Source of the DNA: Verrucomicrobiota bacterium
GTDB taxonomy: Bacteria > Verrucomicrobiota > Verrucomicrobiia > Limisphaerales > JADLHS01
Assembly (NCBI GenBank): GCA_035327385.1
Contig: DAOLDN010000001.1
Span: 1-43,985, forward strand
Direction: 5' to 3'
Length of the DNA: 43,985 bases
In this document: piece after piece, positions 1 to 43,985 of the stretch
How positions within the stretch are numbered: the first letter of the stretch is position 1
How the letters are laid out: every line of letters begins with the position of its first letter
Position numbers and translations under genes: made by a program
Notes under the pieces: model-generated
Database searches by the model: none
Seen by the model: only the letters and a program-made list of their open reading frames with translations
What the model was told of the DNA's origin: nothing

Positions 1-236
1 AAGGGAAAATCGTTTCCGGCGCGAACCGTGTCGTGTCCGACGGGCCATTTGTTGAATCCAAGGAAACCATTGGCGGCTACTTTTTGCTGACGGTGAACAC
101 GCTCGATGAAGCGGTCAGCATCGCGAAGGATTGCCCGGGCCTGCCCCACGGTGTGCGCGTGGAAGTGCGCCCCATCGCCCCTCAATGTCCGATGGTGGAC
201 GAACTCGCCGCCAATGAACAACTCGCCCACGCCTGA
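1..236 (+). CDS. YCII/DGPF-domain protein (5' end outside window)
   Basis: The frame is open from nt 3. The translation ...VVSDGPFVESKETIGGYFLLTVNTLDEAVSIAKDCP...VEVRPI resembles the YciI-like DGPF family. Stop TGA at 234-236. Confidence 0.6.
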   Translation, partial: GKIVSGANRVVSDGPFVESKETIGGYFLLTVNTLDEAVSIAKDCPGLPHGVRVEVRPIAPQCPMVDELAANEQLAHA

Positions 237-268
237 ACCAACTCCAACGCTCAACCAAACACCAAACT

Positions 269-631
269 ATGCCCACCTACGTTGACGGATTCGTCATTCC
301 CGTTCCCAAGAAGAAGCTCGCCGCCTACCTGCGCATGGCGAAAAAGGCCGGCAAGATCTGGAAGGAACACGGCGCGCTTGATTACAAGGAATGTGTCGGC
401 GACGATTTGAATGTGAAGTGCGGACTGCCGTTTCCGAAAGGCATCAAAGCGAAGCCCGGCGAGGCCATCGTGTTTTCCTACATCGTTTACAAGTCCCGCA
501 ATCATCGCGACAAAGTCAATGCCGCCATCATGAAAGACCCGCGCATCCACGAGATGTGCGATCCAAATGACATGCCTTTTGACGTGAAACGCATGCTCTA
601 CGGCGGCTTCAAGGCGGTGGTGGAAATCTGA
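269..631 (+). CDS. DUF1428 family protein
   Basis: 120 aa. MPTYVDGFVIPVPKKKLAAY...IVFSYIVYKSRNHRDKVNAAIMKDPR is typical of DUF1428 (YbaA-like) proteins. Confidence 0.8.
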   Translation: MPTYVDGFVIPVPKKKLAAYLRMAKKAGKIWKEHGALDYKECVGDDLNVKCGLPFPKGIKAKPGEAIVFSYIVYKSRNHRDKVNAAIMKDPRIHEMCDPNDMPFDVKRMLYGGFKAVVEI

Positions 632-771
632 ATGTCTGCGGTGAACTGGGCGGGCCATGAGCGCCTCCGCAACAACGGTGACAACGAACAACGCGGAGTT
701 CCATCGCCAGCCCGCCGGCCACACCATCCGGGATTGTCATGCCGTAAAGCCGACGTAGGACGACATCGAAG

Positions 772-1563
772 TCAGAAGTCGGGCGACAGACGGATTCGCG
801 ATTCGATACCTCCCTCTTTTCTCAATAGAACCGAGGGCTTGCCGGTTTCAGGGGCGGGCAGCAGTTCGTAGTAGTCTGTCCCCGTCAATTCCACGGTCTG
901 AGGCGTCATGCAACGGCAGATGAGCGTCGTCAAACCGCCGTCGGCCGCCAGATGCGCAATCGGGCCCATCGCCACCGGGCCATCCTCGATGACCCTCGCC
1001 ACAATCGTGTCAGGAGCGTTGTTGGTGGATTGTTCGACTGCAAACCTGCGACCGGGCAGGGGCGCGCCAAAATGATTCCGGGCGCGGGCTTCGGCCGATT
1101 CCGTCACGATGACGACGCGAGGGTGCGTCGAACCGTCCAACACCTCCCAGATCACGGCCCGATTGCGGGAATCGAGTGTTGCGCGCATGCCCAGCCATTG
1201 ATCGCGGTCCGGCCGGGATCTGTGAGTTTGCATTTCAGTTCGCAACCAAACAAAGGTCATCTGCGGGTGCGGTCGTCCGTTGATCGTGGTTTCGCCAGGC
1301 TCAAATAAAACGACGCGAGGGCCTGAATTGGTTTCCGTGGCGGTCATTTCACAGAGGAACAGCGGCGACAGCACGGCGGACAGATTTGTGCTGCCCGCCT
1401 CCTCGCGCGGTTTGAGCAGCAACGCGCTTTGAAACACGGTGTCGGCTAGATCGTAAGCGGCTTGGGCAATCGGAGCGGACGCGGACGGCGCGCGATGGTC
1501 GCAGCCCGAAAGCCACCCCACTGCGGCGACAAGCAAGACCAGAAACGGAGCGAGTCGTTTCAC
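772..1563 (-). CDS. hypothetical lipoprotein
   Basis: I place the start at GTG 1563-1561, which overlaps the TGA of the upstream epimerase gene (GTGA). The N-terminus VKRLAPFLVLLVAAVGWLSGC is a signal peptide with a lipobox Cys. No recognisable domain. Confidence 0.45.
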   Translation of the reverse strand: MKRLAPFLVLLVAAVGWLSGCDHRAPSASAPIAQAAYDLADTVFQSALLLKPREEAGSTNLSAVLSPLFLCEMTATETNSGPRVVLFEPGETTINGRPHPQMTFVWLRTEMQTHRSRPDRDQWLGMRATLDSRNRAVIWEVLDGSTHPRVVIVTESAEARARNHFGAPLPGRRFAVEQSTNNAPDTIVARVIEDGPVAMGPIAHLAADGGLTTLICRCMTPQTVELTGTDYYELLPAPETGKPSVLLRKEGGIESRIRLSPDF

Positions 1564-2567
1564 CGTTTCACGTAACCGTTTGCCCGGAACCAATCCACGG
1601 CGTCCTTTAACGCGACCTTGACCGGAGTTTGCGGCAGGCCGAGTTCGCCAATGGCTTTGGCGGAACTGAACCACATTTTGTGGCCGGCCATGCGCACTCC
1701 GGCCAGAGGGACTTTTGGTGGAATTCCAGTGAGCGACGAAAACGCTTCGTTGACGTAACCGGCCATCATCGCCAGCGCGTGAGGGAATTGCATTTTCGGA
1801 GCGGGCACTCCGCTGATTTCCGAAAGCGCGTCGAGCACGGCTTTCATCGTCCAGTTGCCTTCGGCGTTGCCGAGGATGTATCGCTGGCCGATGCGTCCCT
1901 TTTCCGCGGCGAGAATGTGCCCCACGGCCACGTCGCGCACGTGGACCCAGTTGAGGCCCGTGTCAATGTAGGCGGGCATCTTGCGATTCAGGAAGTCCAC
2001 GATCATCTGTCCGGTGGGCGTGGGTTTGACGTCGCGCGGGCCGACGGGCCCGCTGGGATTGACGATGACCAACGGCGCTCCGTTTCGCGCGAACTCCAGC
2101 GCCACCTGTTCCGCGCGCCATTTAGAGAGTTTGTAGGGATTCTTCATCTGCGCCTCGGACACGGGCGTGTCTTCGTCGGTGGGAGTGACGTGTCCGTTCA
2201 CCGGTTTCGGCAGCCCGATGCAACCGACGGTGCTGGTGTAAACGATTCGGGAACAACCCGCTCCAGTCGCCGCATCGAGTACGTTGCGCGTGCCTTGAAC
2301 GTTTGACTCGAACATCGGCTTGTAATCGCGCATCCAGAGGTGATAGACGGCGGCGACGTGGAAACACCAGTCGCAGCCGCGCATGGCTTCGGTCATGATC
2401 GCGGTGTCCGCGAGACCGCCTTCGACACGCGTGTGAGCGACACCCTCCAGCGCACGCAGATCGCTGCCGCGCCGCGCCAGCACCCTGACGCGATGCCTGC
2501 GGGCGACCAGCTCATGGACGAGATTTGAACCCACGAAACCCGTGGCACCTGTGACGAAACATTCCAT
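1560..2567 (-). CDS. NAD-dependent epimerase/dehydratase (SDR; HpnA / dihydroflavonol-reductase-like)
   Basis: Start trimmed to MECFVTGATGFVGSNLV, which puts the Rossmann GxxGxxG at the N-terminus. YxxxK is present (PYKLSK). The 84 extra N-terminal codons of the track ORF have no support. Confidence 0.85.
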   Translation of the reverse strand: MECFVTGATGFVGSNLVHELVARRHRVRVLARRGSDLRALEGVAHTRVEGGLADTAIMTEAMRGCDWCFHVAAVYHLWMRDYKPMFESNVQGTRNVLDAATGAGCSRIVYTSTVGCIGLPKPVNGHVTPTDEDTPVSEAQMKNPYKLSKWRAEQVALEFARNGAPLVIVNPSGPVGPRDVKPTPTGQMIVDFLNRKMPAYIDTGLNWVHVRDVAVGHILAAEKGRIGQRYILGNAEGNWTMKAVLDALSEISGVPAPKMQFPHALAMMAGYVNEAFSSLTGIPPKVPLAGVRMAGHKMWFSSAKAIGELGLPQTPVKVALKDAVDWFRANGYVKR

Positions 2568-2612
2568 AATGATTAACGCGTTCGCTCCAAGCCCAACACA
2601 AGGCCGGGGCGG

Positions 2613-3098
2613 ATGAAAGAAAAAATTGCCCCTGCTCCGCTTGACTTGAACCGCACCGTTCGCAAACATCCCATCAGTCGCATGCCGGCAAAAAATAACG
2701 CCAGAAAGAGCATCACCCGCCAGCAGCAGCGTGACCTTGATGTCAAAATCAAGTTCATGGAGGGCATCGTGCGCCGCGATCCCGAATACGTGGACGCACT
2801 GCAACTGCTTGGCGATCATTACACGCAGCGTGGACGCTTCTCGGAGGGTCTCGACGTGGACGAAAAACTGTCGCGTCTTGAGCCGGGTAACCCGCTGGTC
2901 TTTTACAACCTGGCGTGCAGTTATTCACTGACGAGCCAGTTCGAGAGCGCCGTGGAATCGTTGGAAAGGGCCTTGACGCTGGGTTACCGCGATTTCACAT
3001 GGATGGCAAAGGACCCCGACTTGAGCGCGTTGCGCAAACATCCGCTTTACCGCCGCATCCGGGCCAAGGTACGCTCGCTGAAAGTCCGCATCGGTTGA
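2613..3098 (+). CDS. TPR-repeat protein
   Basis: 161 aa. The stretch DPEYVDALQLLGDHYTQRGRFSEGL...PLVFYNLACSYSLTSQFESAVESLERAL is TPR-like. The start is uncertain; internal ATGs lie near 2682 and 2757. Confidence 0.6.
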   Translation: MKEKIAPAPLDLNRTVRKHPISRMPAKNNARKSITRQQQRDLDVKIKFMEGIVRRDPEYVDALQLLGDHYTQRGRFSEGLDVDEKLSRLEPGNPLVFYNLACSYSLTSQFESAVESLERALTLGYRDFTWMAKDPDLSALRKHPLYRRIRAKVRSLKVRIG

Positions 3099-3149
3099 GG
3101 CCACTGACAACGCGCGGCCACGCATCGGCCGCCGTCCCGGATTTCTGAA

Positions 3150-4304
3150 ATGAAGGTCACCGTCGGCAATCGCACCCGGCATTTTCGCACAGTCACGTTC
3201 GACACGGCGAAGAATTCCGTGCAGCTCATCGAGCAACGTCTTTTGCCGCATGAATTCAAAATCGTCGCCACTCGCGATTATCGGGAAACCGCCCGCGCCA
3301 TCACGGACATGATTGTTCGTGGAGCGGGCGCGACCGGTGCGACGGCAGCCTACGGTCTGGCGCAGGGAGCGCGCGCATTTCGTGGACGCGACCTTGCGAG
3401 GTTCGGGAAACATCTCACGCTTGTATATCAAACACTGAAGACCGCGCGCCCGACGGCGGTGGACCCGGTCAATGCGATGGACCAGGTGCGGGCCGCAATG
3501 AGCGCCGGCAAATCCGTGGACGATCAACAATCGCTCGCTCTGGCCGCGGCGGAAGACTTCGCAAACGAAGATGTGCGGCACTGCGAAGCCATCGGTCGGC
3601 ATGGAGCCGATCTCATCCACAACGGCATGCGCGTTCTCACGCACTGCAACGCGGGCTGGCTGGCGTTTGTGGACGTCGGCTCGGCTACCGCTCCGTTGTA
3701 TGCGGCGCAGGCGCAGGGAAAGAAATTCCACGTTTTCTGCGATGAAACACGTCCGCGTTCGCAGGGTGCAACGCTCACGGCCTGGGAACTGGCGCAACAG
3801 GGCGTTTCGCATCAGATCATTGCGGACAACGCCGCAGGACATTTGATGCAGCGCGGCGAGATTGATCTCGTCATCGTCGGCAGCGACCGCACGCTGGGTC
3901 GCACGGGTGAAGTGACGAACAAGATCGGCACTTACACCAAGGCAGTCCTGGCGAAGCGGCATGGGATCCCATTTTACGTGGCCATCCCGCTTTCGACGAT
4001 TGACTGGAAATTGAAATCCGGCTTCGACATTCCCATCGAGGAACGGCACGAACATGAAGTGCTGGGGGCGTGGGGAATGATTTCAAATCCGCAATCCGGA
4101 GTTCAAGATCTGAAATCCGCACAGCGTGCCTATGTTCGGGTGGCCAATCCCGGCAGTGGAGCGAGGAATCCGGGCTTTGACGTGACGCCGCCGGAACTGA
4201 TCACCGGCATCATCACTCCCGAAGGCGTGTTTAAACCTAATCAACTGTGGCCAAGCAGGATGAAGCTTGGCTTTGCGGGTCGTAACCGGATTGTTTCCAG
4301 ATAG
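3150..4304 (+). CDS. mtnA: S-methyl-5-thioribose-1-phosphate isomerase (eIF-2B alpha/beta/delta family)
   Basis: Matching stretches are LIEQRLLPHEF, AITDMIVRGAGATGATAAYGLA, GSDRTLGRTGEVTNKIGTYTKAVLAKRHGIPFYVA and NPGFDVTPPELITGIITPEGV. Confidence 0.85.
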   Translation: MKVTVGNRTRHFRTVTFDTAKNSVQLIEQRLLPHEFKIVATRDYRETARAITDMIVRGAGATGATAAYGLAQGARAFRGRDLARFGKHLTLVYQTLKTARPTAVDPVNAMDQVRAAMSAGKSVDDQQSLALAAAEDFANEDVRHCEAIGRHGADLIHNGMRVLTHCNAGWLAFVDVGSATAPLYAAQAQGKKFHVFCDETRPRSQGATLTAWELAQQGVSHQIIADNAAGHLMQRGEIDLVIVGSDRTLGRTGEVTNKIGTYTKAVLAKRHGIPFYVAIPLSTIDWKLKSGFDIPIEERHEHEVLGAWGMISNPQSGVQDLKSAQRAYVRVANPGSGARNPGFDVTPPELITGIITPEGVFKPNQLWPSRMKLGFAGRNRIVSR

Positions 4305-4489
4305 ATTTTGACATTGAAGGCAAAGTCGTGTCTTTTACCCGCGTTAAAAGATGAACAACGTGTTCAACAAAATGCAGAAGCTGGTCGCCGTTTATGGTCG
4401 CACGACCATTTGGCAGCGTTCCTGCCTGCATTTGGCAATCGCGGTTGCGAGACAGGAGAGGTGAAGATACGACCAGATTTCTCAAAAAA

Positions 4490-4520
4490 CCCGCGATTGC
4501 CAGTCAATCGCGGGTTTTTT
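4490..4520 (+). terminator. rho-independent terminator (possibly bidirectional)
   Basis: Perfect 10-bp stem CCCGCGATTG / CAATCGCGGG with a 5-nt loop, followed by T6. An A6 run lies upstream. Confidence 0.85.
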
Positions 4521-4570
4521 GTTGAATAACCGCTCCCGACGAGTGTCGGAAGCTCAAAAGAAAGAGAAAA

Positions 4571-4894
4571 ATGAACTTGGAATACAGACGAGTGCCGACT
4601 CGATTCGGCCCTGAGACGCGGTTCGAGGTCAGGCCGTTCCGCGCGGTCCAGGAAACGGAATTGGAACGGCTCAAAAACCGGCTCTTGCAGCAAAGACTCG
4701 GAACGACAACCGCGCCTGAACTCAACGCGCGATTGCGTCGCGCGGCCAACGAAGCCGCCGCGCTGGCTTGGATCACGCCGTTTCCGTTGCTGATGTTTCC
4801 GGCGTTGTTCGAGGAAATCGCGCAAACTGCTCGCGTTCAAGCGGCACGCCAGTTCCGCATCCGCGAGCGCAGCCGGGAGTTGCTCGCCGCATGA
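4571..4894 (+). CDS. hypothetical protein (107 aa)
   Basis: ORF preceded by a purine-rich AAAGAAAGAGAAAA. It shares an identical 17-mer (4784-4800, encoding PLLMFP) with a short ORF at 27625-27738, suggesting a small multi-copy family. Confidence 0.45.
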   Translation: MNLEYRRVPTRFGPETRFEVRPFRAVQETELERLKNRLLQQRLGTTTAPELNARLRRAANEAAALAWITPFPLLMFPALFEEIAQTARVQAARQFRIRERSRELLAA

Positions 4895-5259
4895 AAACAC
4901 CAGCCTTTGAAGTGGGGATTGGGCGCGCGGGGAGTCGTTGTCGCAGTCGCAAGGCCATGTTCTGCGATTCCGACAACGGCTCCTCGTCGCGCCGTTTTGG
5001 TTGCGACCGGCACGGATTGATCTGAACGAAGGGCGCAAACGCGACCCGGATTGTGCGCGAGCGCAGACCGGTTCGCGCCGCCCTCGTTCAGATGACAATG
5101 GGTTGCCTCCCTTCGCCGCTAAACCTGCCAATCGCACCGCAAACATTACGCCAATCCTTTGCTTTACCCGACTTTGTGAAATAAATCACGAAACCTGCTT
5201 GCCCGGCTGCGGCACGCTGTTTAACCTAGAGCAGCGTCAAAACCTGACGCACGATTCCC

Positions 5260-5787
5260 ATGAGTCAGACCACGGAATTCGGCTATGATTCGCGAATTGA
5301 GGGCGATGTCATCCACACCACGGTGGATGCGGCCATCAATTGGTTTCGCAAGAATTCCATCTGGCCGATGCCGATGGGTCTGGCGTGCTGCGCCATTGAA
5401 TTGATGGCCACGGGGGCAAGTCGCTTCGATATTTCCCGGTTCGGCATGGAGGTCATGCGGTTTTCCCCTCGCCAATCGGACGTGATGATCGTGGCGGGCA
5501 CGGTGACTTACAAAATGGCCATGTCGGTGAAACGCATTTACGACCAGATGGCCGAGCCGAAATGGGTCATCGCCATGGGCGCGTGCGCTTCGACGGGCGG
5601 CATGTATCGCAGTTACGCGGTTTTGCAGGGCGTGGACAACATTTTGCCGGTGGACGTTTATGTGGCGGGTTGTCCACCCCGGCCCGAAGCGTTGCTCGAC
5701 GCGCTGATTAAACTTCAAAACAAGGTTCAATGTGAGCCGTTGCTGGCCACTTTGAAGAAACCCGGCCCGGCGCTGGCCAAGGCTTAA
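5260..5787 (+). CDS. nuoB: NADH-quinone oxidoreductase subunit B
   Basis: Matching stretches are [25 protein letters not shown] and [12 protein letters not shown] (N2 cluster cysteines). Confidence 0.95.
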
Positions 5788-5928
5788 ATGAAATTCCAAG
5801 CTCCAAGCTCCAAGCTCCAGAGAAATTCCAAGCCCCAAGCCCCAAGAGCGTGCGGAGTTGATCGGAATTTGAATTTTGGTGCTTCTCTGGTGCTTGGATG
5901 TTGGTCCTTGGAGCTTCCCTTGCCGTGA
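5788..5928 (+). repeat. family A heptamer palindrome, copy 1 (contains a 46-codon bridging ORF)
   Basis: (CCAAGCT)3 and (CCAAGCC)2 on the left, complementary TTGG-type heptamers on the right, with an inverted core CCAGAGAA / TTCTCTGG. ATG 5788 directly follows the nuoB TAA. The TGA at 5926-5928 overlaps GTG 5925. Confidence 0.85.
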
Positions 5929-6599
5929 ACACTATAGATCTCGCCAAACAACTCAAAGCCAAGTTCGGAGATTTGATCTCTGAACCGACGGAGTTTCGCG
6001 GCGAACCATCGGTGAAAGTCGCTGATGCTGAGAGAATTGTTGAAGTCGCTGCCTTTGCCAAAAAAGAACTGGGTTTCGACTACCTCGTGGACGTTTCCAG
6101 CTTGGATAATTACGGCGAAGATCCCCGCTGGACGGTGGTTTATCACCTCTACGGAATCGCCTCGAAACAGTATCTCCGCATCTCCGTTACCGTTAATGAA
6201 GAGAAATCCGAGCTTCCAACGGTCACAACGGTGTGGCGGACGGCGGATTGGCATGAGCGCGAGATTTACGACATGATGGGCATCCGCTTTCGCGGTCATC
6301 CCGATTTACGCCGCATTCTGATGTGGGAAGGCTATCCCTATTTCCCTCTGCGCAAAGACTTTCCGTTGGCTGGCAAGCCGAGCGATATGCCCGAAGTGGC
6401 GTTTTCGAAGCCTGCTCCGATGGAGGGGGGGCCATTTGTGACGATTGCGGGTGGCAATGATTCCATTGCCCGTGAGCCGCGGGTGAGAATTCCTGGGACT
6501 GATTCCATTGAATTCAACAATCGCGTCGAAGCGCGCTCTGACAACAAGGAAACCCGCGGTCAGGCGTTTGGTCCCGGCCCAATTGAACCGAAGAAGTAA
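5925..6599 (+). CDS. nuoC: NADH-quinone oxidoreductase subunit C
   Basis: WHEREIYDMMGIRFRGHPDLRRILMWEGYPYFPLRKDFP. I place the start at GTG 5925 (VNTIDLAKQLKAKFG). The alternative ATG 5898 lies inside the repeat. Confidence 0.88.
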   Translation: MNTIDLAKQLKAKFGDLISEPTEFRGEPSVKVADAERIVEVAAFAKKELGFDYLVDVSSLDNYGEDPRWTVVYHLYGIASKQYLRISVTVNEEKSELPTVTTVWRTADWHEREIYDMMGIRFRGHPDLRRILMWEGYPYFPLRKDFPLAGKPSDMPEVAFSKPAPMEGGPFVTIAGGNDSIAREPRVRIPGTDSIEFNNRVEARSDNKETRGQAFGPGPIEPKK

Positions 6600-7894
6600 T
6601 GCCTGAAGTTCACGACATTGAGATTCGCGATTCTGCCGCCCGTGCTGCGGTGGCGGCTAAATCATTGCCGCATCCCATAGAAGAAGATTTGCAGGACATG
6701 CAGGGGGAAAAGATGGTCCTCAACATGGGGCCGTCGCACCCGTCCACGCATGGCGTGTTGCGCATCATTCTGGAATTGGATGGCGAAATCATCACCAAGG
6801 CGATTCCGGACGTGGGTTATTTACATCGTGGCGACGAGAAAATCGCCGAGAACATGACTTACACCCAGTTCATCCCTTACACGGATCGGCTGGATTATCT
6901 CGCGCCGCTGGCGAACAACGTCGCCTACGCGCTCGCGGTGGAAAAACTTCTCGGCATTCACGACAAACTTCCACCCCGCTGCCAATACATCCGCGTGATT
7001 TGCTGCGAGCTGGCGCGCATTTCGTCGCACTTGCTCGGCGTCGGCTGCTTCGCGATGGACGTCGGCGCGATGACGGTGTTCCTGCTTACGTTCACCGAGC
7101 GGGAAAAGATTTACAACCTCGCCGAGGCCCTCAGCGGCGCACGGTTCACGACGAGTTACACACGCATCGGCGGCGTTTCCCGTGACACGCCGCCCGGTTG
7201 GTGTGCAGCGGTACGCAAGTTCATCAACGAAGTCCTCGTCAACATTGACGAAGTCGAGACGCTGCTTACGCGCAACAAAATCTGGGTGGACCGCACGAAG
7301 GACGTGGGCGTCATCTCCAAGGCGGACGCGATTGACTTCGGACTCAGCGGTCCGAATCTCCGCGGCAGCGGCGTGAATTACGATTTGCGCAAAGATCAGC
7401 CGTATCTTTGCTACCAGGATTTGCAGTTCGATGTGCCGCTCGGCGAAGTCGGCGATTGCTACGATCGCTATCTCGTCCGCATGGAAGAGATGCGCCAGAG
7501 CGTGCGCCTCATCCATCAGTGTCTCGACAAAATTCCCGGCGGTTTCGACAACGCATCAAAAGAACCGGTCAATGTGGCCGATGGCAAAATCGTTTTGCCA
7601 CCGAAAAACAAAGTCATGTCGAGCATGGAGGAATTGATTCATCAATTCATGCTCGTGACGCAGGGTGTGAATTGTCCGCCCGGCGAAGTTTATTTTGGCC
7701 ACGAAAATCCGAAGGGTGAACTCGGCTTTTACATCAACAGCCGGGGCGGTGGCACGCCGTATCGGATGAAGATCCGCAGCCCCAGCTTCGTGAATCTGAG
7801 CATCCTGTCGCATCTGTTGCCCGGCCACATGATGAGCGACACGGTTTCGATCCTGGGCTCGTTCGACTTTGTGATGGGAGAATGTGACCGATGA
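6599..7894 (+). CDS. nuoD: NADH-quinone oxidoreductase subunit D
   Basis: MVLNMGPSHPSTHGVLRI...GECDR C-terminus. The ATG overlaps the nuoC TAA by 1 nt (TAATG). Confidence 0.95.
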   Translation: MPEVHDIEIRDSAARAAVAAKSLPHPIEEDLQDMQGEKMVLNMGPSHPSTHGVLRIILELDGEIITKAIPDVGYLHRGDEKIAENMTYTQFIPYTDRLDYLAPLANNVAYALAVEKLLGIHDKLPPRCQYIRVICCELARISSHLLGVGCFAMDVGAMTVFLLTFTEREKIYNLAEALSGARFTTSYTRIGGVSRDTPPGWCAAVRKFINEVLVNIDEVETLLTRNKIWVDRTKDVGVISKADAIDFGLSGPNLRGSGVNYDLRKDQPYLCYQDLQFDVPLGEVGDCYDRYLVRMEEMRQSVRLIHQCLDKIPGGFDNASKEPVNVADGKIVLPPKNKVMSSMEELIHQFMLVTQGVNCPPGEVYFGHENPKGELGFYINSRGGGTPYRMKIRSPSFVNLSILSHLLPGHMMSDTVSILGSFDFVMGECDR

Positions 7895-8044
7895 ACTTTG
7901 CCGCAAAAGAACGCAGAGAACACAAAGGAGCGCGGGTCTGTGACCCGCAGCGGCCCGCTTTGTATTTGAACGTGCTGCGGCTCACAGAGCCGCGCTCCGC
8001 AGAGGTTTTTTGTGCTCTTTGTGTTCTTTCGTGGCTAACATAAA
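7895..8044 (+). repeat. composite element: family B arms enclosing a 72-nt family F palindrome
   Basis: Left arm ACTTTGCCGCAAAAGAACGCAGAGAACACAAAGG (7895-7928). Right arm TTTTGTGCTCTTTGTGTTCTTTCGTGGCTAACA (8007-8040). The inner palindrome 7927-7998 has 25-nt arms GGAGCGCGGGTCTGTGACCCGCAGC / GCTGCGGCTCACAGAGCCGCGCTCC. A 50-codon ORF 7891-8043 bridges the nuoD stop to the nuoE start. Confidence 0.8.
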
Positions 8045-8530
8045 ATGAGTTTCACTGTTCCAGCCAACTTGGAAGCCGAGATTGACGAGCTGATCACGCA
8101 TTATCCCGTGAAGCGCAGTGCGTCGCTCATGTTGCTGCACGCGTTGCAGGAGCACTTCGGCTACATCTCGCCCGAAGCGACCGAATGGGTCGCAAAGAAA
8201 CTCGGTTTGCAACCCATCAACGTTCACGAACTCGTGACGTTCTATCCAATGTTCCGTCAGTCAGCGCCGGGCAAATATCAGATCAAGGTCTGTCGCACGT
8301 TGAGCTGCGCGCTCGGTGGTTCGCACAAGTTACACGAACATTTCTGCACCAAACTCGGCCTCGATCCGCACGCGCACGGGTTGCAGACCTCGAAGGATGG
8401 CAAGTTTTCGGTCGAATTTGTGGAATGTCTTGCCGGTTGCGGCATGGCACCGGTGATGATGTGCAACGAGGATTTTTACGAAGGCGTCACGAACGCCAAA
8501 GCGGACGAAATCATGGGAGGCTGCAAATGA
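8045..8530 (+). CDS. nuoE: NADH-quinone oxidoreductase subunit E
   Basis: 2Fe-2S motif CRTLSCALGG ... VECLAGCGMAPVMM. Confidence 0.95.
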   Translation: MSFTVPANLEAEIDELITHYPVKRSASLMLLHALQEHFGYISPEATEWVAKKLGLQPINVHELVTFYPMFRQSAPGKYQIKVCRTLSCALGGSHKLHEHFCTKLGLDPHAHGLQTSKDGKFSVEFVECLAGCGMAPVMMCNEDFYEGVTNAKADEIMGGCK

Positions 8531-9003
8531 AGAAGCCGGGCCTCTATCTTGAAACCTCGATTGTGAGTTATCTCACCGCGAGACCGGCGAAAGATTTGAA
8601 CACGGCGGCGCACCAACAGATTACGGTGGAGTGGTGGGACACGAAGCGGAAGGGTTTCGACATCTACATCTCGAACGTGGTGGTGCGGGAGGCGGCTGCG
8701 GGTGATGCGGAAGTTGCGCAACGACGGTTAAAGATTTTGAAACCACTGCCGTTATTGCCGATCAACCGCGAGGTAGTCGCGCTCGCCCGAAAGTTTGGCA
8801 AGTTGGGCTGCGTGCCAGCGAAGGCCGCAGACGACGCTCTGCACATCGCGCTGGCGGCAGTGCATGGCGTACATTTTCTACTGACGTGGAACTGCACGCA
8901 CATCAACAACGTGGCGACGATTGATGAGATTCGGGAAGTTTGTGAGAATCATGGCTATGCATGTCCGGTCATTTGCACCCCGGACGAGTTGATTCGAATT
9001 TGA
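8527..9003 (+). CDS. PIN-domain (VapC-like) protein
   Basis: The ATG overlaps the nuoE TGA (ATGA). LYLETSIVSYL, a central acidic stretch, and DDALHIALAAVHGVHFLLTWNCTH resemble the PIN fold. The upstream part of the track ORF (8185-8526) is an out-of-frame overlap of nuoE. Confidence 0.65.
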   Translation: MKKPGLYLETSIVSYLTARPAKDLNTAAHQQITVEWWDTKRKGFDIYISNVVVREAAAGDAEVAQRRLKILKPLPLLPINREVVALARKFGKLGCVPAKAADDALHIALAAVHGVHFLLTWNCTHINNVATIDEIREVCENHGYACPVICTPDELIRI

Positions 9004-9006
9004 GTT

Positions 9007-9222
9007 ATGAAAGATCCAATTATTGCAGAGCTTCGTAAGATCCGCGATGCGCATGCTGCGAAGTTCAACTATGACTTCGATGCCATCGCTGCCGACTGGT
9101 TTAAGCAGGAGGCTGCTGCCCGGCGTGCTGGCCAAAAGTTTGTGGACTTGTCCGCCAAGCGAAAGCCGCGCCCGCGTCATCGTTCGGTTACGGTGAAGTC
9201 CAGCAAGGGGCGCAAAGCGTGA
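9007..9222 (+). CDS. small basic-tailed protein, putative partner of the PIN protein
   Basis: 71 aa, starting 3 nt after the PIN gene. MKDPIIAELRKIRDAHAAKFNYDFDAIAADW followed by a Lys/Arg-rich tail. Confidence 0.5.
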   Translation: MKDPIIAELRKIRDAHAAKFNYDFDAIAADWFKQEAAARRAGQKFVDLSAKRKPRPRHRSVTVKSSKGRKA

Positions 9223-9251
9223 ATCGCAAATCCGAAATCGTAAATGGAGAG

Positions 9252-9325
9252 TGGTTGCCCGACATGGATTTGAACCATGACAAACAGATTCAGAGTCTGC
9301 TGTGCTACCGTTACACCATCGGGCA
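9252..9325 (-). tRNA. tRNA-Gln (anticodon CUG), CCA encoded
   Basis: The reverse complement folds as a cloverleaf. Acceptor UGCCCGA/UCGGGCA. D arm GUGU-AACGGUA-GCAC. Anticodon stem GCAGA/UCUGU with loop CUCUGAA. Variable region UUGU. T arm CAUGG-UUCAAAU-CCAUG. Discriminator A, then CCA. 74 nt. Confidence 0.85.
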
Positions 9326-9378
9326 AACCGACGTGTCGCACAGGCTAGATATTTCCCTCTCAGAGTCAAGAAACTGAT

Positions 9379-10803
9379 ATGCCGCAAGAGTTCAAACTCA
9401 TCCTGAAGCACGCCGACCAGCCGGGTTACACCCCCGACATCGAATGCTATTTGCGGCACGGCGGCTATGACGCGCTCAAGAAGGCACTCGCGATCCAGCC
9501 TAAGGATTTGGCTGACGGCAAGAAAGCGTCGCCGCAGGAACAGATTCGCGATGACGTGAAGCTCTCCGGCTTGCGCGGTCGCGGCGGTGCGGGTTTCTCG
9601 TGCGGACTCAAGTGGAGCTTCGTGGATCGTCGCAGCGGCAAGCCCATTTACCTGATCTGCAACGCCGACGAATCCGAGCCCGGCACGTTCAAGGATCGTC
9701 AGATCATCCACAAAGATCCGCATCAGCTCATCGAGGGCATGATTATCTCGTGCTTCGCGAACGACGTGAAGCTTGCCTACATCTACATCCGCGGCGAAAT
9801 GCCGAAGGGAGCAAAGTTGCTGAACGCGGCTTTGGCCGAAGCGCGCGCGAAAAATTTTCTCGGAAAAAACATTCTCGGCAGCGGTTACGATCTGGAGATT
9901 CATGTGCATCGCGGCGCGGGGGCTTACATCTGCGGCGAGGAGACTGGCCTGATCGAATCGCTCGAAGGCAAGCGGCCTTATCCGCGCATCAAGCCGCCGT
10001 ATTTCCCGGCGGTGCTTGGGCTCTACATGTGCCCGACCATCGTCAACAACGTCGAGACGCTCTGCAACGTGAAGCACATCGTCGCGATGGGCGGCGCGGA
10101 GTTCGCCAAGCTCGGCACGCCGAACAACACCGGCACGCGCATCGTGAGTTTGAGCGGTCAGGTGAAACGCCCCGGCTATTACGAAATCGAAGTCGGCAAG
10201 GTCACGCTCGGCCAGTTGATCAACGATGCGAATTTCGGCGGCGGCTTGCGCGATGGTCGCAAGCTCAAGGCGATTATTCCCGGCGGCTCGTCCTCGAAGA
10301 TTTTGAAAGCGAGCGAGAAATTCAAACTCAAGCGCAAGGTGGACGGCAAGGACGTTGAAATTGAAACCGACGTGCTGGATTTGCCCTACGATTTTGATTC
10401 GCTCATGGCGGCGGGCACGATGTCTGGTTCGAGCGCGATCATCGTCATGGACGACAGCGTGGACATCGTCGAAGCGCTGGCGAATCTCAGTGAATTTTAC
10501 GCGCACGAAAGCTGCGGCCAATGCACGCCGTGCCGCGAAGGTTCGCTTTGGATGAGCAAGACGTTGCATCGCCTCACGCACGGTCACGGTCGCAAGGGCG
10601 ACGCGGATTATCTCGAGAAGATCGCGAACAACATCCCCGGCGGCCGCACGATCTGCGCGTTCGGCGAAGCGTGTTCGTGGCCGGTGCAAAGTTTCGTCGC
10701 CAAATTCCGGGACGATTTCGTCGCGAAAGGCGCAGCGGACGAAGAGCGCAACAAGCAGGCCACGCCCGCGAAGGAAAAGAATTTAGCCGCAGCCGCACAC
10801 TGA
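9379..10803 (+). CDS. nuoF: NADH-quinone oxidoreductase subunit F
   Basis: Matching stretches are GRGGAGFSCGLKW, GAGAYICGEETGLIESLEGKRPYPR and ESCGQCTPCREG. Confidence 0.95.
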   Translation: MPQEFKLILKHADQPGYTPDIECYLRHGGYDALKKALAIQPKDLADGKKASPQEQIRDDVKLSGLRGRGGAGFSCGLKWSFVDRRSGKPIYLICNADESEPGTFKDRQIIHKDPHQLIEGMIISCFANDVKLAYIYIRGEMPKGAKLLNAALAEARAKNFLGKNILGSGYDLEIHVHRGAGAYICGEETGLIESLEGKRPYPRIKPPYFPAVLGLYMCPTIVNNVETLCNVKHIVAMGGAEFAKLGTPNNTGTRIVSLSGQVKRPGYYEIEVGKVTLGQLINDANFGGGLRDGRKLKAIIPGGSSSKILKASEKFKLKRKVDGKDVEIETDVLDLPYDFDSLMAAGTMSGSSAIIVMDDSVDIVEALANLSEFYAHESCGQCTPCREGSLWMSKTLHRLTHGHGRKGDADYLEKIANNIPGGRTICAFGEACSWPVQSFVAKFRDDFVAKGAADEERNKQATPAKEKNLAAAAH

Positions 10804-10818
10804 TAAACTATAAGACGT

Positions 10819-11052
10819 ATGAGCACGACAACTGAAAAAGTTTGTATCGAAGCCCTGAGCCTCCCGCGCGATGCCCGGGCGGAGATCGCCCATCGTCTGC
10901 TGGTGAGTTTGGAGACCGAAGATTTCTCGGATGACGTCAGCGAAACTTGGAAAAGCGAGATCAACCTGCGGCGGCAGGATTTCCGCGAAGGAAAGGCGAA
11001 TGCCGTATCCGCCGAAGAAGCAATCCGTCGCGCCCAGGCTGCGATTGAATGA
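10819..11052 (+). CDS. putative addiction-module antitoxin
   Basis: 77 aa. ALSLPRDARAEIAHRLLVSLE...WKSEINLRRQDFREGKA resembles the 'addiction module component' antitoxin family. It precedes a RelE/ParE gene with an ATGA overlap. Confidence 0.7.
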   Translation: MSTTTEKVCIEALSLPRDARAEIAHRLLVSLETEDFSDDVSETWKSEINLRRQDFREGKANAVSAEEAIRRAQAAIE

Positions 11053-11345
11053 AACCCGTCATCCTTCACTGTGAAGCCGATGTTGAACTTACCGCCGCCG
11101 CCAAGCGTTATGCTTGTCAAAGTCCTGAGTTGGCTCGGGACTTCGTGCGGGCGTTCCGCGCGGCGAAGGATGCCATTGAGAAGCAACCGGATCGCTTCTC
11201 CTTTCTGGACAAACCAGTCCGGCGAGTACGGGTTTCCGGGTTTCCGTATCGAATCGTTTACGAAGAAATGGACAACTGTGTTCAAGTGTTGGCGGTCATG
11301 CACGACAGCCGCGAACCCGGTTATTGGAAAAGCAGATTGAGTTAA
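11049..11345 (+). CDS. RelE/ParE-family toxin
   Basis: 98 aa. EL..AAKRYA...FPYRIVYEEMDNCVQVLAVMHDSREPGYW is the typical plasmid-stabilisation toxin pattern. Confidence 0.8.
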   Translation: MKPVILHCEADVELTAAAKRYACQSPELARDFVRAFRAAKDAIEKQPDRFSFLDKPVRRVRVSGFPYRIVYEEMDNCVQVLAVMHDSREPGYWKSRLS

Positions 11346-11347
11346 AC

Positions 11348-13093
11348 ATGTCCGCCGTCGCCACAACTGAAACCAAGCCCGCGCCGCCCGTGATCGAAAA
11401 GATCAAGGTGAAGGTGGACGGGCGCGAAATCGAAGTGCCGAAGCTCTCGCCGGATCACACCGGCAAGCTCGTGCCCACGACGATGATTCAGGCGACCGAA
11501 GCCGCGAAGACGGATGTGCCGCATTATTGCTATCACCCGAAGCTGCCCATCGCCGGCAATTGCCGCATGTGTCTCGTCGAGTTCGGCACGCCCGCGCTCG
11601 GCCCAGATCGCAAGCCGGTGATGAACCCCGACGGCACGCCGAAGATCGCGAAGTCGCCGCGCCCGGCCATCGCCTGCGCTACGCCGATTTCGCCTGGCAT
11701 GGAGATTTACACCAAGACGCCCGCCGTGAAGCAAATGCGCGAGGGCGTGTTGGAATCGCTGCTCATCAATCACCCGCTTGATTGTCCGATCTGCGACCAG
11801 GCCGGCGAATGCAAGCTCCAGGAATATTCCGTGGACTACGGCCAGAGCGCGAGCCGCTTTGTCGAGGCGAAGGTTCACAAGCCCAAGGCCGTTGATCTCG
11901 GGCCGCGCATCATGCTCGATGCGGAACGTTGCATTCTCTGCACGCGTTGCATCCGCTTCACGCGCGACGTGGCAGGCGACGACGCGCTCGGCATCGTGAA
12001 TCGCGGCAGTTACAACACGATCGCGACGTATCCGGGCATGCCGTTCAACAACAACTACACGTTGAACACCGTGGACATCTGTCCGGTGGGCGCGCTCACG
12101 TCGAAGGATTTTCGTTTCCAGATGCGCGTGTGGTTTCTCAAGGAAACCAAGAGCGTCTGCACGAGTTGCGCGACGGGCTGCAACATCCTCATCAGCTCGC
12201 GCGAGGAGAAGATTTACCGCTACACGCCGCGCGACAATGACGGCGTCAACGGCCCGTGGATGTGCGACGCCGGGCGCTTGAACTACAAGTGGATTCAGCG
12301 CGAAGACCGCTTGAAAGACGTTTTGGTGCGCGGCGAAAAATCGTCGTGGACCGTGGCGCTCAGCGAGATCGCCGACAAATTGAAGCAAGCTCCGGCAGGC
12401 TCGGTGGCGATTGTCGCGTCCGCGCGGCAGACGAACGAGGAACTCTGGCTGTTAAGCAAGCTCAAAGCGAAGCTCGGCGCGATCAGTGATTCCGTCCCAC
12501 GCATCGGCAAGGGCGACAATCTGCTCGTGGACGAGGACAAAAATCCGAACACGAACGGCGCGCGCCTCACCGGCATGAGCTTTACCGAGATGGGAATCAA
12601 CCTCTCGAAGATCGCGGCGGGCATTGCGCGCGGCGAGATCAAGACGTTGATTGTCTTCGGCGAGGATTTGCTGATGAATTCGGTCCAGAGCGACAAGCTG
12701 CGCGAGAAGGAACTCACCAGCGAAGTCATTAGCGAACACGGCATCACGGCGGAACTGCTCGGCAAGCTGGACACGCTCATCGTGAGCGACATCTTGCCAA
12801 ACGCGACGGCGAAATATGCGCACTACGTGTTGCCCGGCTGCGCGCACGCCGAGAAACGTGGCTCGTTCACGAATCGCGACGGTCGCGTGCAAAAGTTCAT
12901 GCAGGCGATCCAGCCCAAGGGCGACGCGCGCGCCGAATGGGATTTCCTGCACGATCTGGTTTTCAACGTCACCGGCAAGAATGGTTTCCTGACCATCGAA
13001 GGTTTGTTCAACGAGATGGCAAAAGATGTTCCGGCGTTCAGCGGCCTCACCTGGGCCGGCTTGGGTGATGCGGGTGTGACAGTGAAGATTTGA
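11348..13093 (+). CDS. nuoG: NADH-quinone oxidoreductase subunit G
   Basis: Start at ATG 11348, 2 nt after the RelE TAA. Matching stretches are CYHPKLPIAGNCRMCLVEFG, HPLDCPICDQAGECKLQE, CILCTRCIRF and CPVGALT. Confidence 0.92.
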   Translation: MSAVATTETKPAPPVIEKIKVKVDGREIEVPKLSPDHTGKLVPTTMIQATEAAKTDVPHYCYHPKLPIAGNCRMCLVEFGTPALGPDRKPVMNPDGTPKIAKSPRPAIACATPISPGMEIYTKTPAVKQMREGVLESLLINHPLDCPICDQAGECKLQEYSVDYGQSASRFVEAKVHKPKAVDLGPRIMLDAERCILCTRCIRFTRDVAGDDALGIVNRGSYNTIATYPGMPFNNNYTLNTVDICPVGALTSKDFRFQMRVWFLKETKSVCTSCATGCNILISSREEKIYRYTPRDNDGVNGPWMCDAGRLNYKWIQREDRLKDVLVRGEKSSWTVALSEIADKLKQAPAGSVAIVASARQTNEELWLLSKLKAKLGAISDSVPRIGKGDNLLVDEDKNPNTNGARLTGMSFTEMGINLSKIAAGIARGEIKTLIVFGEDLLMNSVQSDKLREKELTSEVISEHGITAELLGKLDTLIVSDILPNATAKYAHYVLPGCAHAEKRGSFTNRDGRVQKFMQAIQPKGDARAEWDFLHDLVFNVTGKNGFLTIEGLFNEMAKDVPAFSGLTWAGLGDAGVTVKI

Positions 13094-13265
13094 TTTGTAG
13101 CAGCCGACGAACGCGACGGACAATTCTGCAACAAGCTGTTGCAGGATTTGACGCAGCACGGGCTGGGAAGTCTGCGCTACGAACAGTGCGGTTTCGCGGA
13201 AGTCAGAGTGAACTTGCCGCCGGGCGGCGTGACAATCGAGATCTGATTGGCAATAGTATTGAGGT

Positions 13266-13481
13266 ATGAGTGTGACACTTGAACTACCGTTCCAGGTAAC
13301 GGACGAAGAAGTGCGGCTGGCGCTGGCGGTGCGGCTGTTTGAGAAAGGCCGCGTGACGCTTGGGCAGGCGGCAAAACTGGCGGGCTTCACCAAACGCGCC
13401 TTTATTGACGTGCTGGGGCGCGAAGGCGTGCCCGTCTCAAACTATCCGGCTGAAGAACTCGAAAAGGAAGTTCGCCGGTGA
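13266..13481 (+). CDS. UPF0175-family antitoxin-like protein
   Basis: 71 aa. LAVRLFEKGRVTLGQAAKLAGFTKRAFIDVLGREGVPV is the UPF0175 pattern. Confidence 0.75.
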   Translation: MSVTLELPFQVTDEEVRLALAVRLFEKGRVTLGQAAKLAGFTKRAFIDVLGREGVPVSNYPAEELEKEVRR

Positions 13482-13927
13482 GCCGCATCATCGTCAGCGA
13501 TAGTGCGTGCTTGATTGGACTCGAACGAATTCAACAACTCGATTTGTTGCCGGGCTTGTTCGATGAGGTGTTTGTGCCGCCCGCAGTCGCTGCTGAGTTT
13601 GGAACTCCGCTTGCGTGGCTGAAAGTGCGCGCACCGCAAGACGCGGGGTTCGTCTCCGCGATGAAATTGCTGGCTGACGACGGCGAAGCGGAAGCAATCG
13701 CCTTGGCAAAGGAACTCGGTTGTGAAGTGATTCTGGACGATTTACCCGCGCGCAAACTGGCGGCAAAACAAAATGTCAGTGTTGTCGGGCTGCTTGGTTT
13801 GCTGGTGCGTGCGAAAAACTCCAGGCGGTTGACCGAAATTCGTCCGTTGGTCGAGGCGCTGCGTCGCGAGAATTTCTTTTTCAGCGAGGCGCTGGTTGCC
13901 GAGGCCCTGCGGCTGGCGCGGGAATGA
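13478..13927 (+). CDS. DUF3368 (PIN-like) protein
   Basis: The GTG overlaps the upstream TGA (GTGA). IIVSDSACLIGLERIQQLDLLPGLFDEVFVPPAV...GEAEAIALAKELG. The UPF0175/DUF3368 pairing is a recurrent module. Confidence 0.75.
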   Translation: MSRIIVSDSACLIGLERIQQLDLLPGLFDEVFVPPAVAAEFGTPLAWLKVRAPQDAGFVSAMKLLADDGEAEAIALAKELGCEVILDDLPARKLAAKQNVSVVGLLGLLVRAKNSRRLTEIRPLVEALRRENFFFSEALVAEALRLARE

Positions 13928-13936
13928 TTTATTGAA

Positions 13937-15013
13937 ATGATTGAGTGGTTTAATAATTTGGATGCGACAACGCAGTTCGTGATTTTCACGGGCCTCAAAG
14001 CCGTCGCGTGCTTCGCCATCATGATGACCATGGTGGCGTACACGGTCGTGCTCGAACGCCGGCTCTGCGCGTGGATTCAAGATCGCATCGGACCGAACCG
14101 GGTCGGTCCGTTCGGCTTGTTGCAGCCAGCCGCCGATGGCATTAAAGCCTTCTTCAAAGAAGAGATTACCCCGGCCCATGTGCGCAAAGTGTTCTTCACG
14201 CTGGCGCCGATGATTGCACTCATCCCGGCCATTCTGAATCTCGCGGTGATTCCGTTCGGCTCGAATCTCGGCGATCAAAAGATGGTCCTCGCCGACCTCA
14301 ACGTCGGCATTCTCTACACGTTTGGCATCGTCTCGCTGGGGGTTTACAGCATCGTGCTGGCGGGTTATGCGAGTAATTCCAAGTTCCCCTTCCTCGGCGG
14401 CATTCGGTCCACGGCACAGATGATTTCCTACGAAATCGCCATGGGCATGAGCGTCATCCCGATCTTTCTCTTTGTCGGTAGTCTCAATTTGAGCGACGTC
14501 ATCGCCGCGCAAACCGGCACGCAACTCGGCTTCCTGCCGAACTGGTTCGTGCTGCAAAGCCCGATGACGTTCCTCGCGTTCTGCATTTTCCTCGTGGCGG
14601 CATTTGCAGAAACGAACCGCACACCATTCGATTTGCCGGAAGCCGAGCAGGAACTCGCGGGCGGTTACAATATCGAATACAGCTCCATTAAATTTGCGAT
14701 GTTCTTCATGGGCGAATACGCGGCCATGATTTTGGTGTCGGCCATCATGGTAACGCTGTTCTTTGGCGGCTGGACGTTGCCGTGGTTTGGCCTCGATCAC
14801 GCGGCGACCACGCTGCTCGGCGGCCTGCTGCACATCGGCATTTTCCTCGGAAAGGTTTTTCTGTTCCTCGTGATGTTCGTCTGGATTCGCTGGATGTGGC
14901 CGCGCTTCCGGTACGATCAACTGATGGACTTGGGCTGGCGGCGGTTTATTCCGGTGGCGCTGGCAAACATTGTGATCACCGCGGTCTGGTTGTGGTGGCA
15001 AAGCGGCAAATAA
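13937..15013 (+). CDS. nuoH: NADH-quinone oxidoreductase subunit H
   Basis: Multi-TM ND1-like protein. Matching stretches are DRIGPNRVGPFGLLQP and PFDLPEAEQELAGGYNIEYSS. Confidence 0.95.
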   Translation: MIEWFNNLDATTQFVIFTGLKAVACFAIMMTMVAYTVVLERRLCAWIQDRIGPNRVGPFGLLQPAADGIKAFFKEEITPAHVRKVFFTLAPMIALIPAILNLAVIPFGSNLGDQKMVLADLNVGILYTFGIVSLGVYSIVLAGYASNSKFPFLGGIRSTAQMISYEIAMGMSVIPIFLFVGSLNLSDVIAAQTGTQLGFLPNWFVLQSPMTFLAFCIFLVAAFAETNRTPFDLPEAEQELAGGYNIEYSSIKFAMFFMGEYAAMILVSAIMVTLFFGGWTLPWFGLDHAATTLLGGLLHIGIFLGKVFLFLVMFVWIRWMWPRFRYDQLMDLGWRRFIPVALANIVITAVWLWWQSGK

Positions 15014-15014
15014 C

Positions 15015-15557
15015 ATGATCGTCAAACGCAAACCATTGAATCTCGCGGAGCGGCTTTATTTGCCGGCCATCATCGGCGGCTTCAAAGTCACGCTGCGCCA
15101 TCTCTTCAAAAAGAAGGTGACGATGCAGTATCCCGAAGAGAAATGGGTCGTGCCCGAAGGTTATCGCGGCGCGCCATATCTCGTGAAGGATCAGGAAGGC
15201 AGCACCAAGTGCGTGAGCTGCCAGCTTTGCGAATTCGTCTGTCCGCCGAAAGCCATCAAAATTACGCCGCCCGGTCCAGCAGGCCAACTCGCGGATCGCC
15301 CGAACGCGGAGAAGATGCCAAAGGAATTCGAGATCAACATGCTGCGGTGCATCTTCTGCGGCTTCTGCCAGGAAGTCTGCCCCGAGGAAGCGATCTTCCT
15401 GCAAAAAGATTATTCGCTCACCGGCACGAGCCGCGCGGAGATGATTTACAACAAAGAAAAACTCCTCGCCCTCGGCGGCACACACGCGGGCGTCCAGAAA
15501 TGGAAGCACAAAGCGGAAGAAGCCAAGGCGCAGGAAAGTTTCCCGGTGAAAGTGTGA
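15015..15557 (+). CDS. nuoI: NADH-quinone oxidoreductase subunit I
   Basis: Two 4Fe-4S motifs, CVSCQLCEFVCP and CIFCGFCQEVCP. Confidence 0.95.
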   Translation: MIVKRKPLNLAERLYLPAIIGGFKVTLRHLFKKKVTMQYPEEKWVVPEGYRGAPYLVKDQEGSTKCVSCQLCEFVCPPKAIKITPPGPAGQLADRPNAEKMPKEFEINMLRCIFCGFCQEVCPEEAIFLQKDYSLTGTSRAEMIYNKEKLLALGGTHAGVQKWKHKAEEAKAQESFPVKV

Positions 15558-15559
15558 CG

Positions 15560-15694
15560 ATGAAGCTCCAAACACCAACATCCAACATCCAGGGAAGCAC
15601 CAAGCTTCAAGCTCCAATCGAGGCGCGCGGCGGTATTGGTGTTTGGGATTTGGATGTTCTCTGGAGCTTGGAGCTTGGAGCTTGGAATTTTTAG
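15560..15694 (+). repeat. family A heptamer palindrome, copy 2 (44-codon bridging ORF)
   Basis: ATG 15560 lies 2 nt after the nuoI TGA. The TAG at 15692-15694 lies 1 nt before the nuoJ ATG. Contains a (CCAACAT) array, CCAGGGAA...TTCTCTGG, and (GGAGCTT)3. Confidence 0.85.
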
Positions 15695-15695
15695 A

Positions 15696-16202
15696 ATGGC
15701 AATCCCCGACATCTTATTTTACGTCTTCGCGATTGCGACGCTCTTATTTGGGGCGCTCGTCGTCGCGAATCCGTTTAGCCGCAACCCGGTCACGAGCGCG
15801 ATGTTTCTCGTGCTCACGATTATTTCCATGGCGGGATTGTTCGTGCTGCTGCACGCCTTCTTCCTCGCGGCCGTGCAAGTGGTGGTTTATGCAGGCGCGG
15901 TCATGGTGCTGTTTCTCTTCGTCATCATGCTGCTCGATTTGAAGGAGGAAGAGCGTCGCAAAATCAAACTGACAGGGTTGGTGGCAGGCGTGATTTCTGT
16001 CGGAGCCATCGTCGGCATCTTTATCCGCTCGCTGCTGGCAACACATCCGGGCAAAGACGCAAACCCCGCCGCAATTGGCGACACCGCCGCGCTGGGCAAA
16101 TTACTGTTCACGAAATATCTGCTGCCGTTTGAAATCATCTCCGTGTTGCTGCTGGTGGCGATGGTGGGCGTGATTCTCCTAAGCAAAAAGGACCTAAAAT
16201 AG
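15696..16202 (+). CDS. nuoJ: NADH-quinone oxidoreductase subunit J
   Basis: Start trimmed to MAIPDILFYVFAIATLLFG, outside the repeat. Hydrophobic ND6-like protein. Confidence 0.9.
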   Translation: MAIPDILFYVFAIATLLFGALVVANPFSRNPVTSAMFLVLTIISMAGLFVLLHAFFLAAVQVVVYAGAVMVLFLFVIMLLDLKEEERRKIKLTGLVAGVISVGAIVGIFIRSLLATHPGKDANPAAIGDTAALGKLLFTKYLLPFEIISVLLLVAMVGVILLSKKDLK

Positions 16203-16706
16203 CCGCGAAAGAACGCAAAGAACACATAGAAAGGAGATTCAAACATGCAAACCAAGACCATCAACGACCTGTGCGACAGCGTGAGGCAGACGGCGTATGA
16301 CGTTCATGTTTATCATGGCAACGGACATTTGGAGAAAGTGTATGAGAATGCGTTGGCAAATCGGCTTCGGAAAGCGGGCTTCGACGTGAAGCAACAGCAT
16401 CCGCTAAAGGTTTATGACGAGGACAGCACGGTCATCGGCGAATACTTCGCCGACCTCTTGGTTGATGGTCGCCTGATTGTCGAATTGAAAGCAGCCAAGA
16501 CTGTCGCCGACGAGCACGTCGCGCAAACGCTTGGCTATTTGAAAGCGTCGCGGATTGAGCATGGGTTGCTGATCAACTTTGGCTCATATCGTTTCCAGAT
16601 TCGGAAGTTCGTGTTGAGCAAAGGCAAGGTGAGCGAGGAAGGTTTAGGGCGATTGGCTTGCCTTCTGCCTTTTCTCTTTGCGATCTCTGCGTTCTTTCGC
16701 GGCTAA
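16200..16706 (+). mobile_element. TIR-bounded cargo unit carrying the GxxExxY gene (family B arms)
   Basis: Perfect 16-bp inverted repeat AGCCGCGAAAGAACGC (16201-16216) / GCGTTCTTTCGCGGCT (16689-16704). The nuoJ TAG and the cargo TAA both lie inside the arms. Confidence 0.45.
16245..16706 (+). CDS. GxxExxY protein (PD-(D/E)XK nuclease superfamily)
   Basis: GHLEKVYENAL is the GxxExxY motif. ADLLVDGRLIVELKA is a D...ExK nuclease core. Strong SD AAGGAG 8 nt upstream. The C-terminal tail is encoded by the right repeat arm. Confidence 0.8.
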   Translation: MQTKTINDLCDSVRQTAYDVHVYHGNGHLEKVYENALANRLRKAGFDVKQQHPLKVYDEDSTVIGEYFADLLVDGRLIVELKAAKTVADEHVAQTLGYLKASRIEHGLLINFGSYRFQIRKFVLSKGKVSEEGLGRLACLLPFLFAISAFFRG

Positions 16707-16714
16707 AAAAGAAA

Positions 16715-17020
16715 ATGAATGTCGGCCTTGAACATTATTTAGTGGTCAGCGCGCTGTTGTTTGCGCTGGGCCTGCTCGGCGTCATCGTGCGGCGCAATCT
16801 CATCGTGATTTACATGTCGCTGGAGTTGATGCTCAATTCGGCGAATCTCGCGCTCGTCTCTTTTTCGCGGTTCAACGACAACCTCAACGGCCAGGTGATG
16901 GTGTTCTTCATCATCACCGTGGCGGCGGCGGAAGTGGCGGTGGGCCTGGCGCTGATCGTGGCGCTGTATCGCAAACGCCGGTCGGCACATGTTGAAGACC
17001 TGACGAGCATGAAACTTTGA
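16715..17020 (+). CDS. nuoK: NADH-quinone oxidoreductase subunit K
   Basis: Start trimmed to MNVGLEHYLVVSALLFALGLLGV. 101 aa, ND4L-like. Confidence 0.92.
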   Translation: MNVGLEHYLVVSALLFALGLLGVIVRRNLIVIYMSLELMLNSANLALVSFSRFNDNLNGQVMVFFIITVAAAEVAVGLALIVALYRKRRSAHVEDLTSMKL

Positions 17021-17021
17021 A

Positions 17022-17162
17022 ATGAAGCTCCAAGCACCAACATCCAACATCCAGAGAAGCACCAAGTCTCAAGCTCCAATCGGGGCGAGCGGCGATTTTG
17101 GTGTTTGGGATTTGGATGTTCTCTGGAGCTTTGAGCTTGGAGCTTGGAATTTTCCGGAATGA
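17022..17162 (+). repeat. family A heptamer palindrome, copy 3 (46-codon bridging ORF)
   Basis: ATG 17022 lies 1 nt after the nuoK TGA. The TGA at 17160-17162 overlaps the nuoL ATG 17159 (ATGA). Confidence 0.85.
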
Positions 17163-19033
17163 AACTCGAAGCGTTACCTTGGCTGATCTTGTTCCTGCCG
17201 CTGCTCGCGGCGGGCATCATCGCGCTTTTTACCCTGCGCAACAAAGCCGTCAGCGCCACGTTATCCATCGGCGCGATTGTCACCGGCTTCGTCCTCACGC
17301 TGGCGGTGATCAAGTTCGGCGGCTGGGAAGCGCGCGAACTTTCCGTCAACTGGCTCTCCATCGGTAGTCTGACGGTGGATTTCGGCCTCAAGCTCGACGC
17401 GCTCAGCCTGATGATGTTGCTCATCGTCACCGGCGTCGGCAGCGCCATTCACATTTATTCCTACGGCTACATGCACGACGACCCGGGCTTCTCGCGCTTC
17501 TTCGCGTGCCTGAGCCTGTTCACGTTCTCGATGCTCGGCATCGTGTTGTCGAACAATTTCCTCCAGATGTTCATCTTCTGGGAACTGGTCGGTGTGTCGA
17601 GCTACCTGCTCATCGGGTTTTGGTTTGAGAAGGCCAGCGCGGCGGACGCGGCGAAAAAGGCATTCATCACGAATCGGCTGGGTGATTTTGGCTTCATTCT
17701 TGGAATTCTCATGGTGTGGGCAATGTTTGGATCGCTCTCGTTTGATGGAATGAAACCCGGTCTTGCGAGTTTCATGGCTGAACACAGCGGGCCAACGCCA
17801 CTTTTCTTCTTGGCAGGTTTGCTCATTTTCTGCGGCGCAGTTGGCAAGAGTGCTCAGTTCCCCCTGCATGTTTGGTTGCCGGATGCCATGGAAGGTCCAA
17901 CCCCGGTTTCGGCTTTGATCCATGCTGCTACGATGGTGGCTGCTGGTGTGTTCATGTTGTGTCGGGTTTTCTTTTTGCTCGAACCCAGCGGTGCGCTCAC
18001 CGTCATCGCGTGGATTGGCGGCTTCACCGCGTTGCTCGCCGCGCTCATCGCCGTCCAGCAAAACGACATCAAACGCATCCTCGCCTACTCGACGCTGTCG
18101 CAACTCGGCTACATGGTCATGGCCGTCGGGTTGCATTCGCCCGAGTCAGGCATGTTCCATCTGACCACGCACGCGTTCTTCAAGGCACTGCTGTTCCTCG
18201 GCGCCGGCTCGGTAATCCACGCGATGCATCACGAGCAGGACATCTGGAAGATGGGCGCGCTCCGCAAGAAAATGCCCGTCACGTTCTGGACATTCATGGT
18301 TGGCACAATTGCGCTGGCGGGCGTCTGGCCGTTGAGCGGCTTCTTCAGCAAGGACGCCATCCTCGCCGCTGCACATGAGCATAGCATTCCACTGTTCATC
18401 CTTGGCGTGTTCGTGGCGTTGCTCACCACGTTCTACATGTTTCGACTCGTGTTCGTGGCGTTTTTCGGCGCGGCCAAATCGCACGGAGTGGATCACGCGC
18501 ACGAATCACCCGGTGTCATGATCTGGCCGCTACGAATTCTTGCCATACTGAGCATCGTCGGTGGCGTCATCGGCATCGAATCGCTGTTCGCCGGTATGTT
18601 CAAGCCTGAAGGCGAACATCCGCACGGCCTCGTCGCGCAACTGATTTATCCGTTCCAACACGCGCCTGTCGCGGCGTTCAGCGGACTCGCGGTGTTCGCC
18701 ATCGGCCTGTTTGCTGCGTGGAAACTTTACGCGAACGCGAAGGAAGACCCGTTGCCCGCAAAACTCGGCGCATTGTCCAAGGCGATGCAGAACCGCTTTT
18801 ATTTCGACGAGATTTACGAAGCTACTTTCATCCGCGCGCACGACGCCATCGCGGCAGTGGCCGACTGGATTGACCGCTGGATCGTCGAGGGCTTTTGCAT
18901 CGGCCTCGTGCGCGGCGGAACGGATTTGACGGGCCGTGCATTGCGCCTCGTCCAGACCGGCAACCTCCAGACCTACGCCTTCCTGTTCGTGCTCGGCGTG
19001 GCCGTGGTGCTGTGGTTCGTGCTCGGAAAATGA
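17159..19033 (+). CDS. nuoL: NADH-quinone oxidoreductase subunit L
   Basis: Start trimmed to MKLEALPWLILFLPLL. Matching stretches are WLPDAMEGPTPVSALIHAATMVAAG and the antiporter-like TM pattern. Confidence 0.93.
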   Translation: MKLEALPWLILFLPLLAAGIIALFTLRNKAVSATLSIGAIVTGFVLTLAVIKFGGWEARELSVNWLSIGSLTVDFGLKLDALSLMMLLIVTGVGSAIHIYSYGYMHDDPGFSRFFACLSLFTFSMLGIVLSNNFLQMFIFWELVGVSSYLLIGFWFEKASAADAAKKAFITNRLGDFGFILGILMVWAMFGSLSFDGMKPGLASFMAEHSGPTPLFFLAGLLIFCGAVGKSAQFPLHVWLPDAMEGPTPVSALIHAATMVAAGVFMLCRVFFLLEPSGALTVIAWIGGFTALLAALIAVQQNDIKRILAYSTLSQLGYMVMAVGLHSPESGMFHLTTHAFFKALLFLGAGSVIHAMHHEQDIWKMGALRKKMPVTFWTFMVGTIALAGVWPLSGFFSKDAILAAAHEHSIPLFILGVFVALLTTFYMFRLVFVAFFGAAKSHGVDHAHESPGVMIWPLRILAILSIVGGVIGIESLFAGMFKPEGEHPHGLVAQLIYPFQHAPVAAFSGLAVFAIGLFAAWKLYANAKEDPLPAKLGALSKAMQNRFYFDEIYEATFIRAHDAIAAVADWIDRWIVEGFCIGLVRGGTDLTGRALRLVQTGNLQTYAFLFVLGVAVVLWFVLGK

Positions 19034-20145
19034 TGCCTCGATTCACCAACAACAAAACTCTGACCAAAGGCCGCCCGGCCTCGGGGAAGATTGTCGCTAC
19101 ATCGTCACGACAATTGGCGAAGGCTTCACCCAAAGCATTGCTGGCAGATGTGCGTGAGTTGATTCTCGCAGCCCGTGAAGGCGTGGCTCAAGCAGTCAAC
19201 GCGAGCCTTGTGACGCTTTACTGGCAAATTGGCAAACGCATCCACAAAGACGTTCTCCAAGAGAAGCGGGCGGAGTATGGGCAGAAGATTGTCGCCGCAC
19301 TGGGGCGACAATTAGAAACTGAGTTCGGGCGAGGCTTCACAGAGAAAAATCTTTGGCGCATGGTTCAGTTCACAGAGGCTTTTCCTAATGAACAAATTGT
19401 CGCCGCACTGCGGCGACAATTGGGCTGGACTCATTTCAGGCAGTTAATTCCTATCGAAGATCCGCTCAAGCGTGACTTCTACGCAGAGATGTGCCGGATT
19501 GAGAATTGGAGCACCCGGACGCTTGCAAAAAAGATCAGTGGACTACTTTTCGAGCGCACCGCCATCTCCAAGAAAACCGACAAGCTGATCCGTCAGGAAC
19601 TCAAAACGCTTCGCGAGGAAGACAAGCTTACCCCTGACCTTGTCTTCCGCGACCCTTACGTGCTGGATTTTCTAAAGCTGAAGGACACTTACAGTGAGAG
19701 TGACATCGAAGCGGCGATCTTGCGGGAGATTGAGTCGTTCATTTTGGAGTTGGGCGCAGGCTTTTGTTTTGTGACGCGCCAGAAGCGGATGCAAATTGAC
19801 TCGCGCGATTACTACCTCGACCTACTGTTCTATCACCGCAAGTTGCGCCGCCTCGTAGCGATGGATTTGAAGCTCGACGAATTCGACGCCGCCGACAAGG
19901 GGCAGATGGAGCTTTATCTCAACTGGCTGAAGAAACACGAGCAAGGCGCGGACGAAGCGCCGCCGTTGGGCATCATCCTGTGCGCGGGCAAGCGGCAGGA
20001 GCACGTTGAACTGCTGGCGATGGATCGCGACGGCATCCACGTCGCCAGCTACGTGACGAAGGAGATTCCGAAGAAACAGCTCGAACGAAAGCTTCACGAA
20101 GCCGTGCGTCTGGCGCGGGCGCGGTTGGAAAGGGGGAAACTATGA
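19030..20145 (+). CDS. YhcG/DUF1016-family PD-(D/E)XK nuclease
   Basis: The ATG overlaps the nuoL TGA. N-terminal stretches LVTLYWQIGKRI...GRGFTEKNLWRMVQF. C-terminal nuclease core YYLDLLFYHRKLRRLVAMDLKLDEF. Confidence 0.85.
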   Translation: MMPRFTNNKTLTKGRPASGKIVATSSRQLAKASPKALLADVRELILAAREGVAQAVNASLVTLYWQIGKRIHKDVLQEKRAEYGQKIVAALGRQLETEFGRGFTEKNLWRMVQFTEAFPNEQIVAALRRQLGWTHFRQLIPIEDPLKRDFYAEMCRIENWSTRTLAKKISGLLFERTAISKKTDKLIRQELKTLREEDKLTPDLVFRDPYVLDFLKLKDTYSESDIEAAILREIESFILELGAGFCFVTRQKRMQIDSRDYYLDLLFYHRKLRRLVAMDLKLDEFDAADKGQMELYLNWLKKHEQGADEAPPLGIILCAGKRQEHVELLAMDRDGIHVASYVTKEIPKKQLERKLHEAVRLARARLERGKL

Positions 20146-20714
20146 AAGAACTTTTCATAGGAATTGAGCCAAAGAACACAAAAGAATGTGTTAGCAGAAT
20201 TCTTGCGACAACAGCGGGATTTATCGCCCTAGCGTATCTGTTCAACGCGCCAATTCGCGTCGATAAATACTTCCTCATATTTTACGCAATGGCGTTTCTT
20301 CCTTGGATTGGATATTTCATCAAGCGAGCGGGAAAAGATAACATTGAATTTTCAGACCCCACATCAGAAAAAGTCTCCAAAGAAACCCTCGTTCAGATTC
20401 CAAAGGTACAGGAGGCCGTCAAATTTGAATCCCTCTCGCCGGAGGCAAAGCGAATCCTAAAGACGCTCGATTACTACCAGCGCCAAGGGTTTAAGAAACT
20501 CGACGCGGAAGGGCGTTGGGCGTTCACGATACCGTTTGGACATCCAAATCACGCCCAGTTCATGGGCGGAATTCTTGAGCTTCACAGTTCGGGGTTAATT
20601 TCAATGGATCACGGGACTGGGCGGTTTGGTCTTTCAGACGACGGGGTGAAACTGCTTTCGGAGAATCAGAACGATATTGGCAAAATCTCTGGCAGGTATG
20701 TTTTCGACAACTGA
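20142..20714 (+). CDS. hypothetical membrane protein (2 predicted TM helices + soluble C-terminal domain)
   Basis: ATGA overlap with yhcG. Predicted helices ILATTAGFIALAYLFNAPI and YFLIFYAMAFLPWIGYFI. Low GC. Confidence 0.6.
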   Translation: MKELFIGIEPKNTKECVSRILATTAGFIALAYLFNAPIRVDKYFLIFYAMAFLPWIGYFIKRAGKDNIEFSDPTSEKVSKETLVQIPKVQEAVKFESLSPEAKRILKTLDYYQRQGFKKLDAEGRWAFTIPFGHPNHAQFMGGILELHSSGLISMDHGTGRFGLSDDGVKLLSENQNDIGKISGRYVFDN

Positions 20715-20739
20715 GCAACGATTTTAACCTGACGCGTCT

Positions 20740-22233
20740 ATGAAAACGAAGATCGCAAATAAAATGCTATTGGGGCTCTGTTTGGCGATTGCAGTTGGTG
20801 GTTGCGAAAAGCAAAAGAAACCCGAAGAGGATTATAAGACTGGCGAAGCATTTGTAGTCCTCAAATCGGGCGAGGTTCTCTATATGGCCGACATGGAAAT
20901 TGTCTGCTTGAAACAGAGCTTCAAGACCAATTTTAACGCATTAAAAGCTGACTATGAGCGTCACGCTCCTACTCGAAAAGCTGTGACCGAAGACCCTGGT
21001 GTAAAAGCGAAACTGAAAGAAATGGACGATGGCATCTCGGAGCTAAGTGCCAAAATCGCTCGCGCTCCGGATGAGGGTAAAGGCATAGCTGACCAGTTAA
21101 TGCGCGGGATCGAATCTGAGCGAAATGCGATTGCGGCGGAAATCGCCAAAAACAAAGACCTCTTGAATGAATACAAACAAATTGTCGATCCGTTGGATAA
21201 GCGGATCGAAGAGCTGAGAATTGAAGCAGCGAAACTCGCACAAGGGAAAAGAGATCTAATCAGCCAGACGATTCAGAATATTAATTCCTATATTGTTGAT
21301 TCAAAGCTTACCGTCTCGATATTAGAACTGAAAAATGATGAGTCTCTTTTCGAAACAACCGAAGAATTCACACAACACTATCCATCGATCGGCAGCCCGG
21401 AGCGTCGGCCTCATCCACTCAATTCTTATCTAGTAGGAGTTCGCAATCCGTTTTTGGTAGAAAAAAGGAGAAATCGGATGGATTACGGGTCGGCTTCAGA
21501 TTGGACATCTGATTGGATATTTCTGAAGTACGTCCCGGCTGAACTTGAGGGAACACCGATGGATGCAACAATCAAAGCGGCCTACAAGAAATCGCTGAGT
21601 CTTCAATCGCGTATAGAGGGCGCAAATAAAAAGCTTTGGGCGGAAACAGCGCGAGAACATGAACAGCTATTGCCTTGGCAAAATCGTCACGGCATTTCGA
21701 TCTCGGATGGCCGTGGAATGATTGCACAAGAAGCCCGACAGAAAATAAATCTGGCGCAGCTCGACGATCAAATTAACGATTTCAGAACAGATGCCCCCAA
21801 AGCGCGGGCGCTCGTTCAAGCTGAAATTCAAAAAAAGATCGCTGAACTTAATGAATCTTTGACTTCATTAAAAAAGCGCCGTGAGGTTTTCGAGCGGGAG
21901 GCTGCCAAAAAAGCCAGCGACGCTGTTGAAGAGTCTTTCGAATCAGTTAAGAACGAACTCAAGTCGGAATATCGGCAGAAGTTTTACGAGTTGCTAAATA
22001 AGAACGTCCTCACTGCTGTGCGAACTGGAAGCAAGGGAGACTTCATTGTTTCGGGCGAAGCCGCCTACCTCTTTGCAGAAACGCACCGGGACAATAGCGA
22101 AAAGCTTGCGTGGTTAGTTCGCGTTGATCCGAAGTCTCCCAAGGTTAAAATGAGTTTGTCAAACGCTGCCTCCGCTGGCGGCAGGGGAGACTTTGATGAC
22201 TTCTGGATGCTTCGCTGGAATCTGGCTGAGTGA
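20740..22233 (+). CDS. hypothetical coiled-coil lipoprotein
   Basis: MLLGLCLAIAVGGC is a signal peptide with a lipobox. Long charged helical stretches (e.g. AIAAEIAKNKDLLNEYKQIVDPLDKRIEELRIEAAKLAQ). No NTPase motif seen. Low GC. Confidence 0.65.
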   Translation: MKTKIANKMLLGLCLAIAVGGCEKQKKPEEDYKTGEAFVVLKSGEVLYMADMEIVCLKQSFKTNFNALKADYERHAPTRKAVTEDPGVKAKLKEMDDGISELSAKIARAPDEGKGIADQLMRGIESERNAIAAEIAKNKDLLNEYKQIVDPLDKRIEELRIEAAKLAQGKRDLISQTIQNINSYIVDSKLTVSILELKNDESLFETTEEFTQHYPSIGSPERRPHPLNSYLVGVRNPFLVEKRRNRMDYGSASDWTSDWIFLKYVPAELEGTPMDATIKAAYKKSLSLQSRIEGANKKLWAETAREHEQLLPWQNRHGISISDGRGMIAQEARQKINLAQLDDQINDFRTDAPKARALVQAEIQKKIAELNESLTSLKKRREVFEREAAKKASDAVEESFESVKNELKSEYRQKFYELLNKNVLTAVRTGSKGDFIVSGEAAYLFAETHRDNSEKLAWLVRVDPKSPKVKMSLSNAASAGGRGDFDDFWMLRWNLAE

Positions 22234-22254
22234 ATCACCACCTGAATTAAAATT

Positions 22255-22791
22255 ATGCCAACACCAACTGATTTGGAATGCTTTGTTCGGTGGTTTGCAG
22301 TGCCCGTTGAGACGCTGAAAACCTTGCCTAACGGCGACGCTGCATTTGTGGCTCTGTCGGTCGGTTTTCTTTTGTGTGAACGGTATTACAGGATTACTAC
22401 CACCAGCCAAGAGGAAGTGCCCGTAGACAAATCTAGGAACAGAGCCGCAGAAGAGATGAACGTCAACAAGAAGTTCTTCAGCATTTTCTGGTCAACCTAT
22501 CGAAATGGGCTGATGCACCAAGGAACACCTAAAATATATGAGTGCGACGGCATCAAATACAAGTGGATGATTGATGCGGAGTTTGAAGCCTACCCAACTT
22601 ACTATGACAGGGACGGGTTCAGATTCATTTGTCTCAACCCTTGGAAGTTTACCGACTTCATGATTTCGAAGTTTTTGAATAATCCGCAGCATTTGAATGG
22701 TTCTTTGATTTACGAGTTGGGTCACATCTTTGATGCAAAACTCGTTGGAAAACCAATACAAGTGCCGCTGAACGCAGCTTATCCCGATTAA
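22255..22791 (+). CDS. hypothetical protein with HEPN-like Rx4H motif
   Basis: 178 aa. FWSTYRNGLMHQG (R codon 22501-22503, H codon 22516-22518) is an R-N-x3-H motif. Low GC. The stop lies 9 nt before the nuoM ATG. Confidence 0.55.
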   Translation: MPTPTDLECFVRWFAVPVETLKTLPNGDAAFVALSVGFLLCERYYRITTTSQEEVPVDKSRNRAAEEMNVNKKFFSIFWSTYRNGLMHQGTPKIYECDGIKYKWMIDAEFEAYPTYYDRDGFRFICLNPWKFTDFMISKFLNNPQHLNGSLIYELGHIFDAKLVGKPIQVPLNAAYPD

Positions 22792-22800
22792 CTCAATTTG

Positions 22801-24342
22801 ATGTCCACACTGACCTTAATTTTTGCTCTGCCGTTGCTCGCCGCAATCGCACTGGCGTTCGTGCCCCGCAACTTTGCCGTCATCATGCGCGCCGTGGCGG
22901 TGGGCGTGACCGGCGTCACGATGCTGCTGGCTGTGCTGATGTTCTGGCAGTTCAATTGTGTCGAGCCTGATGCCAACGGATACCGGTTTGTCAGCACCAT
23001 TCCCGGACTCGGTGCGGAATCGCTCGGCATCGCCTGCAAGCTGGGCGTGGACGGCTTGAACGTGGGGCTGGTGTTGATGGGCGCGATCGTGGCGTTCGCG
23101 GCGGCGTGCTGCTCGTTCGAGATCAAATCGCGCGAGAAGGAATTTTACATCCTTCTGCTCACGATGACCGGCGGCATCCTCGGCGCGTTCATGTCGCTCG
23201 ACCTGTTTTTCTTCTACTTCTTCCATGAACTCGCGCTCGTGCCGACGTTCATCATGATCGGCGTGTGGGGTCGCGGCGAACGCAAGAATTTCGCGACGTT
23301 CCAGATCACGATTTATCTGAGCATCGGCGCGTTGCTCGCGCTCATCGGCCTCATTGCACTCTATCTGCAATTGCCCGCCGACGTCCGCACGTTCGACATT
23401 CCGACACTGACGAATTATTTCGCCGAAAACACGATGGCGCACAGCGCGCAGATGTTCATCTTCCCGCTGCTGCTGCTGGGCTTCGGAATCCTTGTTTCGC
23501 TCTGGCCATTCCATTCGTGGGCCGCGCTGGGTTACGGCTCTGCTCCAAGCGCAACAGCAATGCTCCATGCCGGCGTCTTGAAAAAGTTCGGGCTTTACGG
23601 TTTGATCCGCATCGCGATTCCGTTTTGTCCGGAGGTGGCGCAATCCCACCTCCAACTCATCGCATGGCTCGCGCTTGGCAACGTGCTTTACGTCGGCTGG
23701 GTGGCGATGCGGCAGAAGAATCTGAACCTGCTCATCGGTAATTCCAGCGTGGCGCACATGGGCATGATCTTCCTGGGCATCGCCAGCCTGAACCTCATCG
23801 GCGTGACCGGCGCGGTGGTCATCATGGTGGCGCACGGTTTCCTCGCGGCGCTGACGTTCGGCCTCAGCGGTTACATCTACAATCAGACCGGCACGCTGGA
23901 AATGAGCGAGCTGGGCGGGCTGGCGAAGAAACTGCGGTTCATCGGCGTGGCGTTTGTGATGGCGGCGATGGCGGGCTGTGGCTTGCCGGGTTTCCTGAAT
24001 TTTGTGGGCGAAGTCAAGGTGTTCTTTGGCGCGTGGCAGGTGCCAGCGTTGCGCACAGTCACGGTGCTGGCAGTGTGGGGCGCGTTGTTGATTGGCGCGG
24101 TTTACATGTTGCGCGCGGTGCGGGCCGTGATGCACGCGGACATGCCAGAAAAATGGGCGGCGGTTTCCGATGCGAACCTGTGGCGCAAGCTGCCGTATGC
24201 GGTGTTGATCGCGAGCCTGTTGGTGTTCGGATGCTTTCCCAAGCTGCTCACAGAAAAGGTCACGCCGGTGACGGAGCAGATTGTAAGCATGGCGACGGTG
24301 AAGCAAGAAGCGCCTGTTGTGGTGGCGGAGATTCAGAAATGA
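22801..24342 (+). CDS. nuoM: NADH-quinone oxidoreductase subunit M
   Basis: ATG 22801 (the track starts at TTG 22798). ND4-like TM pattern, WPFHSWA...HAGVLKKFGLYG. Confidence 0.93.
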   Translation: MSTLTLIFALPLLAAIALAFVPRNFAVIMRAVAVGVTGVTMLLAVLMFWQFNCVEPDANGYRFVSTIPGLGAESLGIACKLGVDGLNVGLVLMGAIVAFAAACCSFEIKSREKEFYILLLTMTGGILGAFMSLDLFFFYFFHELALVPTFIMIGVWGRGERKNFATFQITIYLSIGALLALIGLIALYLQLPADVRTFDIPTLTNYFAENTMAHSAQMFIFPLLLLGFGILVSLWPFHSWAALGYGSAPSATAMLHAGVLKKFGLYGLIRIAIPFCPEVAQSHLQLIAWLALGNVLYVGWVAMRQKNLNLLIGNSSVAHMGMIFLGIASLNLIGVTGAVVIMVAHGFLAALTFGLSGYIYNQTGTLEMSELGGLAKKLRFIGVAFVMAAMAGCGLPGFLNFVGEVKVFFGAWQVPALRTVTVLAVWGALLIGAVYMLRAVRAVMHADMPEKWAAVSDANLWRKLPYAVLIASLLVFGCFPKLLTEKVTPVTEQIVSMATVKQEAPVVVAEIQK

Positions 24343-24482
24343 AAAGCACCAAGCACCAAGCACCAACATCCAGAGAAACTCCAAACCCCAAGCTTCAAGC
24401 GGGCGGCGGGCGTTTCCTGGTATTTGAAAATTGGAGCTTCTCTGGAGCTTGGAGGTTGGAATTTGGAGCTTTCAACAGATGA
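24339..24482 (+). repeat. family A heptamer palindrome, copy 4 (47-codon bridging ORF)
   Basis: The ATG at 24339 overlaps the nuoM TGA (ATGA) and the TGA at 24480-24482 overlaps the nuoN ATG 24479 (ATGA). Contains (CACCAAG) heptamers and CCAGAGAA...TTCTCTGG. Confidence 0.85.
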
Positions 24483-25939
24483 ACCTTTCATTGATGTCAT
24501 TGGAAATCGGGGTGGTGCTGCTGGGCATTGTTGTGCTCATGGCGGATTTGTGGCTGCCGGCGGAGCGCAAGCGCCTGCTCGGATATGGAGCAGCGGTGGT
24601 GCTCGCGCTGCTGTTTGTGAACTCCTTCACCAGCCATTGCAGTTGTGCTCTCAATGGCGAGGCTTTCGGCGGGATGTTCGTGCAGGACGAATTGTCGGTG
24701 TTTTTCAAACGATTCTTCCTGCTGGCGGCGGCGCTCGTGCTGGTGGTGGCGGTGGAATTCTCCGATCGCATCGCCGCAGGCATCTCGGAATATTATTCGC
24801 TCATCATCTTTGCGCTGGCAGGGATGTTGTTCGCCGCGTCTGCAAACGACTTTGCCCTGCTGTTCGTCTCCATCGAACTCATCACGATCACATTCTACGT
24901 GCTGACCAGTTTCACCAGGGCCAAGGTGGCGTCGCTCGAATCCGGTGTGAAATACCTGATCCTCGGCGCGCTGTCGTCGGCCTTCATGGTTTATGGAATC
25001 GCGCTGGTCTGGGGCACGACCGGCGCGTTCAACTTCAGCGAACTGGCGATGGTCAACGCTGACTTCATCGGTAACAGAATCTTCCTGTTCGGCGTGTTGT
25101 TCGTCCTCGTCGGACTCGGATTCAAGATCGCCGCGTTCCCGTTTCAGATCTGGACGCCGGACGTTTATCAAGGAGCGCCCACGCCATCGACGGCGTTTCT
25201 GGCCGTCGGCTCGAAAGCGGCGGGTGTGGTGCTGCTGTTGCGATTCCTGTTCGCGGCGATTCCTGAAGTGACCGCCCAATGGGTGAATCTGTTGATCGTG
25301 ATTTCAGCGGTGACAATCCTTTACGGCAACCTGTGTGCCATTCCACAGCGCAACCTCAAGCGGCTGCTGGGTTATTCGAGCATCGCGCACGCGGGCTACC
25401 TGCTGCTGGGTGTCGCCGCGATGGCGGGGTCAGCATCCGCGGACGGCGGATCGGCGGTGCTGTATTATCTGGCCGGGTATTTGTTCACGACGCTGGCGGC
25501 GTTTGGAGTGATCGCTCTGGTGATGCGCAAGCTCGACAGCGAGGACATCTCCGGGCTGGCTGGATTGAACCAACGTTCGCCGTTGCTGGCCACCACGATG
25601 ACGCTGGCGATGGTTTCGCTGGCGGGAATTCCACCCTTGGCTGGATTCTTCGGAAAATTTCTGCTGCTCAAAGCCGTCATCGAGCAGGGAGGGTCGAATC
25701 CCGGCTATTACTGTCTGGCGTTCACGGCGTTGGTGGGTGTGGTCATCTCGCTTTACTACTACTTTGGCGTGATCCGCGCCATTTACTGGAGCAAGGACGT
25801 GCCGGACAATTCGCCCATCGCCATCACCCGGCCGATGAAGCTTGCGATGGCCGTGTGCATCGGCGGGATGTTCTGGCTGGGGCTGTTTCCGGGGTCGGTG
25901 CTGGCCCTGGCGGATTCGGCGGCGACTCTTTTACAATAA
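24479..25939 (+). CDS. nuoN: NADH-quinone oxidoreductase subunit N
   Basis: Start trimmed to MNLSLMSLEIGVVLLGIVVL. ND2-like protein with FPFQIWTPDVYQGAPTP. Confidence 0.92.
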   Translation: MNLSLMSLEIGVVLLGIVVLMADLWLPAERKRLLGYGAAVVLALLFVNSFTSHCSCALNGEAFGGMFVQDELSVFFKRFFLLAAALVLVVAVEFSDRIAAGISEYYSLIIFALAGMLFAASANDFALLFVSIELITITFYVLTSFTRAKVASLESGVKYLILGALSSAFMVYGIALVWGTTGAFNFSELAMVNADFIGNRIFLFGVLFVLVGLGFKIAAFPFQIWTPDVYQGAPTPSTAFLAVGSKAAGVVLLLRFLFAAIPEVTAQWVNLLIVISAVTILYGNLCAIPQRNLKRLLGYSSIAHAGYLLLGVAAMAGSASADGGSAVLYYLAGYLFTTLAAFGVIALVMRKLDSEDISGLAGLNQRSPLLATTMTLAMVSLAGIPPLAGFFGKFLLLKAVIEQGGSNPGYYCLAFTALVGVVISLYYYFGVIRAIYWSKDVPDNSPIAITRPMKLAMAVCIGGMFWLGLFPGSVLALADSAATLLQ

Positions 25940-26075
25940 CAGGGTCTCCGGCATCAGCGCCGCGACGGTTTTCCTGGAGACGAAAACCCGGTTTTAGGGC
26001 GAACGGAAAGCCTTGAAACAGATGTTGACTTGCCCTGCCTGTCTGATAGTGTCTGCGCCCTTTGATTGGAAGAAA

Positions 26076-26510
26076 ATGAAAACGCATTTGCCTAAAGTGA
26101 ATTTGGACGAGCGCAAGTGGCACGTGATTGATGCCGACGGCGCAGTTTTGGGCCGTCTGGCCGTGCAGGTTGCCGATATTTTGCGCGGCAAGGACAAGCC
26201 CGTCTATACGCCCCACCTCGACGCCGGCGACTTTGTCGTCGTTATCAATGCCGAAAAAGTGCGCGTCACCGGCAAGAAGGAAACCGCCAAGGAATACATG
26301 ACCTATTCCGGCTGGAAAGGCGGCGAAAAATACACCACCGTCGCCCAGTTGCGCGACAAGCAGCCCGAAAAGCTCATCCATCGCGCCGTCAAGGGAATGA
26401 TCCCCAAGAACCGCCTCGGCGACCGCCTGCTCACCAAGCTCAAGGTCTATAAAGGCCCGAACCATCCGCACACCGCGCAGCAGCCGGATGCAGTCAAGGC
26501 GGCCAACTAG
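26076..26510 (+). CDS. rplM: 50S ribosomal protein L13
   Basis: Start trimmed to MKTHLPKVNLDERKWHVIDADGAVLGRLA. Also KGMIPKNRLG. Confidence 0.93.
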   Translation: MKTHLPKVNLDERKWHVIDADGAVLGRLAVQVADILRGKDKPVYTPHLDAGDFVVVINAEKVRVTGKKETAKEYMTYSGWKGGEKYTTVAQLRDKQPEKLIHRAVKGMIPKNRLGDRLLTKLKVYKGPNHPHTAQQPDAVKAAN

Positions 26511-26537
26511 TCTTTCAACTCTCAACCTCACCGCTAA

Positions 26538-26939
26538 ATGGCTGACTCCAAAACATCCGAATTCCTCGGCACGGGCCGTCGCAAGACCTCCGTCGCCCGC
26601 GTTCGACTGGCTACCGGCAACGGCAAGATCGTCGTGAACGGACGCGCGTTTGAAACCTATTTCCCGCTCGAGACACTGCGCTCGACCGTTTCCCAGCCGC
26701 TGACCGTCACCGGCACGGCGGACAAACTGGACGTGAAGGTCAATGTCACCGGCGGCGGCCCCAACGGCCAGGCCGGTGCGGTCCGTCACGGCATCGCCCG
26801 CGCGTTGCTGGAGTTCGACGCCAACCTGCGTCCTGCCCTCAAGGCCGAGGGTCTTCTGACCCGCGACCCTCGCATGCGCGAGCGCAAGAAGTATGGCCAG
26901 CCGGGTGCGCGCAAGCGCTTCCAGTTCAGCAAGCGCTAA
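26538..26939 (+). CDS. rpsI: 30S ribosomal protein S9
   Basis: [14 protein letters not shown]...[19 protein letters not shown]...[20 protein letters not shown]. Confidence 0.95.
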
Positions 26940-26960
26940 TCTGCTGCAACTTTTTCAAAA

Positions 26961-26990
26961 CCCCGCTGGCGAAAGTCGGCGGGGTTTTTT
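26961..26990 (+). terminator. rho-independent terminator of rplM-rpsI
   Basis: 10-bp stem CCCCGCTGGC / GTCGGCGGGG (two G-U pairs) with a GAAA tetraloop, followed by T6. Confidence 0.9.
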
Positions 26991-27051
26991 GTTGCTTCGA
27001 GCATATGTTCGTCAGGCTTGCCTGGCGACGGGATGCAATTAACCTGCCGCC

Positions 27052-27312
27052 ATGCCTGAATTGAGCCGCTTCTATGGCATCATTATCCGCATGTTCTACG
27101 GCGACCACGCGCCGCCGCATTTTCACGCCGTCTATCAGTGAGAACAGGTTCAGATCAACATCGAAACCCTTGCGGTCATGAATGGTTCGATGCGGCGGCG
27201 GGCGCTGATGCTGGTGCTGGAATGGGCCGCGTTGCACCAGGACGAACTCCATCAGGCCTGGGAGCAGGCCAGTCACAATCAAGAGCCTTCCAAAATCCAG
27301 CCTTTGGACTAA
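27052..27312 (+). pseudogene. DUF4160 family gene interrupted by one in-frame TGA
   Basis: MPELSRFYGIIIRMFYGDHAPPHFHAVYQ, then TGA (27139-27141), then EQVQINIETLAVMNGSMRRRALMLVLEWAALHQDELHQAWEQA... in the same frame to TAA 27310-27312. The typical DUF4160 layout continues across the stop. Confidence 0.7.
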
Positions 27313-27321
27313 AGTAAACGC

Positions 27322-27621
27322 ATGGTTCGGATTGAAACAGCCCAACCGCTGGCAGGCCATCGTTTGAAGGTACGCTTCGACGACGGATTGGAGGGTGTTT
27401 ACGCTGTTGAACCTGAACGACGCGGCGGAGTCTTCCTCAAATTGCTGGACGCAAAAGTCTTCAACGCAGTCACCGTCAATCCTGACTTCGGCTGTGTGGA
27501 ATGGCCCGGCGGCATTGACCTTTGCCCGGACACGATGCATCAGGCCATGACCGGTTCGGCAGTGGATGTGGAACAATCCACGCCGACGGCACTGCGCGAA
27601 GACGCAGAAAAGAAACAGTAA
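27322..27621 (+). CDS. DUF2442 family protein
   Basis: 99 aa. L.V.F.DG....V......FL.LLD..VF..V.V......V.WP.GIDLCPD pattern. DUF2442 is the usual partner of DUF4160. Confidence 0.8.
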   Translation: MVRIETAQPLAGHRLKVRFDDGLEGVYAVEPERRGGVFLKLLDAKVFNAVTVNPDFGCVEWPGGIDLCPDTMHQAMTGSAVDVEQSTPTALREDAEKKQ

Positions 27622-27741
27622 AAGATGCTGGAGAACCGGAGAACGGTTGAAACGCCCGTCCTCACCTCGTTTCCGGCGGTGCAATTGAACATCCCGCCAA
27701 TCCCGTTGCTGATGTTTCCAAAGACGCGGCGCACGTGAAAG

Positions 27742-27914
27742 CCCTCTCCGTGGGGAGAAGGTTTGGGTGAGGGAGGTCGTCAAAACATTCTTCGACGCAA
27801 CGGCGCAAAGGTAGGGCGCGCCAGCCTCTGCGCGCCGGGCGTTCGCAGACCAAAGACGGCGCGCACGGCTTGTCTCGCCGGAGCGGGCAGAGGCGGAAGT
27901 GACGCGCCCTGCCA
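27742..27914. repeat. non-coding repeat cluster (family E half-copy plus a ~105-nt GC-rich palindrome)
   Basis: CCCTCTCCGTGGGGAGAAGGTTTGGGTGAGGGAGG at 27742-27776. The palindrome 27809-27914 has arms GTAGGGCGCGCCAGCCTCTGC... / ...GCAGAGGCGGAAGTGACGCGCCCTGCC. Confidence 0.6.
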
Positions 27915-28052
27915 AAATGGCGTGGCGGCGATCCGGCAGAGAGCCGGCGTTTTGGGTTCAGTCAGCACGGTCTGCCGACGCGCCGCTACGGCGCGGGGAA
28001 AGCCGGAAAACGACCGCTTGCGTCCCGCACAATTTCACGGATAATTCGTTAC

Positions 28053-28238
28053 ATGAGCGCACAGGAAATCTTGATCGAAGAAATCAAGCATCAGCCCGAA
28101 TCCGTGGCGCGCGAAGTCCTGCGTTATCTCAAACTCCTCGAACGCCAGCGCCAGACGGAAGCGCCGATGGACAACCTCGTCGCGGACACCTGGGAAAAAC
28201 TGGGGCCGCCGCCGGAAGTGGACTATGACAAGCTTTAA
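28053..28238 (+). CDS. putative antitoxin of the MazF/PemK-like toxin
   Basis: 61 aa and acidic. It overlaps the downstream toxin gene by 14 nt. Confidence 0.55.
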   Translation: MSAQEILIEEIKHQPESVAREVLRYLKLLERQRQTEAPMDNLVADTWEKLGPPPEVDYDKL

Positions 28239-28545
28239 TCGCGGCGACGTCGTCGTGGTGGATTTGGGCATGGCAGCCAAGGTGCGACCCTGTGTGGTGG
28301 TTTCTGTTCCCCAACCCGACCGTCAACGCAACATGTCCGTAGTTGTGCCGATGACGACGGAAATTCGCGGCGGTGAATGTGAAATCCGCTTTCCCAAGCC
28401 CGCCTGGCTCCGACAGGAATCCGTCGTGAACGTGCTGGGGATTGCAGGAGTGGACAACGCGAAAATCGAGCGGCGCATCGCCGCCTTTCTCGCCGACAAG
28501 TTGAAGGAGATTGAATCCGTGTTGAAACGAGTGTTTGGCTTGTGA
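28225..28545 (+). CDS. MazF/PemK-family toxin
   Basis: FNRGDVVVVDLGMAAKVRPCVVVS...VVPMTT is the typical PemK/MazF N-terminal beta-barrel motif. Confidence 0.75.
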   Translation: MTSFNRGDVVVVDLGMAAKVRPCVVVSVPQPDRQRNMSVVVPMTTEIRGGECEIRFPKPAWLRQESVVNVLGIAGVDNAKIERRIAAFLADKLKEIESVLKRVFGL

Positions 28546-28556
28546 ATCGCCGGATG

Positions 28557-28658
28557 AAAAGCGGCGGTGAACGCACCGCAGTCCAGACGCTTCGCGCGGT
28601 TCGAGGACACCCGGCAATCGCGAGCGTTTGGAGTGCGCGTGGCTTTAGCACCGCTTTT
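28557..28658. repeat. family D REP-like palindrome, copy 1
   Basis: AAAAGCGGCGGTGAACGCACCGCAGTCCAGACGCTTCGCG ... CGCGAGCGTTTGGAGTGCGCGTGGCTTTAGCACCGCTTTT. The arms are near-complementary. Confidence 0.8.
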
Positions 28659-28677
28659 CCATGAAACCTCCATCCCC

Positions 28678-28780
28678 AAAGCGGCGATAAATCAGCCGCA
28701 CTCCAAACGCTTCACGACCGCCGAACACCACAGAACAGCGCGGAGCGTCTGGAGTGCGGACGGCTTCAGCGCCGCTTTTT
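28678..28780. repeat. family D REP-like palindrome, copy 2
   Basis: AAAGCGGCGATAAATCAGCCGCACTCCAAACGCTTCACG ... CGCGGAGCGTCTGGAGTGCGGACGGCTTCAGCGCCGCTTTTT. Confidence 0.8.
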
Positions 28781-29024
28781 GAGCCGACCGTCCGCTGCGC
28801 GGCTTCAGTGGTTCAAAGCGCGAATTGAGATTCGGCGATTCTCTCCCCGTTCGAGGCGGAGAGGGAGAATCTCGGTCAGTCTCTTTGCGATCTGTGCGTT
28901 CTTTTGTGGCTGATCGTCGTCTGGAGGCGGCGCTGCTGATCATTGGAGGAACTCGCGGACGAGCCGTCCGCGCTCCTTGCAAATTTTCGTGTAGTTCGTG
29001 TGTTTCGTGGTTAGAGTTTCCCGG

Positions 29025-30086
29025 ATGAAAACGAAGAAAGTGGCGATTGTCGGGGCATCCGGATATTCCGGCGAGGAACTGGTGCGCCTGCTGTTGAATC
29101 ATCCGCAGGCGGAACTGGTGGCGGTCACTTCGCGCCAGAGCGCCGGCCAGACGCTGGGCCAGGTGTTTCCCAAGTTCGCAAGCCATCCCAGGGCGAAGTC
29201 GCTGCGTTTCAGCGAGCCGAACTCCGAGGTGCTGGCCAAGCAGGCGGACATCGTTTTCCTCGCGCTGCCTCACGGTGTGGCCGCCGAATACGCCGTGCCG
29301 TTGCTGGAAGCGGGCTGCATCGTCATTGATTTGAGCGCCGATTTCCGGCTCAAGAGCGCGGACATCTACAAGGAATTCTACGCGCACGATCATCCCGCGC
29401 CGGACCTGCTGGCAAAATCCGTTTATGGTCTGCCGGAAATCCACCGCGACCAGATCAAGAAAGCCACGCTCATCGCGTCGCCCGGGTGTTATCCCACGAG
29501 CATTCTGCTGCCGACGATTCCGTTGTTGAAGGCAGGCATCATCAAGCCGCACGGGATCATCGCCGATTCTTTGAGCGGTGTCAGCGGCGCGGGTCGCAAG
29601 GCGGAGGTGGATTATCTGTTCTGCGAGTGCAACGAAAGCGTCCGGCCCTACGGCATTCCCAAGCACCGGCATTTGTCGGAGATCGAGGAGCAACTGTCTC
29701 TGGCCGCAGGAGCGCAGGTGACGGTCCAGTTCACGCCACATTTGATTCCTGTCAATCGAGGTATCCTGACGACGTTGTATCTCGCGCCCGCAAATCATTT
29801 CAGCACACCCGACGAAGTCGCGAAACTCGGCGAACAGATTGCCGCCTGCTATCGGACTGCTTACGCGAACGAACCTTTCGTTCGCTTGCTCGAAGGCAAG
29901 GCGTTTCCCGACACCAAGAACGTCGTTGGCACAAACGTCTGCGAAATCGCGTGGCGACTGGACGCACGCACGGGCCGGCTGATTGTGATGAGCGCCGAGG
30001 ACAATCTGACCAAGGGCGCCAGCGGCCAGGCCGTTCAAAGCATGAACATCCTCTGCGGCTGGCCGGAGACGGCGGGGCTGGTTTGA
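29025..30086 (+). CDS. argC: N-acetyl-gamma-glutamyl-phosphate reductase
   Basis: Start trimmed to MKTKKVAIVGASGYSGEELVRLL. The active-site region is ASPGCYPTS. Confidence 0.93.
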   Translation: MKTKKVAIVGASGYSGEELVRLLLNHPQAELVAVTSRQSAGQTLGQVFPKFASHPRAKSLRFSEPNSEVLAKQADIVFLALPHGVAAEYAVPLLEAGCIVIDLSADFRLKSADIYKEFYAHDHPAPDLLAKSVYGLPEIHRDQIKKATLIASPGCYPTSILLPTIPLLKAGIIKPHGIIADSLSGVSGAGRKAEVDYLFCECNESVRPYGIPKHRHLSEIEEQLSLAAGAQVTVQFTPHLIPVNRGILTTLYLAPANHFSTPDEVAKLGEQIAACYRTAYANEPFVRLLEGKAFPDTKNVVGTNVCEIAWRLDARTGRLIVMSAEDNLTKGASGQAVQSMNILCGWPETAGLV

Positions 30087-30365
30087 AGGAAGAATGCAGA
30101 ATGAAGAATGAAGAAACGGGTGTTCTGTCGCTTGGCGACGGCCTGACAAGGGCTAATTGCCGCGAACGCTCCAAAAGCGGCGGAGGGCCGCCGCAGTCCA
30201 AGACGCTACCGCGTTCAATGAACTCTCGCCCATTCGCGAAGCGTCCCGGAGTGCGCCGGTCCTCTGGCGCTTTTTTCACGCAACTCCACAAGCCTTCCCT
30301 CCACCGCGCAGTCACCAATCACGCTTGTGGTCATTCGTCATTCGTCATTCGTCATTCGTCATTTG
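30087..30365 (+). repeat. composite element: GAATGAA-type heptamer arm / family D copy 3 / (CATTCGT)4 arm
   Basis: Left arm GAAGAATGCAGAATGAAGAATGAAGAA (30087-30115). Family D palindrome at 30173-30276. Right arm (CATTCGT)x4 at 30331-30364. A 92-codon ORF 30101-30379 ends in a TGA that overlaps GTG 30376. Confidence 0.75.
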
Positions 30366-30375
30366 GACTCCTCCC

Positions 30376-31269
30376 GTGACCGCTTCAGAAAAGTCTCACG
30401 CCCGGTGGAATGCGGCAGACTACGCCGCCAATTCCGCCGTGCAACAATCCTGGGCGCGTGAATTGATTGCGCGACTCAAGTTGCGCGGTGTTGAACACGT
30501 GCTGGATGTCGGTTGTGGCGATGGAAAGGTGACTGCGGAACTGGCGTGCGCCGTTCCACGGGGACGGGTCGTGGGTGTGGATGCTTCCGAAGAAATGATC
30601 CAGTTCGCGCGCAAAACATTTCCGCCGACAACGCATCCGAATCTCGAATTCCAGGTTTGCGACGCCCGAAAACTCGGCATCGAATTGGAGCGCCGGTCTC
30701 CGACCCGGCGGGTCGTGGGCAGTGCGGAGCATCACGCCGGGTCGGAGACCAGCGCTCCGTTCGATTTGGTTTTTTCCAACGCAGCCCTGCATTGGGTTGA
30801 CGATCACAAGGCATTTCTCAGCAGCGCGGCAACGGCACTCAAAACGGGCGGACGACTTGTCGTTTCGTGCGGTGGCAAGGGAAACGCGCACGACGTGTTT
30901 CTCGCGTTGCGTCCGGAGATGCGGCTCGCGCGGTGGCGAACATTTTTTCGTGCGATGCCCAAGCCCTATTTCTTTTATTCGTCGCAGGATTACGAGCGCT
31001 GGCTTCCGCGCTACGGTTTTCAATCGTGCCGCGTGGAGCTCGCGCCCAAGGATGCCGTGTATGACGGAGCAGACGGTTTTGCCACCTGGCTGCGAACAAC
31101 GTGGCTGCCTTACGTGCAGCGTGTGCCGGAAGAATTGCGCGAGGATTTCATCAGCGCCGTTACAAAGCGCTATCTGGCAAAACATCCGCCGGATGCGAAC
31201 GGCGGCGTCCACGTGCGCATGGTGCGACTGGAAATCGAGGCCGTGAAAGCCGGAGCTATTGAAAAATGA
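30376..31269 (+). CDS. class I SAM-dependent methyltransferase (trans-aconitate methyltransferase-like)
   Basis: GTG start. Matching stretches are WNAADYAANSAVQQSWAREL, VLDVGCGDGKVT and DLVFSNAALHW. It carries a 72-nt palindromic insert in frame. Confidence 0.8.
   Translation: MTASEKSHARWNAADYAANSAVQQSWARELIARLKLRGVEHVLDVGCGDGKVTAELACAVPRGRVVGVDASEEMIQFARKTFPPTTHPNLEFQVCDARKLGIELERRSPTRRVVGSAEHHAGSETSAPFDLVFSNAALHWVDDHKAFLSSAATALKTGGRLVVSCGGKGNAHDVFLALRPEMRLARWRTFFRAMPKPYFFYSSQDYERWLPRYGFQSCRVELAPKDAVYDGADGFATWLRTTWLPYVQRVPEELREDFISAVTKRYLAKHPPDANGGVHVRMVRLEIEAVKAGAIEK
30687..30758 (+). repeat. family F 72-nt palindrome inside the methyltransferase CDS
   Basis: GGAGCGCCGGTCTCCGACCCGGCG + 24-nt loop + CGCCGGGTCGGAGACCAGCGCTCC (arms 23/24 complementary). 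72 nt equals exactly 24 codons. Confidence 0.85.
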
Positions 31270-32048
31270 AACTGCCGTACTATCACGTTGATGCATTTGC
31301 GTCACAGCCATTCCAAGGAAACCCAGCAGGCGTTTGCCTACTGGAGCATTGGTTGAGTGATGCGACGATGCAAAGCATCGCCGCTGAAAACAATCTCTCG
31401 GAAACCGCGTTCTTCGTTCCACACGGTGACGATTACGAGCTGCGCTGGTTCTCACCGGCAATCGAAATTGATTTGTGCGGCCATGCGACGCTGGCATCGG
31501 CGTTCATTCTGTTTTCTGAGCTGGGTTTTCGCGGTAACTCTGTCCGGTTTCATACGCGCAGCGGCGTTTTGTCTGTGACTCGCAAGAACGATGTCCTGAC
31601 GCTCGACTTTCCGTCGCGCCCACCCGCGCCCTGCATTGTGCCGGAAGCGTTGGTTCTCGGATTGGGAAGGAAACCGGTTGAAGTGCTCAAAGCCCGCGAC
31701 TATTTCGCGATCTACCCTGCTGAAGACGACGTGAAATCGTTGCAGCCTGACTTCGCGGAACTGGGGACACTCGATGCCAAAGTCATTGTCACCGCGCCTG
31801 GCACGAGCTGCGATTTCGTGTCGCGCTTTTTCGCACCGACAGCTGGAGTTCCAGAAGACCCGGTCACTGGCTCGGCGCATTGCACGTTGATTCCCTACTG
31901 GTCGCAACGACTGGGCAGGAACAAATTGCAGGCGCGGCAGGTTTCGAGACGCGGCGGCGAATTGATTTGTGAACTCGCAGGGGAACGGGTGTTGATCGGT
32001 GGTCGCGCAACGCTTTACATGCGCGGAGAGATTCAACTGCCCGATTAG
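31266..32048 (+). CDS. PhzF-family isomerase
   Basis: ATGA overlap with the methyltransferase gene. Matching stretches are YYHVDAFASQPFQGNPAGVCLL, ETAFF, CGHATLA and DPVTGSAHCTL. Confidence 0.85.
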   Translation: MKLPYYHVDAFASQPFQGNPAGVCLLEHWLSDATMQSIAAENNLSETAFFVPHGDDYELRWFSPAIEIDLCGHATLASAFILFSELGFRGNSVRFHTRSGVLSVTRKNDVLTLDFPSRPPAPCIVPEALVLGLGRKPVEVLKARDYFAIYPAEDDVKSLQPDFAELGTLDAKVIVTAPGTSCDFVSRFFAPTAGVPEDPVTGSAHCTLIPYWSQRLGRNKLQARQVSRRGGELICELAGERVLIGGRATLYMRGEIQLPD

Positions 32049-32139
32049 CGCACGGCATTGCGGCCCAAACTGTAAAAAAGGGTCGGATTTGGAGTCTGAT
32101 TCGAATACCTTCATGCCAGCTCGAATGAGCGTTCAGAAT

Positions 32140-33819
32140 ATGGAATGGATTACCCAATTGTCATCGAACCAGCCCGTCGCATGGGCTGTGCTTGTGTTGT
32201 CCGGCGTGGGTGCCATCGGCCTGGCACTGGCCAGCCTGAAAATTCGTGGCGTGGGCATTGGCATCGCGGGCGTGTTGTTCGCCGGGATTGCCGTCGGCCA
32301 CTTCGGAGTCCACATCGAAAAGGAGATTCTGGAGTTCGTCCGGGAGTTTGGATTGATCCTTTTTGTCTTCACCATCGGCCTGCAACTTGGCCCTTCGTTC
32401 TTTGCGTCATTGAGAAAACAGGGTTTGAAATTGAACCTGCTGGCGGCATCGGTCGTTGTGCTCGGTTCCGCCATTGCGATGCTGGGCGCGCATCTGGTGC
32501 TGGGCATAGACATTGCCGCGGCCATCGGATTGTTGTCCGGTGCCACCACCAACACTCCGTCGCTGGGCGCGGCGCAACAGGCGTTGATGACGCTGGGAGA
32601 ATCGGCGTCGGCCCAGGAGGCGCTGCCGGCGGTGGCCTACGCGGTGGCGTATCCGGGTGGCGTCGTTGGCATCATCGGCTCGCTGCTGCTGCTCCGCGCC
32701 GTGTTCAAAGTTGATCCAGAAAAGGAGGCCGAAGCCTTCCGCGCCGAACAACGCAAAGGAATCGAACCCGTCGAGCGAGTCAATTTCGTCGTGGACAATC
32801 CCAATCTCGAAAACCTCGCCATCGAGGACATTCCCGGACGGCGCGAAACGGGAGTTGTCATTTCGCGCATCCGTCGCGCCGGAAAAACCGACGTGGAAAC
32901 GGCCACAGACCAGACCGTTTTGCACCGCGGCGACATCATCCTGGCCGTCGGTTCGCGCAGAAACCTCGACCGCTTCCGCGTCATCGTGGGCCGCGAGAGC
33001 GACGTGGATTTGATGAAAGCGCCCGGCCGCGTGGTCACCCGCAAAATCGTCGTGACTCACAAGGAGGTGCTGGGCAAAACGATTGACGAATTGAACCTGG
33101 ACGAACGGCACGGAGCGACCATCACCCGAGTCACACGCACCGAAATTGAAATGACCGCGCGCCCGGAACTGCCGCTCCAGTTCGGCGACGTGGTGCAGGT
33201 GGTGGGCGAAGAGGCCGCGATTACCGCGGTGACAAAAGAACTCGGCAATTCCGTCCGAGCGCTCAATGAAACCAATTTCGTCCCCATCTTTGTGGGCATC
33301 GCATTGGGCATTCTGGCGGGATCGTTGCCCTTCTATTTTTCCGGAATGCCGGTGCCTGTGAAACTCGGCCTTGCGGGCGGACCGCTGGTCATAGCCATCA
33401 TCCTCAGCCGCATCGGGCGCATCGGCCGGCTGGTCTGGTACATGCCGGCGAACGCCAACACGGCGTTTCGCGAACTGGGCATTGTGCTGTTCCTTGCGTG
33501 CGTGGGATTGAAGGCAGGCGAAAAATTCTTCAGCGTCGTGTTCACGCAACAGGGTTTCATCTGGCTGCTGGCCGGTATTGCAATCACCGTGCTGCCGTTG
33601 GTGGTGGTGGGATTCGTGGCGCGAACGATTCTCAAGATGAATTTCACAGCCATCAGCGGCCTGCTGGCAGGCAGCATGACCGATCCGCCCGCGCTGGCGT
33701 TCGCCAATGCTGTTTCCAAGTCGGACGCACCCGCTGTTGCCTACGCGACGGTCTATCCGTTGACAATGCTGCTGCGAATCGTCATTGCCCAGGTGCTGGT
33801 GCTGATGCTTTTCCGGTAA
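32140..33819 (+). CDS. YidE/YbjL (AAE) family transporter with two RCK-C domains
   Basis: KIRGVGIGIAGVLFAGIAVGHFG..., two TrkA-C-like segments, and a repeated TM half. The start is uncertain (ATGs at 32113, 32125 and 32140). Confidence 0.8.
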   Translation: MEWITQLSSNQPVAWAVLVLSGVGAIGLALASLKIRGVGIGIAGVLFAGIAVGHFGVHIEKEILEFVREFGLILFVFTIGLQLGPSFFASLRKQGLKLNLLAASVVVLGSAIAMLGAHLVLGIDIAAAIGLLSGATTNTPSLGAAQQALMTLGESASAQEALPAVAYAVAYPGGVVGIIGSLLLLRAVFKVDPEKEAEAFRAEQRKGIEPVERVNFVVDNPNLENLAIEDIPGRRETGVVISRIRRAGKTDVETATDQTVLHRGDIILAVGSRRNLDRFRVIVGRESDVDLMKAPGRVVTRKIVVTHKEVLGKTIDELNLDERHGATITRVTRTEIEMTARPELPLQFGDVVQVVGEEAAITAVTKELGNSVRALNETNFVPIFVGIALGILAGSLPFYFSGMPVPVKLGLAGGPLVIAIILSRIGRIGRLVWYMPANANTAFRELGIVLFLACVGLKAGEKFFSVVFTQQGFIWLLAGIAITVLPLVVVGFVARTILKMNFTAISGLLAGSMTDPPALAFANAVSKSDAPAVAYATVYPLTMLLRIVIAQVLVLMLFR

Positions 33820-33878
33820 ATAGAGCGTCGTTGGACCGTATTGAAATGTTGTACCCGTGTGTGGATGGTTCGTTGCGT

Positions 33879-34036
33879 TCTCCCTCACCCTGACCCTCTC
33901 CCGCTGGGAGAGGGAAAAGTCATTGGGCGTTTTTTGCTTTTGCCAACGATTGACTAGCCAATACCGTCGCAGGTTCGCGGCAGAGGCGGCGTTTGATTCT
34001 CCCTCTCCCAGTGGGAGAGGGCCGGGGTGAGGGTGA
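33879..34036. repeat. inverted pair of family E hairpin repeats
   Basis: TTCTCCCTCACCCTGACCCTCTCCCGCTGGGAGAGGG (33879-33914) and CTCCCTCTCCCAGTGGGAGAGGGCCGGGGTGAGGGTGA (33999-34036) flank 84 nt. Confidence 0.8.
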
Positions 34037-34151
34037 TCTAGCGCAATGTCATGCCGGTCACGCCTTATCCCAGGCGGTTTTAAGCAGAGGGGCGTTGCAT
34101 TACAAATTGGATTGCGAGACGCGCACGCGTTGGCAATCTCTACACGATTTC

Positions 34152-35492
34152 ATGAAGCAACAATTCAAAGTCATCGAAGGTTCAATCACGGCGCCGCAAG
34201 GCTTCCTCGCCAGCGGAGTGTTTTGCGACATCAAACGCCTGGGCACGGGCAAAGGGTCGCAGAAAGGAAAGAAACGCGACCTCGCACTCATCGTTTCCGA
34301 AGTGCCGGCGACCGTCGCGGGCATGTTCACGACCAATCAGGTCTGTGCCGCGCCTGTGAAAGTGTGTGCTGAACGCGTGAAGAAAGGCGTGGCGCAGGCG
34401 ATTGTCGTGAACTCCGGCAATGCCAACGCCTGCACCGGCCGACAGGGCATGAAGGACGCACGCGAAATGACGGCGCAGGTCGCGAAGATTTTTCACATGC
34501 CGGAACAACATGTTCTGGTCGGCAGCACAGGACGCATCGGAGTGACGATGCCGATGGACAATGTGAGATCGGGCATCCGCCACGCCGCGCAGTTACTGGG
34601 CAACGATGCCGCTCATGCCACCGAAACCGCTGAAGCCATCATGACCAGCGATTCGCGCCAGAAACAGATTGCCGTTGAATTCAAATTGGGTGGCAAAACG
34701 GTGCGCATTGGCGGCATTTGCAAGGGCGCAGGAATGATCCAACCGGGAATGTCCGCCACCGGCGCACGACCGGCTGCGTTGCCGCACGGTGGATTGCACG
34801 CGACGATGCTGGGTTTTATCACCACGGACGCCGCGATTGAGGCAAAAGCGTTGCAGGCCGCGTTGCAGGAAGCCGTGGCGAACAGTTTCAACCGCATCAC
34901 CGTGGATGGCGACATGAGCACGAACGACACGGTGCTGGTGCTGGCGAATGGGCTGGCGGGGAATGAAAACATCCAACATCCAACATCCAACATCCAACAC
35001 CGAACGTTTCAGGCTGCGCTCACGTATGTCTGTCTGGAACTGGCGAAGATGATTGTACGCGATGGCGAAGGCGTGCATCGCGTGGTGACTGTGCGCGTGA
35101 ACGGCGCAAAGACGATTCAAGATGCCGATGCCGCCGCGCGTGCGGTGGCGAACAGCGCGCTAGTAAAAACAAGCTGGCACGGCGGCGACCCGAACTGGGG
35201 GCGCATCATTGACGCCATCGGTTATTCTCCGGCAACTGTCGTGGAGGAGAAGATTGACATCGGCTATTCCGCGCCCGGCAGCCGGAAGGTTCTATGGAGC
35301 TTGAAACGCGGCCAGCCGACGAAGGCGACGTTCAAGCAACTGTGTCTCGCCGTTGCTCCCAAGGAATTCGAACTGCGCATCAACCTTAACCTCGGCAAGG
35401 CCGCCGCCGTCATGTATGCAGCAGATTTGACCGAGGAATACGTGGACTTTAACAAAGGCGACGTGACTGATCCGACGACACTGGGAGGCTGA
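34152..35492 (+). CDS. argJ: bifunctional ornithine acetyltransferase / N-acetylglutamate synthase
   Basis: Start trimmed to MKQQFKVIEGSITAPQGFLASG. Matching stretches are the autoprocessing site HATMLGFITTDA, NRITVDGDMSTNDT and IVRDGEG. Confidence 0.9.
   Translation: MKQQFKVIEGSITAPQGFLASGVFCDIKRLGTGKGSQKGKKRDLALIVSEVPATVAGMFTTNQVCAAPVKVCAERVKKGVAQAIVVNSGNANACTGRQGMKDAREMTAQVAKIFHMPEQHVLVGSTGRIGVTMPMDNVRSGIRHAAQLLGNDAAHATETAEAIMTSDSRQKQIAVEFKLGGKTVRIGGICKGAGMIQPGMSATGARPAALPHGGLHATMLGFITTDAAIEAKALQAALQEAVANSFNRITVDGDMSTNDTVLVLANGLAGNENIQHPTSNIQHRTFQAALTYVCLELAKMIVRDGEGVHRVVTVRVNGAKTIQDADAAARAVANSALVKTSWHGGDPNWGRIIDAIGYSPATVVEEKIDIGYSAPGSRKVLWSLKRGQPTKATFKQLCLAVAPKEFELRINLNLGKAAAVMYAADLTEEYVDFNKGDVTDPTTLGG
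34970..34997 (+). repeat. (CATCCAA)x4 heptamer array inside argJ
   Basis: Four perfect tandem heptamers, translated in frame as NIQHPTSNIQH. The heptamer is the same one as in the left arms of family A. Confidence 0.9.
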
Positions 35493-35627
35493 TTTGTTAG
35501 CCACGGATTCACCATGTGGAACACGGATGAGGTTCAAACTGGACATGCTTATTTGAAAGGCGCAGGCTCGACCCCATAGAACAAGACAGGCTGTAAAATT
35601 GTAACCTAGTATCTGTTCGGCAAACCG

Positions 35628-36203
35628 ATGAACCTTTTCCTGCCAAAGCCACTTAGGGAAGCTCTTGAAAAGGGAGTTGGGTTTTTTATGGGCGAGGATT
35701 GCGAATGGAAATTCGAGCAAAAGGAATCGGCAGAGTTCATAGAGAAGATTGTGGGATGTCCTGTGTACGCCTTCGCCAACAATGGGTTTGGTGATTATTT
35801 GTTCCTGAAAAAGAGGCCGGACGGGGATGGATTTGGAGAGGATGTTTTTGAATTCTTTCACGAGGGACCGGAAATCAAGCGGATTACTGAAAATTTGGAG
35901 ACGCTGCTCGGATTGAAGGATCGCCCCGCGTCGGTAGATGTCTATCCAAAAGCCATCTACGAAACAGGAGAGTTGGTCCAGGTAGGAGATCGTGTTCAGG
36001 TCAAAGTGTGGGCAGAGTTTTGGAAGGGCTGGCAGGACGGACAGGTCGATTATGTCCCCGGAATCTCCAAGAAAAAGCTCAAGCACGAATACAACGGATT
36101 GAAGTGGGTTGCGATTAGATTCCGAAACGGGGAGATTTGCCCAGTGGTAGACCCCAAAAGCGGAAAACTTAGAAAGGTCAGATTTGTTGCACGGCACAGC
36201 TAG
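35628..36203 (+). CDS. hypothetical protein, N-terminal SMI1/KNR4 (SUKH)-like
   Basis: 191 aa with lower GC. YAFANNGFGDYLFLKKRPDG resembles SUKH immunity-protein motifs. It is flanked by family B arms (35494-35530 and 36279-36316). Confidence 0.45.
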   Translation: MNLFLPKPLREALEKGVGFFMGEDCEWKFEQKESAEFIEKIVGCPVYAFANNGFGDYLFLKKRPDGDGFGEDVFEFFHEGPEIKRITENLETLLGLKDRPASVDVYPKAIYETGELVQVGDRVQVKVWAEFWKGWQDGQVDYVPGISKKKLKHEYNGLKWVAIRFRNGEICPVVDPKSGKLRKVRFVARHS

Positions 36204-36328
36204 ACTGCAACCATCGCCGCCCGATCAGCCCGCGTTCTTAATTGTTCCCCCATTGCCCGCACAGTTCGTCCGCAATCAGAAGATCTGTGTTTTATCTATG
36301 TTCGTCTGCGGCTAACTTTTGGCACAAC

Positions 36329-36451
36329 GTGCATACCCTCATTGCCAAAGCCGCGACGTTGCTGGAAGCCTTGCCTTACTTTCAGCGTTTCCGCAACCAG
36401 AAGTTCGTCGTCAAATATGGTGGCTCGTTCATGGACTCGCCCGATGCTTGA
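36329..36451 (+). pseudogene. argB: relic of an argB 5' end (40 codons)
   Basis: [40 protein letters not shown] versus the intact ArgB N-terminus [40 protein letters not shown] at 41349. By my count about 94/120 nt are identical. Confidence 0.8.
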
Positions 36452-36453
36452 CT

Positions 36454-36468
36454 TCTATTGGCAATAGA
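36454..36468 (+). promoter_or_regulatory. palindromic candidate operator upstream of parDE
   Basis: TCTATTG-G-CAATAGA is a perfect 7-bp inverted repeat immediately after a TTGACT hexamer (36448-36453), 17 nt upstream of the parD ATG. Confidence 0.4.
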
Positions 36469-36484
36469 TGGAAATTCGCCCCGC

Positions 36485-36751
36485 ATGAGCCACGCGCTGA
36501 CACCCTACTACAAGCAGATCATCCGTCGGCAGATCGCCACCGGACGCTTCAATAATGAGAGCGAGGTTATCCGTCATTCACTGCGGCTGGCTGATTCGTT
36601 GGAGCGGGCCTCAGGACCATTGGGCCGCGCTTTCGCCGGACGCGAGGAGCTTGAGGAATTACTGCTGGAAGGGCTGGCGAGTGGCGACGGCAAACGGATG
36701 ACTCCAGCCCGGAAAAAGCAAATTTACAAGCTGGCGCTGGAGGAATCGTGA
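36485..36751 (+). CDS. parD: ParD-family antitoxin
   Basis: Start trimmed to MSHALTPYYKQIIRRQIATGRFNNESEVIRHSLRL, the ribbon-helix-helix ParD pattern. Confidence 0.8.
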   Translation: MSHALTPYYKQIIRRQIATGRFNNESEVIRHSLRLADSLERASGPLGRAFAGREELEELLLEGLASGDGKRMTPARKKQIYKLALEES

Positions 36752-37071
36752 GCGGCTATCATGCGCTGCCCAAGGCGGATGAGGATTTGATCGAGGGCGC
36801 ACGATGGATTCGCGCGGATAATCCGCAGGCCGCACGTCGGTTTCTGGGTGCGGCATTCGAGGCGTTTGACCGGCTGGCGGAATTTCCTGAGTCCGGCCCC
36901 ATGGCGCGGCTGAAAAACCGGCGACTGGCAAATATTCGTTTTTGCGTTTTGCCGCCTCCGTTTAACCGGTGGGTGATTTTTTATCGCATCATCGGTGGCG
37001 AGGTTGAAATCAATCGCCTGATTTACGGCACGCAAAACTGGCGCGGCAAACCAGGTTCATTTTTTATCTGA
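36748..37071 (+). CDS. parE: ParE/RelE-family toxin
   Basis: GTGA overlap with parD. A..DL......I....P.AA.RF...F.....L.EFPE.G.......R....PP....IFYRI....VEI.R.I.G. Confidence 0.8.
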   Translation: MSGYHALPKADEDLIEGARWIRADNPQAARRFLGAAFEAFDRLAEFPESGPMARLKNRRLANIRFCVLPPPFNRWVIFYRIIGGEVEINRLIYGTQNWRGKPGSFFI

Positions 37072-37191
37072 AGGGCTGTTGGCTGCAAGGCGATGGCGCG
37101 GTTGCGTGTTGCAGTGACGAACTGACTGAGAAGCGAAAAGATTTCAACAAAACTGCGGCGTCCGACATTATTCGGCAGTCAGCTAAATCAT

Positions 37192-38106
37192 ATGACTACT
37201 ATCACACGAGCCATCCTGGGTGGCGTTACCACAGTCGTTCTGATGACAGCACAAATCATGGCCGCTGAAACGAACGGTGTCATCGCGCCCGGTGCGAAAC
37301 TGGAGAAACTGGCGGGTGATTTCAAGTTCACCGAAGGTCCGACGTGCGACAAGGACGGCAACGTTTTCTTCACCGATCAGCCGAACAATCGGATCATGAA
37401 ATGGAGCGTGGACGGCAAGCTTTCCACGTTCCTCGAACCCGCCGGGCGCGCCAACGGAATGTTCTTTGATACGCAGGGCAATCTCATTGCCTGTGCCGAC
37501 GAAAAGACGGAGTTGTGGTCCATCACACCCGACGGGAAGCACACGGTGCTGGCGAAGGAATACGAGGGCAAGGCTCTCAACGGTCCGAACGATGTCTGGG
37601 TGCGGGCCGACGGCAGCCTGTTTTTCACTGATCCGTTCTACAAACGTCCGTGGTGGGATTACAACGATCCGCCACAGGGAACGCAGCAGGTGTATTTCCT
37701 GAGCGCCGACCGCAAAACGCTCAAGCGTGTGACCACCGATCTGGAGCAACCCAACGGCATCATCGGCACGCCGGACGGCAAAACATTGTTCGTTGCGGAC
37801 ATCAAGGCGAAGAAAACTTATGCCTACGACATCCAGCCCGACGGCGCGCTGGCGAACAAACGTCTCTTTTGTGAACTGGGTTCGGACGGCATGACATTGG
37901 ACACTGAAGGCAATCTCTATCTCACAGGCCGTGGAGTGTCGGTGTTCGACAAGACTGGAAAGAAGATCGGACAAATTGACGTGCCGGAAGGCTGGACGGC
38001 GAATGTCAGTTTCGGCGGTGCGGACCGTCGCACGCTGTTCATCACAGCGAGCAAGGGGCTATATTCCATCCGCACGAAATTCCCCGGCGCAAACGCCACC
38101 AAGTAA
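37192..38106 (+). CDS. SMP-30/gluconolactonase/LRE-family protein (secreted)
   Basis: Signal peptide. Matching stretches are FTEGPTCDKDGNVFFTDQPNNRI, NGPNDVWV, PNGIIGTPDGKTLFVAD and PEGWTANVSFGG. Confidence 0.85.
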   Translation: MTTITRAILGGVTTVVLMTAQIMAAETNGVIAPGAKLEKLAGDFKFTEGPTCDKDGNVFFTDQPNNRIMKWSVDGKLSTFLEPAGRANGMFFDTQGNLIACADEKTELWSITPDGKHTVLAKEYEGKALNGPNDVWVRADGSLFFTDPFYKRPWWDYNDPPQGTQQVYFLSADRKTLKRVTTDLEQPNGIIGTPDGKTLFVADIKAKKTYAYDIQPDGALANKRLFCELGSDGMTLDTEGNLYLTGRGVSVFDKTGKKIGQIDVPEGWTANVSFGGADRRTLFITASKGLYSIRTKFPGANATK

Positions 38107-38151
38107 TCCCACAAATATGGCGGCGCTCCGCAGGCACGCCGCCACGACGGT

Positions 38152-39576
38152 TCACAGGTTGTAGAATTGCTCCCAATCCTTGCGGGGCGGCGCGTCGGAG
38201 AGCAGTTCGTTGGCGGCCTTGTGATTGGTGATTTGTCTGGTCTCCCGGTCGAACAGCACTTTTGCGTTCACGCGCTGGGCGATGATGCCGATGGCCATCG
38301 CCTGGCACAACGGGCCGGCGACCGAGAACGGCGACCGGCATTTTTCCTCGCCCTTGCAGGCTTTCAAAAAGTTCGCAAAGTGATTGGACGGACTTTTCGG
38401 AACGGCAGGCAGTCTGGATTCCATGTCCTTCGCCTTGGATTCAGGAATGATCTTCAGCGTGGTGGCGTGCGAGCCGCCCTTGAAAACGAGGTCTTCGCCG
38501 TAAATGACTTTTCCCGGCGGATATTTCTTGGTGTCCAGTTTGCCGGTGCTTGGCGGCGGGATGTTGCCATCCACGACGGCGTCGCCAAATGCTTCAGGCA
38601 ACGGCGCGAGGTTGTTTTGTCCGTCATACCAGGTGAGTTCCACGGGCGGCATCGAGCCGCGTTGGGGGAATTTGAATGCCAGCGTGGAGGCTTGCGGAAA
38701 AATATAAGGGCTGTAGCCCTCAATGAGAACGGGATCAACCTCGGTGGGCAGGCCGAGGTCGAGGAATTCGTGGGCCGTGTCGAAGATGTGCGCGCCCCAG
38801 TCGCCGAGCGCTCCGTTGCCGTAGTCGTACCACGAGCGCCATTCTCCGTTGATGTAACCCTTGTTGTAGGGATGGAACGCGCCGGTGGCGACCCAGCAAT
38901 CCCAGTCGAGCGTTTCAGGCAGCGGCTCTTGCGGGAGGAAACCGGTGACTGTCATCCCGTGCCAGCGGCGCGGGTTATTCATGAAGGCAGTGATGCGCGT
39001 CACGTTCTTGATGACGCCGGCCTCGACCCATGTTTTGAACTGGAAATAGTTCGCCTCAGAATGGCCCTGGTTGCCCATCTGGCAGGCGACCTTGTATTTC
39101 TTCTCGGCCTGCATCAGCAGTTCGATCTGGCGGAAGGAATGTGCCATGGGTTTCTCGACATAGACGTGTTTGCCGAGTGACATGGCGAGAATGGTGATGG
39201 GGAAATGGGAAAAATCCGGCGTGCCCACGCACACGGCGTCAATCTGGTTTCCCAGCTTGTCGAACATCTTCCGGAAATCCTGGAATCGGGGAACATCGGG
39301 ATAGTCCTTGAGGATGCCGAGCGTTTGTTTGGCTCCCATGTCCACGTCGCAGAGGGCGACGATGTTGGCGAGGCCGGTTTTTTGGAAGTCCCGGATGATC
39401 TCCGCCCCTCGATTGCCGATGCCGCAGCAGGCGAGATTGACCTTGCCCGTTGATTCCGCGCCAAACGAGAAGCGCGGCAGGAACGCGGCGGAAGCTCCGG
39501 CGGCCAGCACGCCTTTGAGAAACGCGCGACGGTGCATGGGATTGGTGAACGAGTCGGTGCGGTTTTGGTGTTTCAT
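38152..39576 (-). CDS. Gfo/Idh/MocA-family oxidoreductase with TAT signal
   Basis: Start trimmed to MKHQNRTDSFTNPMHRRAFLKGVLAAGASAAF, with SD GGAGA 7 nt upstream. Also CCGIGNRG Rossmann and EKP. Confidence 0.9.
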   Translation of the reverse strand: MKHQNRTDSFTNPMHRRAFLKGVLAAGASAAFLPRFSFGAESTGKVNLACCGIGNRGAEIIRDFQKTGLANIVALCDVDMGAKQTLGILKDYPDVPRFQDFRKMFDKLGNQIDAVCVGTPDFSHFPITILAMSLGKHVYVEKPMAHSFRQIELLMQAEKKYKVACQMGNQGHSEANYFQFKTWVEAGVIKNVTRITAFMNNPRRWHGMTVTGFLPQEPLPETLDWDCWVATGAFHPYNKGYINGEWRSWYDYGNGALGDWGAHIFDTAHEFLDLGLPTEVDPVLIEGYSPYIFPQASTLAFKFPQRGSMPPVELTWYDGQNNLAPLPEAFGDAVVDGNIPPPSTGKLDTKKYPPGKVIYGEDLVFKGGSHATTLKIIPESKAKDMESRLPAVPKSPSNHFANFLKACKGEEKCRSPFSVAGPLCQAMAIGIIAQRVNAKVLFDRETRQITNHKAANELLSDAPPRKDWEQFYNL

Positions 39577-39599
39577 GAGATGTTCTCCGATATGGCAGT

Positions 39600-41030
39600 T
39601 CAAGGATTGGGAGGCACGCGCAGTTTGACGTTACGGAACGAAACCTCGTCGCCGTGGTCCTGCAACAGGATGTGTCCGTCCGGCCATTCGCCGAAGCCGG
39701 GGATGCTGTGATACTTGCTCCGGGCGACGAATTCGCGGAACGCTGGTGTGCCACGGTCGTATTCCAAAATCTTTTGGCCGTTGAGCCAGTGTTCGATGTG
39801 ATTGCCCTGGACAAGGATGCGCGCTGTGTTCCATTCGCCGATGGGATTTGGTTTTTTGTCCGGGGCGGCGGTGATGAGGTCATACAGCGAACCAAGGGTG
39901 CGATTGCCGTCGCGGCCCTGTTTGGCGTCGGGGTGACGTTTATCGTCGAGGATCTGGTATTCCAGTCCGATGGCCGAGCCGGTTGTGGTCTTTGCTCCTG
40001 TGCCGGTGATGGGATCGAGGTTCGGCTGGCAGAAATACTTGATGCCGCTGTTGGCACCGGGTGTGATTTTGAAGTCCAGAACGAGTTCAAAGCTGGAGAA
40101 ACGTTCGCGGGTGACGATGTCTCCGCCCGCTGTGGATTCTCCTCCGCCGCTGGCCAGAACGGTGAGCGCACCGTCGCGGATGACCCATCCGTGCGACGGA
40201 AATTTTTCCAGTTTGGCGCCGCGCCAGCCGTCTGTGGTATGGCCATCCCACAACAAACGCCAGCCGTCGGATTTCTCAGATTCGGTCAGTGTGTTTAGGC
40301 CCGTTGCCGCGTCGGGCAATTCAATGATCTTCAAATTCCGCCAGCGCACTTGAGTGCCGTCTTTTGGTTTCTCGTTGCCGATGCTGTGGACCTGCAACGC
40401 GATGAAGCCGCGTGGTGTCACATCGTCCTTTATGTCCGCGCAACGTGTGCCGTTGAGCCAGGTTTTGATCGAATCACCTTTTGCCTCGACGCGAACCTGA
40501 TTCCAGTCGTCGGGTTTGAAGATTTTCATGCCCTGTTCGCTGAATGTTTTTGCCTCCGGGCTTTTGTCGCCACCTGATGGAAAGAGCCAGCCGCGCCGCG
40601 ATTCGTCGTAAATGCCGCCGGTCCACATGCGCTTGCGCGCCACGTCCGGGTCAATCTCGACCTGGTAGCCATGCACGCGGCCCGCAGGGATGGTGATCGT
40701 CTTTCCGTTCCAATCAAAGTTGGTGGCCGTGTCAAAACACTCGCTGCGAATCTGCACGCCGGAGTTCAGTTTTGGGTCCACCTTGAATTCGTATTCGAGG
40801 ATGAAATCACCGAAAGTCTGTTCGGTGCAGAGAAAACTGTTCGGTGTGTTCATCACGGACGTGCCCACGATTTCGTTGCCTTCAACCGCGTAAAGCGCCT
40901 TGCCTCCGCGTTGCACCCAGCCGGAAAGGTCCTTGCCATTGAACAGTTCACGACCGCCATCGGCTGCGAACGACGTCGCGATGCCGAACAGGAGGACGGT
41001 GACGGCGTGCGGAAAAGATTTGAGGCTCAT
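39600..41030 (-). CDS. tandem DUF1080 (3-keto-disaccharide hydrolase-like) protein, secreted
   Basis: Signal peptide, then two copies of the LFNGKDLSGW ... NSG.Q.R....E.QILD ... F.N...R pattern. Confidence 0.85.
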   Translation of the reverse strand: MSLKSFPHAVTVLLFGIATSFAADGGRELFNGKDLSGWVQRGGKALYAVEGNEIVGTSVMNTPNSFLCTEQTFGDFILEYEFKVDPKLNSGVQIRSECFDTATNFDWNGKTITIPAGRVHGYQVEIDPDVARKRMWTGGIYDESRRGWLFPSGGDKSPEAKTFSEQGMKIFKPDDWNQVRVEAKGDSIKTWLNGTRCADIKDDVTPRGFIALQVHSIGNEKPKDGTQVRWRNLKIIELPDAATGLNTLTESEKSDGWRLLWDGHTTDGWRGAKLEKFPSHGWVIRDGALTVLASGGGESTAGGDIVTRERFSSFELVLDFKITPGANSGIKYFCQPNLDPITGTGAKTTTGSAIGLEYQILDDKRHPDAKQGRDGNRTLGSLYDLITAAPDKKPNPIGEWNTARILVQGNHIEHWLNGQKILEYDRGTPAFREFVARSKYHSIPGFGEWPDGHILLQDHGDEVSFRNVKLRVPPNP

Positions 41031-41348
41031 AAGCGTGAATTCGCGCCGGTTGTGATTGCGGCGACAACCTTAATGACATGCTTGCATCGCTGCAAATTCA
41101 TTATTTGTGCGACAGCTTCGTCCGGCGACTGACACCGCCTCCAGCAGCGCCTGCATGCCGGGGGAAATCGCTGAAACGTCGAATGTCTGTCTCCGCGCAA
41201 GCGTGCTGTGGACGGGGACTGTCCGCGCTCCGGCGGCAGTGCCCGATTTTGTCCACCGGGCGAATCCACCGGACACTGATCTGGAACTCTTGCCGCAAGT
41301 TGTGGTTTGAAATCCGCCCGGCGTCTGTGGCTAAATGCTCCCCGCGTT

Positions 41349-42230
41349 ATGCAAGACCTTATCGCAAAAGCCGCCACACTGCTGGAGGCGCTGCCCTACA
41401 TCCAGCGTTTCCGCACCCAGACGTTCGTCGTCAAGTATGGCGGATCGTTCATGGATTCGCCAGACCCCTCCATCCGCAACGGCGTGGCGCGCGACGTCGT
41501 GTTTCTTGAGGCTGTCGGAATCAATCCCATCGTGGTTCACGGCGGTGGCAAGGCCATCACTCGCGCCATGGAGGCCGCCGGATTGAAAGCTCAATTCATC
41601 CAAGGCCAGCGCGTCACGGACGAGGCGACCGCGCTGGTGGTGGACCGCGTGCTGTCGCGCGAGATCAATCCCGAAATCGTCAAGACCATCGAATCGTTGG
41701 GCGGCAAGGCGCGCGGGTTCAGCGGCGCGGACATCTTCAAGTGCCGGAAACTGCTGGTGGACGACAAGGAAAACCCCGGAAAGAAGATTGACGTCGGTTA
41801 CGTGGGCGAAGTCGTTGAGGTGAACACCGACCCGTTGCGCCAGTGCATCCGTCGCGGAGTGACGCCGGTCATCAGCCCGGTGGCGCTTGGCGAGGACGGA
41901 ATGATCTACAACTGCAACGCCGACGTTGGCGCCGCGCAAACGGCCATTGCCCTGAAAGCGAAACGTCTTGTGTTCATGAGCGACGTGCCGGGGTTGTTGT
42001 CCGATCCGAAGAATCCCGACTCGCTGATTCCACATCTCAAGACCGAAGCCGTGGCCGAATTGAAGGCGTTGGGCGTGATTGACAAGGGAATGATCCCCAA
42101 GGTGGACAGCGCCGTGGCCGCCATCAAGACCGGCGTGGAAAAAGTCTCCTTCGTGGACGGCCGCGTGCAACATTCCGTGCTGCTGGAGATTTTCACCGAT
42201 GAAGGTGTGGGCACGGAAGTGGTCTTGTGA
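41349..42230 (+). CDS. argB: acetylglutamate kinase
   Basis: Start trimmed to [21 protein letters not shown]. Matching stretches are VVKYGGS, VVHGGG and NCNADVGAAQTAIAL. Confidence 0.93.
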   Translation: MQDLIAKAATLLEALPYIQRFRTQTFVVKYGGSFMDSPDPSIRNGVARDVVFLEAVGINPIVVHGGGKAITRAMEAAGLKAQFIQGQRVTDEATALVVDRVLSREINPEIVKTIESLGGKARGFSGADIFKCRKLLVDDKENPGKKIDVGYVGEVVEVNTDPLRQCIRRGVTPVISPVALGEDGMIYNCNADVGAAQTAIALKAKRLVFMSDVPGLLSDPKNPDSLIPHLKTEAVAELKALGVIDKGMIPKVDSAVAAIKTGVEKVSFVDGRVQHSVLLEIFTDEGVGTEVVL

Positions 42231-42262
42231 TTTGGGATTTACGAATTACGATTTACGCGTAG
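42228..42262 (+). repeat. family C 8-mer arm (left type)
   Basis: TGATTTGGGATTTACGAATTACGATTTACGCG. The argB TGA is its first triplet. It shares the 19-mer GATTTACGAATTACGATTT with 42882-42907. Confidence 0.8.
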
Positions 42263-42296
42263 TGCGCGAACCGGGGACGAGCGCAGCCATCGCGCA

Positions 42297-42869
42297 ATGT
42301 CAGTCCGTGAACACGACGCATACATACTTCGCGAGAACACCGGAACATCCGGCGTGGTGGAATCCGCCCGAACCGCCGTCGAACTGCTGGCGGATCACGA
42401 CATTCCGCATCTGATTGTCGGCGGGCTTGCCGTCCAGGAACACGGCTATCCACGGGTGACCATGGACGTGAACATTGTTGTTCCGGACGTGATGGAGGCC
42501 GTGGAATGGTTGACAGCAAACCTGACCGGGCCGTTTTACCGTGTGGCCGATTTTCCTGACCGCGTCGAATACCGCCGCAATGGCGTGATGATTGACGTGC
42601 TGCCCGCCGGACGGGTTGTGAAAGACGGCTGCAAGGTTCCGTTTCCAACCCCGATCCGGGTCACGGAGCAGTTTCAGATCGTGACTCTGGAGGATTTGAT
42701 CTCTCTCAAACTGGACAGTTGGAGCAACAGCCCACACAAGCGGCTCCGGGACAAATCGGACGTTGTGGAACTGATCCAGCGCCGCAAATTGCCTCGCGAC
42801 CTGGCCGTCAATCCCGTCGTGCGCCCCCTCTACATCGAAACCTGGGACGCGTTGAACGCTGAGAAGTGA
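42297..42869 (+). CDS. hypothetical protein, possible minimal nucleotidyltransferase fold
   Basis: HLIVGGLAVQEHGYPRVTMDVNIVV resembles the GG..A...HG..R.T.D.D. motif of small NTases/AbiEii-like proteins, but reads D-V-N. The start is uncertain. Confidence 0.5.
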   Translation: MSVREHDAYILRENTGTSGVVESARTAVELLADHDIPHLIVGGLAVQEHGYPRVTMDVNIVVPDVMEAVEWLTANLTGPFYRVADFPDRVEYRRNGVMIDVLPAGRVVKDGCKVPFPTPIRVTEQFQIVTLEDLISLKLDSWSNSPHKRLRDKSDVVELIQRRKLPRDLAVNPVVRPLYIETWDALNAEK

Positions 42870-42958
42870 TTTGCGATTTGCGATTTACGATTTACGAATT
42901 ACGATTTGCCCGCGAATCCAAGTTGGACTTGTAAATCATAAATCGCATATCGTAAATC
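42868..42958 (+). repeat. family C palindrome (8-mer arms)
   Basis: Left arm GATTTGCGATTTGCGATTTACGATTTACGAATTACGATTTGCC. Spacer CGCGAATCCAAGTTGGACTT. Right arm GTAAATCATAAATCGCATATCGTAAATC. Confidence 0.8.
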
Positions 42959-42959
42959 C

Positions 42960-43985
42960 GTGAAGGAAATCGTTCCAGCGCCGCCGCCGATCATTCGCAA
43001 CCAGTTCGAGACCGTCCGCGAATTGTTTTCAAAAAACGTAGTGCCCAGCTATGGCCGCTTCGACATCGCGTTCAGCCACGGGCACGGCAGCGAGTTGTTC
43101 GATGTCAACGGCAAGCGTTACCTCGATCTCGGCGGCGGCATCGCCGTTTGCTCAATCGGCCACGCGCACCCGGCCATCACCGAGGCGCTGGTGGAACAAT
43201 CAAAGAAACTCGTTCACGTCTCAAATCTTTATTACACGGAGCAACAGGGCCGGCTGGCCCAGGCGCTGGTGAATCTCATTGCGCCGGGCAAGATGTTCTT
43301 CTGCAACAGCGGCGCGGAGGCCAACGAAGGTCTGTTCAAGCTCGCGCGAAAGTTCGGTCACGACGAAGGCCGTTTTGAGGTCATCACGACGATCAATTCC
43401 TTCCACGGCCGCACGCTTGCGGGCATTGCCGCCACCGGACAGGACAAGGTGAAGAAAGGTTTTGAACCGATGATGCCCGGCTTCCGGCACGTGCCTTACA
43501 ATGATTTGCAGGCGATGCGTGATGCCATTTCGCCCGCGACAGTGGCGATCATGGTCGAGGGCATCCAGGGCGAAGGCGGCGTCACTCCCGCGTCTCCCGA
43601 ATATCTGCTGGGACTGCGAGCACTGTGCGACGAAAGGAAATTGTTGTTGCTCATGGACGGTGTGCAGTGCGGACATTTTCGCACCGGAAGGTTCCAGAGC
43701 TTCCAGAGAATTCTTGAAGGTGTTTCCGGTGGCGAACATTTTGTTCCCGACGGCATCTCGATGGCCAAGTCGTTGGGCGGCGGTTTTCCGATGGGCGCGT
43801 TTTGGGTGCGGTCGCCATACGCGGATTTGCTCGGTGCCGGAACACACGGCACGACTTATGGCGGAACGCCGCTGGCGTGCGCCGTTGCTCTCAAGGTGCT
43901 GGAAGTCATCGAAAAGGAGAGACTCGCCGAGAACGCGCGCGCCGTTGGAGATCATCTCAAGAGCAGCCTGCTGGCATTGGCGGGG
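42960..43985 (+). CDS. argD: acetylornithine aminotransferase (3' end outside window)
   Basis: Not in the ORF track because it runs off the window. GTG 42960 follows an in-frame TAA at 42939. The frame is open for 342 codons. Matching stretches are VVPSYGRFDIAFSHGHGSELFDVNGKRYLDLGGGIAV, FFCNSGAEANEG and THGTTYGGTPLACAV. Confidence 0.9.
   Translation, partial: MKEIVPAPPPIIRNQFETVRELFSKNVVPSYGRFDIAFSHGHGSELFDVNGKRYLDLGGGIAVCSIGHAHPAITEALVEQSKKLVHVSNLYYTEQQGRLAQALVNLIAPGKMFFCNSGAEANEGLFKLARKFGHDEGRFEVITTINSFHGRTLAGIAATGQDKVKKGFEPMMPGFRHVPYNDLQAMRDAISPATVAIMVEGIQGEGGVTPASPEYLLGLRALCDERKLLLLMDGVQCGHFRTGRFQSFQRILEGVSGGEHFVPDGISMAKSLGGGFPMGAFWVRSPYADLLGAGTHGTTYGGTPLACAVALKVLEVIEKERLAENARAVGDHLKSSLLALAG

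Follow-up and report, generated by a model that had tools for sequence, protein, structure and literature searches.

The complex I (nuo) gene cluster of a soil Verrucomicrobium belonging to a Pedosphaerales/Limisphaerales-like clade carries inserts at 10 of its 12 gene junctions, as had been noted in a preliminary description of this DNA and as Pfam matches, RNA folding and ORF coordinates now confirm. In relatives these gaps hold different passengers, implying that the operon acts as a long-term harbour. We consider it reasonably probable that the nuo cluster of this clade has long given safe harbour to small selfish elements of known kinds. If this is correct, the complex I operon would constitute a clade-wide, long-term refuge for selfish DNA.

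The window analysed here, that is, the whole 43,985-nucleotide stretch of DNA, contains 13 intact genes from nuoB to nuoN, all on the + strand and all identified by Pfam. These are nuoB (5260-5787; Oxidored_q6, 8.5e-30), nuoC (5925-6599; Complex1_30kDa), nuoD (6599-7894; Complex1_49kDa, 1e-115), nuoE (8045-8530; 2Fe-2S_thioredx), nuoF (9379-10803; Complex1_51K and NADH_4Fe-4S), nuoG (11348-13093), nuoH (13937-15013), nuoI (15015-15557), nuoJ (15696-16202; Oxidored_q3), nuoK (16715-17020; Oxidored_q2), nuoL (17159-19033), nuoM (22801-24342) and nuoN (24479-25939). Several starts were refined using the gene calls of the source contig and alignment to relatives. We infer the GTG start of nuoC from relatives, whose alignment begins at residue 8-10 of the longer ORF, and the ATG start of nuoJ at 15696 likewise comes from relatives; the ATG starts of nuoG (11348), nuoK (16715), nuoL (17159), nuoM (22801) and nuoN (24479) are those of the gene calls. 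A nuoA gene adjoining nuoB was found neither in the window nor in relatives. The two native junctions are C|D, which reads TAATG, and H|I, which has a 1-nt gap. All of the junction overlaps and gaps originally quoted agree with the ORF coordinates, which place ATGA overlaps at 8527, 11049, 19030 and 20142 and a GTGA overlap at 13478.

Toxin-antitoxin and PIN-domain genes, all on the + strand, are found at E|F, F|G and G|H. At E|F a PIN-domain gene (8527-9003; Pfam PIN 2.2e-05, 25.5 bits, just above the cutoff of 23.6) shares an ATGA overlap with nuoE. Its sole partner is a downstream ORF of 71 amino acids (9007-9222), for which no family match was found with Pfam, PADLOC or TIGR-type profiles; the two are possibly a toxin-antitoxin pair in reversed order, and this insert is absent from L001 (relatives' loci are given L numbers). 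The same junction holds an antisense tRNA-Gln(CUG) (9252-9325, - strand; ARAGORN, and Rfam at 66 bits) which had been counted among the inserts. It is present in 28/28 relatives having that junction, and so is an ancestral fixed feature rather than an insert. At F|G, an Unstab_antitox gene (10819-11052; Pfam 8e-11) starts 15 nt after the nuoF stop and overlaps by 4 nt (ATGA) a ParE/RelE toxin gene (11049-11345; Pfam ParE_toxin 4.5e-09), giving what family-level domains predict to be a type II toxin-antitoxin pair. The F|G pair of L026 is 47-49% identical to that of the window, and L001 has a relic of a GxxExxY gene (see below) in its place. At G|H, a UPF0175 gene (13266-13481; Pfam 1e-20) is joined by the GTGA overlap to a DUF3368 PIN-like gene (13478-13927; Pfam 2.5e-11), an arrangement of small antitoxin followed by PIN-like toxin that suggests a VapBC-like pair. 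The DUF3368 gene also matches PDC-S70 of PADLOC (7e-33), which is a candidate system only. The pair is absent from L001, L203 and L207. A relic gene had been proposed to precede it, but the segment in question (13094-13265) has no Pfam family match, has a GC3 of 0.38, matches the L001 G|H spacer across only its first ~27 nt, and is probably a non-coding spacer. The toxin-antitoxin pairs are positioned 2-15 nt from the neighbouring genes, leaving no intergenic promoter or operator region.

A four-gene cassette of foreign character occupies L|M, again entirely on the + strand. A YhcG/DUF1016 nuclease gene identified by Pfam (19030-20145) overlaps nuoL by ATGA and is followed by genes for a 190-residue protein (c190; 20142-20714), a 497-residue predicted coiled-coil lipoprotein (c497; 20740-22233) and a 178-residue protein (c178; 22255-22791), none of which falls into a family. 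The G+C content of these last three genes is 45-47%, versus 54% for YhcG and 53-60% for the nuo genes. In PADLOC, YhcG matches PDC-S02 (7e-129), like PDC-S70 a candidate system only, c497 shows only a weak coiled-coil match to LmuB, and c190 and c178 have no match. The c497 family comprises only 14 homologues. Some lie at nuoL|nuoM (L211/212 and L214/215) and, in L213, within a defence-type island; in two other lineages c497 is found at L|M together with its downstream partner, and the low GC is kept there. Neither this cassette nor the G|H pair is present in L203, the nearest relative identified (NuoH 95%).

Four further junctions are occupied by copies of a hairpin repeat of ~130 nt, family A, located on the + strand at B|C (5788-5928), I|J (15560-15694), K|L (17022-17162) and M|N (24339-24482). 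The predicted RNA folds have energies of -50 to -62 kcal/mol (z -3.5 to -5.8), and the I|J and K|L copies are 93% identical. Empty sites are seen at B|C in L001 and L003, at I|J in L064, and at K|L in L064 and L003. A bridging sense-strand mini-ORF is present in every copy within nuo. At B|C its ATG (MKFQAPSSKLQ...) lies immediately 3' of the nuoB TAA and its final TGA overlaps the nuoC GTG start; at I|J the ATG is 2 nt past the nuoI stop and the TAG 1 nt ahead of the nuoJ ATG; at K|L the ATG is 1 nt past the nuoK stop and the TGA overlaps the nuoL ATG; and at M|N the ATG overlaps the nuoM TGA and the TGA overlaps the nuoN ATG. The 5' end of the element would in this way supply an ATG at or over the upstream stop, from which a mini-ORF that may be translated runs to the downstream start. 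Family A is also found on >120 metagenome contigs, from which 93 full-length copies were analysed. The mini-ORF is present in only some half of the metagenomic copies and might simply arise from arms made of hexamers without stops. Amongst 45 metagenomic copies between co-oriented genes, an ATG-started spanning ORF is restricted to the gene strand in 17 and to the opposite strand in 3 (p = 0.003), and the ATG of the spanning ORF overlaps the upstream stop in 13/23 metagenomic copies. With its many scattered copies of a short imperfect palindrome, family A is a dispersed MITE/REP-like repeat.

Family B is represented in the window by a gene-carrying copy at J|K, a gene-less copy at D|E and a solo arm at 28880. 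The J|K copy (16200-16706, + strand) is bounded by 31-nt inverted repeats (16200-16230 and 16675-16705) and contains a GxxExxY PD-(D/E)XK gene (PDDEXK_3/TIGR04256; 16245-16706, + strand) that scores 119 bits against TIGR04256 (cutoff 35) and 110 bits against PF13366 (cutoff 22). PDDEXK_3 is listed as 'Unknown' in PMC3424549. The D|E copy (7895-8040) is a hairpin with an inner 72-nt palindrome (7927-7998), a predicted fold of -82.7 kcal/mol (z -9) and outer arms related to the J|K inverted repeats. ATGA flanks this element on both sides; in L003, where the site is empty, the two genes overlap by ATGA. In L001 the GxxExxY relic at F|G is accompanied by four gene-less family B copies, all with GAGACGC-type repeats. 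Gene-carrying and gene-less copies within one genome have inverted repeats in common, and family B would accordingly occur either with the nuclease gene or as a gene-less derivative. TA is found at the repeat ends, and in 7/7 family B junctions examined (2 from the window's own lineage and 5 from relatives) a TAA or TAG stop lies inside the repeat end, the left J|K repeat containing the nuoJ TAG; at empty junctions the stop is mostly TGA. The outer ends of the element thus appear to double as the stop codon of the upstream gene.

The GxxExxY gene sits at J|K in 4/4 contexts examined, with identities of 81-88%, and orthologs at this junction are found in L064 and L203-L210. Its dN/dS of 0.063-0.085 (about 0.07) compares with 0.03-0.14 for Nuo subunits, its dS matches that of the flanking genes, and the inverted repeats around it are kept in five diverged lineages. 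Two close relatives with intact operons, L001 and L003, do not have it. This gene is an old, vertically inherited resident under selection as strong as that on the Nuo subunits. Since both it and c497/c178 occupy the same junctions in other lineages, part of the architecture is ancient and not the product of recent colonisation.

The features of the two hairpin families allow a more specific reading, which we regard as possible but tentative. Families A and B would be mobile elements adapted to operon life, the translated mini-ORF of family A holding ribosomes on the mRNA, so that translational coupling is preserved and the C-rich arm is shielded from Rho, and GxxExxY being the nuclease that mobilises family B with its gene-less derivatives; together with promoter-less toxin-antitoxin and defence cassettes they would form the clade-wide harbour. 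Insertion between a stop and the following start would truncate nothing, since the termini of both families would bring these codons with them. A literature search for the two families found no papers. The preliminary description had spoken of the inserts as addiction and defence-type cargo. The two families are not such cargo: they are generic dispersed MITE-like hairpin repeats, with 97% of the sampled metagenome copies of family A located outside nuo.

To place these observations in context we compared the window with 48 verrucomicrobial relatives, making 49 loci in all. The load of the window is the heaviest of the 49, and gene-sized inserts (>=450 nt) are found in 18/48 relatives, at varying junctions. 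Presence and absence are polymorphic: between close relatives the content of the junctions is wholly different, some sites being empty and others holding another element. Homology between the window and L001 ends at gene ends at most junctions, the exceptions being the start of the G|H spacer and the tRNA side of E|F, and there are reciprocal sites, with H|I empty in the window and filled in L001. The inserted protein genes of the window are on the + strand in 12/12 cases. In the junction gaps of relatives, 94 sense ORFs match 30 Pfam families and 73 antisense ORFs match none; the sense cargo includes DUF2442 (9 cases), DUF4160 (6), PDDEXK_3 (5) and AbiEii (3), together with DNA methylases, Uma2, Y1_Tnp and ParE. 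These data bear out the suggestion that the protein inserts are all on the nuo strand and tightly joined, the recognisable cargo of relatives being sense-only. The inserts also differ from their hosts in composition, with GC3 values of 0.38-0.67 versus 0.70-0.81 for the nuo genes (nuoC 0.59; Mann-Whitney p = 6e-5). The further proposal of a systematic colonisation of the operon stands in part: the inserts are co-oriented, low in GC3 and turning over, but the tRNA-Gln is ancestral and the GxxExxY gene and c497/c178 are old.

Gene-sized inserts occupy 32/401 junctions in the 48 verrucomicrobial relatives versus 6/303 in Gemmatimonadota and Bacteroidota (p = 3e-4), and the flanks of the operons of 47 relatives (144 ORFs) hold 0 selfish-type genes, with no toxin-antitoxin, nuclease or restriction-modification type small genes, versus ~27 in the junctions (p = 4e-4); these statistics count present-day occupancy, their events are not independent because inherited inserts are counted in several relatives, and the flank control amounts to only 138 kb. 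Such enrichment bears on the possibility that there is nothing special about nuo, and that a lineage or region with a very high load of toxin-antitoxin genes and hairpins would fill a 13-gene co-oriented cluster by chance, simply because it offers many junctions. The window itself lends this some weight. Interspersed with the arg and ribosomal genes of its non-nuo part are DUF2442, MazEF, SUKH, ParDE and one AbiEii-like gene, each of them on the + strand; downstream of nuo, rpsI-argC and argJ-argB carry as many co-oriented toxin-antitoxin genes, so the load is not nuo-specific in this genome, and the proportion of junctions occupied by such genes is ~3/12 outside nuo versus 5/12 within it (p = 0.67). 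The great majority of family A copies lie elsewhere, and hairpins of further families occupy intergenic regions elsewhere in the window. The empty flanks of relatives are difficult to reconcile with this explanation, as is the presence of 3/120 sampled family A copies in nuo junctions, ~10x the naive expectation of 12 in 5000 junctions, and the occurrence of the same cargo at the same junction in non-sister lineages. We therefore think it rather unlikely.

If the cluster is instead a safe harbour, then three kinds of passenger would enter its stop/start junctions: family A hairpins, family B elements, and promoter-less cassettes of toxin-antitoxin, nuclease, DNA-methylase or unfamiliar genes. 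Only co-oriented, terminator-free, tightly coupled inserts would spare the synthesis of 13 subunits, and hence only those would survive. Once in place the inserts are probably transcribed along with the operon, gaining expression by read-through, and a presumed essentiality of nuo would protect them from deletion. Their persistence would be due to the rarity of clean excision and, in the case of toxin-antitoxin pairs, to its cost; the J|K GxxExxY gene and c497/c178 have lasted about as long as the lineages themselves. A scan for strong intrinsic + strand terminators found none before 26957-26988, after rpsI, and consensus scans inside the nuo cluster gave nothing above chance; upstream genes might contain internal promoters. 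The antisense orientation of the conserved tRNA-Gln implies that there is a promoter at E|F and that transcription converges there, and thus nuoB-nuoN may not form a single operon.

The recurrence of the same cargo at the same junction in different lineages would also be explained if inserts were actively targeted to nuo junctions, whether by site-specific entry or by homologous recombination through conserved nuo arms. Non-monophyletic carriers share an AbiEii pair at D|E, DUF4160/DUF2442 at H|I and F|G, and c497 at L|M, and carriers are scattered over the NuoH+I tree. Some cargo is closer than its flanks (YhcG 79% versus NuoL 69%; the H|I pair in L002/L049 75% versus NuoH 63%), and E|F inserts are always on the 3' side of the tRNA. 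Against this, cargo identity tracks flank identity, most cargo being at or below the flanks as expected for vertical descent with loss, the dS of GxxExxY matches that of its flanks, and the nuo region showed neither an integrase nor recombination sites, making targeting improbable. Partial domestication, in which the hairpins tune mRNA stability or processing, and hence subunit ratios, and the J|K GxxExxY gene serves the host, seems to us very improbable. Intra-operonic REP and ERIC repeats modulate mRNA stability, the hairpins here are very stable, and constraint on GxxExxY equals that on the Nuo subunits, with its inverted repeats retained; but the operon is intact in the close relatives that lack this gene, hairpin positions vary between close relatives, and a selfish nuclease is equally expected to be under purifying selection. 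That repeats in this repeat-rich region produced chimeric joins in a metagenome-assembled contig can safely be dismissed, as the identical gene order is found in a 141-kb ENA contig and, from a different run, in a Logan assembly, the same NuoI is present on four contigs, all nuo ORFs are intact and the junctions are codon-precise.

The proposed harbour has points of contact with several known systems. Integron cassette arrays likewise consist of co-oriented cassettes that lack promoters and depend on one located upstream, often with toxin-antitoxin pairs stabilising the array, but the cassettes here are interleaved with housekeeping genes rather than stacked, and a Pfam scan of the window genes found no integron integrase. 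The ParE/RelE-Unstab_antitox, UPF0175-DUF3368 and DUF4160-DUF2442 genes resemble chromosomal type II toxin-antitoxin modules, which are addictive selfish genes, in being overlapping two-gene pairs with a patchy distribution among relatives; the pairs in the window differ from typical modules in lying inside a respiratory operon at very short distances from their neighbours. Price, Arkin and Alm (2006; PMC1480536) described ORFan genes inserted into native operons and expressed from the native promoter, with an example inside sdhCDAB-sucABCD. The principle of new genes beside native ones is the same, but here five gene-sized and five repeat inserts are found in one operon and the junctions are reused across the clade.

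Families A and B resemble the bacterial MITEs of the ERIC, REP and Correia type in being imperfect palindromes of 120-150 nt with many copies per genome, in lying between genes that are, in nuo, probably co-transcribed, at positions that vary between relatives, and in the sharing of inverted repeats between gene-less and gene-carrying copies. They differ in that their arms are made of tandem 5- to 7-nt units (CCAAG or GAGACGC type), in the ATG-started mini-ORF with which family A bridges stop and start codons, and, for family B, in ends that read TAG/TAA at the upstream stop and a gene form encoding a GxxExxY PD-(D/E)XK protein rather than a known transposase. Rickettsia palindromic elements are likewise palindromic repeats compatible with translation, but the nuo repeats are separate mini-ORFs between genes and not inside them. 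A copy of the family to which the D|E inner palindrome belongs is, though, present in frame inside a methyltransferase gene at 30687-30758.

Our analysis lends partial support to the landing-strip reading of the nuo cluster, which is probably best seen as an extreme example of a habit that is common to the clade and partly ancient, in which selfish genes and operon-compatible repeats occupy complex I junctions. The cluster, at 5260-25939, runs from nuoB to nuoN, thirteen complex I genes that are all intact and on the + strand (Pfam). Gene and repeat scans of the window bear out the preliminary description in that 10 of the 12 nuo junctions are filled, with the contents it claimed, and all the codon overlaps it quoted there are correct. 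An assembly artefact is ruled out, the same architecture being present in a 141-kb ENA contig and in an independent Logan assembly.

The starts of the nuo genes were refined from the gene calls of the source contig and by alignment to relatives (nuoC at 5925, nuoG at 11348, nuoJ at 15696, nuoK at 16715, nuoL at 17159, nuoM at 22801 and nuoN at 24479, all on the + strand). Hairpin repeats of family A, ~130 nt each, occupy the junction between nuoB and nuoC (B|C) and, in the same notation, I|J, K|L and M|N, and D|E holds a hairpin of family B, an inverted-repeat element, around a 72-nt palindrome. E|F contains a PIN gene followed by a 71-aa gene and, on the opposite strand, a tRNA-Gln, the tRNA being the sole match to Rfam at gathering thresholds. 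An Unstab_antitox/ParE pair fills F|G, and at G|H a spacer of ~170 nt precedes a UPF0175/DUF3368 pair. The GxxExxY gene (PDDEXK_3, TIGR04256) of J|K lies between 31-nt inverted repeats, and L|M is occupied by a four-gene cassette made up of a YhcG nuclease and three family-less genes (c190, c497 and c178, named for their lengths in amino acids). What had been taken for a relic at G|H has no family match and a GC3 of 0.38, and is probably non-coding. The ~950 nt 5' of nuoB (4305-5259) are without a credible gene, and nuoA is not adjacent; two nuoA candidates, at 4938-5288 (+) and 4364-5146 (-), have no family match and were rejected as junk-like ORFs, and a screen for the [FY]E[CS]G motif found no NuoA-like ORF upstream of nuoB in any relative.

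A NuoH search of species-representative genomes gave 80 loci, of which 48 are from Verrucomicrobiota (Pedosphaerales/Limisphaerales-like) and the remainder from Gemmatimonadota or Bacteroidota. Nuo proteins were mapped onto all 80 loci and every junction was measured, with inserts of at least 450 nt counted as gene-sized. Such inserts are present in 32 of 401 verrucomicrobial junctions versus 6 of 303 in the other phyla (p = 3e-4), and 18 of the 48 verrucomicrobial loci have at least one. The busiest junctions in the relatives are F|G (9/37), H|I, E|F, I|J and D|E. With five gene-sized inserts the window shares the maximum with L003, one of the relatives' loci. The relatives' junction gaps contain 94 sense ORFs of at least 60 aa, matching 30 Pfam families that include DUF2442 (9), DUF4160 (6), PDDEXK_3 (5) and AbiEii (3) as well as DNA methylases, Uma2, IS200-like Y1_Tnp and ParE with an antitoxin; the 73 antisense ORFs in these gaps match none. 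Recognisable cargo in the relatives is thus all on the nuo strand, and the co-orientation proposed earlier is a rule of the clade rather than a quirk of the window, within which alone it is weaker evidence because nearly all genes there are on the + strand. Y1 transposase genes (IS200-like), on the nuo strand, fill H|I in two relatives (L004 4101-4553 and L034 11249-11800); REP-associated transposases are a known case of Y1-type transposases linked to hairpin repeats. F|G of three relatives holds DNA methyltransferase genes (L003 6168-8143, L033 3919-4896 and L043 4368-6094), accompanied in L003 and L043 by a neighbouring gene without a family match, and these loci are possibly restriction-modification systems inside the operon.

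Between the window and the locus L001 (NuoH 90% identical) homology stops at gene boundaries and junction contents are mostly unrelated, homology reaching past the gene ends only at G|H, over its first ~27 nt, and at E|F, on the side of the tRNA. In L001 a hairpin of 146 nt fills H|I, which is native in the window; conversely, B|C, I|J and K|L are occupied in the window and empty in L001, L003 or a further locus, L064. The still closer L203 (NuoH 95%, NuoI 98%) has neither the G|H pair nor the L|M cassette. The GC3 of inserts is below that of nuo genes (p = 6e-5), and G+C is 45-47% in the last three L|M genes, 54% in YhcG and 53-60% in the nuo genes. Overall, then, the comparison does not show the same inserts everywhere with codon usage like that of nuo, the combination that would have counted against a landing strip.

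Parts of the junction architecture are nevertheless old. The antisense tRNA-Gln(CUG), at 9252-9325 (-) in the window, lies between nuoE and nuoF in 28 of 28 verrucomicrobial relatives covering the junction and is absent from the Gemmatimonadota and Bacteroidota loci examined; judged by this distribution it is ancestral in the verrucomicrobial nuo cluster, and not the insert it had been taken for. Most loci checked have ~50 nt between this tRNA gene and nuoF, and wherever E|F has cargo it is placed between nuoE and the 3' end of the tRNA gene. The J|K GxxExxY protein is represented by at least 120 distinct 90% clusters at 80-92% identity, and all four of the genomic contexts examined place it at the same nuoJ|nuoK junction, although it is missing there from L001 and L003. 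Its identity is as high as in the flanking subunits or higher, its dS is like that of the flanks, and its dN/dS is 0.063-0.085 versus 0.03-0.14 for Nuo subunits. The c497 family has only 14 members among 5.8 billion proteins. Two c497 homologues (51-52% identity) likewise sit at L|M, each followed by a gene of ~180-190 aa, and both are low in GC there too; another resides in an island that also has an integrase, a PIN pair and an R-M system of MmeI type. The recurrence of the same cargo family at the same junction in non-sister lineages, with cargo identity mostly tracking flank identity, fits long residence with patchy loss. The few cases in which cargo is more similar than its flanks (YhcG, and the H|I pair in the loci L002 and L049) hint at transfer between relatives.

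Every family A copy at nuo junctions has a mini-ORF (MKLQ[AT]P...WSLELGAWNF) on the sense strand, whose ATG is 0-18 nt past the upstream stop or overlaps it, and which ends 1-2 nt before the downstream start or overlaps it. Family A is widespread, with copies on at least 120 metagenome contigs. Of the 45 metagenomic copies with clear co-oriented neighbours, 17 have a spanning ORF on the gene strand alone and 3 have one on the opposite strand alone (p = 0.003), and the ATG of metagenomic spanning ORFs overlaps the upstream stop in 13 of 23. No clear target-site duplication was seen on comparing filled with empty family A sites. A family A hairpin also lies at J|K of a second, divergent nuo-type operon (~40-48% identity) on a metagenome contig (L149 4586-4723).

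In 5 of 6 cases a GxxExxY gene lies between family B inverted repeats, and gene-less copies have the same repeat type as the gene-carrying copy of their genome (AAAGAACGCA type in the window and GAGACGC type in L001). At each of the 7 filled junctions examined the family B repeat ends are TAG or TAA exactly at the upstream stop, whereas the stop at the empty junctions compared is mostly TGA. D|E is empty in L003, where the two genes overlap by ATGA; the filled D|E has an ATGA to either side of the element. Together the family A and family B patterns suggest that the ends of these elements fit stop/start junctions, by mechanism or by survivorship. Hairpin repeats with stop- and start-encoding ends and a bridging mini-ORF are one lead from the locus; others are the conserved antisense tRNA gene in the complex I cluster of a whole clade and the possibility that the widespread GxxExxY family is a putative nuclease of an inverted-repeat element. 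Close analogues are ERIC, REP and Correia repeats inside operons, Rickettsia in-frame palindromes, chromosomal TA modules and integron cassettes.

The inserts may be expressed by read-through from the nuo operon. Consensus scans found no promoters or terminators above shuffled controls inside the nuo cluster, and the first strong + strand intrinsic terminator downstream of nuoB (26957-26988, a 14-bp stem and T run) comes after rpsI. The antisense tRNA-Gln between nuoE and nuoF, however, implies that the opposite strand probably has one or more internal promoters. ORFan genes inserted in native operons and transcribed from native promoters are known (PMC1480536).

About 27 selfish-type genes lie in the junctions versus none in 138 kb of the relatives' operon flanks (p = 4e-4), but inheritance makes some of the counted inserts non-independent, and the flanks are a small sample. 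The 73 small ORFs of these flanks yielded housekeeping families and one transposase only, and HMMs of the cargo families had no match in them. Nuo junctions account for 3 of 120 sampled metagenome copies of family A among the matches listed, about ten times the naive expectation. The non-nuo part of the window is equally loaded with selfish-type genes, all on the + strand, among rpsI, argC, argJ and argB: DUF2442 and a MazF pair between rpsI and argC (27322-28545), a low-GC SUKH gene and ParD/ParE after argJ (35628-37071) and an AbiEii-like gene after argB (42297-42869). In no relative is nuoN followed by rplM-rpsI as it is in the window. The landing-strip reading therefore stands for inserts that are real, co-oriented and turning over, but not for a part that is old, including the tRNA-Gln, nor, in the window, as something confined to nuo. 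If nuo junctions were enriched genome-wide, conserved operons would form a separate class of integration hotspot next to tRNA-linked islands and integrons. The locus shows how heavily a conserved multi-subunit operon can carry selfish genes with all subunit genes kept, and points to rules for such loading: same strand, terminator-free, codon-precise junctions.

The view of the cargo as defence-type is plausible for no more than part of it. YhcG matches the PADLOC candidate PDC-S02 and DUF3368 the candidate PDC-S70; c190, c497 and c178 drew nothing useful from NCBIfam or PADLOC. PDDEXK_3 has been listed as of unknown function (PMC3424549). The c497 protein has a lipobox-like N-terminus and long coiled coils, generic coiled coils being its only matches. 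The AlphaFold model of c178 is confident (pLDDT 83.5) and has no fold match in the PDB; c178 homologues are also found outside nuo. We found no description in the literature of TA or GxxExxY colonisation of nuo, of families A and B or MITEs with translational coupling, or of tRNA-Gln inside verrucomicrobial nuo.

Repeats are also present elsewhere in the window. A class I methyltransferase gene (30157-31269) contains, in frame at 30687-30758, a palindrome of the D|E inner 72-nt family, which adds ~24 residues between conserved motifs, in the manner of Rickettsia palindromic elements. Further hairpin and repeat families occupy other intergenic regions (28560-28911, 33879-34036, 36330-36444 / 41350-41464 and 42225-42958), among them GATTTACGATTT-armed hairpins and a GGGAGAGGG/CCCTCACCC-type palindrome that recurs in two relatives, in L001 at K|L and in L203 at both G|H and L|M. 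At 28880-28911 there is a solo arm of family B, and the YhcG coding sequence contains three copies of a 26-nt palindrome (ATTGTCGCCGCACTGGGGCGACAATT) at 19090-19421.

Follow-up and report, generated by a model that had tools for sequence, protein, structure and literature searches.

A palindromic repeat with four copies in the nuo operon of a verrucomicrobial contig, here called Family A, is probably a dispersed selfish element whose copies inside operons preserve translational coupling by means of a mini-ORF joined to both neighboring genes. That this mini-ORF is translated, and that coupling is the property under selection, is what we infer from the anatomy of the repeat, its distribution as a family, an ATG specific to genomic context, an open and phased frame, orthologous sites without the element, and other repeat families that follow the same rule.

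In outline, where a copy lies between translationally coupled genes, as in this nuo operon, the ATG at its left end abuts or overlaps the upstream stop, and the frame set by this ATG runs unbroken through the stop-poor hairpin to end on, or a few bases from, the downstream start, mostly as ATGA. A ribosome finishing the upstream gene could then re-initiate on the mini-ORF, melt the −50 to −60 kcal/mol hairpin while translating it and end at the next start, where it would either re-initiate or leave the start unfolded for a new ribosome. By this proposed passage through the mini-ORF, the insertion would leave the coupling of the subunit genes unbroken.

Four copies of Family A within the nuo operon

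The stretch analyzed, hereafter the window, spans 43,985 nucleotides and contains four related imperfect hairpins of 135–144 nt (~135 nt), all on the forward strand and all found at the coordinates originally given. Their flanking genes encode NuoB/C, NuoI/J, NuoK/L and NuoM/N, so that every copy lies inside the nuo operon; none carries a cargo gene in its loop, each is spanned by a single ORF of 44–47 codons joined to both neighbors (4/4), and the four mini-ORF peptides quoted earlier were reproduced exactly.

Copy 1 (5788–5928, nuoB|nuoC), with hairpin arms at about 5791–5850 and 5860–5917, contains a 46-codon mini-ORF whose ATG at 5788 directly follows the nuoB stop TAA (5785–5787) and whose TGA (5926–5928) overlaps the nuoC start GTG at 5925, a start kept as GTGAAC in relatives. 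The 44-codon mini-ORF of copy 2 (15560–15694, nuoI|nuoJ) opens at ATG 15560, two nucleotides (cg) after the nuoI TGA (15555–15557), and closes with TAG (15692–15694) one nucleotide (a) before the nuoJ ATG at 15696, where the NuoJ profile match begins. Copy 3 (17022–17162, nuoK|nuoL) is 93% identical to copy 2; its 46-codon mini-ORF opens at ATG 17022, one nucleotide (a) beyond the nuoK TGA (17018–17020), and its TGA (17160–17162) overlaps the nuoL start at ATG 17159 as ATGA. Both joints of copy 4 (24339–24482, nuoM|nuoN; 47 codons) are ATGA overlaps, ATG 24339 with the nuoM TGA (24340–24342) at the entry and TGA 24480–24482 with the nuoN start at ATG 24479 at the exit. Outside the window, locus L142 holds a Family A copy at nuoJ|K with the same ATG-bearing end and the same geometry as the window copies.

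Heptamer arms form stable, stop-poor hairpins

The arms of Family A are tandem heptamers, CCAANNN on the left and NNNTTGG on the right, arranged around a CCAGRGAA/TTCYCTGG core, and the ends of the element read (ATG)AAAGCTCC...GGAGCTTTTCC. Tandem Repeats Finder recovered period-7 arrays in both arms of all four copies (left-arm units TCCAAGC, CCAAGCC, AACATCC, AAGCTCC and AAGCACC; right-arm unit TGGAGCT), each array being short, with 2–4 imperfect units. Counting both strands, the core motif CCAGRGAA-NNN-CCAA occurs 10 times against 0.3 expected, a number reached in 0/100 shuffles. Each copy forms one long imperfect hairpin with an RNA MFE of −52 to −62 kcal/mol (z −3.5 to −5.0), and 0/200 shuffles folded as well as the window copies.

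Two descriptions of this anatomy needed narrowing. The arms, taken to be complementary heptamers, do pair, but incompletely and often only through the CCAA/TTGG part; and freedom from stops in six frames is true of the heptamer arms but not of whole elements, whose centers contain stops, while one variant heptamer of copy 3 (TTTGAGC) also contains one. Over 91 family members stop trinucleotides are depleted 3.3-fold (369 vs 1204 expected), their density per nt being 0.008–0.02 in the arms and 0.04–0.05 in the center.

The ATG is not an intrinsic terminus of the palindrome (ATGAA...TTCAT), because right ends read GCTTTTCC and not TTCAT, and ends at convergent and divergent sites lack it. Rfam at gathering thresholds reported only a tRNA over the window and gave no match for Family A, and a permissive Rfam search around copy 3 returned only microRNA-type matches at chance level. 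As for intrinsic terminators, a consensus scan of 5000–24990 flagged none of the four elements, and the T-runs that follow the right arms measure only 3–5 nt.

The ATG of Family A depends on context

A pattern scan located Family A at more than 117 loci, nearly all in Verrucomicrobiota MAGs; these 8-kb loci are a non-random sample, counted from the matches listed, and contain 91 full-length copies of 108–180 nt, including the four of the window. The pattern CCAANNNCCAANNNCCAGRGAANNNCCAANNNNCAA could serve for screening further genomes. In the MAG loci, the frames of the genes and the starts of the downstream ones were assigned by a codon log-odds model (201 long training ORFs) combined with heuristics, and these calls are not curated annotation, at least one start, that of copy 1, having been mis-assigned. 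Flank classing by longest ORF was rejected because stop-free elements lengthen antisense ORFs, and GC3 alone misclassified two window copies.

Of the full-length copies, 51/91 lie between co-directional genes, and those bearing the ATG have no stop in the bridging frame, in keeping with the original prediction, under which copies should neither lie mostly outside operons nor carry stops in that frame. An ATGA within 16 nt before the first heptamer is present on 21/51 gene-end sides at co-directional sites; the corresponding figures are 1/24 for gene-end sides at convergent sites (p=8e-4), 1/51 for gene-start sides (p=1e-6) and 8/129 for all other ends pooled (p=7e-8). Family A is also present without an ORF in non-operon contexts. 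Since convergent and divergent copies lack the ATG, the joining to a stop and a start, previously attributed to the family as a whole, is a property of its operon copies or of one subfamily.

An open, phased frame bridges many operon copies

In 23/23 ATG-bearing copies the frame set by the ATG crosses the element without a stop, the other two frames being open in about 59%, and the ORFs, 42–59 codons long, exit in the +1 phase relative to the downstream gene in 18 copies, in +2 in 3 and in frame in 2. At the exit, about 12 of the mini-ORF stops overlap the start of the downstream gene, forming ATGA or GTGA. As the arms are stop-poor by composition, the open frame alone is weak evidence, and the argument is carried by the ATG, the phase and the controls.

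In total, 23/51 co-directional copies contain an internal ORF that overlaps or abuts both neighbors. At tight co-directional sites a relay ORF beginning with ATG was found in 17/36 cases, against 5/36 with the spacer reverse-complemented and 8% of shuffles; when any NTG was accepted, the figures were 23/36, 7/36 and 20%. Bridging, stated earlier for every copy, thus holds for all four window copies but for only about half of the tight co-directional ones (17–23/36), and because 13–19/36 of the latter have no relay ORF, it is not obligatory. The core idea of a REP/MITE-like palindrome made translationally transparent in operons by a joined ORF nevertheless draws support from comparison, namely from the dependence of the ATG on context, its frame being open in every case, the bias in exit phase, the junctions that are empty in relatives and the bridging seen in unrelated elements.

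Empty orthologous sites and a sister subfamily

Among 61 relatives the commonest length of the nuoK|nuoL spacer is 3 nt, and in the closest of them (97–98% NuoK identity) the junction reads TGA-CGG-ATG, empty and tightly coupled; an empty site of the form TGA-CGG-ATGAAACTCGAAG is present in L118, L119, L133 and L173. The nuoB|nuoC site is empty in L118 and L119 (TGA-10 nt-GTGAAC), as is the nuoI|nuoJ site of L118 (TGA-TTCAGAAGAA-ATG), whose nuoM|nuoN junction appears, from reading of the frame, to be an uninterrupted ATGA overlap. Three filled junctions, nuoB|C, nuoI|J and nuoK|L, keep the original spacer only to the right of the element, which suggests that the element went in immediately behind the stop and that the ATG came within the inserted DNA.

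Inspection of end sequences and of empty against filled junctions gave no general support for a classical target-site duplication, and copies without an ATG showed no flanking direct repeats by eye in the printed end sequences. ATGA or GTGA stands at both ends in about 12/23 bridged copies, the right one not adjoining the palindrome. In the sister subfamily that occupies nuoK|nuoL in relatives, the spacer is exactly 117 nt in 5 diverged relatives and aligns without internal gaps; its stem shows compensatory changes at 11/31 pairs, and 0/500 shuffles reach the observed pairing.

Alternative explanations

It is conceivable, albeit unlikely, that the bridging geometry is a by-product of insertion, in that an element targeting stop/start overlaps duplicates the ATGA, so that the left ATG is a duplicated start, neither selection nor translation is needed, and the open frame reflects nothing but the lack of stops in the heptamers. 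The paired ATGA/GTGA motifs in about half of the bridged copies, flank similarity extending beyond ATGA in copy 4 and L001, and the stop-poor composition of the arms all fit this view, as do the tetranucleotide direct repeats described at filled MIRU sites (PMC3184786). However, direct repeats were not seen by eye around copies without an ATG, the right-hand ATG lies 3–15 nt beyond the end of the palindrome and not directly against it, and three nuo junctions keep their original spacer on the right only. Duplication also leaves unexplained the 18:3:2 phase bias across ORFs of such varied length, the 23 open ATG frames out of 23, and the two-ORF relays of unrelated elements together with their complete absence in reverse-complement controls, while the gap-free alignment of the sister subfamily suggests that phased ORFs persist over long divergence.

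We consider it improbable that the hairpin is primarily an RNA-level device, be it an RNase III site, an mRNA stabilizer or a weak bidirectional terminator, whose folding is tuned by translation of the mini-ORF so as to set the output of operon segments. Such a role would agree with the great stability of the hairpins, the compensatory changes that keep the sister-subfamily stem, the short T-runs after many right arms and the gene-carrying form, which has the architecture of RNase III-cleaved IVS elements (PMC4990558); moreover, folding is slightly better for the sense than for the antisense strand (32 vs 18 copies, p=0.03; 199 vs 160 G-U pairs). Yet this asymmetry is weak, copies occur in all intergenic contexts, the simple terminator scan flagged no element, and the nuo operon does not need the elements, as close relatives lack them at these junctions. 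A role in RNA is in any case compatible with the coupling explanation and does not exclude it.

That heptamer gain or loss acts as a phase-variable switch, shifting the exit frame and toggling the coupling of the downstream cistron, is very improbable. Because 7 is not a multiple of 3, one unit more or less would indeed shift the frame, and tandem heptamers are in principle prone to slippage; nonetheless, arrays of 2–4 imperfect units are poor substrates for it, the great majority of the copies observed have the coupling phase, and the orthologous sister-subfamily spacers keep their length and frame, so that the slippage proposed earlier finds no support.

Least credible of all is the earlier suggestion that the mini-ORFs encode functional small hydrophobic peptides: although the peptides are alike (N-terminal half basic and polar, with W, L, G and F abundant in the C-terminal half) and right arms fused in frame resemble signal peptides (L115, L071), the peptide frame varies against the conserved CCAGAGAA core, with ..LQR.., ..SRE.. 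and ..PE.. readings all in use, so that openness and not peptide sequence is conserved and the resemblance follows from shared DNA, while Pfam gave no match for the four peptides and unrelated elements with unrelated peptides share the bridging geometry.

Relation to known systems

The coupling explanation has its closest precedent in the MIRUs (Supply et al. 1997), which two secondary sources describe as dispersed repeats between operon genes, with units of 40–100 bp, imperfect terminal and internal inverted repeats and a use as mycobacterial genotyping markers; their small ORF overlaps the flanking stop and start (−4 spacing, ATGA), and this coupling is read there as letting the repeat insert while downstream expression is hardly affected (PMC12548453, PMC3184786). 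Family A likewise lies between co-directional operon genes with an ORF joined to both neighbors, and the short direct repeats at filled MIRU sites may have a counterpart in the ATGA/GTGA at both ends of about 12/23 bridged copies. On the other hand, MIRUs often occur in tandem arrays, whereas Family A consists of single 108–180-nt heptamer hairpins, belongs to Verrucomicrobiota and not Mycobacterium, is also found ORF-less outside operons and can carry a gene in its loop. Family A would work like a MIRU but, going by these descriptions, stands outside that family, and no sequence relationship between the two is known. By analogy, the bridging trick would be that known from MIRUs, and we found no report of it for Verrucomicrobiota or for this type of element.

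The intervening sequences (IVS) of 23S rRNA, for example in Coxiella burnetii, occupy helix 25 or 45, from which RNase III excises them, and consist of an inverted-repeat stem with a loop encoding an S23p/four-helix-bundle TIGR02436 protein (PMC4990558). This is exactly the architecture of the Family A copies with a TIGR02436/PF05635-type loop ORF (L029, L037, L071), but Family A occupies sites between protein-coding genes, whose translation it would join as a link in a chain, and is mostly gene-less.

Family A shares with MITE, REP and REPIN sequences (ERIC, Correia, Nezha, BIMEs) the character of short, non-autonomous, dispersed inverted repeats that form stable RNA hairpins, and some MITE-type repeats are fused to chromosomal ORFs (PMC3184786). 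It has the terminal inverted repeats, small size and lack of transposase of a MITE; inspection of the flanks revealed no general target-site duplication and the 8-kb loci fetched no transposase-bearing partner, the longer forms among them carrying only the TIGR02436 gene and not a transposase. REPs are palindromes of 20–40 bp with a GTAG or CGTC head (PMC3733652), which Family A lacks, its length and ends being different. It differs from these repeats further in its periodic heptamer arms and in an ORF that, at operon junctions, is systematically joined to both neighbors.

The palindromic elements of Rickettsia (Ogata et al. 2000) tolerate translation and can be inserted in frame into protein-coding genes (PMC3184786). 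Tolerance of a palindromic sequence to translation is common to both, but the rickettsial elements add peptide segments inside genes, whereas Family A is mostly intergenic with a separate relay ORF. Cyanobacterial STRRs are heptanucleotide tandem repeats that form abundant intergenic arrays. A 7-nt unit also characterizes the TAACTGA repeats of Beggiatoaceae, which are direct repeats with only one inverted case (PMC4679880). Like Family A, both are abundant intergenic arrays of 7-nt units; their unit sequences and hosts differ, and the TAACTGA sets lack paired complementary arms. We know of no bridging ORF reported for STRR or TAACTGA repeats.

Implications of the proposed coupling-preserving insertion

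If the coupling explanation is correct, translational coupling limits which mobile-element insertions survive inside operons, and does so strongly enough to be visible in statistics; the MIRU solution would then have arisen independently in a second phylum, in a hairpin element of different structure and simultaneously in several families. With a hairpin of −50 to −60 kcal/mol placed between coupled cistrons, the operon copies offer a natural test system for models of coupling by re-initiation or by RNA unfolding. For annotation, thousands of 'hypothetical proteins' of 40–60 codons in verrucomicrobial MAGs may be relay ORFs, and repeat arms may account for some N-terminal extensions or signal peptides.

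Other repeat families and gene-carrying copies

Relay geometry is not confined to Family A. In relatives with unrelated repeats at nuo junctions, an ATG-initiated relay bridges 26/38 junctions, compared with 0/38 for the reverse complement and 4.5% of shuffles, and with any NTG 32/38 are bridged against 6/38, the 38 junctions including orthologous or near-identical ones (L122–124; the group with the 117-nt spacer). We advance, as a tentative and slightly doubtful generalization, that the ribosome relay is general in Verrucomicrobiota, with at least six unrelated selfish families (grouped by spacer sequence) using the stop/start junctions of operons as safe insertion sites and persisting there only as stop-to-start ORF chains that keep translation between host genes uninterrupted. 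These families may comprise heptamer palindromes and cassettes with four-helix-bundle or GxxExxY genes, sometimes with two or three ORFs in series. Under such a rule, heptamers that are stop-poor in six frames would represent an adaptation of the element to translation in any frame, and in-frame copies could seed new N-terminal signal-like segments.

The window itself provides two further cases, both on the forward strand. A different palindromic repeat at nuoD|nuoE (7891–8043; arms 7897–7927 and 8005–8036) contains a 50-codon mini-ORF with the relay geometry of the Family A copies, its ATG overlapping the nuoD TGA as ATGA and its TAA ending 1 nt before the nuoE ATG at 8045. A gene-carrying repeat of the nuoD|E type lies at nuoJ|nuoK (16200–16706), where inverted repeats (16200–16230 and 16675–16705) enclose a GxxExxY/PDDEXK_3 gene (16245–16706) whose ORF continues across the right arm and ends 9 nt short of the nuoK ATG at 16716.

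Some Family A copies, whose loop is otherwise short, similarly hold a 'four helix bundle protein' gene (TIGR02436) in it, as seen for the cargo ORFs of L029 (3828–4301, E=7e-17) and L037 (2446–2916, E=3e-16), to which that of L071 is closely similar by eye. In all three the cargo ORF shares its frame with the left arm, and its stop overlaps an ATG. In L029 and L037 this ATG begins a right-arm mini-ORF that ends on the next start; in L071 it opens a right-arm frame continuing into the downstream gene. Literature searches yielded no specific earlier account of these elements in Verrucomicrobiota, nor of TIGR02436/GxxExxY cassettes flanked by repeats.

A heptamer palindrome after argC (30085–30363) showed no convincing relay ORF on inspection. 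In-frame N-terminal fusions are few (L115, L036 and the right-arm frame in L071), and to these is added a half-element inside argJ. This single arm, ATGAAAA(CATCCAA)x4, at 34962–34999 on the forward strand, is of the heptamer type of the sister subfamily and is read in frame as ...GNENIQHPTSNIQHRT..., in a matched stretch of ArgJ that is about 34 residues longer than in the profile.

Anatomy of the repeats in the window

The four Family A elements of the window, palindromes with heptamer arms around a CCAGRGAA/TTCYCTGG core, lie as originally located at 5788-5928, 15560-15694, 17022-17162 and 24339-24482, and the left and right arms of every copy contain period-7 arrays according to Tandem Repeats Finder. 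The core CCAGRGAA-NNN-CCAA occurs 10 times on both strands of the window (0.3 expected); identity is 93% between copies 2 and 3 and 72% between copies 4 and 2, and each copy folds as RNA into a single long imperfect hairpin (MFE -52 to -62 kcal/mol; z-scores -3.5 to -5.0). Comparison of the elements with Rfam matched no family.

The flanking genes are NuoB/NuoC, NuoI/NuoJ, NuoK/NuoL and NuoM/NuoN by NCBIfam, whose profile alignments fit the downstream starts that were proposed; relatives retain the nuoC start codon GTG, as GTGAAC. Each repeat is spanned by a mini-ORF joined to the upstream stop and the downstream start, and the peptides and all eight stop/start junctions first described for these ORFs are correct. 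The accompanying claim that no stops occur in any of the six frames is true of the arms but not of the centres: on both strands of 91 members there are 369 stop trinucleotides against 1204 expected, their density rising from 0.008-0.02 per nt in the arms to 0.04-0.05 per nt in the centre.

The geometry of the Family A copies recurs at nuoD|nuoE (7891-8043) in a second palindromic family with arms GCCGCAAAAGAACGCAGAGAACACAAAG and complement, where a 50-codon mini-ORF starts in an ATGA (7891) overlapping the nuoD stop and ends with a TAA 1 nt short of the nuoE ATG at 8045. Further arm copies of this type lie at 16200-16230, 16675-16705 and 28882-28911.

Distribution of Family A

Scanning one genome per species for an exact pattern yielded at least 117 loci, nearly all of them, among the matches listed, from Verrucomicrobiota MAGs (labelled Pedosphaera, Chthoniobacterales, Opitutae, Lacunisphaera and similar). 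Because the collecting pattern is an arm without a start codon, the sample, whose loci are partly non-independent, is unbiased toward ORF-bearing copies. An nhmmer profile of the four window copies, run on these loci and the window, gave at least 159 sites, of which those listed include 91 full-length copies of 108-180 nt. According to a codon log-odds model, with heuristic gene calls in the MAG loci, 51 of these 91 lie between co-directional genes, 12 between convergent and 6 between divergent ones, the remainder being unclear or at contig edges; Family A therefore extends beyond operons.

Start codon, frame and phase of the mini-ORFs

The start codon is specific to context. Among the loci listed, an ATGA lies no more than 16 nt before the first heptamer on 21/51 gene-end sides of co-directional sites, compared with 1/24 such sides at convergent sites (p=8e-4), 1/51 gene-start sides (p=1e-6) and 8/129 of all other ends pooled (p=7e-8), so that the ATG is neither a component of the palindrome nor a common trait of gene ends. 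Where an ATG is found near the upstream stop (-4 to about +4 nt in most copies), its frame is open across the element in 23/23 of the copies listed; for the other two frames of these copies the figure is about 59%. Relative to the downstream gene the mini-ORF is in phase +1 in 18 copies, +2 in 3 and in frame in 2, and since its length varies from 42 to 59 codons, this phase is not explained by a fixed element length. The stop is the TGA within a downstream ATGA/GTGA in about 12 copies, and otherwise mostly lies 2-17 nt upstream of the next start or 4-7 nt past it.

In a relay test in which a start must lie at most about 12 nt from the preceding stop and the last stop at -25 to +8 of the downstream start, 17/36 of the tight co-directional Family A spacers listed are bridged with ATG only (5/36 reverse-complemented, 8% shuffled) and 23/36 with any NTG (7/36 and 20%, respectively); about 35-50% of the tight operon copies listed are unbridged. 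Moreover, the frame relative to the conserved core shifts between copies, so that ...LQR..., ...SRE... and ...PE... readings all occur. Together, the context-specific ATG, the open frame, the phase, the relay test and the shifting core frame indicate that stop/start joining exceeds what composition gives, and that openness and phase, rather than any peptide, are conserved. The comparative evidence backs the original prediction of a putative translationally transparent palindromic element with a stop/start-joined ORF. Functional small peptides, proposed at the same time, find no support in view of the varying core frame and of a Pfam comparison that matched none of the peptides, and a switch of coupling by heptamer slippage is likewise unsupported.

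Empty sites and relays of other repeat families

A search of metagenomes with NuoK retrieved 80 related loci. The nuoK|nuoL spacer has a mode of 3 nt (18 of 61 junctions) and measures 2-4 nt in 27; as short spacers prevail, tight coupling is the ancestral state. The junction reads TGA-CGG-ATGAAACTCGAAG in the closest relatives (97-98% NuoK identity) and TGA-A-[ATGAAGCTCC...GGAATTTTC]-CGGA-ATGAAACTCGAAG in the window, where the original spacer of about 10 nt is likewise preserved on the right side at nuoB|C and nuoI|J. The simplest reading of these alignments is that the insert carried its own ATG and went in immediately 3' of the stop. At nuoJ|K of another locus (L142), a Family A copy shares its left end with the window copies, has a near-identical peptide and is joined to its neighbour genes at both ends.

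Other repeats at the nuo junctions of relatives comprise CATCCAA-type heptamer palindromes, CCGAAAT-type heptamers, CCACGAATGGACACGAAT elements, GTAGCCGCGAACGTCAGTCCGCG elements and CAACGAT arrays. Stop/start joining is general across these families: in 38 junctions with spacers of 60-330 nt, representing at least six element types, relays are found in 26/38 with ATG only (0/38 reverse-complemented, 4.5% shuffled) and 32/38 with any NTG (6/38 and 24%), the effective n being below 38 because some loci are orthologous or near-identical. Several of these relays contain at least two ORFs; in L125 and L123/124, read by hand, consecutive ORFs are linked through ATGA overlaps.

Conservation of the hairpin

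The alignment of seven diverged copies of a CATCCAA/CATCGAA/CATTCAA sister subfamily from nuoK|nuoL junctions has no internal gaps; the ATG is present in 7/7, and the spacer is exactly 117 nt in 5/7 (L127, L128, L136, L152 and L192). Their stem has compensatory double changes at 11/31 pairs, and 84.8% of its cells are paired, against 77.6 ± 1.5 when shuffled (0/500 shuffles reach 84.8%) and 25-44% with partners slid. The hairpin is maintained, whether its upkeep may reflect selection on the RNA or, alternatively, concerted evolution; in Family A, the sense strand has only a slight folding advantage over the antisense (32 vs 18 copies, p=0.03). The exact 117-nt length, invariant ATG and compensated hairpin of the sister subfamily suggest an old insertion constrained in both frame and structure.

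Gene-carrying copies and in-frame fusions

In three loci, L029 (3828-4375), L037 (2446-2990) and L071 (about 520-1150), Family A arms surround 400-500 nt encoding a 'four helix bundle protein' of TIGR02436 (assigned by eye in L071), the family encoded by the intervening sequences (IVS) of 23S rRNA (IVS protein/Avd-like). The left-end ATG and left arm share the frame of the cargo ORF, whose stop forms an ATGA with the start of a frame spanning the right arm; in L029 and L037 this right-arm mini-ORF stops on the downstream start (TAATG or ATGA), and in L071 the frame runs on into an M23-peptidase-like gene as its signal-peptide-like N-terminus. The short elements thus resemble an IVS-like cassette without its cargo, or a gene may instead have entered the loop of a short element. 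In a few copies in frame with the downstream gene (L115 3225-3360, L036 3406-3585 and L071, reverse strand), the right arm codes for a hydrophobic ...GAWSFSGAWMLVLGAF... stretch with an AxA-like site after it, and so resembles a signal peptide.

An analogous cassette of the nuoD|nuoE-type family occupies nuoJ|nuoK of the window (16200-16715), where a GxxExxY / PD-(D/E)XK gene (PDDEXK_3, TIGR04256) with its own Shine-Dalgarno (AAGGAG) lies inside 31-nt inverted repeats, its ORF continuing across the right repeat to end 9 nt ahead of nuoK.

Proposed mechanism and known systems

We propose that a ribosome ending the upstream gene would re-initiate on the mini-ORF, unwind the hairpin while translating it, and stop on or beside the next start, where it would either initiate anew or leave that start unfolded; a translated hairpin might also be less liable to serve as terminator or nuclease substrate. 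Such a relay would unite the two models established for translational coupling, one by re-initiation/scanning and the other by RNA unfolding (PMC12548453), and fits the reported need of coupling for overlaps or very short distances (PMC10666635).

The closest functional counterpart of Family A is the mycobacterial interspersed repetitive unit (MIRU). MIRUs are described, in PMC12548453 and PMC3184786, as dispersed intercistronic repeats whose ORFs overlap the flanking genes at both ends with -4 spacing, whose filled sites have tetranucleotide direct repeats and which are thought to permit insertion with little effect on expression. The likeness is functional and Family A is not a MIRU: it consists of one long heptamer-armed hairpin, occurs in another phylum, and has ORF-less copies outside operons and some with a gene in the loop. 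The gene-carrying copies match in structure the IVS elements of, for example, Coxiella, an RNase III-cleaved inverted-repeat stem around an S23p ORF (PMC4990558), but differ in lying between protein-coding genes. The defining features of REP/REPIN are absent, and neither the target-site duplication nor the transposase partner expected of a MITE is demonstrable in the 8-kb loci sampled. The principle is already known from MIRUs; our literature search found no description of these verrucomicrobial elements, and the element type, phylum, multi-family generality and relay chains appear to be new.

Other repeats in the window

A 40-nt inverted repeat of TCTCCCTCACCCTGACCC...GGGAGAGGG type (33879-33918 and 33997-34036), whose motif also occurs in nuo-junction elements of L120, L123 and L173, lies just upstream of and overlapping the 5' end of the argJ ORF. 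Within argJ, a lone heptamer arm, ATGAAAA(CATCCAA)x4 (34962-34999), encodes ...NENIQHPTSNIQH... in frame; over the region matched, ArgJ exceeds its profile by about 34 residues. A heptamer pair 3' of argC, (GAATGAA)x4.4 at 30085-30115 and (GTCATTC)x4.9 at 30330-30363, is separated by about 215 nt, and no convincing relay ORF was seen between 30085 and 30363. GATTTAC/GATTTGC arrays at 42225-42259, 42864-42912 and 9211-9239 form another period-7 family, the last being complementary to the other two and adjoining a tRNA gene (9255-9325). Just 3' of the nuoL stop (19033), ORF 18895-20145 contains three copies (19090-19115, 19288-19313 and 19395-19421) of a 26-nt near-perfect palindrome, ATTGTCGCCGCACTGNGGCGACAATT, the minus strand of one of them being flagged as terminator-like. 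Finally, a 115-nt direct repeat with 81% identity is found at 36330-36444 and 41350-41464, 5 kb apart.

Follow-up and report, generated by a model that had tools for sequence, protein, structure and literature searches.

A nested palindromic insert at the nuoD-nuoE stop/start overlap of a Verrucomicrobiota operon and the open frame that crosses it: a candidate translational relay

How can an essential operon accommodate 150 nt of nested palindromes between the stop codon of one gene and the start codon of the next? Termination-reinitiation requires an overlap or a very short gap between the two codons and is nearly abolished by a gap of about 20 nt (PMC10666635), so that an insertion into an ATGA stop/start junction of such an operon should be costly, and a 150-nt gap would uncouple the downstream gene unless it were bridged. 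The locus that raises the question lies in the 43,985-nt stretch of a Verrucomicrobiota contig analysed here in full (DAOLDN010000001.1, assembly GCA_035327385.1; hereafter the window), where nuoD (complex I 49-kDa subunit, 6599-7894, forward strand; Pfam PF00346 Complex1_49kDa, E = 1.3e-115) is followed on the same strand by nuoE (complex I 24-kDa subunit, 8045-8530; Pfam PF01257 2Fe-2S_thioredx, E = 5.6e-45), the N-terminus of the latter having been aligned with those of its relatives.

The 150-nt spacer consists largely of outer inverted arms (family B) enclosing a 72-nt inner palindrome, and this nested architecture, put forward in an original prediction made from the sequence alone, is real, with coordinates and sequence as described. 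The limits of the outer arms needed adjustment: we find 30-nt arms at 7897-7926 and 8009-8038, 80% complementary to each other, rather than arms at 7895-7928 and 8007-8040. The left arm as a whole (about 7897-7927, forward strand) is built of the 9-nt units AAAGAACGC / AGAGAACAC, and its 28-nt core at 7900-7927 is devoid of T, while the core of the right arm (8008-8035, within about 8008-8038, forward strand) is devoid of A; the arms therefore contain no stop codon in any frame on either strand. Nor is the spacer made only of repeats, as had been proposed, given that a 10-nt linker between the inner palindrome and the right arm (7999-8008, forward strand) and 9 nt of an A-rich tail (8036-8044) lie outside both palindromes. 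The linker extends into a T-run at 8006-8011 that reads GTTTTTTG in the window and GTTTCTTTG in orthologues with 151-nt spacers, and the unpaired A-rich tail, TAACATAAAATGA (8036-8048, forward strand), holds stop codons in all three frames (TAA at 8036, TAA at 8041 and TGA at 8046). Both repeats, the outer arms and the inner palindrome, recur far beyond chance, with no match in shuffled sequence.

Folded as RNA, the spacer is predicted to form a single long hairpin of -82.7 kcal/mol (z = -7.3; none of 200 shuffles was equally stable), with the nuoE ATG located outside it in the unpaired A-rich tail. A scan for terminators over 7700-8250 returned no sense-strand site, a promoter scan of the region gave no sense-strand match, and the sole Rfam 15 match in the whole window is a tRNA at 9255-9325, with none at the spacer. 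An intrinsic terminator is ruled out, because the hairpin is followed on the sense strand by the A-rich tail and not by a U-run.

A mini-ORF of 50 codons, MNFAAKERREHKGARVCDPQRPALYLNVLRLTEPRSAEVFCALCVLSWLT, spans the spacer from ATG to TAA (7891-8043, forward strand), exactly as originally predicted: its ATG overlaps the nuoD TGA as ATGA (7891-7894, forward strand), and a single A separates its TAA (8041-8043) from the nuoE ATG at 8045. To establish where this start codon comes from, we aligned the junction in 29 relatives. Ten of them carry no insert and display a plain ATGA overlap (...GACCGATGAGTTT...) with nuoE starting at that very ATG, while the window reads ...CCGATGA, insert, ATGAGTTTC. 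Since the empty-site relatives start nuoE there, the ATG of the mini-ORF is the ancestral nuoE start codon; the apparent welding of ATG onto TGA, which had been attributed to selection, was built neither by selection nor by the element and is what an insertion into the ATGA overlap left behind. In a 21-sequence alignment of the nuoD 3' end, the terminal codons GGGAGAATGTGACCGA furthermore contain a GGAG-like stretch upstream of this relic start.

In all variants of the insert ATGA is duplicated at its right end, the ATGA of nuoE being the right-hand copy, and in the relative G004 the duplicated stretch amounts to 8 nt, ATGAGTTT. A duplicated ATGA (4-6 nt) likewise accompanies unrelated inserts at this site, so that the duplication may reflect which insertions survived rather than a single mechanism. 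The junction is indeed a hot spot, with at least seven unrelated insert types in other relatives. Those crossed by comparable ORFs comprise a family A type, a type with GCAAAGG arms, a 277-nt nested insert with a 94-codon frame from the relic ATG, an AT-rich palindrome and spacers of 13-20 codons; their frames start at the relic ATG or at an ATG 5 nt past the nuoD stop, and end between -14 and +1 of the next start. Reading of individual sequences adds one insert that has lost the relic ATG, where a frame from an internal ATG ends in ATGA on nuoE, and, as a point against a tight relay, a loosely welded nested paralogue (L062), where the frame ends about 24 nt before a next start that has its own AGGAG.

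The outer arms recur within the window at 16202-16229 and 16676-16703, on either side of a PDDEXK_3 (GxxExxY) nuclease gene at nuoJ-nuoK; the left arm differs from 16202-16229 at 3 of 28 nt, and the right arm from its own counterpart at about 25% of positions. Family B arms are also present as short-looped hairpins on other contigs. With regard to a MITE-like nature, the insert has terminal inverted repeats in the form of its arms, and the gene that the same arms surround at 16200-16706 encodes no known transposase. Compared with this GxxExxY cassette, the nuoD-nuoE insert shares the arm family, lacks the nuclease gene and carries a REPIN in its loop, and from this sequence comparison it looks like a gene-less derivative of the cassette.

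The inner palindrome (7927-7998) has 25-nt arms that are 92% complementary around a 22-nt loop, and each arm is itself a small hairpin. REP 1, GGAGCGCGGGTCTGTGACCCGCAGC (7927-7951, forward strand), folds on a 7-bp stem closed by a 3-nt loop, GCGGGTC TGT GACCCGC; REP 2, GCTGCGGCTCACAGAGCCGCGCTCC, follows in inverted orientation (7974-7998, forward strand) with the stem GCGGCTC ACA GAGCCGC, in which a compensated G/C swap sets it apart from REP 1. Two-sided changes likewise preserve the stem in GCGGCTC/GAGCCGC, GCGAGTC/GACTCGC and GCGCCTC/GAGGCGC variants. The loop between the REPs (7952-7973, forward strand) is copy-specific, varying between paralogues and near-identical in orthologous copies. 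In the window's genome (G000) an nhmmer search with the 72-nt palindrome recovered almost only the palindrome itself, and mismatch patterns and relatives were used instead. The layout of two inverted REPs proved common to 21 independent copies of 63-80 nt, and REPIN matches were found in 32 of the family's 36 genomes, the highest number in any one genome being 54; in G000 the exact flavour is present at two loci only, and sister flavours account for about 40 arms. REPs of the family also surround RAYT-like Y1 transposase genes: in relatives, an ORF of contig G024:C364 that matches PF01797 (37.6 bits; cut-off 23) is bracketed by exact REPs and contains a further one, and on contig G021:C14 13 REPs surround a PF01797 match; in G000, contig C322 carries a 290-aa ORF, marked by NHLHL and Y motifs, amid REPs of a sister flavour.

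Judged by its sequence features, the inner 72-nt palindrome is a REPIN-type element, sharing with described REPIN/RAYT systems (PMC3116915, PMC3337134) the inverted hairpin REPs, the short spacer between them, the dispersed copies and the Y1/HUH genes flanked by the same REPs. It departs from known REPINs in belonging to a Verrucomicrobiota family with GGAGCGC...GCGCTCC ends, in RAYT-like proteins whose match to Pfam Y1_Tnp (37.6 bits) covers just its C-terminal two-thirds, in the two copies of its flavour in the window's genome, and in where copies lie, some in the apical loop of another hairpin element and some in frame within protein-coding genes. Among the copies sampled here, the apical loop of an arm-type hairpin is a frequent REPIN site (L061, L062, L069, L038 and L046), and at the nuoD-nuoE junction the shared outer arms enclose another flavour in L101 than in the other variants described below, an indirect sign that the RAYT may mobilise these elements. 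Within this window a sister flavour lies in frame inside a methyltransferase gene (30687-30758), and the junction's own flavour is in frame in a radical-SAM-like ORF of a relative; a ClpB-like fragment that carries an in-frame REPIN gave no Pfam match. In nearly every REPIN copy, irrespective of its surroundings, two of the three frames on each strand are free of stops. As to whether the length of the palindrome is kept at multiples of three, the family ranges from 63 to 80 nt with 11, 5 and 5 copies in the three length classes modulo 3 (p = 0.056), a weak excess driven by the modal length of 72, and a general length rule is thus not borne out.

To follow the frame itself, we compared six orthologous variants of the junction: the window (G000), the relatives G004 and G011, and the metagenome contigs L098, L099 and L101. 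A metagenome search with a pattern of REPIN arm plus copy-specific loop had given no match, a second pattern returned three true junctions and two false ones (L097 and L100), and a search of genome contigs for further junctions yielded nothing beyond the two relatives already known. The spacer measures 150 nt in the window, 151 nt in G004, G011 and L099, 145 nt in L098, and 166 nt in L101, which holds a different inner REPIN. In the window the mini-ORF ends with TAA 1 nt before the nuoE ATG, and in each of the other five it ends in an ATGA overlap with nuoE. The frame of the relic ATG is free of stop codons in all six, and every other forward frame contains one to three.

The length differences from the 151-nt form, as read from the alignment, are -9 (loss of an arm unit, twice), +3 (in the tail) and +21 (the different REPIN). 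The -9 indels are uninformative, since losses of a 9-nt repeat unit are frame-neutral by construction. The sole change that is not a multiple of three is the loss of 1 nt from the T-run at 8006-8011, a frameshift specific to the window's genome, and it is accompanied by an equally window-specific A-to-T change at 8041 that creates the TAA for the shifted frame, 1 nt before the nuoE ATG; with A at this position the frame would continue to 8083-8085, 38 nt into nuoE. Informative indels are thus few: the +3, the +21, and the -1 with its new stop. Between genomes the element is 91-93% identical, compared with 65-70% at flanking third codon positions. On the nuoD tree the carriers are scattered (at least three changes are forced) and the tail variants are incongruent with the tree, a distribution suggesting that the element may have been exchanged laterally through its very conserved flanks; such exchange explains the 91-93% identity equally well, so that this identity is no proof of purifying selection.

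From these observations we lean towards a MIRU-like translational relay across the insert, by which ribosomes would be handed from nuoD to nuoE. In the ancestral state, the nuoD stop and the nuoE start overlapped as ATGA and would have been translationally coupled. A gene-less copy of a hairpin element with GxxExxY-type arms would then have inserted there, duplicating ATGA, and in the order that we infer, a REPIN-type element, of the kind mobilised by RAYT Y1 transposases, would later have settled in the apical loop of the outer hairpin. Ribosomes leaving nuoD would restart at the relic ATG, just as before the insert arrived, and read through 50 meaningless codons, melting the -83 kcal/mol hairpin on the way; after terminating at the TAA at 8041-8043, they would initiate once more at the nuoE ATG, 1 nt further on. 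The peptide itself would be functionless, and the thing kept would be an uninterrupted frame leading from the stop of nuoD to the start of nuoE.

A broader picture, which we offer as a tentative possibility, is that in this family of soil Verrucomicrobiota the stop/start overlaps of essential operons are preferred landing sites for selfish hairpins (gene-less GxxExxY-cassette ends, REPINs and heptamer palindromes), that evolution has made these elements transparent to translation, and that host selection keeps the relay ORF open. The scatter of carriers would then result from a cycle akin to homing, in which elements invade, shed their nuclease gene, are precisely lost and enter again by way of the highly conserved flanks. 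In the same joint and equally speculative reading, transparency would rest on arms that are stop-free on both strands and on units and modal lengths that fit the codon phase.

Is the open frame more than a by-product of what the insert is made of? In the main competing account, a frame starting at a leftover relic ATG is open simply because the repeats are poor in stops, nuoE is initiated de novo on its A-rich leader, and translation of the mini-ORF is irrelevant. De novo initiation is possible, since Shine-Dalgarno sequences are rarely used in this genome (sites at 10% versus a 6% background) and the nuoE ATG lies in the unpaired tail. Furthermore, when the core of the window locus is shuffled with its dinucleotides preserved, 35% of the resulting sequences are still open (P = 0.35, not significant), the corresponding values for other inserts at the junction are 0.23-0.83, and much of the openness is built in by the stop-free arms and by a REPIN with two open frames out of three on each strand. 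Set against this are the stop-free relic frame in six of six orthologous variants, whose other forward frames are all interrupted, the +3 and +21 indels that are not unit losses, the lone -1 paired with a well-placed new stop, and the recurrence of bridging ORFs across unrelated inserts at the junction. A genome-wide comparison in G000 also argues against a by-product: using gene calls by codon usage and restricting the comparison to 100-400-nt spacers in which an ATG lies at the upstream stop and both flanking genes point the same way, we found the stop-anchored ATG frame open in 83/184 cases (45%), in excess of the other five frames of the same spacers (256/920, 28%; p = 6.9e-6), and among hairpin-rich spacers in 22/40 (55%) versus 55/200 (28%; p = 0.0013). 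The original prediction that the frame is under selection is thereby upheld in part: the frame has a maintained look across the six variants and in the genome-wide excess in G000, but the single locus on its own is not surprising and its openness is partly built in. Overall, we regard the by-product account as rather unlikely, while giving it some weight.

An RNA hairpin acting as an intercistronic stabiliser or processing site (compare REP and ERIC sequences in operons), which would set the levels of nuoA-D relative to nuoE-N with the ORF being incidental, appears improbable to us as the selected feature. The fold is very stable, its energy is kept between -75 and -91 kcal/mol in all six variants, and the stems are better conserved than the loop and the linker, with one compensatory pair; yet covariation is minimal (a positive covariation term in 1 of 49 pairs), a palindrome that is mobile at the DNA level predicts stem conservation equally, ten relatives have no hairpin at the junction at all, and the frame-preserving indels and the compensated frameshift are left unexplained. 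A role for the hairpin is moreover compatible with a relay and is no true alternative to it. Least credible by far is that the mini-ORF encodes a functional small protein, a candidate we rejected: the ORF is open in all orthologues and has an inherited start context, but its C-terminal third is read in different frames in the window and in the 151-nt orthologues (EVFCALCVLSWLT versus EVSLRSLCSFVANKK), the middle part is unrelated in L101 and is otherwise a translated REPIN that recurs in many contexts and frames, and a Pfam search with the 50-aa peptide found no family match.

The translational relay that we favour would have a close functional parallel in the MIRUs (mycobacterial interspersed repetitive units). 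These are direct tandem units of about 46-101 bp and not hairpins, and we know of no transposase for them. Such a short repeat can lie at a start codon within an operon with its ORF coupled to its neighbours by -4 nt stop/start overlaps, and this coupling has been seen as a mode of insertion with minimal effect on downstream expression (PMC12548453, citing Supply 1997). The nuoD-nuoE insert resembles them in that its ORF abuts or overlaps the flanking codons, with ATGA at both ends in five orthologous variants, and differs in consisting of nested palindromes from two unrelated families, in its host phylum (Verrucomicrobiota), in an upstream weld that is a relic start codon, and in the comparative record of frame maintenance, which includes a compensated frameshift. 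The insert would thus work like a MIRU and yet is none, because it is a hairpin and not a tandem direct repeat.

Palindromic mobile repeats inside genes, the Rickettsia palindromic elements, are reportedly tolerated in translated sequence by virtue of an open frame. The in-frame copies of the present REPIN family in the methyltransferase gene and the radical-SAM-like ORF are like these elements, whereas the nuoD-nuoE copy is intergenic and would be read by a separate relay ORF. In engineered bicistronic designs and delivery uORFs, a short upstream ORF ending at the target start brings in ribosomes and cancels the influence of local RNA folding (PMC12548453); the putative relay ORF differs from these in being natural, in its length of 50 codons and in being built from selfish DNA. 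A limited literature search brought up neither relay ORFs that cross nested REPIN-type elements nor any account of such elements in Verrucomicrobiota.

The nuoD-nuoE junction offers a natural series for comparison, from sites without an insert to six length variants, one of them with its inner element exchanged and another with a frameshift and its new stop. Its sequences suggest that the cost of an insertion is avoided by a meaningless ORF kept open across the insert. If so, the idea derived from MIRUs would extend to hairpin elements in another phylum, a class of 'hypothetical proteins' could be flagged in annotation as read-through frames of repeats, and REPIN-type elements would thereby gain a way of living inside operons, and even inside genes.

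The ATGA junction between nuoD and nuoE is occupied in other genomes by at least seven unrelated inserts (alignment A1, with junction inserts from the relatives' loci L004, L005/L010/L029, L008, L011, L012, L015, L017 and L019-L021). These include an AT-rich palindrome, a heptamer palindrome of repeat family A and hairpins built from GCAAAGG units, as well as a small membrane/zinc-ribbon-like gene (97 aa), a larger gene and mini-ORFs of 13-20 codons, and the genes inserted here use as their start the relic ATG itself, the ancestral nuoE start within the overlap with the nuoD stop. At L011 (G009:C16), ATA replaces the relic ATG, the nuoD stop is TAA and the relic-ATG frame carries six stops; on our reading of the sequence, an internal ATG after GAGAAGGAA starts a reading frame, about 43 codons long, whose end overlaps nuoE as ATGA. 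At this junction the upstream weld to the flanking gene is absent and the downstream weld is kept. Across the window's own genome (G000), only about 10% of the ATG starts called with confidence have a Shine-Dalgarno-like motif upstream, versus 6% in a control window, and the organism is SD-poor. Further along the nuo gene row, a tRNA gene lies antisense on the minus strand at 9255-9325, flanked by a PIN-domain ORF on the nuoE side and by nuoF.

REPINs also recur in association with hairpin arms. A metagenome contig (L101, Ga0315912_10000118, 2279-2560) has outer arms and a junction identical in kind to those of the window (7891-8048) and differs in REPIN flavour, and a second arm family, with AACCACGAATG... 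units, likewise holds REPINs in its loops (L061, L062, L069, L038 and L046). REPINs thus seem to land preferentially in the loops of hairpins.

Within the window, a 72-nt REPIN of a sister flavour, GGAGCGCCGGTCTCCGACCCGGCG..., lies at 30687-30758 within a gene for a class I SAM methyltransferase (30157-31269), where it is read in frame as 24 codons (peptide ...LERRSPTRRVVGSAEHHAGSETSAP...) and breaks, at residue 175, the matches to the Pfam methyltransferase domain; it is an in-gene insertion resembling the Rickettsia palindromic element. Other long open frames with an internal REP or REPIN occur at L068 (G022:C224), L076 (G010:C937), L093 984-1007 (G024:C364) and G000 C322:3565-3674, and these frames are a radical-SAM (QueE-like) ORF, a ClpB-like ORF for whose fragment a Pfam search returned no match, and the RAYT-like genes themselves. 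On contig C322 of G000, REPs of flavour GGAGCGCCGGTCTGTGACCGGCTT surround and interrupt (2950-4170) a RAYT-like ORF of 290 aa on the minus strand (3111-3980; motifs RGYLPHYD, NHLHL and YIENNP).

In a tree of nuoD (alignment A5), the sequences that carry the arms and REPIN insert fall in three clades intermixed with empty sites, and the insert's two A-rich tail variants, TAACAAAAA versus AATKAATTTGAA, are incongruent with the tree. Together, the scattered carriers and cross-cutting tail variants suggest either lateral exchange or repeated precise loss of the insert.

Follow-up and report, generated by a model that had tools for sequence, protein, structure and literature searches.

The junction between nuoJ and nuoK in the window, the 43,985-nucleotide stretch of Verrucomicrobiota DNA that was analysed, holds at 16200-16705 a small gene enclosed by inverted arms, and this segment is read, with a probability of roughly 0.55, as one copy of a widespread, compact and promoter-less selfish cassette with non-autonomous hairpin derivatives. 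Members of the proposed class measure about 450-600 bp and have arms of roughly 30 nt. The arms belong to a gene family present in several phyla and change along with the protein subfamily. As a sequence-only reading of the same DNA had claimed, gene and arms form a discrete unit, which recurs across unrelated loci.

Anatomy of the cassette

The perfect 16-bp arms described in that reading are present: AGCCGCGAAAGAACGC at 16201-16216 returns as its exact reverse complement at 16689-16704, and the perfect inverted repeat reaches 18 bp with the T/A that flanks it and one more pair on the inner side. An inverted-repeat search of the window placed the extended match, previously put at 23/26, slightly higher, at 31 nt and 87% between the left arm TAGCCGCGAAAGAACGCAAAGAACACATAGA (16200-16230) and its complement, the right arm TCTTTGCGATCTCTGCGTTCTTTCGCGGCTA (16675-16705), both given on the forward strand. 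The left arm consists of three tandem 9-10-nt units (CGCGAAAGAA / CGCAAAGAA / CACATAGAA), and TRF reports a period of 9 at 16208-16231. Compositionally biased and internally repetitive as they are, the arms could be taken for a chance or low-complexity likeness of two purine/pyrimidine-rich stretches, an explanation with practically no probability left. Against 18 bp in the arms, perfect repeats did not exceed 13 bp when the two ends were shuffled 2000 times with their composition preserved, or 11 bp among 1173 window-wide pairs of equal spacing. The arms are also conserved in seven orthologous loci. Together with the family-wide association of arms and gene (71% of unrelated family members versus 1% of controls), the shuffles refute chance similarity.

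Lying on the forward strand, in the same orientation as the nuo operon, the cassette separates the 3' part of nuoJ (NADH dehydrogenase chain 6; 15696-16202; PF00499, 4.8e-40; orthologues in 80 loci) from nuoK (16715-17020, forward strand; PF00420, 1.3e-30) at a junction that normally measures 4 nt. It is intergenic and outside any intron or intein. The nuoJ TAG stop (16200-16202) coincides with the outermost 3 nt of the left arm, and the TAA stop of the cassette ORF (16704-16706) lies inside the terminus of the right arm, 8 nt ahead of the nuoK ATG across an A-rich spacer; both stops had been read correctly before. The accompanying idea that arms donate stop codons holds for this cassette and fails as a rule, since in 39 of 61 cassettes the stop comes before the right arm; stop codons within arms are a frequent outcome of tight packing. 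A Shine-Dalgarno-like AAGGAG (16231-16236, forward strand), recognised on reading the sequence and conserved in loci L008, L014, L022 and L074, starts at the left arm's last base (16230/16231) and stands 8 nt before the cassette ATG. The TAG of the left arm thus closes nuoJ, and the Shine-Dalgarno-like sequence lies at the arm's inner edge; as the cassette ORF reads through the right arm to a stop so close to nuoK, translational coupling of the host genes could persist.

The ORF (16245-16706, forward strand, 153 aa) encodes a predicted PD-(D/E)XK nuclease of the GxxExxY family. Its core, residues 9-123 (16269-16613), matches TIGR04256 over profile positions 2-116 of 116 with 119.2 bits (cut-off 35; 1.2e-34), and the protein matches PF13366 (PDDEXK_3) with 110.3 bits (cut-off 22; about 9e-32). 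The tail, residues 124-153, runs through the spacer and the right arm. The family motif reads G27-H-L-E30-K-V-Y33, and E30, D70, K82 (in VELK) and Q94 are invariant in an alignment of 32 sequences. Variability at the three codon positions of.10/.03/.42 indicates strong purifying selection on the core; the arm-encoded tail, at.19/.25/.12, has no codon signature. The right arm thus evolves without codon periodicity and appears to be constrained as DNA.

The cassette, at 506 bp, leaves no space for a second gene. It contains no recognised transposase (DDE, HUH, serine or tyrosine), its sole ORF being the one with the 125-aa PD-(D/E)XK core, and a reading and scan of window ORFs revealed no integrase. 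An AF2 model of the protein (pLDDT 83) found weak Foldseek neighbours (TM 0.36-0.49) among Cas4, Hjc/Hje and restriction-endonuclease-like proteins. As these are weak and generic to PD-(D/E)XK proteins, the fold cannot choose between a resolvase-like and a restriction-like action. No sequence relative of the protein was found in the PDB.

The GxxExxY family and its arms

Arms also accompany other GxxExxY paralogues, and the association proposed at the outset withstood the refuting tests named with it. Inverted-repeat scores of at least 24 were reached at 55 of 77 unrelated metagenomic GxxExxY loci (71%) versus 2 of 162 displaced controls, and scores of at least 28 at 49 of the 77 versus none of the 162. 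An unbiased scan, for repeats in inverted orientation at 250-1500 nt from each other, returned 89 pairs, 58 of them enclosing a GxxExxY gene; the other recurrent class was the known RAYT gene flanked by REPs. Across 61 cassettes the arm-to-arm span is 425-640 bp. Arms are composed of 2-4 tandem units of 8-10 nt, often with a CRCRRAG-like core, the best self-period falling at 8-10 nt in 45/54, and variable positions agree between the two arms of one element. A subfamily 50-68% identical to the window protein has TAGCCRCAAAAAGG-type arms at an allantoinase/allantoicase junction. The same design is found in annotated isolates from different phyla (Sphingomonas, Bernardetia and Bacteroides finegoldii), where the cassettes sit inside fabD-fabG, ade-manC and radA operons. 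In 35 of 39 cases the gene upstream shares the strand of the cassette, which abuts it at most loci. At 30 of 43 loci no further arm 10-mers occur within 2-12 kb.

The family is large, with 9014 clusters (50% identity) matching GxxExxY/PF13366 at E<=1e-3, and its function is recorded as unknown (PMC3424549). It was absent from 50,697 phage records, and carriage on plasmids amounts to only 6-8 large plasmids or chromids. A literature search on the family names, the arm sequences and Verrucomicrobia repeats returned no description of such an element or of the function of the family.

Single genes can be accompanied by many hairpins that lack cargo. The arm of the B. finegoldii cassette has 92 matches, spread over 22 records of which 15 are Bacteroides, and that of Sphingomonas (S. 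parapaucimobilis) has 12, on 5 replicons of its strain; tblastn found one GxxExxY gene for each of these arm sets, all counts referring to PLSDB records, which may not hold whole genomes. The matches that were inspected are cargo-less hairpins directly after stop codons, and one arm-only hairpin lies between the convergent genes lptB-der.

Cargo-less and solo copies exist in the window as well. The motif TTAGCCRCR, described as recurrent in the earlier reading, occurs 7 times against 0.69 expected; a looser regular expression for the unit motif gave 9 arrays against 5 expected in the window and was uninformative. Matches to 16-mers with two mismatches on both strands delimit, between nuoD and nuoE, an element of this arm family that has no cargo (7899-8038), with arms at 7899-7927 and 8007-8038 and a nested, unrelated palindrome (7927-7998; inner repeat 25 nt, 92%) as its loop, so that the same arm type indeed surrounds a 72-nt palindrome near 7895-8040. 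A single arm proposed at 28878-28913 proved to be a solo copy of the right arm, TCTCTTTGCGATCTGTGCGTTCTTTTGTGGCTGA (28880-28913, forward strand), 30/34 identical to 16673-16706 and without a left partner. Three other single arms did not stand: 28985-29015 belongs to another arm family (CACGAA units), 13094-13120 was not supported, and 41321-41335 is a 13-nt motif, CGTCTGYGGCTAA, common to the leaders of two argB paralogues. The arms proposed around a SUKH-like gene (35494-35530 and 36279-36316) are seen under transition-tolerant scoring only, with a score of 29 that one shuffle in 1000 and four of 813 window-wide pairs also attain, while a strict aligner finds none; the SUKH-like gene is a marginal case of cargo of these arms.

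Perhaps the arms act as DNA-level recognition arrays for the cassette's own nuclease, which would promote the spread or upkeep of the cassette and of its arm-only derivatives. It could do so through repair of the homing type at empty junctions, or by cutting hairpins or cruciforms in a structure-specific manner. The GxxExxY protein may cut or mobilise the arms; the earlier reading had called it a plausible homing or mobilising nuclease. It is possible, and suggested here only tentatively, that GxxExxY proteins in general are the dedicated nucleases of unrecognised, phylum-spanning mobile hairpin elements, spreading both cassettes and cargo-less hairpins with the arms as recognition arrays; the substrate of the enzyme would then be DNA in hairpin or cruciform form, or an empty gene junction.

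Junction states, age and mobility

Among 80 Limisphaerales relatives, the nuoJ/nuoK junction is empty in 28, holds an orthologous cassette in 7 (cassette proteins at 78-88% amino acid identity), an internally deleted remnant in 1 (L079) and short inserts in 43. The insertion polymorphism expected in the earlier reading is therefore seen as empty, loaded and deleted states. The empty junction is uniformly TAAC/T-ATG, as in gatttgaaaTAACatgcacgtcgg. The short inserts are mostly hairpins of at least eight families, many of which have units unrelated to the GxxExxY arms. Arm-only hairpins of the cassette arm type occupy the junction in five relatives (L003, L005, L010, L016 and L035) and a solo right arm in two (L018 and L045). 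Together with the element at 7899-8038 and the Bacteroides and Sphingomonas copies, these hairpins agree with the notion of a slot that can be empty or loaded within the same arms. In L089 the unit was found 33 times, where 1.0 is expected. On a NuoH-L tree (1430 aa) the loaded taxa lie scattered, and neither this tree nor one of 269 aa separates repeated gain from repeated loss. Toxin-antitoxin and PDC-S02 (candidate defence system) genes crowd the same operon.

Internal deletion would turn loaded copies into arm-only hairpins and solo arms as they decay. L079 is a demonstrable deletion derivative of a loaded cassette, and the loops of the arm-only hairpins in L003 and L010, compared by eye, keep the GAGATT of the cassette 5' leader GGAGATTC. 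Both observations argue against the converse order of events, in which the hairpin was there first, as a target slot, and the ORF is the sole moving part, GxxExxY genes, as other small elements do, entering the loops of generic intergenic tandem-unit hairpins and splitting them into arms. Nesting would fit such a slot: loci L056, L020 and L033 have the order A-B'-gene-B-A', with long-range pairs matching better than local ones, unrelated palindromes lie within hairpin loops (window 7927-7998, L002, L001/L009/L047), L167 shows three nested levels, and the junction has hosted many hairpin families. Arm type, however, follows the protein subfamily through unrelated contexts and phyla, and toxin-antitoxin modules inserted in the same operon are without arms, which makes a pre-existing slot quite unlikely.

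The selfish cassette, if this is what it is, appears to be an old resident. All-against-all comparison of cassettes and flanks, with one locus per metagenome, found no recent transposition: GxxExxY pairs at least 89% identical always share flanks, and only pairs at 78-82% differ in context. Cassette nucleotide divergence tracks nuoJ/K divergence (r = 0.63), which indicates that the cassette co-diverged with its flanks and is not a recently active MITE-like vehicle. No consistent target-site duplication was found between empty and filled junctions or in the flanks of 61 cassettes, and other subfamilies have no common flank sequence. A comparison of empty aaaTAACatg with filled aaaTA-GCC...GGC-TA-aaaaag fits a TA duplication, although TA is itself palindromic and may be part of the repeat. 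Of what a MITE-like vehicle would show, empty, loaded and decayed states were found; near-identical copies at different loci and a clear target-site duplication were not.

Long co-divergence with the flanks could also point to a domesticated or host-beneficial gene, acting in defence, repair or as an addiction-type stabiliser of the operon, with arms that are operator-like, serve autoregulation and confer no mobility. A benefit to the host could explain the strong purifying selection just as well: core amino acid identity is 85-95%, above that of NuoJ+K, and toxin-antitoxin and PDC-S02 genes are neighbours in the operon. A host gene of this kind is nevertheless very unlikely, as the cassette is patchily distributed in near relatives, where empty sites and decayed copies occur, its arms stand inverted at both ends, many cargo-less arm copies exist elsewhere, and no PADLOC model matched the window protein convincingly.

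Comparison with known elements

An ORF-bearing stem within an operon invites comparison with the intervening sequences (IVS) of rRNA genes. That of the Coxiella burnetii 23S rRNA (428 nt) has an ORF in the loop of an inverted-repeat stem, with tandem heptamers before the ORF, an anatomy equal to that of the cassette, and is excised by RNase III (PMC4990558). In general, rRNA IVS measure about 430-750 nt, have one small ORF (S23p, a four-helix bundle) in a terminal-repeat stem loop, lie within an essential, highly expressed transcription unit, are sporadic among relatives and decay by deletion, all as in the cassette. They differ in residing in an rRNA helix and encoding S23p, whereas the cassette resides at an mRNA intergenic junction, encodes GxxExxY and is without the substitution pattern of selection on RNA pairing.

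An RNA-level, IVS-like role, in which the arm stem in the nuo transcript would be cut by RNase III, separating the nuoJ and nuoK messages and controlling GxxExxY expression, is therefore worth considering. It would make the arms a device for RNA processing or insulation rather than DNA mobility, is compatible with the selfish-cassette explanation, and is rather unlikely. RNAfold joins the arms over a long range into a single stem, in the centroid as well as the MFE structure (z = -4.1; 0/100 shuffles), and the co-orientation of the cassette with an abutting upstream gene at most loci is also in its favour. Against it, substitutions in the arms have no pairing-preserving pattern. Arm mismatches comprise 96 transversions versus 69 transitions, with G-U counts of 40 in the sense and 29 in the antisense; the lack of wobble bias makes the constraint look DNA-level. 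In 37 of 51 nuoJ/nuoK inserts the better fold is that of the antisense and not of the mRNA strand (p = 0.0008). Neither the window nor 60 scanned GxxExxY loci have an Rfam match at the arms, tRNAs being the only families found, and none of them has an rRNA context. Solo arms and hairpins between convergent genes such as lptB-der are hard to fit to the processing of operon RNA. That the arms are kept for mRNA pairing was dropped as an idea, given the favoured antisense folding and the missing wobble bias, though the RNA would fold.

In its logic the selfish cassette proposed here resembles RAYT/REPIN systems, in which a small nuclease-type gene between inverted repeats is likewise chromosomal, vertically persistent and low in copy number, and the repeats are also dispersed as many cargo-less intergenic hairpins. 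Dispersed repeats of this kind were found in B. finegoldii and S. parapaucimobilis, and the window has two further arm copies in 44 kb. The enzyme differs, being an HUH/Y1 (IS200-like) transposase there and a roughly 125-aa PD-(D/E)XK protein here, as does the repeat, a GTAG/CGTC-tagged stem-loop there versus arrays of 8-10-nt tandem units here. Unlike RAYT/REPIN, the cassette lies inside operons and is read through, and its mobilisation is putative. The findings point to an apparently undescribed family of selfish elements made of gene and arms, which resembles RAYT/REPIN and rRNA IVS and uses a different nuclease.

Homing endonuclease genes, too, are present, absent or degenerate at one precise site, with intact copies under purifying selection, and their cycle of invasion, decay and loss resembles the junction states of the cassette. 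I-Ssp6803I is a PD-(D/E)XK homing enzyme. Homing genes differ in being without long inverted arms, and the cassette in being outside an intron or intein; searches of the PDB and Foldseek gave no sequence or close structural similarity of the window protein to a characterised homing enzyme. Inverted arms of short tandem repeats, sometimes with cargo, are known from the Foldback transposons of eukaryotes. The Correia elements of Neisseria are MITEs. The arm-only copies, 65-190 nt long, are like MITEs in being intergenic inverted-repeat elements that are co-transcribed with their neighbours; they differ in having no DDE transposase partner and no demonstrable TA or other target duplication, and in being old and diverged rather than near-identical. 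An integron cassette, which has a single composite attC site at its 3' end and belongs to an integrase-linked array, was rejected on architecture: here two arms flank the ORF, and in hairpin-gene-hairpin loci the cognate partners pair across the gene and not within each hairpin.

The arm grammar, the cargo-less hairpins and the gain and loss at fixed junctions give the GxxExxY family a concrete, testable role, which would add a nuclease class to the few enzymes tied to bacterial repeat families. They account for the odd repeat-encoded N- and C-terminal tails of annotated proteins, and they offer a parallel to a problem that has stood for thirty years, the movement of ORF-bearing intervening sequences. 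If mobile hairpin elements do span the family, they would be the PD-(D/E)XK counterpart of RAYT/REPIN and might explain the origin of the ORF-bearing rRNA IVS. Bacteroides finegoldii and Sphingomonas parapaucimobilis are tractable organisms in which the cassette can be studied. RAYT/REP units of about 610 bp occur inside the same nuo operons of relatives, which allows a direct comparison of the two designs.

Anatomy of the cassette between nuoJ and nuoK

The junction of nuoJ and nuoK is occupied by a discrete, conserved and real cassette. On the forward strand, nuoJ (PF00499) ends in a TAG at 16200-16202, a GxxExxY ORF of 153 aa follows at 16245-16706 (TIGR04256, 1.2e-34; PF13366, 9e-32), and nuoK (PF00420) starts at 16715. 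The two arms (16200-16230 and 16675-16705) are 31 nt long, match each other at 87% and are each made up of three tandem 9-10-nt units, with AAGGAG bordering the left arm on its inner side, 8 nt 5' of the cassette ATG. The 16-mer AGCCGCGAAAGAACGC at 16201-16216 and its exact complement at 16689-16704, recognized in the sequence-only reading, are both present. The perfect repeat of the arms measures 18 bp, compared to a longest repeat of 13 bp in 2000 composition-preserving shuffles and 11 bp among 1173 equally spaced pairs across the window.

The family profile spans just residues 9-123 of the ORF, and the last 30 residues therefore represent an extra tail. Among six orthologues, the core varies by.10/.03/.42 and the tail spacer by.20/.18/.52 at the three codon positions, while the part encoded by the right arm had a flat pattern (.19/.25/.12) and is thus conserved as DNA rather than as protein. 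The 120 closest homologues are all 145-166 aa long, nearly all of them 151-153 aa, so that read-through to the terminal stop has been retained. Arm mismatches comprise 96 transversions vs 69 transitions and lack a strand bias. In 37 of 51 nuoJ/nuoK inserts, folding is better for the antisense than for the mRNA strand (p = 0.0008); the cassette RNA would still fold into a long-range stem.

An AF2 model (pLDDT 83) shows an alpha-beta PD-(D/E)XK core with a low-confidence tail. The best structural neighbours in the PDB match it weakly (TM 0.36-0.49); Cas4, Hjc/Hje resolvases and restriction-endonuclease-like proteins are among them. The PDB has no sequence relative, and PADLOC gave no convincing match. 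The function of PF13366 is listed as unknown. The family comprises 9014 clusters at 50% identity and is absent from 50,697 phage records.

Inverted arms as a trait of the GxxExxY family

The arms belong to the gene family as such. In 77 usable loci (35-83% identity) from a profile-based metagenome scan, the top-scoring inverted repeat spanning the gene reached at least 24 in 55 loci vs 2 of 162 control windows displaced by 1-1.5 kb, and at least 28 in 49 loci vs none of the controls, as the earlier reading required of other GxxExxY paralogues. An unbiased scan of all sequences in the data set for inverted repeats 250-1500 nt apart returned 89 pairs, 58 of them around a GxxExxY gene; the known RAYT gene with flanking REPs formed the second class that recurred. 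The best self-period of the arms falls at 8-10 nt in 45/54. Two or more cores of the form CRCRRAG (ACGCAAAG, ACGCAGAG, CACGAAG and similar) are present in 30/54 left arms, and within an element both arms agree at variable positions.

Within essential operons these cassettes are further characterized by co-orientation and tight packing. The upstream neighbour is co-stranded in 35/39 cases, and no more than 20 nt separate its stop from the start of the left arm in 25/35. Measured from arm to arm, 61 cassettes span 425-640 bp, and 43 of them have the ATG after the left arm. The stop codon precedes the right arm in 39 cassettes, falls within it in 17 and comes after it in 5. The donation of stop codons by the arms, as initially supposed, is therefore no rule and rather a common by-product of tight packing. 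The subfamily nearest the window protein has TAGCCRCAAAAAGG-type arms at an allantoinase/allantoicase junction, where the upstream gene likewise ends in the TAG of TAGCC.

The association extends across phyla. Three cultured, annotated genomes bear it out, with the gene between 25-30-nt arms of the same grammar: Sphingomonas parapaucimobilis (fabD-[GxxExxY]-fabG), Bernardetia (ade-[GxxExxY]-mannose-1-phosphate guanylyltransferase) and Bacteroides finegoldii (radA-[GxxExxY]-FAD protein). The Sphingomonas ORF, too, continues across the right arm, to a stop 2 nt ahead of the fabG ATG. By tblastn, the B. finegoldii records and the Sphingomonas strain each contain a single GxxExxY gene (PLSDB records, perhaps partial genomes). 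With just the B. finegoldii arm as query, 92 places were found in 22 plasmid/chromid records, 15 of them Bacteroides, and with the Sphingomonas arm 12 places on 5 replicons of that strain. The four places inspected (gmd-fcl, dnaN-exonuclease, lptB-der and a three-level nested hisF-hisE) are all cognate cargo-less hairpins starting directly after stop codons. The Sphingomonas hisF-hisE gap (L167, 901-1270) has outer CACGCGAAGACGCGAGG arms, inner arms of three GCGCGGAGG units and an innermost palindrome, a nesting that suggests repeated insertion into hairpin loops.

Gain, loss and decay at a single junction

A NuoJ-based scan gave 80 loci (NuoJ identity 72-87%), with titles nearly all Verrucomicrobiota, Limisphaerales or subdivision 3 and a few MAGs titled otherwise. 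The junction is empty in 28, where nuoJ and nuoK lie no more than about 4 nt apart (aaaTAAC/Tatg) or have overlapping codons. In seven (L008, L014, L022, L046, L059, L074, L077) the gap is 505-520 nt and contains a GxxExxY orthologue framed by the same arms. L079 retains a 159-nt remnant in which the pair of arms is still present along with the gene's start codon and 3' end, and L049 has a different small ORF. Inserts of 45-192 nt, mostly hairpins, fill the other 43. Two window-type arms alone form the hairpins of L003, L005, L010, L016 and L035, and only the right arm remains in L018 and L045. Other hairpins belong to at least seven further families, their arms also being tandem 7-9-nt units (GAAGATG, GGAGTRTT, GTTAAAT, CCGAAAT, ACGCAGAG and others). 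At least eight unrelated tandem-unit hairpin families occur at this very 4-nt junction in differing Limisphaerales species, and the family differs even between close relatives.

Junction states are patchy on both the 269-aa and the 1430-aa tree and differ between sister taxa whose flanks are about 90% identical. The uniformity of the empty junction suggests that the empty state may be ancestral, with repeated gain or allele exchange. Cassette nucleotide divergence follows that of nuoJ/K (r = 0.63), and the cassette core is more conserved than NuoJ+K (85-95% vs 77-93% aa). This co-divergence with the flanks speaks against recent activity, and so does the failure to find near-identical copies in differing contexts or a clear target duplication. 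The nuclease is proposed to recognize the arms or the empty site and thereby to maintain or spread the cassette and its hairpins. The designs that come nearest are RAYT/REPIN and rRNA intervening sequences with an ORF. The cassette lacks the enzyme or the location that defines each of these, and so it works in a similar way but belongs to neither. No description of it turned up in literature searches.

Paralogues in relatives' nuo operons have arms too, as in other GxxExxY loci; in L029 the ORF contains both. In the hairpin-gene-hairpin loci L056, L020 and L033, arms match better across the gene than within a hairpin. The nuoL-nuoM paralogue of L056 (8960-9580), L020, L033 and L013 has the order A-B'-gene-B-A', with almost perfect A:A' and B':B pairing and 1-2 mismatches per 9-nt unit in local hairpins. 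Every unit of the inner pair is altered together (CAAAG to CCAAG), implying concerted evolution or unit replacement. In L089 (1038-4153), TTCTACACG, the 9-nt unit of the GxxExxY cassette's arms, is present 33 times within 5.4 kb vs 1.0 expected, at no fewer than seven intergenic sites, one being a four-fold tandem array of the entire left arm immediately 5' of the gene. Two tandem cassettes, both with a hairpin of their own arm type behind them, occur in L082 (31-900), L083, L092 and L001 and look like local duplication of the whole unit. IS200-like RAYT genes (MSLHSYTRCWLHIVWAT...) with inverted REP hairpins (CACCCGGCTTCAGCCGGGTG), about 610 bp, also lie inside relatives' nuo operons (L003, 4499-5119; also L017, L018, L020, L022, L039, L045, L056, L074).

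Other arms and interrupted junctions in the window

Further arms proposed from the sequence fared differently. Those at 7899-7927 and 8007-8038 belong to the cassette's family and enclose an unrelated 72-nt palindrome, and 28880-28913 is a solo right arm with 30/34 identity to that of the cassette. The repeat at 28985-29015 is an arm, though of another family. The arms claimed for the SUKH-like gene (a weak SMI1_KNR4 match, under the Pfam cut-off) are marginal, as they are seen solely with transition-tolerant scoring, at a score that 1/1000 shuffles and 4/813 pairs from across the window also attain. A single arm at 13094-13120 found no support, and the one at 41321-41335 is instead a 13-nt leader motif, CGTCTGYGGCTAA, which occurs at 36300-36316 and 41321-41335 in front of two argB paralogues and resembles an arm terminus at its end. 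These paralogues are about 75% identical at the 5' end, and their homology ends exactly at the leader.

Five further nuo junctions are broken by small genes without inverted arms: a PIN-domain gene with a small ORF at nuoE-F (8527-9222), adjoined in the same gap by a reverse-strand tRNA-Gln(CTG) (9252-9325; Rfam 66 bits, ARAGORN); Unstab_antitox and ParE at nuoF-G (10819-11345); UPF0175 and DUF3368 at nuoG-H (13266-13927); a DUF1016/YhcG PD-(D/E)XK nuclease (PADLOC candidate PDC-S02) with an unknown ORF at nuoL-M (19030-20714); and an unknown 178-aa ORF at nuoM-N (22255-22791). A second hairpin family of 7-nt units (AAGCWCC / AACATCC ... GGWGCTT) lies in the nuoA-B (5791-5916), nuoI-J (15563-15690), nuoK-L (17025-17152) and post-nuoN (24342-24472) gaps, with no cargo-bearing copy seen within the window. 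Five tandem AACATCC units also stand in frame within argJ (34966-35005; …NIQHPTSNIQH…), where a repeat arm appears to be tolerated inside the protein.

At 42235-42959, GATTTAC-type arms (21 nt, 86%) surround a 190-aa ORF (42297-42869) with neither a Pfam nor a PADLOC match, followed by a hairpin of the same type of units (42868-42958). The arrangement may represent another cargo family with the same design as the GxxExxY cassette. Directly downstream of argC (30085-30366), four GAATGAA units face five of GTCATTC across about 215 nt.

Follow-up and report, generated by a model that had tools for sequence, protein, structure and literature searches.

Four genes between nuoL and nuoM

The window, i.e. 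the whole 43,985-nt stretch of DNA analysed here, carries a nuo operon in which the junction between nuoL and nuoM is filled by four co-oriented genes, termed g1 to g4 (Table 1). Reading frames and coordinates confirmed the description in the first-pass annotation, which had placed these genes exactly between the nuoL stop and the nuoM start, and also confirmed the two overlaps read at the left side, namely that of the g1 ATG with the nuoL TGA (AAATGATGCC) and the ATGA shared by g1 and g2. At the right end, the g4 TAA lies 9 nt before the nuoM ATG at 22801 (a TTG is located at 22798). Throughout the block, the genes abut or overlap the stop and start codons of their neighbours. Terminator-like sites did not exceed the number expected by chance (16 found versus 14.5 expected), and none was located on the plus strand in a spacer between nuoL and nuoM; transcripts starting at the nuo promoter would probably read through the inserts.

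Table 1. Coordinates of the nuo genes bordering the filled junction, the genes inserted between them and further inserts in the operon.
Feature	Position	Strand	Basis and remarks
132-nt hairpin-forming repeat, nuoI|J spacer	15560..15691	.	direct-repeat family D1
GxxExxY-type PD-(D/E)XK gene between nuoJ and nuoK	16245..16706	+	PDDEXK_3 9e-32, TIGR04256 1e-34
Inverted repeats I10 (31 nt) around the GxxExxY gene	16200-16230 / 16675-16705
Further 132-nt repeat copy, nuoK|L	17022-17153		family D1
nuoL (complex I subunit L)	17144..19033	+	ORF; TGA stop (19031-19033) borders the filled junction on the left
g1, YhcG/DUF1016 PD-(D/E)XK nuclease gene	19030..20145	+	Pfam and PADLOC matches
g2, 190 aa, near-orphan	20142..20714	+	overlap with g1
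g3, 497-aa predicted lipoprotein	20740..22233	+	lipobox, family alignment, AF2 model
g4, 178-aa predicted cytoplasmic protein	22255..22791	+	unannotated family, HEPN-like signature
nuoM (complex I subunit M)	22798..24342	+	ORF; right border of the junction
Further 132-nt repeat copy, nuoM|N	24341-24472		family D1

The composition of the block differs from that of its surroundings. GC and GC3 are 0.58 and 0.76 in nuoL and 0.60 and 0.80 in nuoM, versus 0.54 and 0.66 in g1, 0.46 and 0.51 in g2, 0.47 and 0.48 in g3, and 0.45 and 0.54 in g4. The lowest 1-kb GC windows of the whole 44 kb lie inside g2–g4 (0.455–0.479; remaining window, mean 0.576, sd 0.023), so that the foreign composition previously noted for these three genes holds. 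The block is foreign, non-core DNA placed precisely in the nuoL–nuoM junction.

The assignment of g1 to the YhcG/DUF1016 nucleases of the PD-(D/E)XK fold is well founded. Both DUF1016_N (1e-47, 161.9 bits, cut-off 32.8) and YhcG_C (5e-46, 156.9 bits, cut-off 32.5) score above the Pfam gathering thresholds, and the nuclease motif is present (...YYLDLLFYHRKLRRLVAMDLKL..GQMELY, corresponding to D ... D-L-K). Moreover, g1 matches the PADLOC-DB v2 candidate PDC-S02 at 7e-129, which is itself a candidate defence family only. Gene g2 has no match in Pfam, NCBIfam or PADLOC. Its family comprises only three clusters among 5.8 billion, always in the order yhcG-g2-g3 and only in the closest relatives, and in the protein a pair of hydrophobic segments at the N-terminus precedes a soluble C-terminal part. 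Of the two transmembrane helices predicted earlier, the first is retained (residues 16–38 are above the hydropathy threshold), whereas the second, aromatic-rich segment (43–60) passes only with an 18-residue window.

A second, separate insert in the same nuo operon is the GxxExxY-type gene that lies between inverted repeats in the nuoJ–nuoK interval. The same gene occupies the same nuoJ–nuoK position in the related loci L114 and L115, and GxxExxY genes lie in the nuoL–nuoM gap of L036 and L038. Furthermore, the RNA of the 132-nt repeats in the other nuo spacers folds at -52 to -60 kcal/mol (z -3.2 to -5.3).

A coiled-coil lipoprotein and a candidate HEPN-type RNase

The proposal of a g3-encoded lipoprotein whose small beta-rich ends flank long coiled-coil helices was upheld by both its family alignment and its structural model. 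The N-terminus reads MKTKIANKMLLGLCLAIAVGG-C22 with the lipobox VGGC, and at least 90% of the family (14 clusters; alignment A3) share Cys22; GEAFVVLKSGEV and TGSKGDF form the other conserved blocks, and the end domains are strongly conserved. In the AF2 model (pLDDT 77.6), small beta parts lie on either side of a long coiled coil. The predicted base is a conserved beta domain to which both an N- and a C-terminal part contribute; from it, a stalk formed by a ~100-residue antiparallel coiled coil would lead to a distal beta domain. Foldseek returned generic coiled coils only (E 0.011 or worse) and no fold match, and PADLOC-DB v2 gave only coiled-coil noise (LmuB, 7e-6, over the helical parts).

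Gene g4 founds an unannotated and hitherto undescribed protein family with 29 close clusters and 324 representative clusters at E<=1e-3. Neither g4 nor the 29 and 68 family members inspected matched Pfam, NCBIfam, PADLOC or PHROG, and PDB profile searches with the family were empty. The R-N-x3-H motif that had first drawn attention to g4 is indeed there (R83-N-G-L-M-H88) and strongly conserved: the R, G and H are invariant in the 29 close relatives, and among 68 distant sequences E42 is found in 68, R83 and H88 in 67 each, and G85 in 66. In 60/68, R83 is followed by N, D or H, the R-H spacing is 4, and position 46 is R or K in 38/68 (g4 itself has E42xxxR46).

HEPN domains are defined by an Rx4-6H motif with N, D or H usually following the arginine; the motif lies where helix 3 ends and the following loop starts, an insert is found between helices 2 and 3, and helix 2 carries a conserved acidic residue, often within Ex3[KR] (PMC3710099). 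The g4 motif agrees with the first part of this definition. The secondary structure of its AF2 model (pLDDT 83.5) also agrees with this placement: E42 lies within helix 27–49, a short insert helix follows (59–67), and helix 72–86 ends with R83-N84-G85, with H88 in the loop that comes next. Between the putative catalytic motif and the last helix (129–142), the model has a four-strand beta sheet. However, Foldseek did not identify a four-helix bundle superposable on solved HEPN structures: nothing matched in the PDB at E<=0.001 (best E=0.26, no HEPN protein among the matches), and the single BFVD match was an unnamed protein (E=5.7e-3, TM 0.46). This weakens the HEPN assignment, which the first-pass annotation itself had made dependent on a HEPN fold. 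Foldseek is a weak test for small helical bundles with inserts, and the motif together with the modelled topology keeps the assignment open. Most likely, assuming that E42 lies near R83 and H88 in the fold, g4 would encode a divergent HEPN-type, metal-independent RNase with a beta insertion after the putative catalytic motif. A type II toxin–antitoxin system of the HEPN-MNT kind was rejected, as searches of g2, g3 and the genes next to g4 relatives gave no nucleotidyltransferase domain.

Mosaic contents of the nuo junctions

Comparison with related nuo operons (NuoL 64–86% identical across 70+ loci; NuoM 64–92% in 80 metagenome loci) showed that the contents of the junction vary between genomes. 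In L026, whose NuoM is 90% identical, yhcG stands alone; it is 86% identical to g1, shows the same ATGATG fusion to nuoL and is joined to nuoM by TAG-ATG. Another close relative, L027 (NuoM 89%), has an empty site, TGA-TTTCG-ATG (TGATTTCGATG). L001-3 carry nuoL-g3-g4-nuoM without g1 and g2, while g3 is accompanied by an unrelated 194-aa membrane protein in L024/25 and, in a short-stalk version, by an unrelated 224-aa membrane protein in L114/115. All four genes occur together only in the very close relatives L106-L108. The partial fillings contradict the idea of one four-gene cassette. Elsewhere, the junction contains unrelated ORFs (L032, L033, L037, L041 and L072) or palindromic repeats (L028, L030, L034, L040 and L045). 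Among 71 evaluable relatives, the gap measures <=30 nt in 34, 31–300 nt in 26 and >300 nt in 11; all six nuo junctions are variable in the clade, and nearly all genomes of the subclade to which the window belongs in the NuoM tree differ in their filling. The 3.8-kb block is thus a mosaic rather than one system, and the nuo spacers of this clade of Verrucomicrobiota (Limisphaerales-like metagenome genomes), nuoL–nuoM foremost, are hypervariable sites where small foreign genes and hairpin repeats accumulate. The window would combine at least two stacked insertion histories: a YhcG/DUF1016 gene fused to the nuoL stop, which with its intermediate GC3 is an independent insert, and a low-GC module around g3 whose downstream partner appears exchangeable (g4 here, unrelated membrane proteins elsewhere).

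The relationships of g3 and g4 disagree with those of NuoM. The g3 proteins of L001 and L024 are 69% identical (NuoM 77%), those of the window and L024 only 56% (NuoM 88%), and the g4 proteins of L001 and L021 reach 81% (NuoM 73%). Moreover, the junction consisting of the nuoL TGA, a 19-nt spacer and the g3 ATG is alike in L001, L024 and L114, and GC3 of g3 and g4 is low in every host (0.42–0.55 versus 0.74–0.81 in the nuo genes). The disagreement between these sequences suggests lateral movement between nuo operons, although it could partly result from uneven evolutionary rates; an ancient presence of the fillings followed by many precise losses is a further reading. The module around g3 appears to pass from the nuo operon of one lineage to that of another, probably by recombination within the conserved genes on either side, nuoL and nuoM, rather than by transposition. 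Transposon-like insertion with a target-site duplication was rejected. TGATG is present at both junctions (19031 and 22799) as originally noticed, but each copy holds a necessary start codon and the window contains 142 occurrences, which makes the pair uninformative. The empty site was expected to read TGATG in the closest relatives, yet L027 reads as given above, other empty sites read TAAAATG or TAGCGTG, and the left junctions of relatives carrying g3 or g3-g4 are different and lack TGATG. In addition, the block has no flanking inverted repeats in the repeat search of the window and no transposase, integrase or other recombinase domain in Pfam.

The surroundings of g4 relatives, a family that is widespread outside nuo contexts, would fit a role in genetic conflict. 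A YhcG gene overlaps a g4 homologue by 10 nt in L016, an Mrr_cat gene adjoins one in L009, and in L109 the homologue lies between Eco57I/N6 methylase and BsuBI/PstI endonuclease genes. Other relatives neighbour relaxase, coupling protein and integrase genes (L018), a coupling protein gene (L113) or primase, AAA and IrrE genes (L012), and two are solitary among housekeeping genes (L013, L014). A g3-like gene is likewise found away from nuo in L020, among MmeI, PIN, FRG, integrase and RHS genes. Linkage of HEPN genes to restriction-modification systems is a described pattern (PMC3710099). The suggestion that the block reads like a defence parts list stands for the PDC-S02 match of g1, the g4 motif and the nuclease and mobile neighbours of relatives, but not for PADLOC-DB v2 models of g2–g4, of which g2 and g4 had no match, and no multi-gene system was detected in the block. 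A defence or conflict role of its parts is plausible from these sequence associations. YhcG would be an independent nuclease acting at the DNA level, whereas the g4 product would serve as an effector in conflict or abortive infection, by analogy with stand-alone HEPN proteins beside restriction-fold DNases. The g3 protein would be an envelope-anchored partner, perhaps a sensor or anchor; since g3 is predicted to lie outside and g4 inside the cytoplasm, a direct partnership of the two has no obvious physical route. Overall, we regard the mosaic history together with these proposed functions as a fairly probable explanation of the block.

The fillings could instead be selfish or neutral hitch-hikers without benefit, i.e. 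addiction modules or junk ORFs, which would persist because the host operon is essential and translationally coupled, so that excising them imprecisely would kill the cell. Such passengers would fit the miscellany of unrelated orphan ORFs and repeats at the junction and the difficulty of clean loss given the tight stop/start fusions, and mobile DNA, or in the case of YhcG also variable DNA, typically carries nucleases of the GxxExxY and YhcG types as passengers (PMC4316617). We consider this unlikely: between the window and L001, g4 is better conserved (77%) than NuoL and NuoM (73–74%), the g3 end domains are strongly conserved, sites found empty in close relatives demonstrate the feasibility of loss or non-gain, and the near-invariance of the putative catalytic residues in 68 diverse g4 sequences argues for purifying selection on activity. 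This reading overlaps with a toxin reading if g4 is an addiction toxin.

It is improbable that g3, either alone or together with g4, serves respiratory complex I as a lineage-specific accessory or assembly factor. Such a role could account for the presence of g3 in the nuoL–nuoM junction in 5/6 resolved contexts, with NuoM down to 73% identical, for an envelope lipoprotein beside a membrane-bound complex and for an expression that would be coupled to nuo. However, g3 is missing from the closest relatives L026, L027 and L028, and both g3 and g4 are absent from all 71 evaluable loci of the NuoM scan, including relatives with 89–90% NuoM identity; the low GC of g3 in every host, its incongruence with NuoM, the island location in L020 with restriction, PIN and integrase genes, and the non-nuo contexts of g4 also speak against it. 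A core or accessory subunit, which would be expected wherever the operon occurs, was rejected, with 0/71 such loci carrying g3 or g4.

Finally, a single four-gene defence or abortive-infection system that entered once and duplicated TGATG, as first proposed, is very improbable, although the tight co-oriented packing, the identical order in L106-L108, the overlap of a g4 relative with a YhcG gene in the unrelated genome L016 and TGATG at both ends would fit it, given the solitary yhcG in L026, g3-g4 alone in L001, the other g3 partners in L024 and L114, the GC3 of g1 clearly above that of g2–g4 (0.48–0.54), the junction sequences described above and the lack of a transposase or integrase in the block.

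Relation to known systems

A general concept, drawn from the pangenomes of enterobacteria and Pseudomonas, is that of variable hot spots in which defence and accessory genes gather between conserved core genes. The mosaic nuo junction shares with them fixed conserved flanks with cargo that varies between close relatives, nuclease- and orphan-rich contents and foreign composition. In contrast, the nuo site lies inside a single operon of an essential enzyme, its cargo comprises only one to four small genes without own spacer, promoter or terminator, no integrase or tRNA target is involved, and all six junctions take part. Gene g1 resembles the YhcG/DUF1016 nucleases (PDC-S02) in matching both Pfam domains over their full length, but differs in being joined by a stop/start overlap to nuoL within an essential operon.

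ORFs of the S23p and GxxExxY types are found in intervening-sequence loops of 23S rRNA, as in the Coxiella IVS (PMC4990558). The GxxExxY gene of the window is comparable, lying hairpin-loop-like between inverted repeats in a highly transcribed unit. Its host is, however, an mRNA operon and not an rRNA, and the g1–g4 block lacks flanking inverted repeats.

The closest counterparts of g4 would be stand-alone HEPN RNases linked to restriction-modification (PrrC/PrrI logic; ApeA-like, PMC3710099), with which this small, single-domain protein shares the R-[N/D/H]-x-x-x-H motif, the helix-2 glutamate and, in its relatives, the adjacency to nucleases with a restriction endonuclease fold, methylases and mobile elements. 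Unlike described HEPN families, g4 has no sequence or Foldseek similarity detectable to any of them and lacks a known regulator such as an ABC ATPase or MNT; its model contains an inserted four-strand beta sheet, and in this clade it is paired with a coiled-coil lipoprotein inside a respiratory operon.

A mosaic filling of the nuoL-nuoM junction

The four-gene block between nuoL and nuoM is a mosaic. Its coordinates, overlaps and gene features, as described in the first-pass annotation, were borne out, and the compositional foreignness reported there for the last three genes is evident from third-position GC (GC3), which falls from 0.76-0.80 for nuo genes to 0.66 for g1 (yhcG) and 0.48-0.54 for g2-g4. 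The lowest-GC 1-kb windows of the whole window fall inside g2-g4 (0.455-0.479), and GC outside these genes has a mean of 0.576 (sd 0.023). The second-lowest GC patch lies at about 35250-36500 (GC ~0.50), and a 115-nt direct repeat occupies 36330-36444 and 41350-41464.

Selected genes and repeats in the window
Feature	Position	Strand	Remark
nuoL	ends 19033	+	TGA overlapped by g1 ATG
g1 (yhcG)	19030-20145	+	ATG overlapping nuoL TGA
g2	20142-20714	+	ATGA overlap with g1
g3	20740-22233	+	25-nt spacer before g3
g4	22255-22791	+	21-nt spacer before g4
nuoM	start 22801	+	9 nt past g4 stop
132-nt repeat, CCAAG-like units	15560-15691		nuoI/J
132-nt repeat, CCAAG-like units	17022-17153		nuoK/L
132-nt repeat, CCAAG-like units	24341-24472		nuoM/N
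132-nt repeat, CCAAG-like units	5790-5917		
GxxExxY-type PD-(D/E)XK gene with bracketing repeats	16200-16706		between nuoJ and nuoK
31-nt inverted repeats around GxxExxY gene	16200-16230 / 16675-16705		
Further copies of GxxExxY repeat arm	7897-7927, 8005-8036, 28880-28911		

More than 90 related nuo loci were gathered by looking up contigs encoding relatives and by scanning metagenomes with NuoM. The junction is empty in one locus with a NuoM 89% identical (L027) and holds yhcG alone in another (L026; NuoM 90%, g1 homologue 86% identical), where the gene is fused to nuoL by ATGATG as in the window and meets nuoM as TAG-ATG. Three loci with more distant NuoM (L001-3, 72-73% identical) carry g3-g4 alone; L021/22 likewise have g3-g4, as seen from g3 onwards. 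Other fillings combine g3 with an unrelated 194-aa membrane protein (L024/25) or a short-stalk g3 with an unrelated 224-aa membrane protein (L114/115), or consist of GxxExxY genes (L036, L038), unrelated ORFs (L032, L033, L037, L041 and L072, the last encoding an FGE-sulfatase-domain protein) or palindromic repeats (L028, L030, L034, L040, L045). The gap measures at most 30 nt in 34 of the 71 evaluable loci, 31-300 nt in 26 and more than 300 nt in 11. In the NuoM tree, almost every genome of the window's subclade is filled differently, and the g3-g4 carrier L001 lies within a distant clade of empty sites.

These comparisons leave the initial proposal of a single novel four-gene defence cassette with a 5-bp target-site duplication only partly supported. 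The set yhcG-g2-g3-g4, taken there as a unit, occurs complete only in the window and its close relatives L106-108, and the partial fillings speak against a single cassette. TGATG does stand at both block ends, yet it is found in 142 copies across the window, and each end copy includes a start codon that is obligatory there anyway. Empty sites lack the TGATG overlap; where the intact junction had been expected to read TGATG, L027 reads TGA-TTTCG-ATG. The left junction common to g3 carriers (nuoL TGA, ~19 nt, ATG) differs from that of the window, and the duplication is thus discarded.

The five other nuo junctions are also variable, with fillings of up to 2.8 kb. Across loci L026-L105, some relatives have fillings of 0.1-2.8 kb at each junction from nuoH/I to nuoM/N, among them 2772 nt at nuoK/L (L047), 915 nt at nuoM/N (L041) and 784 nt at nuoH/I (L064). 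The predicted fold of the 132-nt repeat of the window is an extended hairpin (-52 to -60 kcal/mol, z -3.2 to -5.3), and in relatives these spacers hold palindromic repeats of other kinds. The GxxExxY gene, found between nuoJ and nuoK also in L114/L115 and at nuoL/M in L036 and L038, is bracketed by inverted repeats and therefore placed in a hairpin loop, like the ORFs of 23S rRNA intervening sequences. Such hypervariability of stop/start junctions within a respiratory operon is new; a literature search for insertions into nuo operons yielded no relevant result.

Products of the block and the g4 family

In agreement with the first-pass annotation, g1 encodes a full-length YhcG/DUF1016 PD-(D/E)XK nuclease (Pfam 1e-47 and 5e-46), and it matches the PADLOC candidate defence family PDC-S02 at 7e-129. 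A near-perfect 26-nt palindrome, ATTGTCGCCGCACTGCGGCGACAATT, occurs twice within yhcG (19288-19313 and 19396-19421); the copies correspond to the IVAAL(G/R)RQL stretches that are duplicated in the N-terminal DUF1016 domain. On the minus strand, one of them scores as a terminator-like site. Upstream of g2 in L108 (positions 1-166 of a contig of just 1 kb), only the final ~45 YhcG residues are recognisable, preceded by a GGTGAGGG-type repeat sequence, which suggests that yhcG is truncated in this relative.

Scans of Pfam, NCBIfam, PADLOC and PHROG gave nothing usable for g2-g4. Among 5.8 billion clusters, g2 is confined to three, all from close relatives. The g3 protein belongs to no known family and has 14 clusters, with no relative in IMG/VR. 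In the g3 alignment the lipobox Cys is conserved, and strong conservation marks one block towards the N-terminus, GEAFVVLKSGEV.YMADM, and another towards the C-terminus, TGSKGDF...RDNGEK..WLV.V; the helical stretch between them differs in length. The AF2 model of g3 (pLDDT 77.6) predicts an antiparallel coiled-coil stalk of ~100 residues that connects a base beta domain, split into two parts, to a distal one. Foldseek with this model hit nothing but unspecific coiled coils, such as SMC arms, alpha-pore-forming toxins and Tc toxins, at TM <=0.18, and these are uninformative.

The g4 product represents a new, unannotated HEPN-like protein family. An exhaustive profile search (E<=1e-3) recovered 324 representative clusters, counted at 50% identity, and 29 clusters are at least 50% identical to g4; the family is present in Verrucomicrobiota, Planctomycetota, Spirochaetota and Deltaproteobacteria. 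Among 68 diverse members, E42 is invariant, R43, R83 and H88 are each kept in 67 and G85 in 66, R83 is followed by N, D or H in 60, and 38 have R or K at position 46. The AF2 model (pLDDT 83.5, pTM 0.78) has helices at 6-21, 27-49, 59-67 and 72-86, followed by a four-strand sheet (95-127) and a helix (129-142). In the HEPN superfamily, the motif R is mostly followed by N, D or H, helix 2 carries a conserved acidic residue, often as Ex3[KR], helices 2 and 3 can be separated by inserts, and in Csx1 a beta hairpin directly follows the motif (PMC3710099); as modelled, g4 matches each of these features.

Database comparisons are less favourable to this assignment. The g4 protein matches no entry of Pfam, NCBIfam, PADLOC, PHROG or PDB, and PDB sequence-profile searches with a close and a broad g4 alignment (A1 and A2) gave chance matches only. 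Foldseek with the g4 model retrieved neither HEPN nor another fold from PDB, and a single weak match to an unnamed protein from BFVD. Weighing motif conservation and model fit against the missing structural match, we therefore consider g4 likely, with some reserve, to be a divergent member of the HEPN RNases that carries a beta insert. If this holds, the family would combine a textbook catalytic signature of HEPN proteins with an unusual alpha/beta scaffold. In searches of viral, plasmid and phage sequence sets, g4 had two weak matches (~30% identity) and no tblastn match in cultured phages or plasmids.

In other phyla, some relatives of g4 occur beside restriction-fold genes: one is overlapped by YhcG by 10 nt (L016), one adjoins an Mrr gene (L009), and one is flanked by genes for an Eco57I-type methylase and a PstI-type endonuclease (L109). 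HEPN genes are known to be linked to restriction-modification systems (PMC3710099). Other g4 relatives reside on mobile elements in L018, where relaxase, coupling protein and integrase are encoded, in L113 and in L012, or stand alone amid housekeeping genes (L013/14), and a g3 homologue sits in an MmeI/PIN/FRG/integrase/RHS island. Pairwise BLAST among the upstream and downstream partners of g4 relatives identified g3 as the only shared family. Our best guess is that g4 would be an RNase effector in a conflict or abortive-infection role, and YhcG would be an independent nuclease. In L004, a 372-aa protein with no Pfam match (4392-5510), encoded three genes ahead of a g4 relative and near T5orf172 and DUF3800 genes, contains ...WDYRNNAVH..., another R-N-x-x-x-H motif, and may be a second unannotated HEPN-like protein within a variable island.

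Movement, expression and wider significance

GC3 of g3 and g4 is low (0.42-0.55) in every host, and their identities are out of step with those of NuoM. The g3 proteins of L001 and L024 are 69% identical and those of the window and L024 56%, while NuoM of the same pairs is 77% and 88% identical; g4 of L001 and L021 is 81% identical, compared with 73% for NuoM. We infer that g3/g4 were exchanged between nuo operons via recombination in conserved flanks. The block contains no recombinase, and no inverted or direct repeats bracketing it were found. Uneven rates may instead account for the mismatch with NuoM, and ancient presence with repeated loss may account for the distribution of g3/g4. A role of g3/g4 as complex I accessory is unlikely because of their patchy presence among related nuo loci. 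A recombination tract in nuoM was considered and rejected; co-transfer is not claimed, since only codons 2-3 (ATG TCC ACA) of the window gene resemble the L001-type start and these are also common to L114. No terminators above chance occur in the nuoL-nuoM region, which is consistent with expression of the inserts by read-through.

Exchange through conserved flanks may be part of a broader reading, which we regard as rather improbable in its entirety: the nuo stop/start junctions of this Verrucomicrobiota clade would be safe-harbour sites for promoterless conflict genes, and the g3-like/g4 pair an undescribed abortive-infection-type system. Genes parked there would be expressed by read-through and swapped between lineages through recombination in conserved respiratory genes, and the recurring cargo would pair an envelope-anchored coiled-coil lipoprotein (g3-like) with the putative beta-inserted HEPN RNase. 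Other phyla would have analogous pairings: two further g4 relatives follow an envelope-anchored coiled-coil protein, which in L011 is a TM and DUF4352 protein and in L009 a lipoprotein.

Accessory genes usually land at tRNA genes or in inter-operon gaps. If the reading holds, an essential, tightly coupled respiratory operon would serve as a hypervariable landing site for accessory or conflict genes, which would bear on the spread and expression of promoterless genes. The g4 family offers a concrete, cheap biochemical target and a candidate for defence-system catalogues. In genome annotation, g1-g4 should not be entered as a single system. Overall, the finding comes closest to two things already known, hot spots for accessory genes and effectors of HEPN type.

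Follow-up and report, generated by a model that had tools for sequence, protein, structure and literature searches.

A dispersed palindromic repeat between nuoM and nuoN of a Verrucomicrobiota bacterium bears a small open reading frame that overlaps both genes

The junction between nuoM and nuoN

The complex I genes in the window analyzed here, a stretch of 43,985 nucleotides, carry four copies of a palindromic repeat that we refer to as family A, and the copy between nuoM and nuoN is the main subject of this study (Table 1). The gene nuoM was identified by the NCBIfam profile TIGR01972 (358.9 bits against a cut-off of 263.8) and also by the Pfam profile PF00361; its ORF of 513 or 514 aa starts at 22798 (TTG) or at 22801 and stops with the TGA at 24340-24342. 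The identity of nuoN was established by TIGR01770 (385 bits against a cut-off of 332.6), and its start is supported by the N-terminus MNLSL, which aligns with residue 1 of the orthologues. The host is a MAG of the Verrucomicrobiota, from the Pedosphaerales/Limisphaerales group, and is described as soil/freshwater.

Table 1. Features of the nuoM–nuoN junction and the three sister copies of the repeat in the window
Feature	Position	Strand	Basis or remark
nuoM (NADH-quinone oxidoreductase subunit M)	22798..24342	+	ORF list, Pfam PF00361, NCBIfam TIGR01972
GGAG 8 nt 5' of relay ATG	24327..24330	+	sequence and empty-site junctions of relatives
First ATGA junction, relay-ORF ATG over nuoM TGA	24339..24342	+	sequence
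Relay mini-ORF, 47 sense codons and stop	24339..24482	+	ORF list, sequence
Palindromic heptamer element (family A), 131 nt	24342..24472	.	nhmmer E=1e-39, termini, RNA fold
Element left arm	24342..24398	+	sequence, family logo
Element loop, variable, G+C-rich	24399..24423	+	sequence, fold
Element right arm	24424..24472	+	sequence
Spacer CAACAG, 6 nt, element terminus to nuoN start	24473..24478	+	termini, fold
Second ATGA junction, nuoN ATG over relay-ORF TGA	24479..24482	+	sequence
nuoN (NADH-quinone oxidoreductase subunit N)	24479..25939	+	ORF list, Pfam, NCBIfam TIGR01770
Sister copy nuoB–nuoC	5787..5919	+	46-aa frame, TAA-ATG to GTGA
Sister copy nuoI–nuoJ	15560..15693	+	44-aa frame ending TAG-a-ATG
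Sister copy nuoK–nuoL	17021..17155	+	46-aa frame ending ATGA on nuoL

The two genes are bridged by a small ORF, here called the relay ORF, with the translation MKSTKHQAPTSRETPNPKLQAGGGRFLVFENWSFSGAWRLEFGAFNR followed by the stop codon; its peptide had no match among the Pfam profiles and none among the NCBIfam profiles. Its ATG (24339-24341) overlaps the nuoM TGA in the context aaATGAaaagc, after the nuoM codons gag att cag, and its TGA (24480-24482) overlaps the nuoN ATG (24479-24481) in the context cagATGAacc, with the surrounding sequence caacagATGAacc. A previous sequence-only reading of this DNA had described the overlap with the nuoM stop, the overlap with the nuoN start and the length of 47 codons, and all of these proved exact. 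It had also called this copy the cleanest example of its family, which is fair, as exact ATGA at both ends occurs in one of the four window copies, that at nuoM–nuoN alone.

The element has an A-run at its start and a T-run at its finish. Its left arm, rich in C and poor in G, contains CCAA cores at 24349, 24356, 24363, 24381 and 24388 and a TCAA at 24395, with the central box CCAGAGAA at 24370-24377. The right arm begins with TTGA at 24424, the TGA of which is off-frame with respect to the relay ORF, and TTGG cores follow at 24431, 24449, 24456 and 24463, with the box TTCTCTGG at 24438-24445. Both the sequence and the length of the loop vary from copy to copy within the family. The final GGAG of the right arm (24465-24468) is located 10 nt before the nuoN ATG; a general role of this terminal GGAG in supplying a Shine-Dalgarno sequence was considered and dropped, with the corresponding spacing elsewhere in the family ranging from 3 to ~19 nt.

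As RNA, the element at nuoM–nuoN is predicted to fold at -52.8 kcal/mol (z=-4.0), within the range of the four window copies (-52 to -62 kcal/mol, z -3.3 to -5.8). The base of the predicted hairpin includes the nuoM stop codon and the relay start codon, and the 3' side of the hairpin comes to within 6 nt of the nuoN ATG. In this model, the 6-nt spacer would leave no room for an unstructured ribosome landing site at nuoN.

We compared 50-odd orthologous nuoM–nuoN junctions, and 52 relatives entered the analysis of reading up to the start codon. Many of the junctions are free of an insert, and those of six relatives (L011, L016, L020, L022, L028 and L029) read ...aaATGAAC, a plain 4-nt stop/start overlap. 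Judged from these junctions, the ancestral state is shown to be a single overlapping ATGA, at which the element was inserted. In four of the insert-free relatives (L011, L020, L022 and L029), GGAG or GGA is present at the equivalent place 5' of nuoN; the GGAG ahead of the relay ORF is thus probably the ancestral ribosome-binding site of nuoN, now used by the relay ORF. One relative (L023) shares both the element and its double-ATGA frame, and different palindromic or heptamer repeats have been inserted at nuoM–nuoN in others. In most of the latter cases, the frame that ends on the nuoN ATG extends back >1,800 nt, and therefore nuoM reads through the insert as a C-terminal extension. Among the 52 relatives, the translation frame nearly always reaches the nuoN ATG, either by plain overlap or by read-through from nuoM.

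A dispersed family of heptamer palindromes

Family A consists of an imperfect palindrome of ~131 nt, in which CCAAnnn heptamers around CCAGAGAA are followed by a G+C-rich loop and nnnTTGG heptamers around TTCTCTGG. A profile built from the four window copies and run over the 4.19-Mb assembly detected about 124 loci, 78 of them full length. The repeat also turned up in 24 of 41 related Pedosphaerales/Limisphaerales genomes, among them members of other families of the order. In the logo of 135 termini, CCAA is invariant each 7 nt, with a variable R-Y-W triplet between, and the terminus AAGCT is conserved (consensus termini AAGCTCC...GGAGCTT). None of the three stop codons (TAA, TAG, TGA) occurs in any frame of the consensus arms. 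The arms of the copies are 70% Watson-Crick complementary when compared in a fixed register. Selection on a protein cannot produce a conservation period of 7 nt. The sequence-only reading had been silent on this background of the ORF, which rides on a genome-wide palindromic repeat conserved mainly at the nucleotide level with a 7-nt period.

When the left and right flanks of all tandem copies were searched for target-site duplication, they shared nothing beyond ATG(A): the copy at nuoM–nuoN has ATGA on both sides, and the other copies have ATG only or no shared sequence. In the own genome, arm pairs separated by gaps of up to 6 kb enclose no transposase-like gene, and larger loops of 100-500 nt contain no called gene. 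Y1_Tnp genes occur in 39 of the 41 genomes whether the element is present or absent, and a comparison of their presence and absence is therefore uninformative; the Y1_Tnp loci listed for the own genome lie on contigs (C255, C490, C78 and C46) without family A copies. Family A is a non-autonomous, REP/MITE-like palindromic repeat that has spread through the Pedosphaerales/Limisphaerales. In the literature searched, no description of such a repeat in Verrucomicrobia or Pedosphaera was found.

Some copies are old. Both G013 and G028, the latter from another family of the order, have the nuoI–nuoJ copy at the orthologous position, with no indels within the element, the 44-aa frame intact and the same TAG end, from which it follows that the frames of such copies have been kept as well.

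The copies have a characteristic position relative to genes. Genes were called with a simple, crude codon-model caller, so that start positions are approximate, and the work on frames was then done from the raw sequence. With these calls, the 60 two-ended copies of the own genome include 48 between co-directional, 7 between convergent and 2 between divergent gene pairs. In tandem copies of the own genome, the element borders directly on the upstream stop codon, and the median distance from its far end to the next start is 5 nt. Among the ends that face the 3' end of a gene (n=70), TGA abuts the element in 37 and ATG in 28, and in ~24 the last A of the stop codon is also the first A of the element, whereas ATG abuts only 2 of the 58 ends that face the 5' end of a gene. 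The genome background for ATGA in this position is 2.7%, and the upstream ends show an eight-fold enrichment over it.

The same asymmetry was observed in six other genomes (60 loci), with ATG at 24 of 64 upstream ends versus 2 of 50 downstream ends. When the seven genomes were pooled, the boundary ATG was present at 48 of 94 tandem upstream ends versus 0 of 28 convergent ones (p=8e-8). The spacer to the next start is also shorter in copies with a relay frame (median 5 nt, versus 23 nt in those without; p=0.007). About a third of the tandem copies have no relay frame, and the frame is therefore not obligatory for the persistence of the element.

The relay frame is kept open and ends on the next start

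The pool used for the stop-codon statistics comprised 94 copies between co-directional genes from the seven genomes, 60 with an ATG, GTG or TTG abutting the element and 34 without. In the 60 start-bearing copies, the stops inside the element number 7, 37 and 37 in frames 0, +1 and +2 as counted from the abutting start (chi-square p=1.5e-5, a value that is optimistic, like the other p-values given here, as the copies share ancestry; the size of the effects and their recurrence in six other genomes carry more weight, and the copies also differ in length). Frame 0 is thus about five-fold poorer in stops than either alternative frame of these elements, and in the 34 copies without a start the corresponding numbers are 20, 13 and 21. 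In a broader set, in which an ATG anywhere within the final 15 nt of the upstream flank was accepted, an internal stop occurs in 6 of the 64 frames led by such an ATG (9%), compared with 105 of 218 other frames (p=5e-9).

The frames also end in a preferred place. In the own genome, 25 of 31 start-bearing tandem copies have a frame that is open and stops -3 to +14 nt from the right terminus, while the +2 frame is internally stopped in 18 of these 31 copies and about half of all frames are so in copies without a start. In the six other genomes, 18 of 29 start-bearing frames exit at the boundary and 2 of 29 are internally stopped. Pooled, 43 of 60 frames end within -3 to +14 nt of the right terminus, 22 of the 60 in an exact ATGA on the next start and another ~10 in the form stop-N(1-2)-ATG. 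The elements of relay copies are 116-180 nt long and fall into all three classes modulo 3, so that their phase does not go back to a single master length. At the level of these counts, it is shown that the relay frame is kept open by family-wide selection and ends on the next start, although part of the pattern, the ATGA at both ends, could be a signature of insertion instead of a result of selection.

We propose a model for the nuoM–nuoN junction on this basis. The hairpin alone would uncouple the translation of nuoN and bury the nuoN initiation region: the ancestral -4 coupling would be broken by 137 nt, and de novo landing of a 30S subunit would hardly be possible there. With the relay ORF, a ribosome would end nuoM at its TGA, restart on the overlapping ATG with the old GGAG ahead of it, translate 47 codons across both arms and melt the hairpin on the way. 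It would then terminate in the second ATGA and restart there for nuoN, the relay peptide being a by-product. We consider it probable (about 0.7) that the relay ORF restores stop-restart coupling from nuoM to nuoN across a hairpin of about -53 kcal/mol in this way, where both the use of the frame by ribosomes and its benefit are what we infer from comparative sequence data. The translational coupling implied in the sequence-only reading thereby gains strong indirect support from the stop depletion, the exit at the next start, the ATG context and the recurrence in six genomes, with translation itself as the inferred step. Translation of the relay ORF may also shield the C-rich, G-poor left arm from Rho, and the trailing ribosome may prevent hairpin-dependent termination or cleavage.

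The pattern might instead be nothing but a scar of insertion, and this alternative seems unlikely to us. It would hold that an insertion of MITE or MIRU type at start codons or ATGA duplicates the ATGA, and that the frame derives from a stop-free master and is not maintained. The ATGA on both sides of the nuoM–nuoN copy, compared with the single ATGA at empty sites, would be expected from such an event, and for MIRUs both tetranucleotide direct repeats and insertion at start codons have been reported (PMC12548453, PMC3184786). The small number of stops in the family consensus also agrees with it, as does the boundary ATG, which is found solely where a downstream start exists and would likewise be produced by an ATG-duplicating insertion. 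However, the flanks of the other copies have no direct repeat beyond ATG(A), and the second ATG does not abut the terminus but is 0-9 nt away from it. Nor would a scar lead one to expect that frames end at the next start in spite of the range of element lengths and modulo-3 classes given above, that real copies hold many stops which nevertheless avoid frame 0, or that the frame has survived in old copies at orthologous sites across families of the order.

Another possibility is that the hairpin itself is the functional unit, for example an RNase III/E site, a 3' stabilizer, an attenuator or a weak bidirectional terminator, and that the ORF merely serves as a translation-dependent on/off switch that sets the stoichiometry of the distal nuo subunits. 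The stable folds, with the stem flanked by A-run and T-run termini, fit this possibility, and convergent gene pairs, too, have copies immediately behind their stop codons. Some copies are kept at orthologous sites across families, and the composition of the left arm is rut-like. In contrast, a scan of positions 23800-25000 for intrinsic terminators, defined as a G+C-rich stem followed by at least 5 T, detected no site at the element, where the T-run is just 3 nt long (family mean, 3), and identity with an intrinsic terminator was rejected on these two grounds. Selection on the structure of the sense RNA was assessed from mismatches in the arms at fixed register, and with 168 G-U versus 164 A-C mismatches there was no strand bias; the variable triplets of the heptamers are also mostly non-complementary. 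These comparisons gave no sign of selection on the sense-RNA hairpin itself. In addition, many repeat families occupy the same junctions in relatives, with CCGAAAA, CACGAAT, CCAATGA and similar units among the heptamer families, as would be expected of a site that tolerates insertions more than of a dedicated RNA device, and we regard a function of the hairpin as such as quite unlikely.

A more far-reaching reading would see in the heptamer hairpins more than tolerated insertions, namely an order-wide device for sensing translation, whose many copies in operons form a distributed brake that ties operon output to the rate of translation. With ribosomes on the relay ORF, the hairpin would remain melted and the distal nuo genes would be made; a slowdown of translation would let the hairpin fold, or Rho reach the C-rich arm, and the operon would be cut or silenced at the junction. 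If this were true, the retention of the nuoI–nuoJ copy and the presence of several unrelated heptamer families at the same junctions would be signs of domestication. We see it as a doubtful reading, with the odds well against it.

That the 47-aa product is a functional small protein, such as a membrane-associated peptide from a multi-copy gene family, is very improbable. In favour of such a protein are the open frame and a common layout of the products, with an N-half that is hydrophilic and rich in K/Q/P/S and a C-half rich in W/L/G/F. However, a 7-nt period in which CCAA is invariant and the next triplet variable is incompatible with selection on amino acids, and the heptamer register differs between copies (MKLQAP... 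versus MKSTKHQAP...). The products range from 42 to 56 aa with unrelated loops, no Pfam or NCBIfam profile matches, and the element also occurs without a start and on either strand. On the period, the shifting register and the lack of family matches, identity with a conserved small-protein gene was rejected. Least credible is chance, that is, a stop-poor repeat left open by accident next to an ATGA that is common at gene junctions, for although the consensus arms are stop-free in every frame, about half of the non-start frames are stopped as against 9% of the ATG-led ones, upstream-end ATGA is well above background and the pattern recurs in six other genomes.

Relation to known repeats and coupling systems

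Among known systems, the closest analogue is the MIRU. According to Supply et al. (1997), as summarized in later work, MIRUs insert at start codons and their ORF is coupled at -4 nt (PMC12548453; PMC3184786). They are subject to polycistronic transcription, show tetranucleotide direct repeats at filled sites and have ORF ends that overlap the adjacent genes (PMC3184786), and their insertion in a polycistron has been read as having little effect on expression (PMC12548453; PMC3184786). Family A resembles them in being an intergenic repeat within operons, oriented with the genes, with a small ORF that overlaps the upstream stop and the downstream start at -4 nt. In contrast, MIRUs are actinobacterial (Mycobacterium) units of 40-100 bp, often in tandem (VNTR), and are not long palindromes, whereas family A forms a single hairpin of ~131 nt per junction from 7-nt units and belongs to the Verrucomicrobiota, so that its relay frame has a structure of about -53 kcal/mol to cross. 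The likeness is one of description, and given phylum and architecture, homology of family A with the MIRU units of classes I-III is unlikely. By analogy, then, family A would work like a MIRU but is not one, and for family A there is in addition quantitative evidence of stop depletion.

MITE-type elements resemble family A in size and in their hairpin. ERIC/IRU sequences of enterobacteria, Correia/NEMIS elements of Neisseria and RUP/BOX elements of pneumococci are likewise 100-200 bp long, with full-length inverted-repeat arms and a stable hairpin, and they occur in many copies at transcribed intergenic sites, without a transposase and with ORFs sometimes fused to their neighbours (PMC3184786). 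Family A shares with MITEs the terminal inverted repeats, a size <400 bp and the lack of a transposase, but it has no consistent flank duplication, and no parent IS with the same ends was found in its own genome. It also differs in that its arms are phased heptamer arrays and that its bridging frame is systematic, not occasional.

As with the REP/REPIN-RAYT system, family A consists of extragenic palindromes near or over stop codons in genomes where Y1 transposase genes are abundant, and GTAG REP termini often supply the stop codon of the flanking ORF (PMC3733652). REPs, however, are 20-40 bp long with a GTAG or CGTC tag, whereas family A elements are of 131 nt and untagged. Identity with this system was rejected on size, on the missing tag and on the location of the listed own-genome Y1_Tnp loci on contigs free of family A.

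The relay ORF also has a counterpart in short ORFs that solely deliver a ribosome to the next start, where the ribosomal helicase removes an inhibitory structure (PMC12548453). According to the same review, stop-restart coupling is most efficient at -4 nt, and the helicase activity of the ribosome is established (PMC12548453). The known cases of such delivery are single and locus-specific; here, the ORF is borne by, or has repeatedly evolved on, a dispersed repeat family.

If relay frames hand ribosomes across the hairpins, this would account for the tolerance of a dispersed palindromic repeat inside essential operons, and what is known of MIRUs, as short direct repeats of mycobacteria, would apply to long hairpins of a distant phylum as well. 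The family would then offer a natural setting in which to ask if reinitiating ribosomes get through highly stable structures and over what distance coupling can be passed on, and the design of synthetic operons may profit from relay ORFs that run through structured spacers. In genomes and metagenomes of Verrucomicrobiota, relay frames are likely to be annotated as 'hypothetical proteins'. They inflate the upstream or downstream gene models, and recognizing them improves annotation.

Repeat-filled nuo junctions and the frames that cross them

At the nuoM|nuoN junction of 13 relatives' loci (L010, L012, L014, L017, L021, L024, L025, L027, L030, L043, L046, L065 and L068), the space is filled by palindromic repeats other than family A, the ~131-nt palindrome of CCAAnnn heptamers. 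Among these other repeats are REP-like pairs (GTAGC...GCTAC) and CCCTCACCCC...GGGGTGAGGG pairs. In these loci, an in-frame C-terminal extension of nuoM crosses the repeats and terminates in ATGA on nuoN. Reading through inserted repeats in this way offers a different "solution" from that of the relay ORF, the 47-codon frame bridging the nuoM stop and the nuoN start through the hairpin repeat.

The nuoD|nuoE spacer is made of a repeat family different from family A. This repeat is also spanned by an open frame, of 50 codons, which starts with ATGA on the nuoD stop and ends with TAA, 1 nt ahead of the nuoE ATG.

The relay frame itself stays open for 738 nt upstream, out of frame over the 3' part of nuoM, and the ORF listing holds a 149-aa ORF with a GTG start there. 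This upstream opening probably reflects no more than the scarcity of stop codons in an alternative reading frame of a high-GC gene.

Heptamer palindromes across the order, and mobile genes in two relatives

Distinct heptamer-built palindrome families occupy nuoI|nuoJ in L149, L159, L162, L166 and L170, and nuoM|nuoN in L019, L034, L035, L040, L056, L057 and L063. The same operon junctions carry several different families across the order (the Pedosphaerales/Limisphaerales group), CACGAAT, CCAATGA, CCGAAAA, CACAGAT, CTCCGAA, GGCAATC and TTTCAAG being among their units, and these families appear to belong together in one superfamily of hairpins with 7-nt units. A sister subfamily occurs in the genome under study (G000), one copy beginning ATGAAATCCGAAG; its overall architecture is that of family A, but TCCGAAA units replace CTCCAAG.

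Two relatives carry a gene for a Y1 (IS200/RAYT-type) transposase inside or adjoining the nuo operon, within ~1-1.5 kb of nuoJ on its upstream side, and nuo junctions therefore gather mobile genes besides repeats.

Further repeats in the window

A CATCCAA heptamer run, equivalent to the left arm only, lies inside a gene coding for 446 aa and is apparently translated in frame as ...NENIQHPTSNIQH... The window also holds a 40-nt inverted repeat (CCCTCACCC/GGGTGAGGG type) whose family is represented at nuoM|nuoN in L009, L014, L017, L024 and others as well. CGATTTA/CGAATTA heptamer arrays represent another repeat family with a 7-nt unit.

Positions of the repeats, frames and genes
Feature	Sequence	Position
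nuoD|nuoE spacer repeat with open frame	window	7891-8043
GTG ORF	window	24033-24482
Inverted repeat	window	33879-34036
446-aa gene	window	34152-35492
CATCCAA run	window	34962-35005
CGATTTA/CGAATTA arrays	window	42225-42912
Sister subfamily	G000	C24:11962-12090; C440:1110-1247
Other palindromic repeats, nuoM|nuoN	13 loci (L010-L068)	about 200-500 nt before position 2501
Y1 transposase gene	G003	C1:2347006-2347350
Y1 transposase gene	G039	C82:15492-15827
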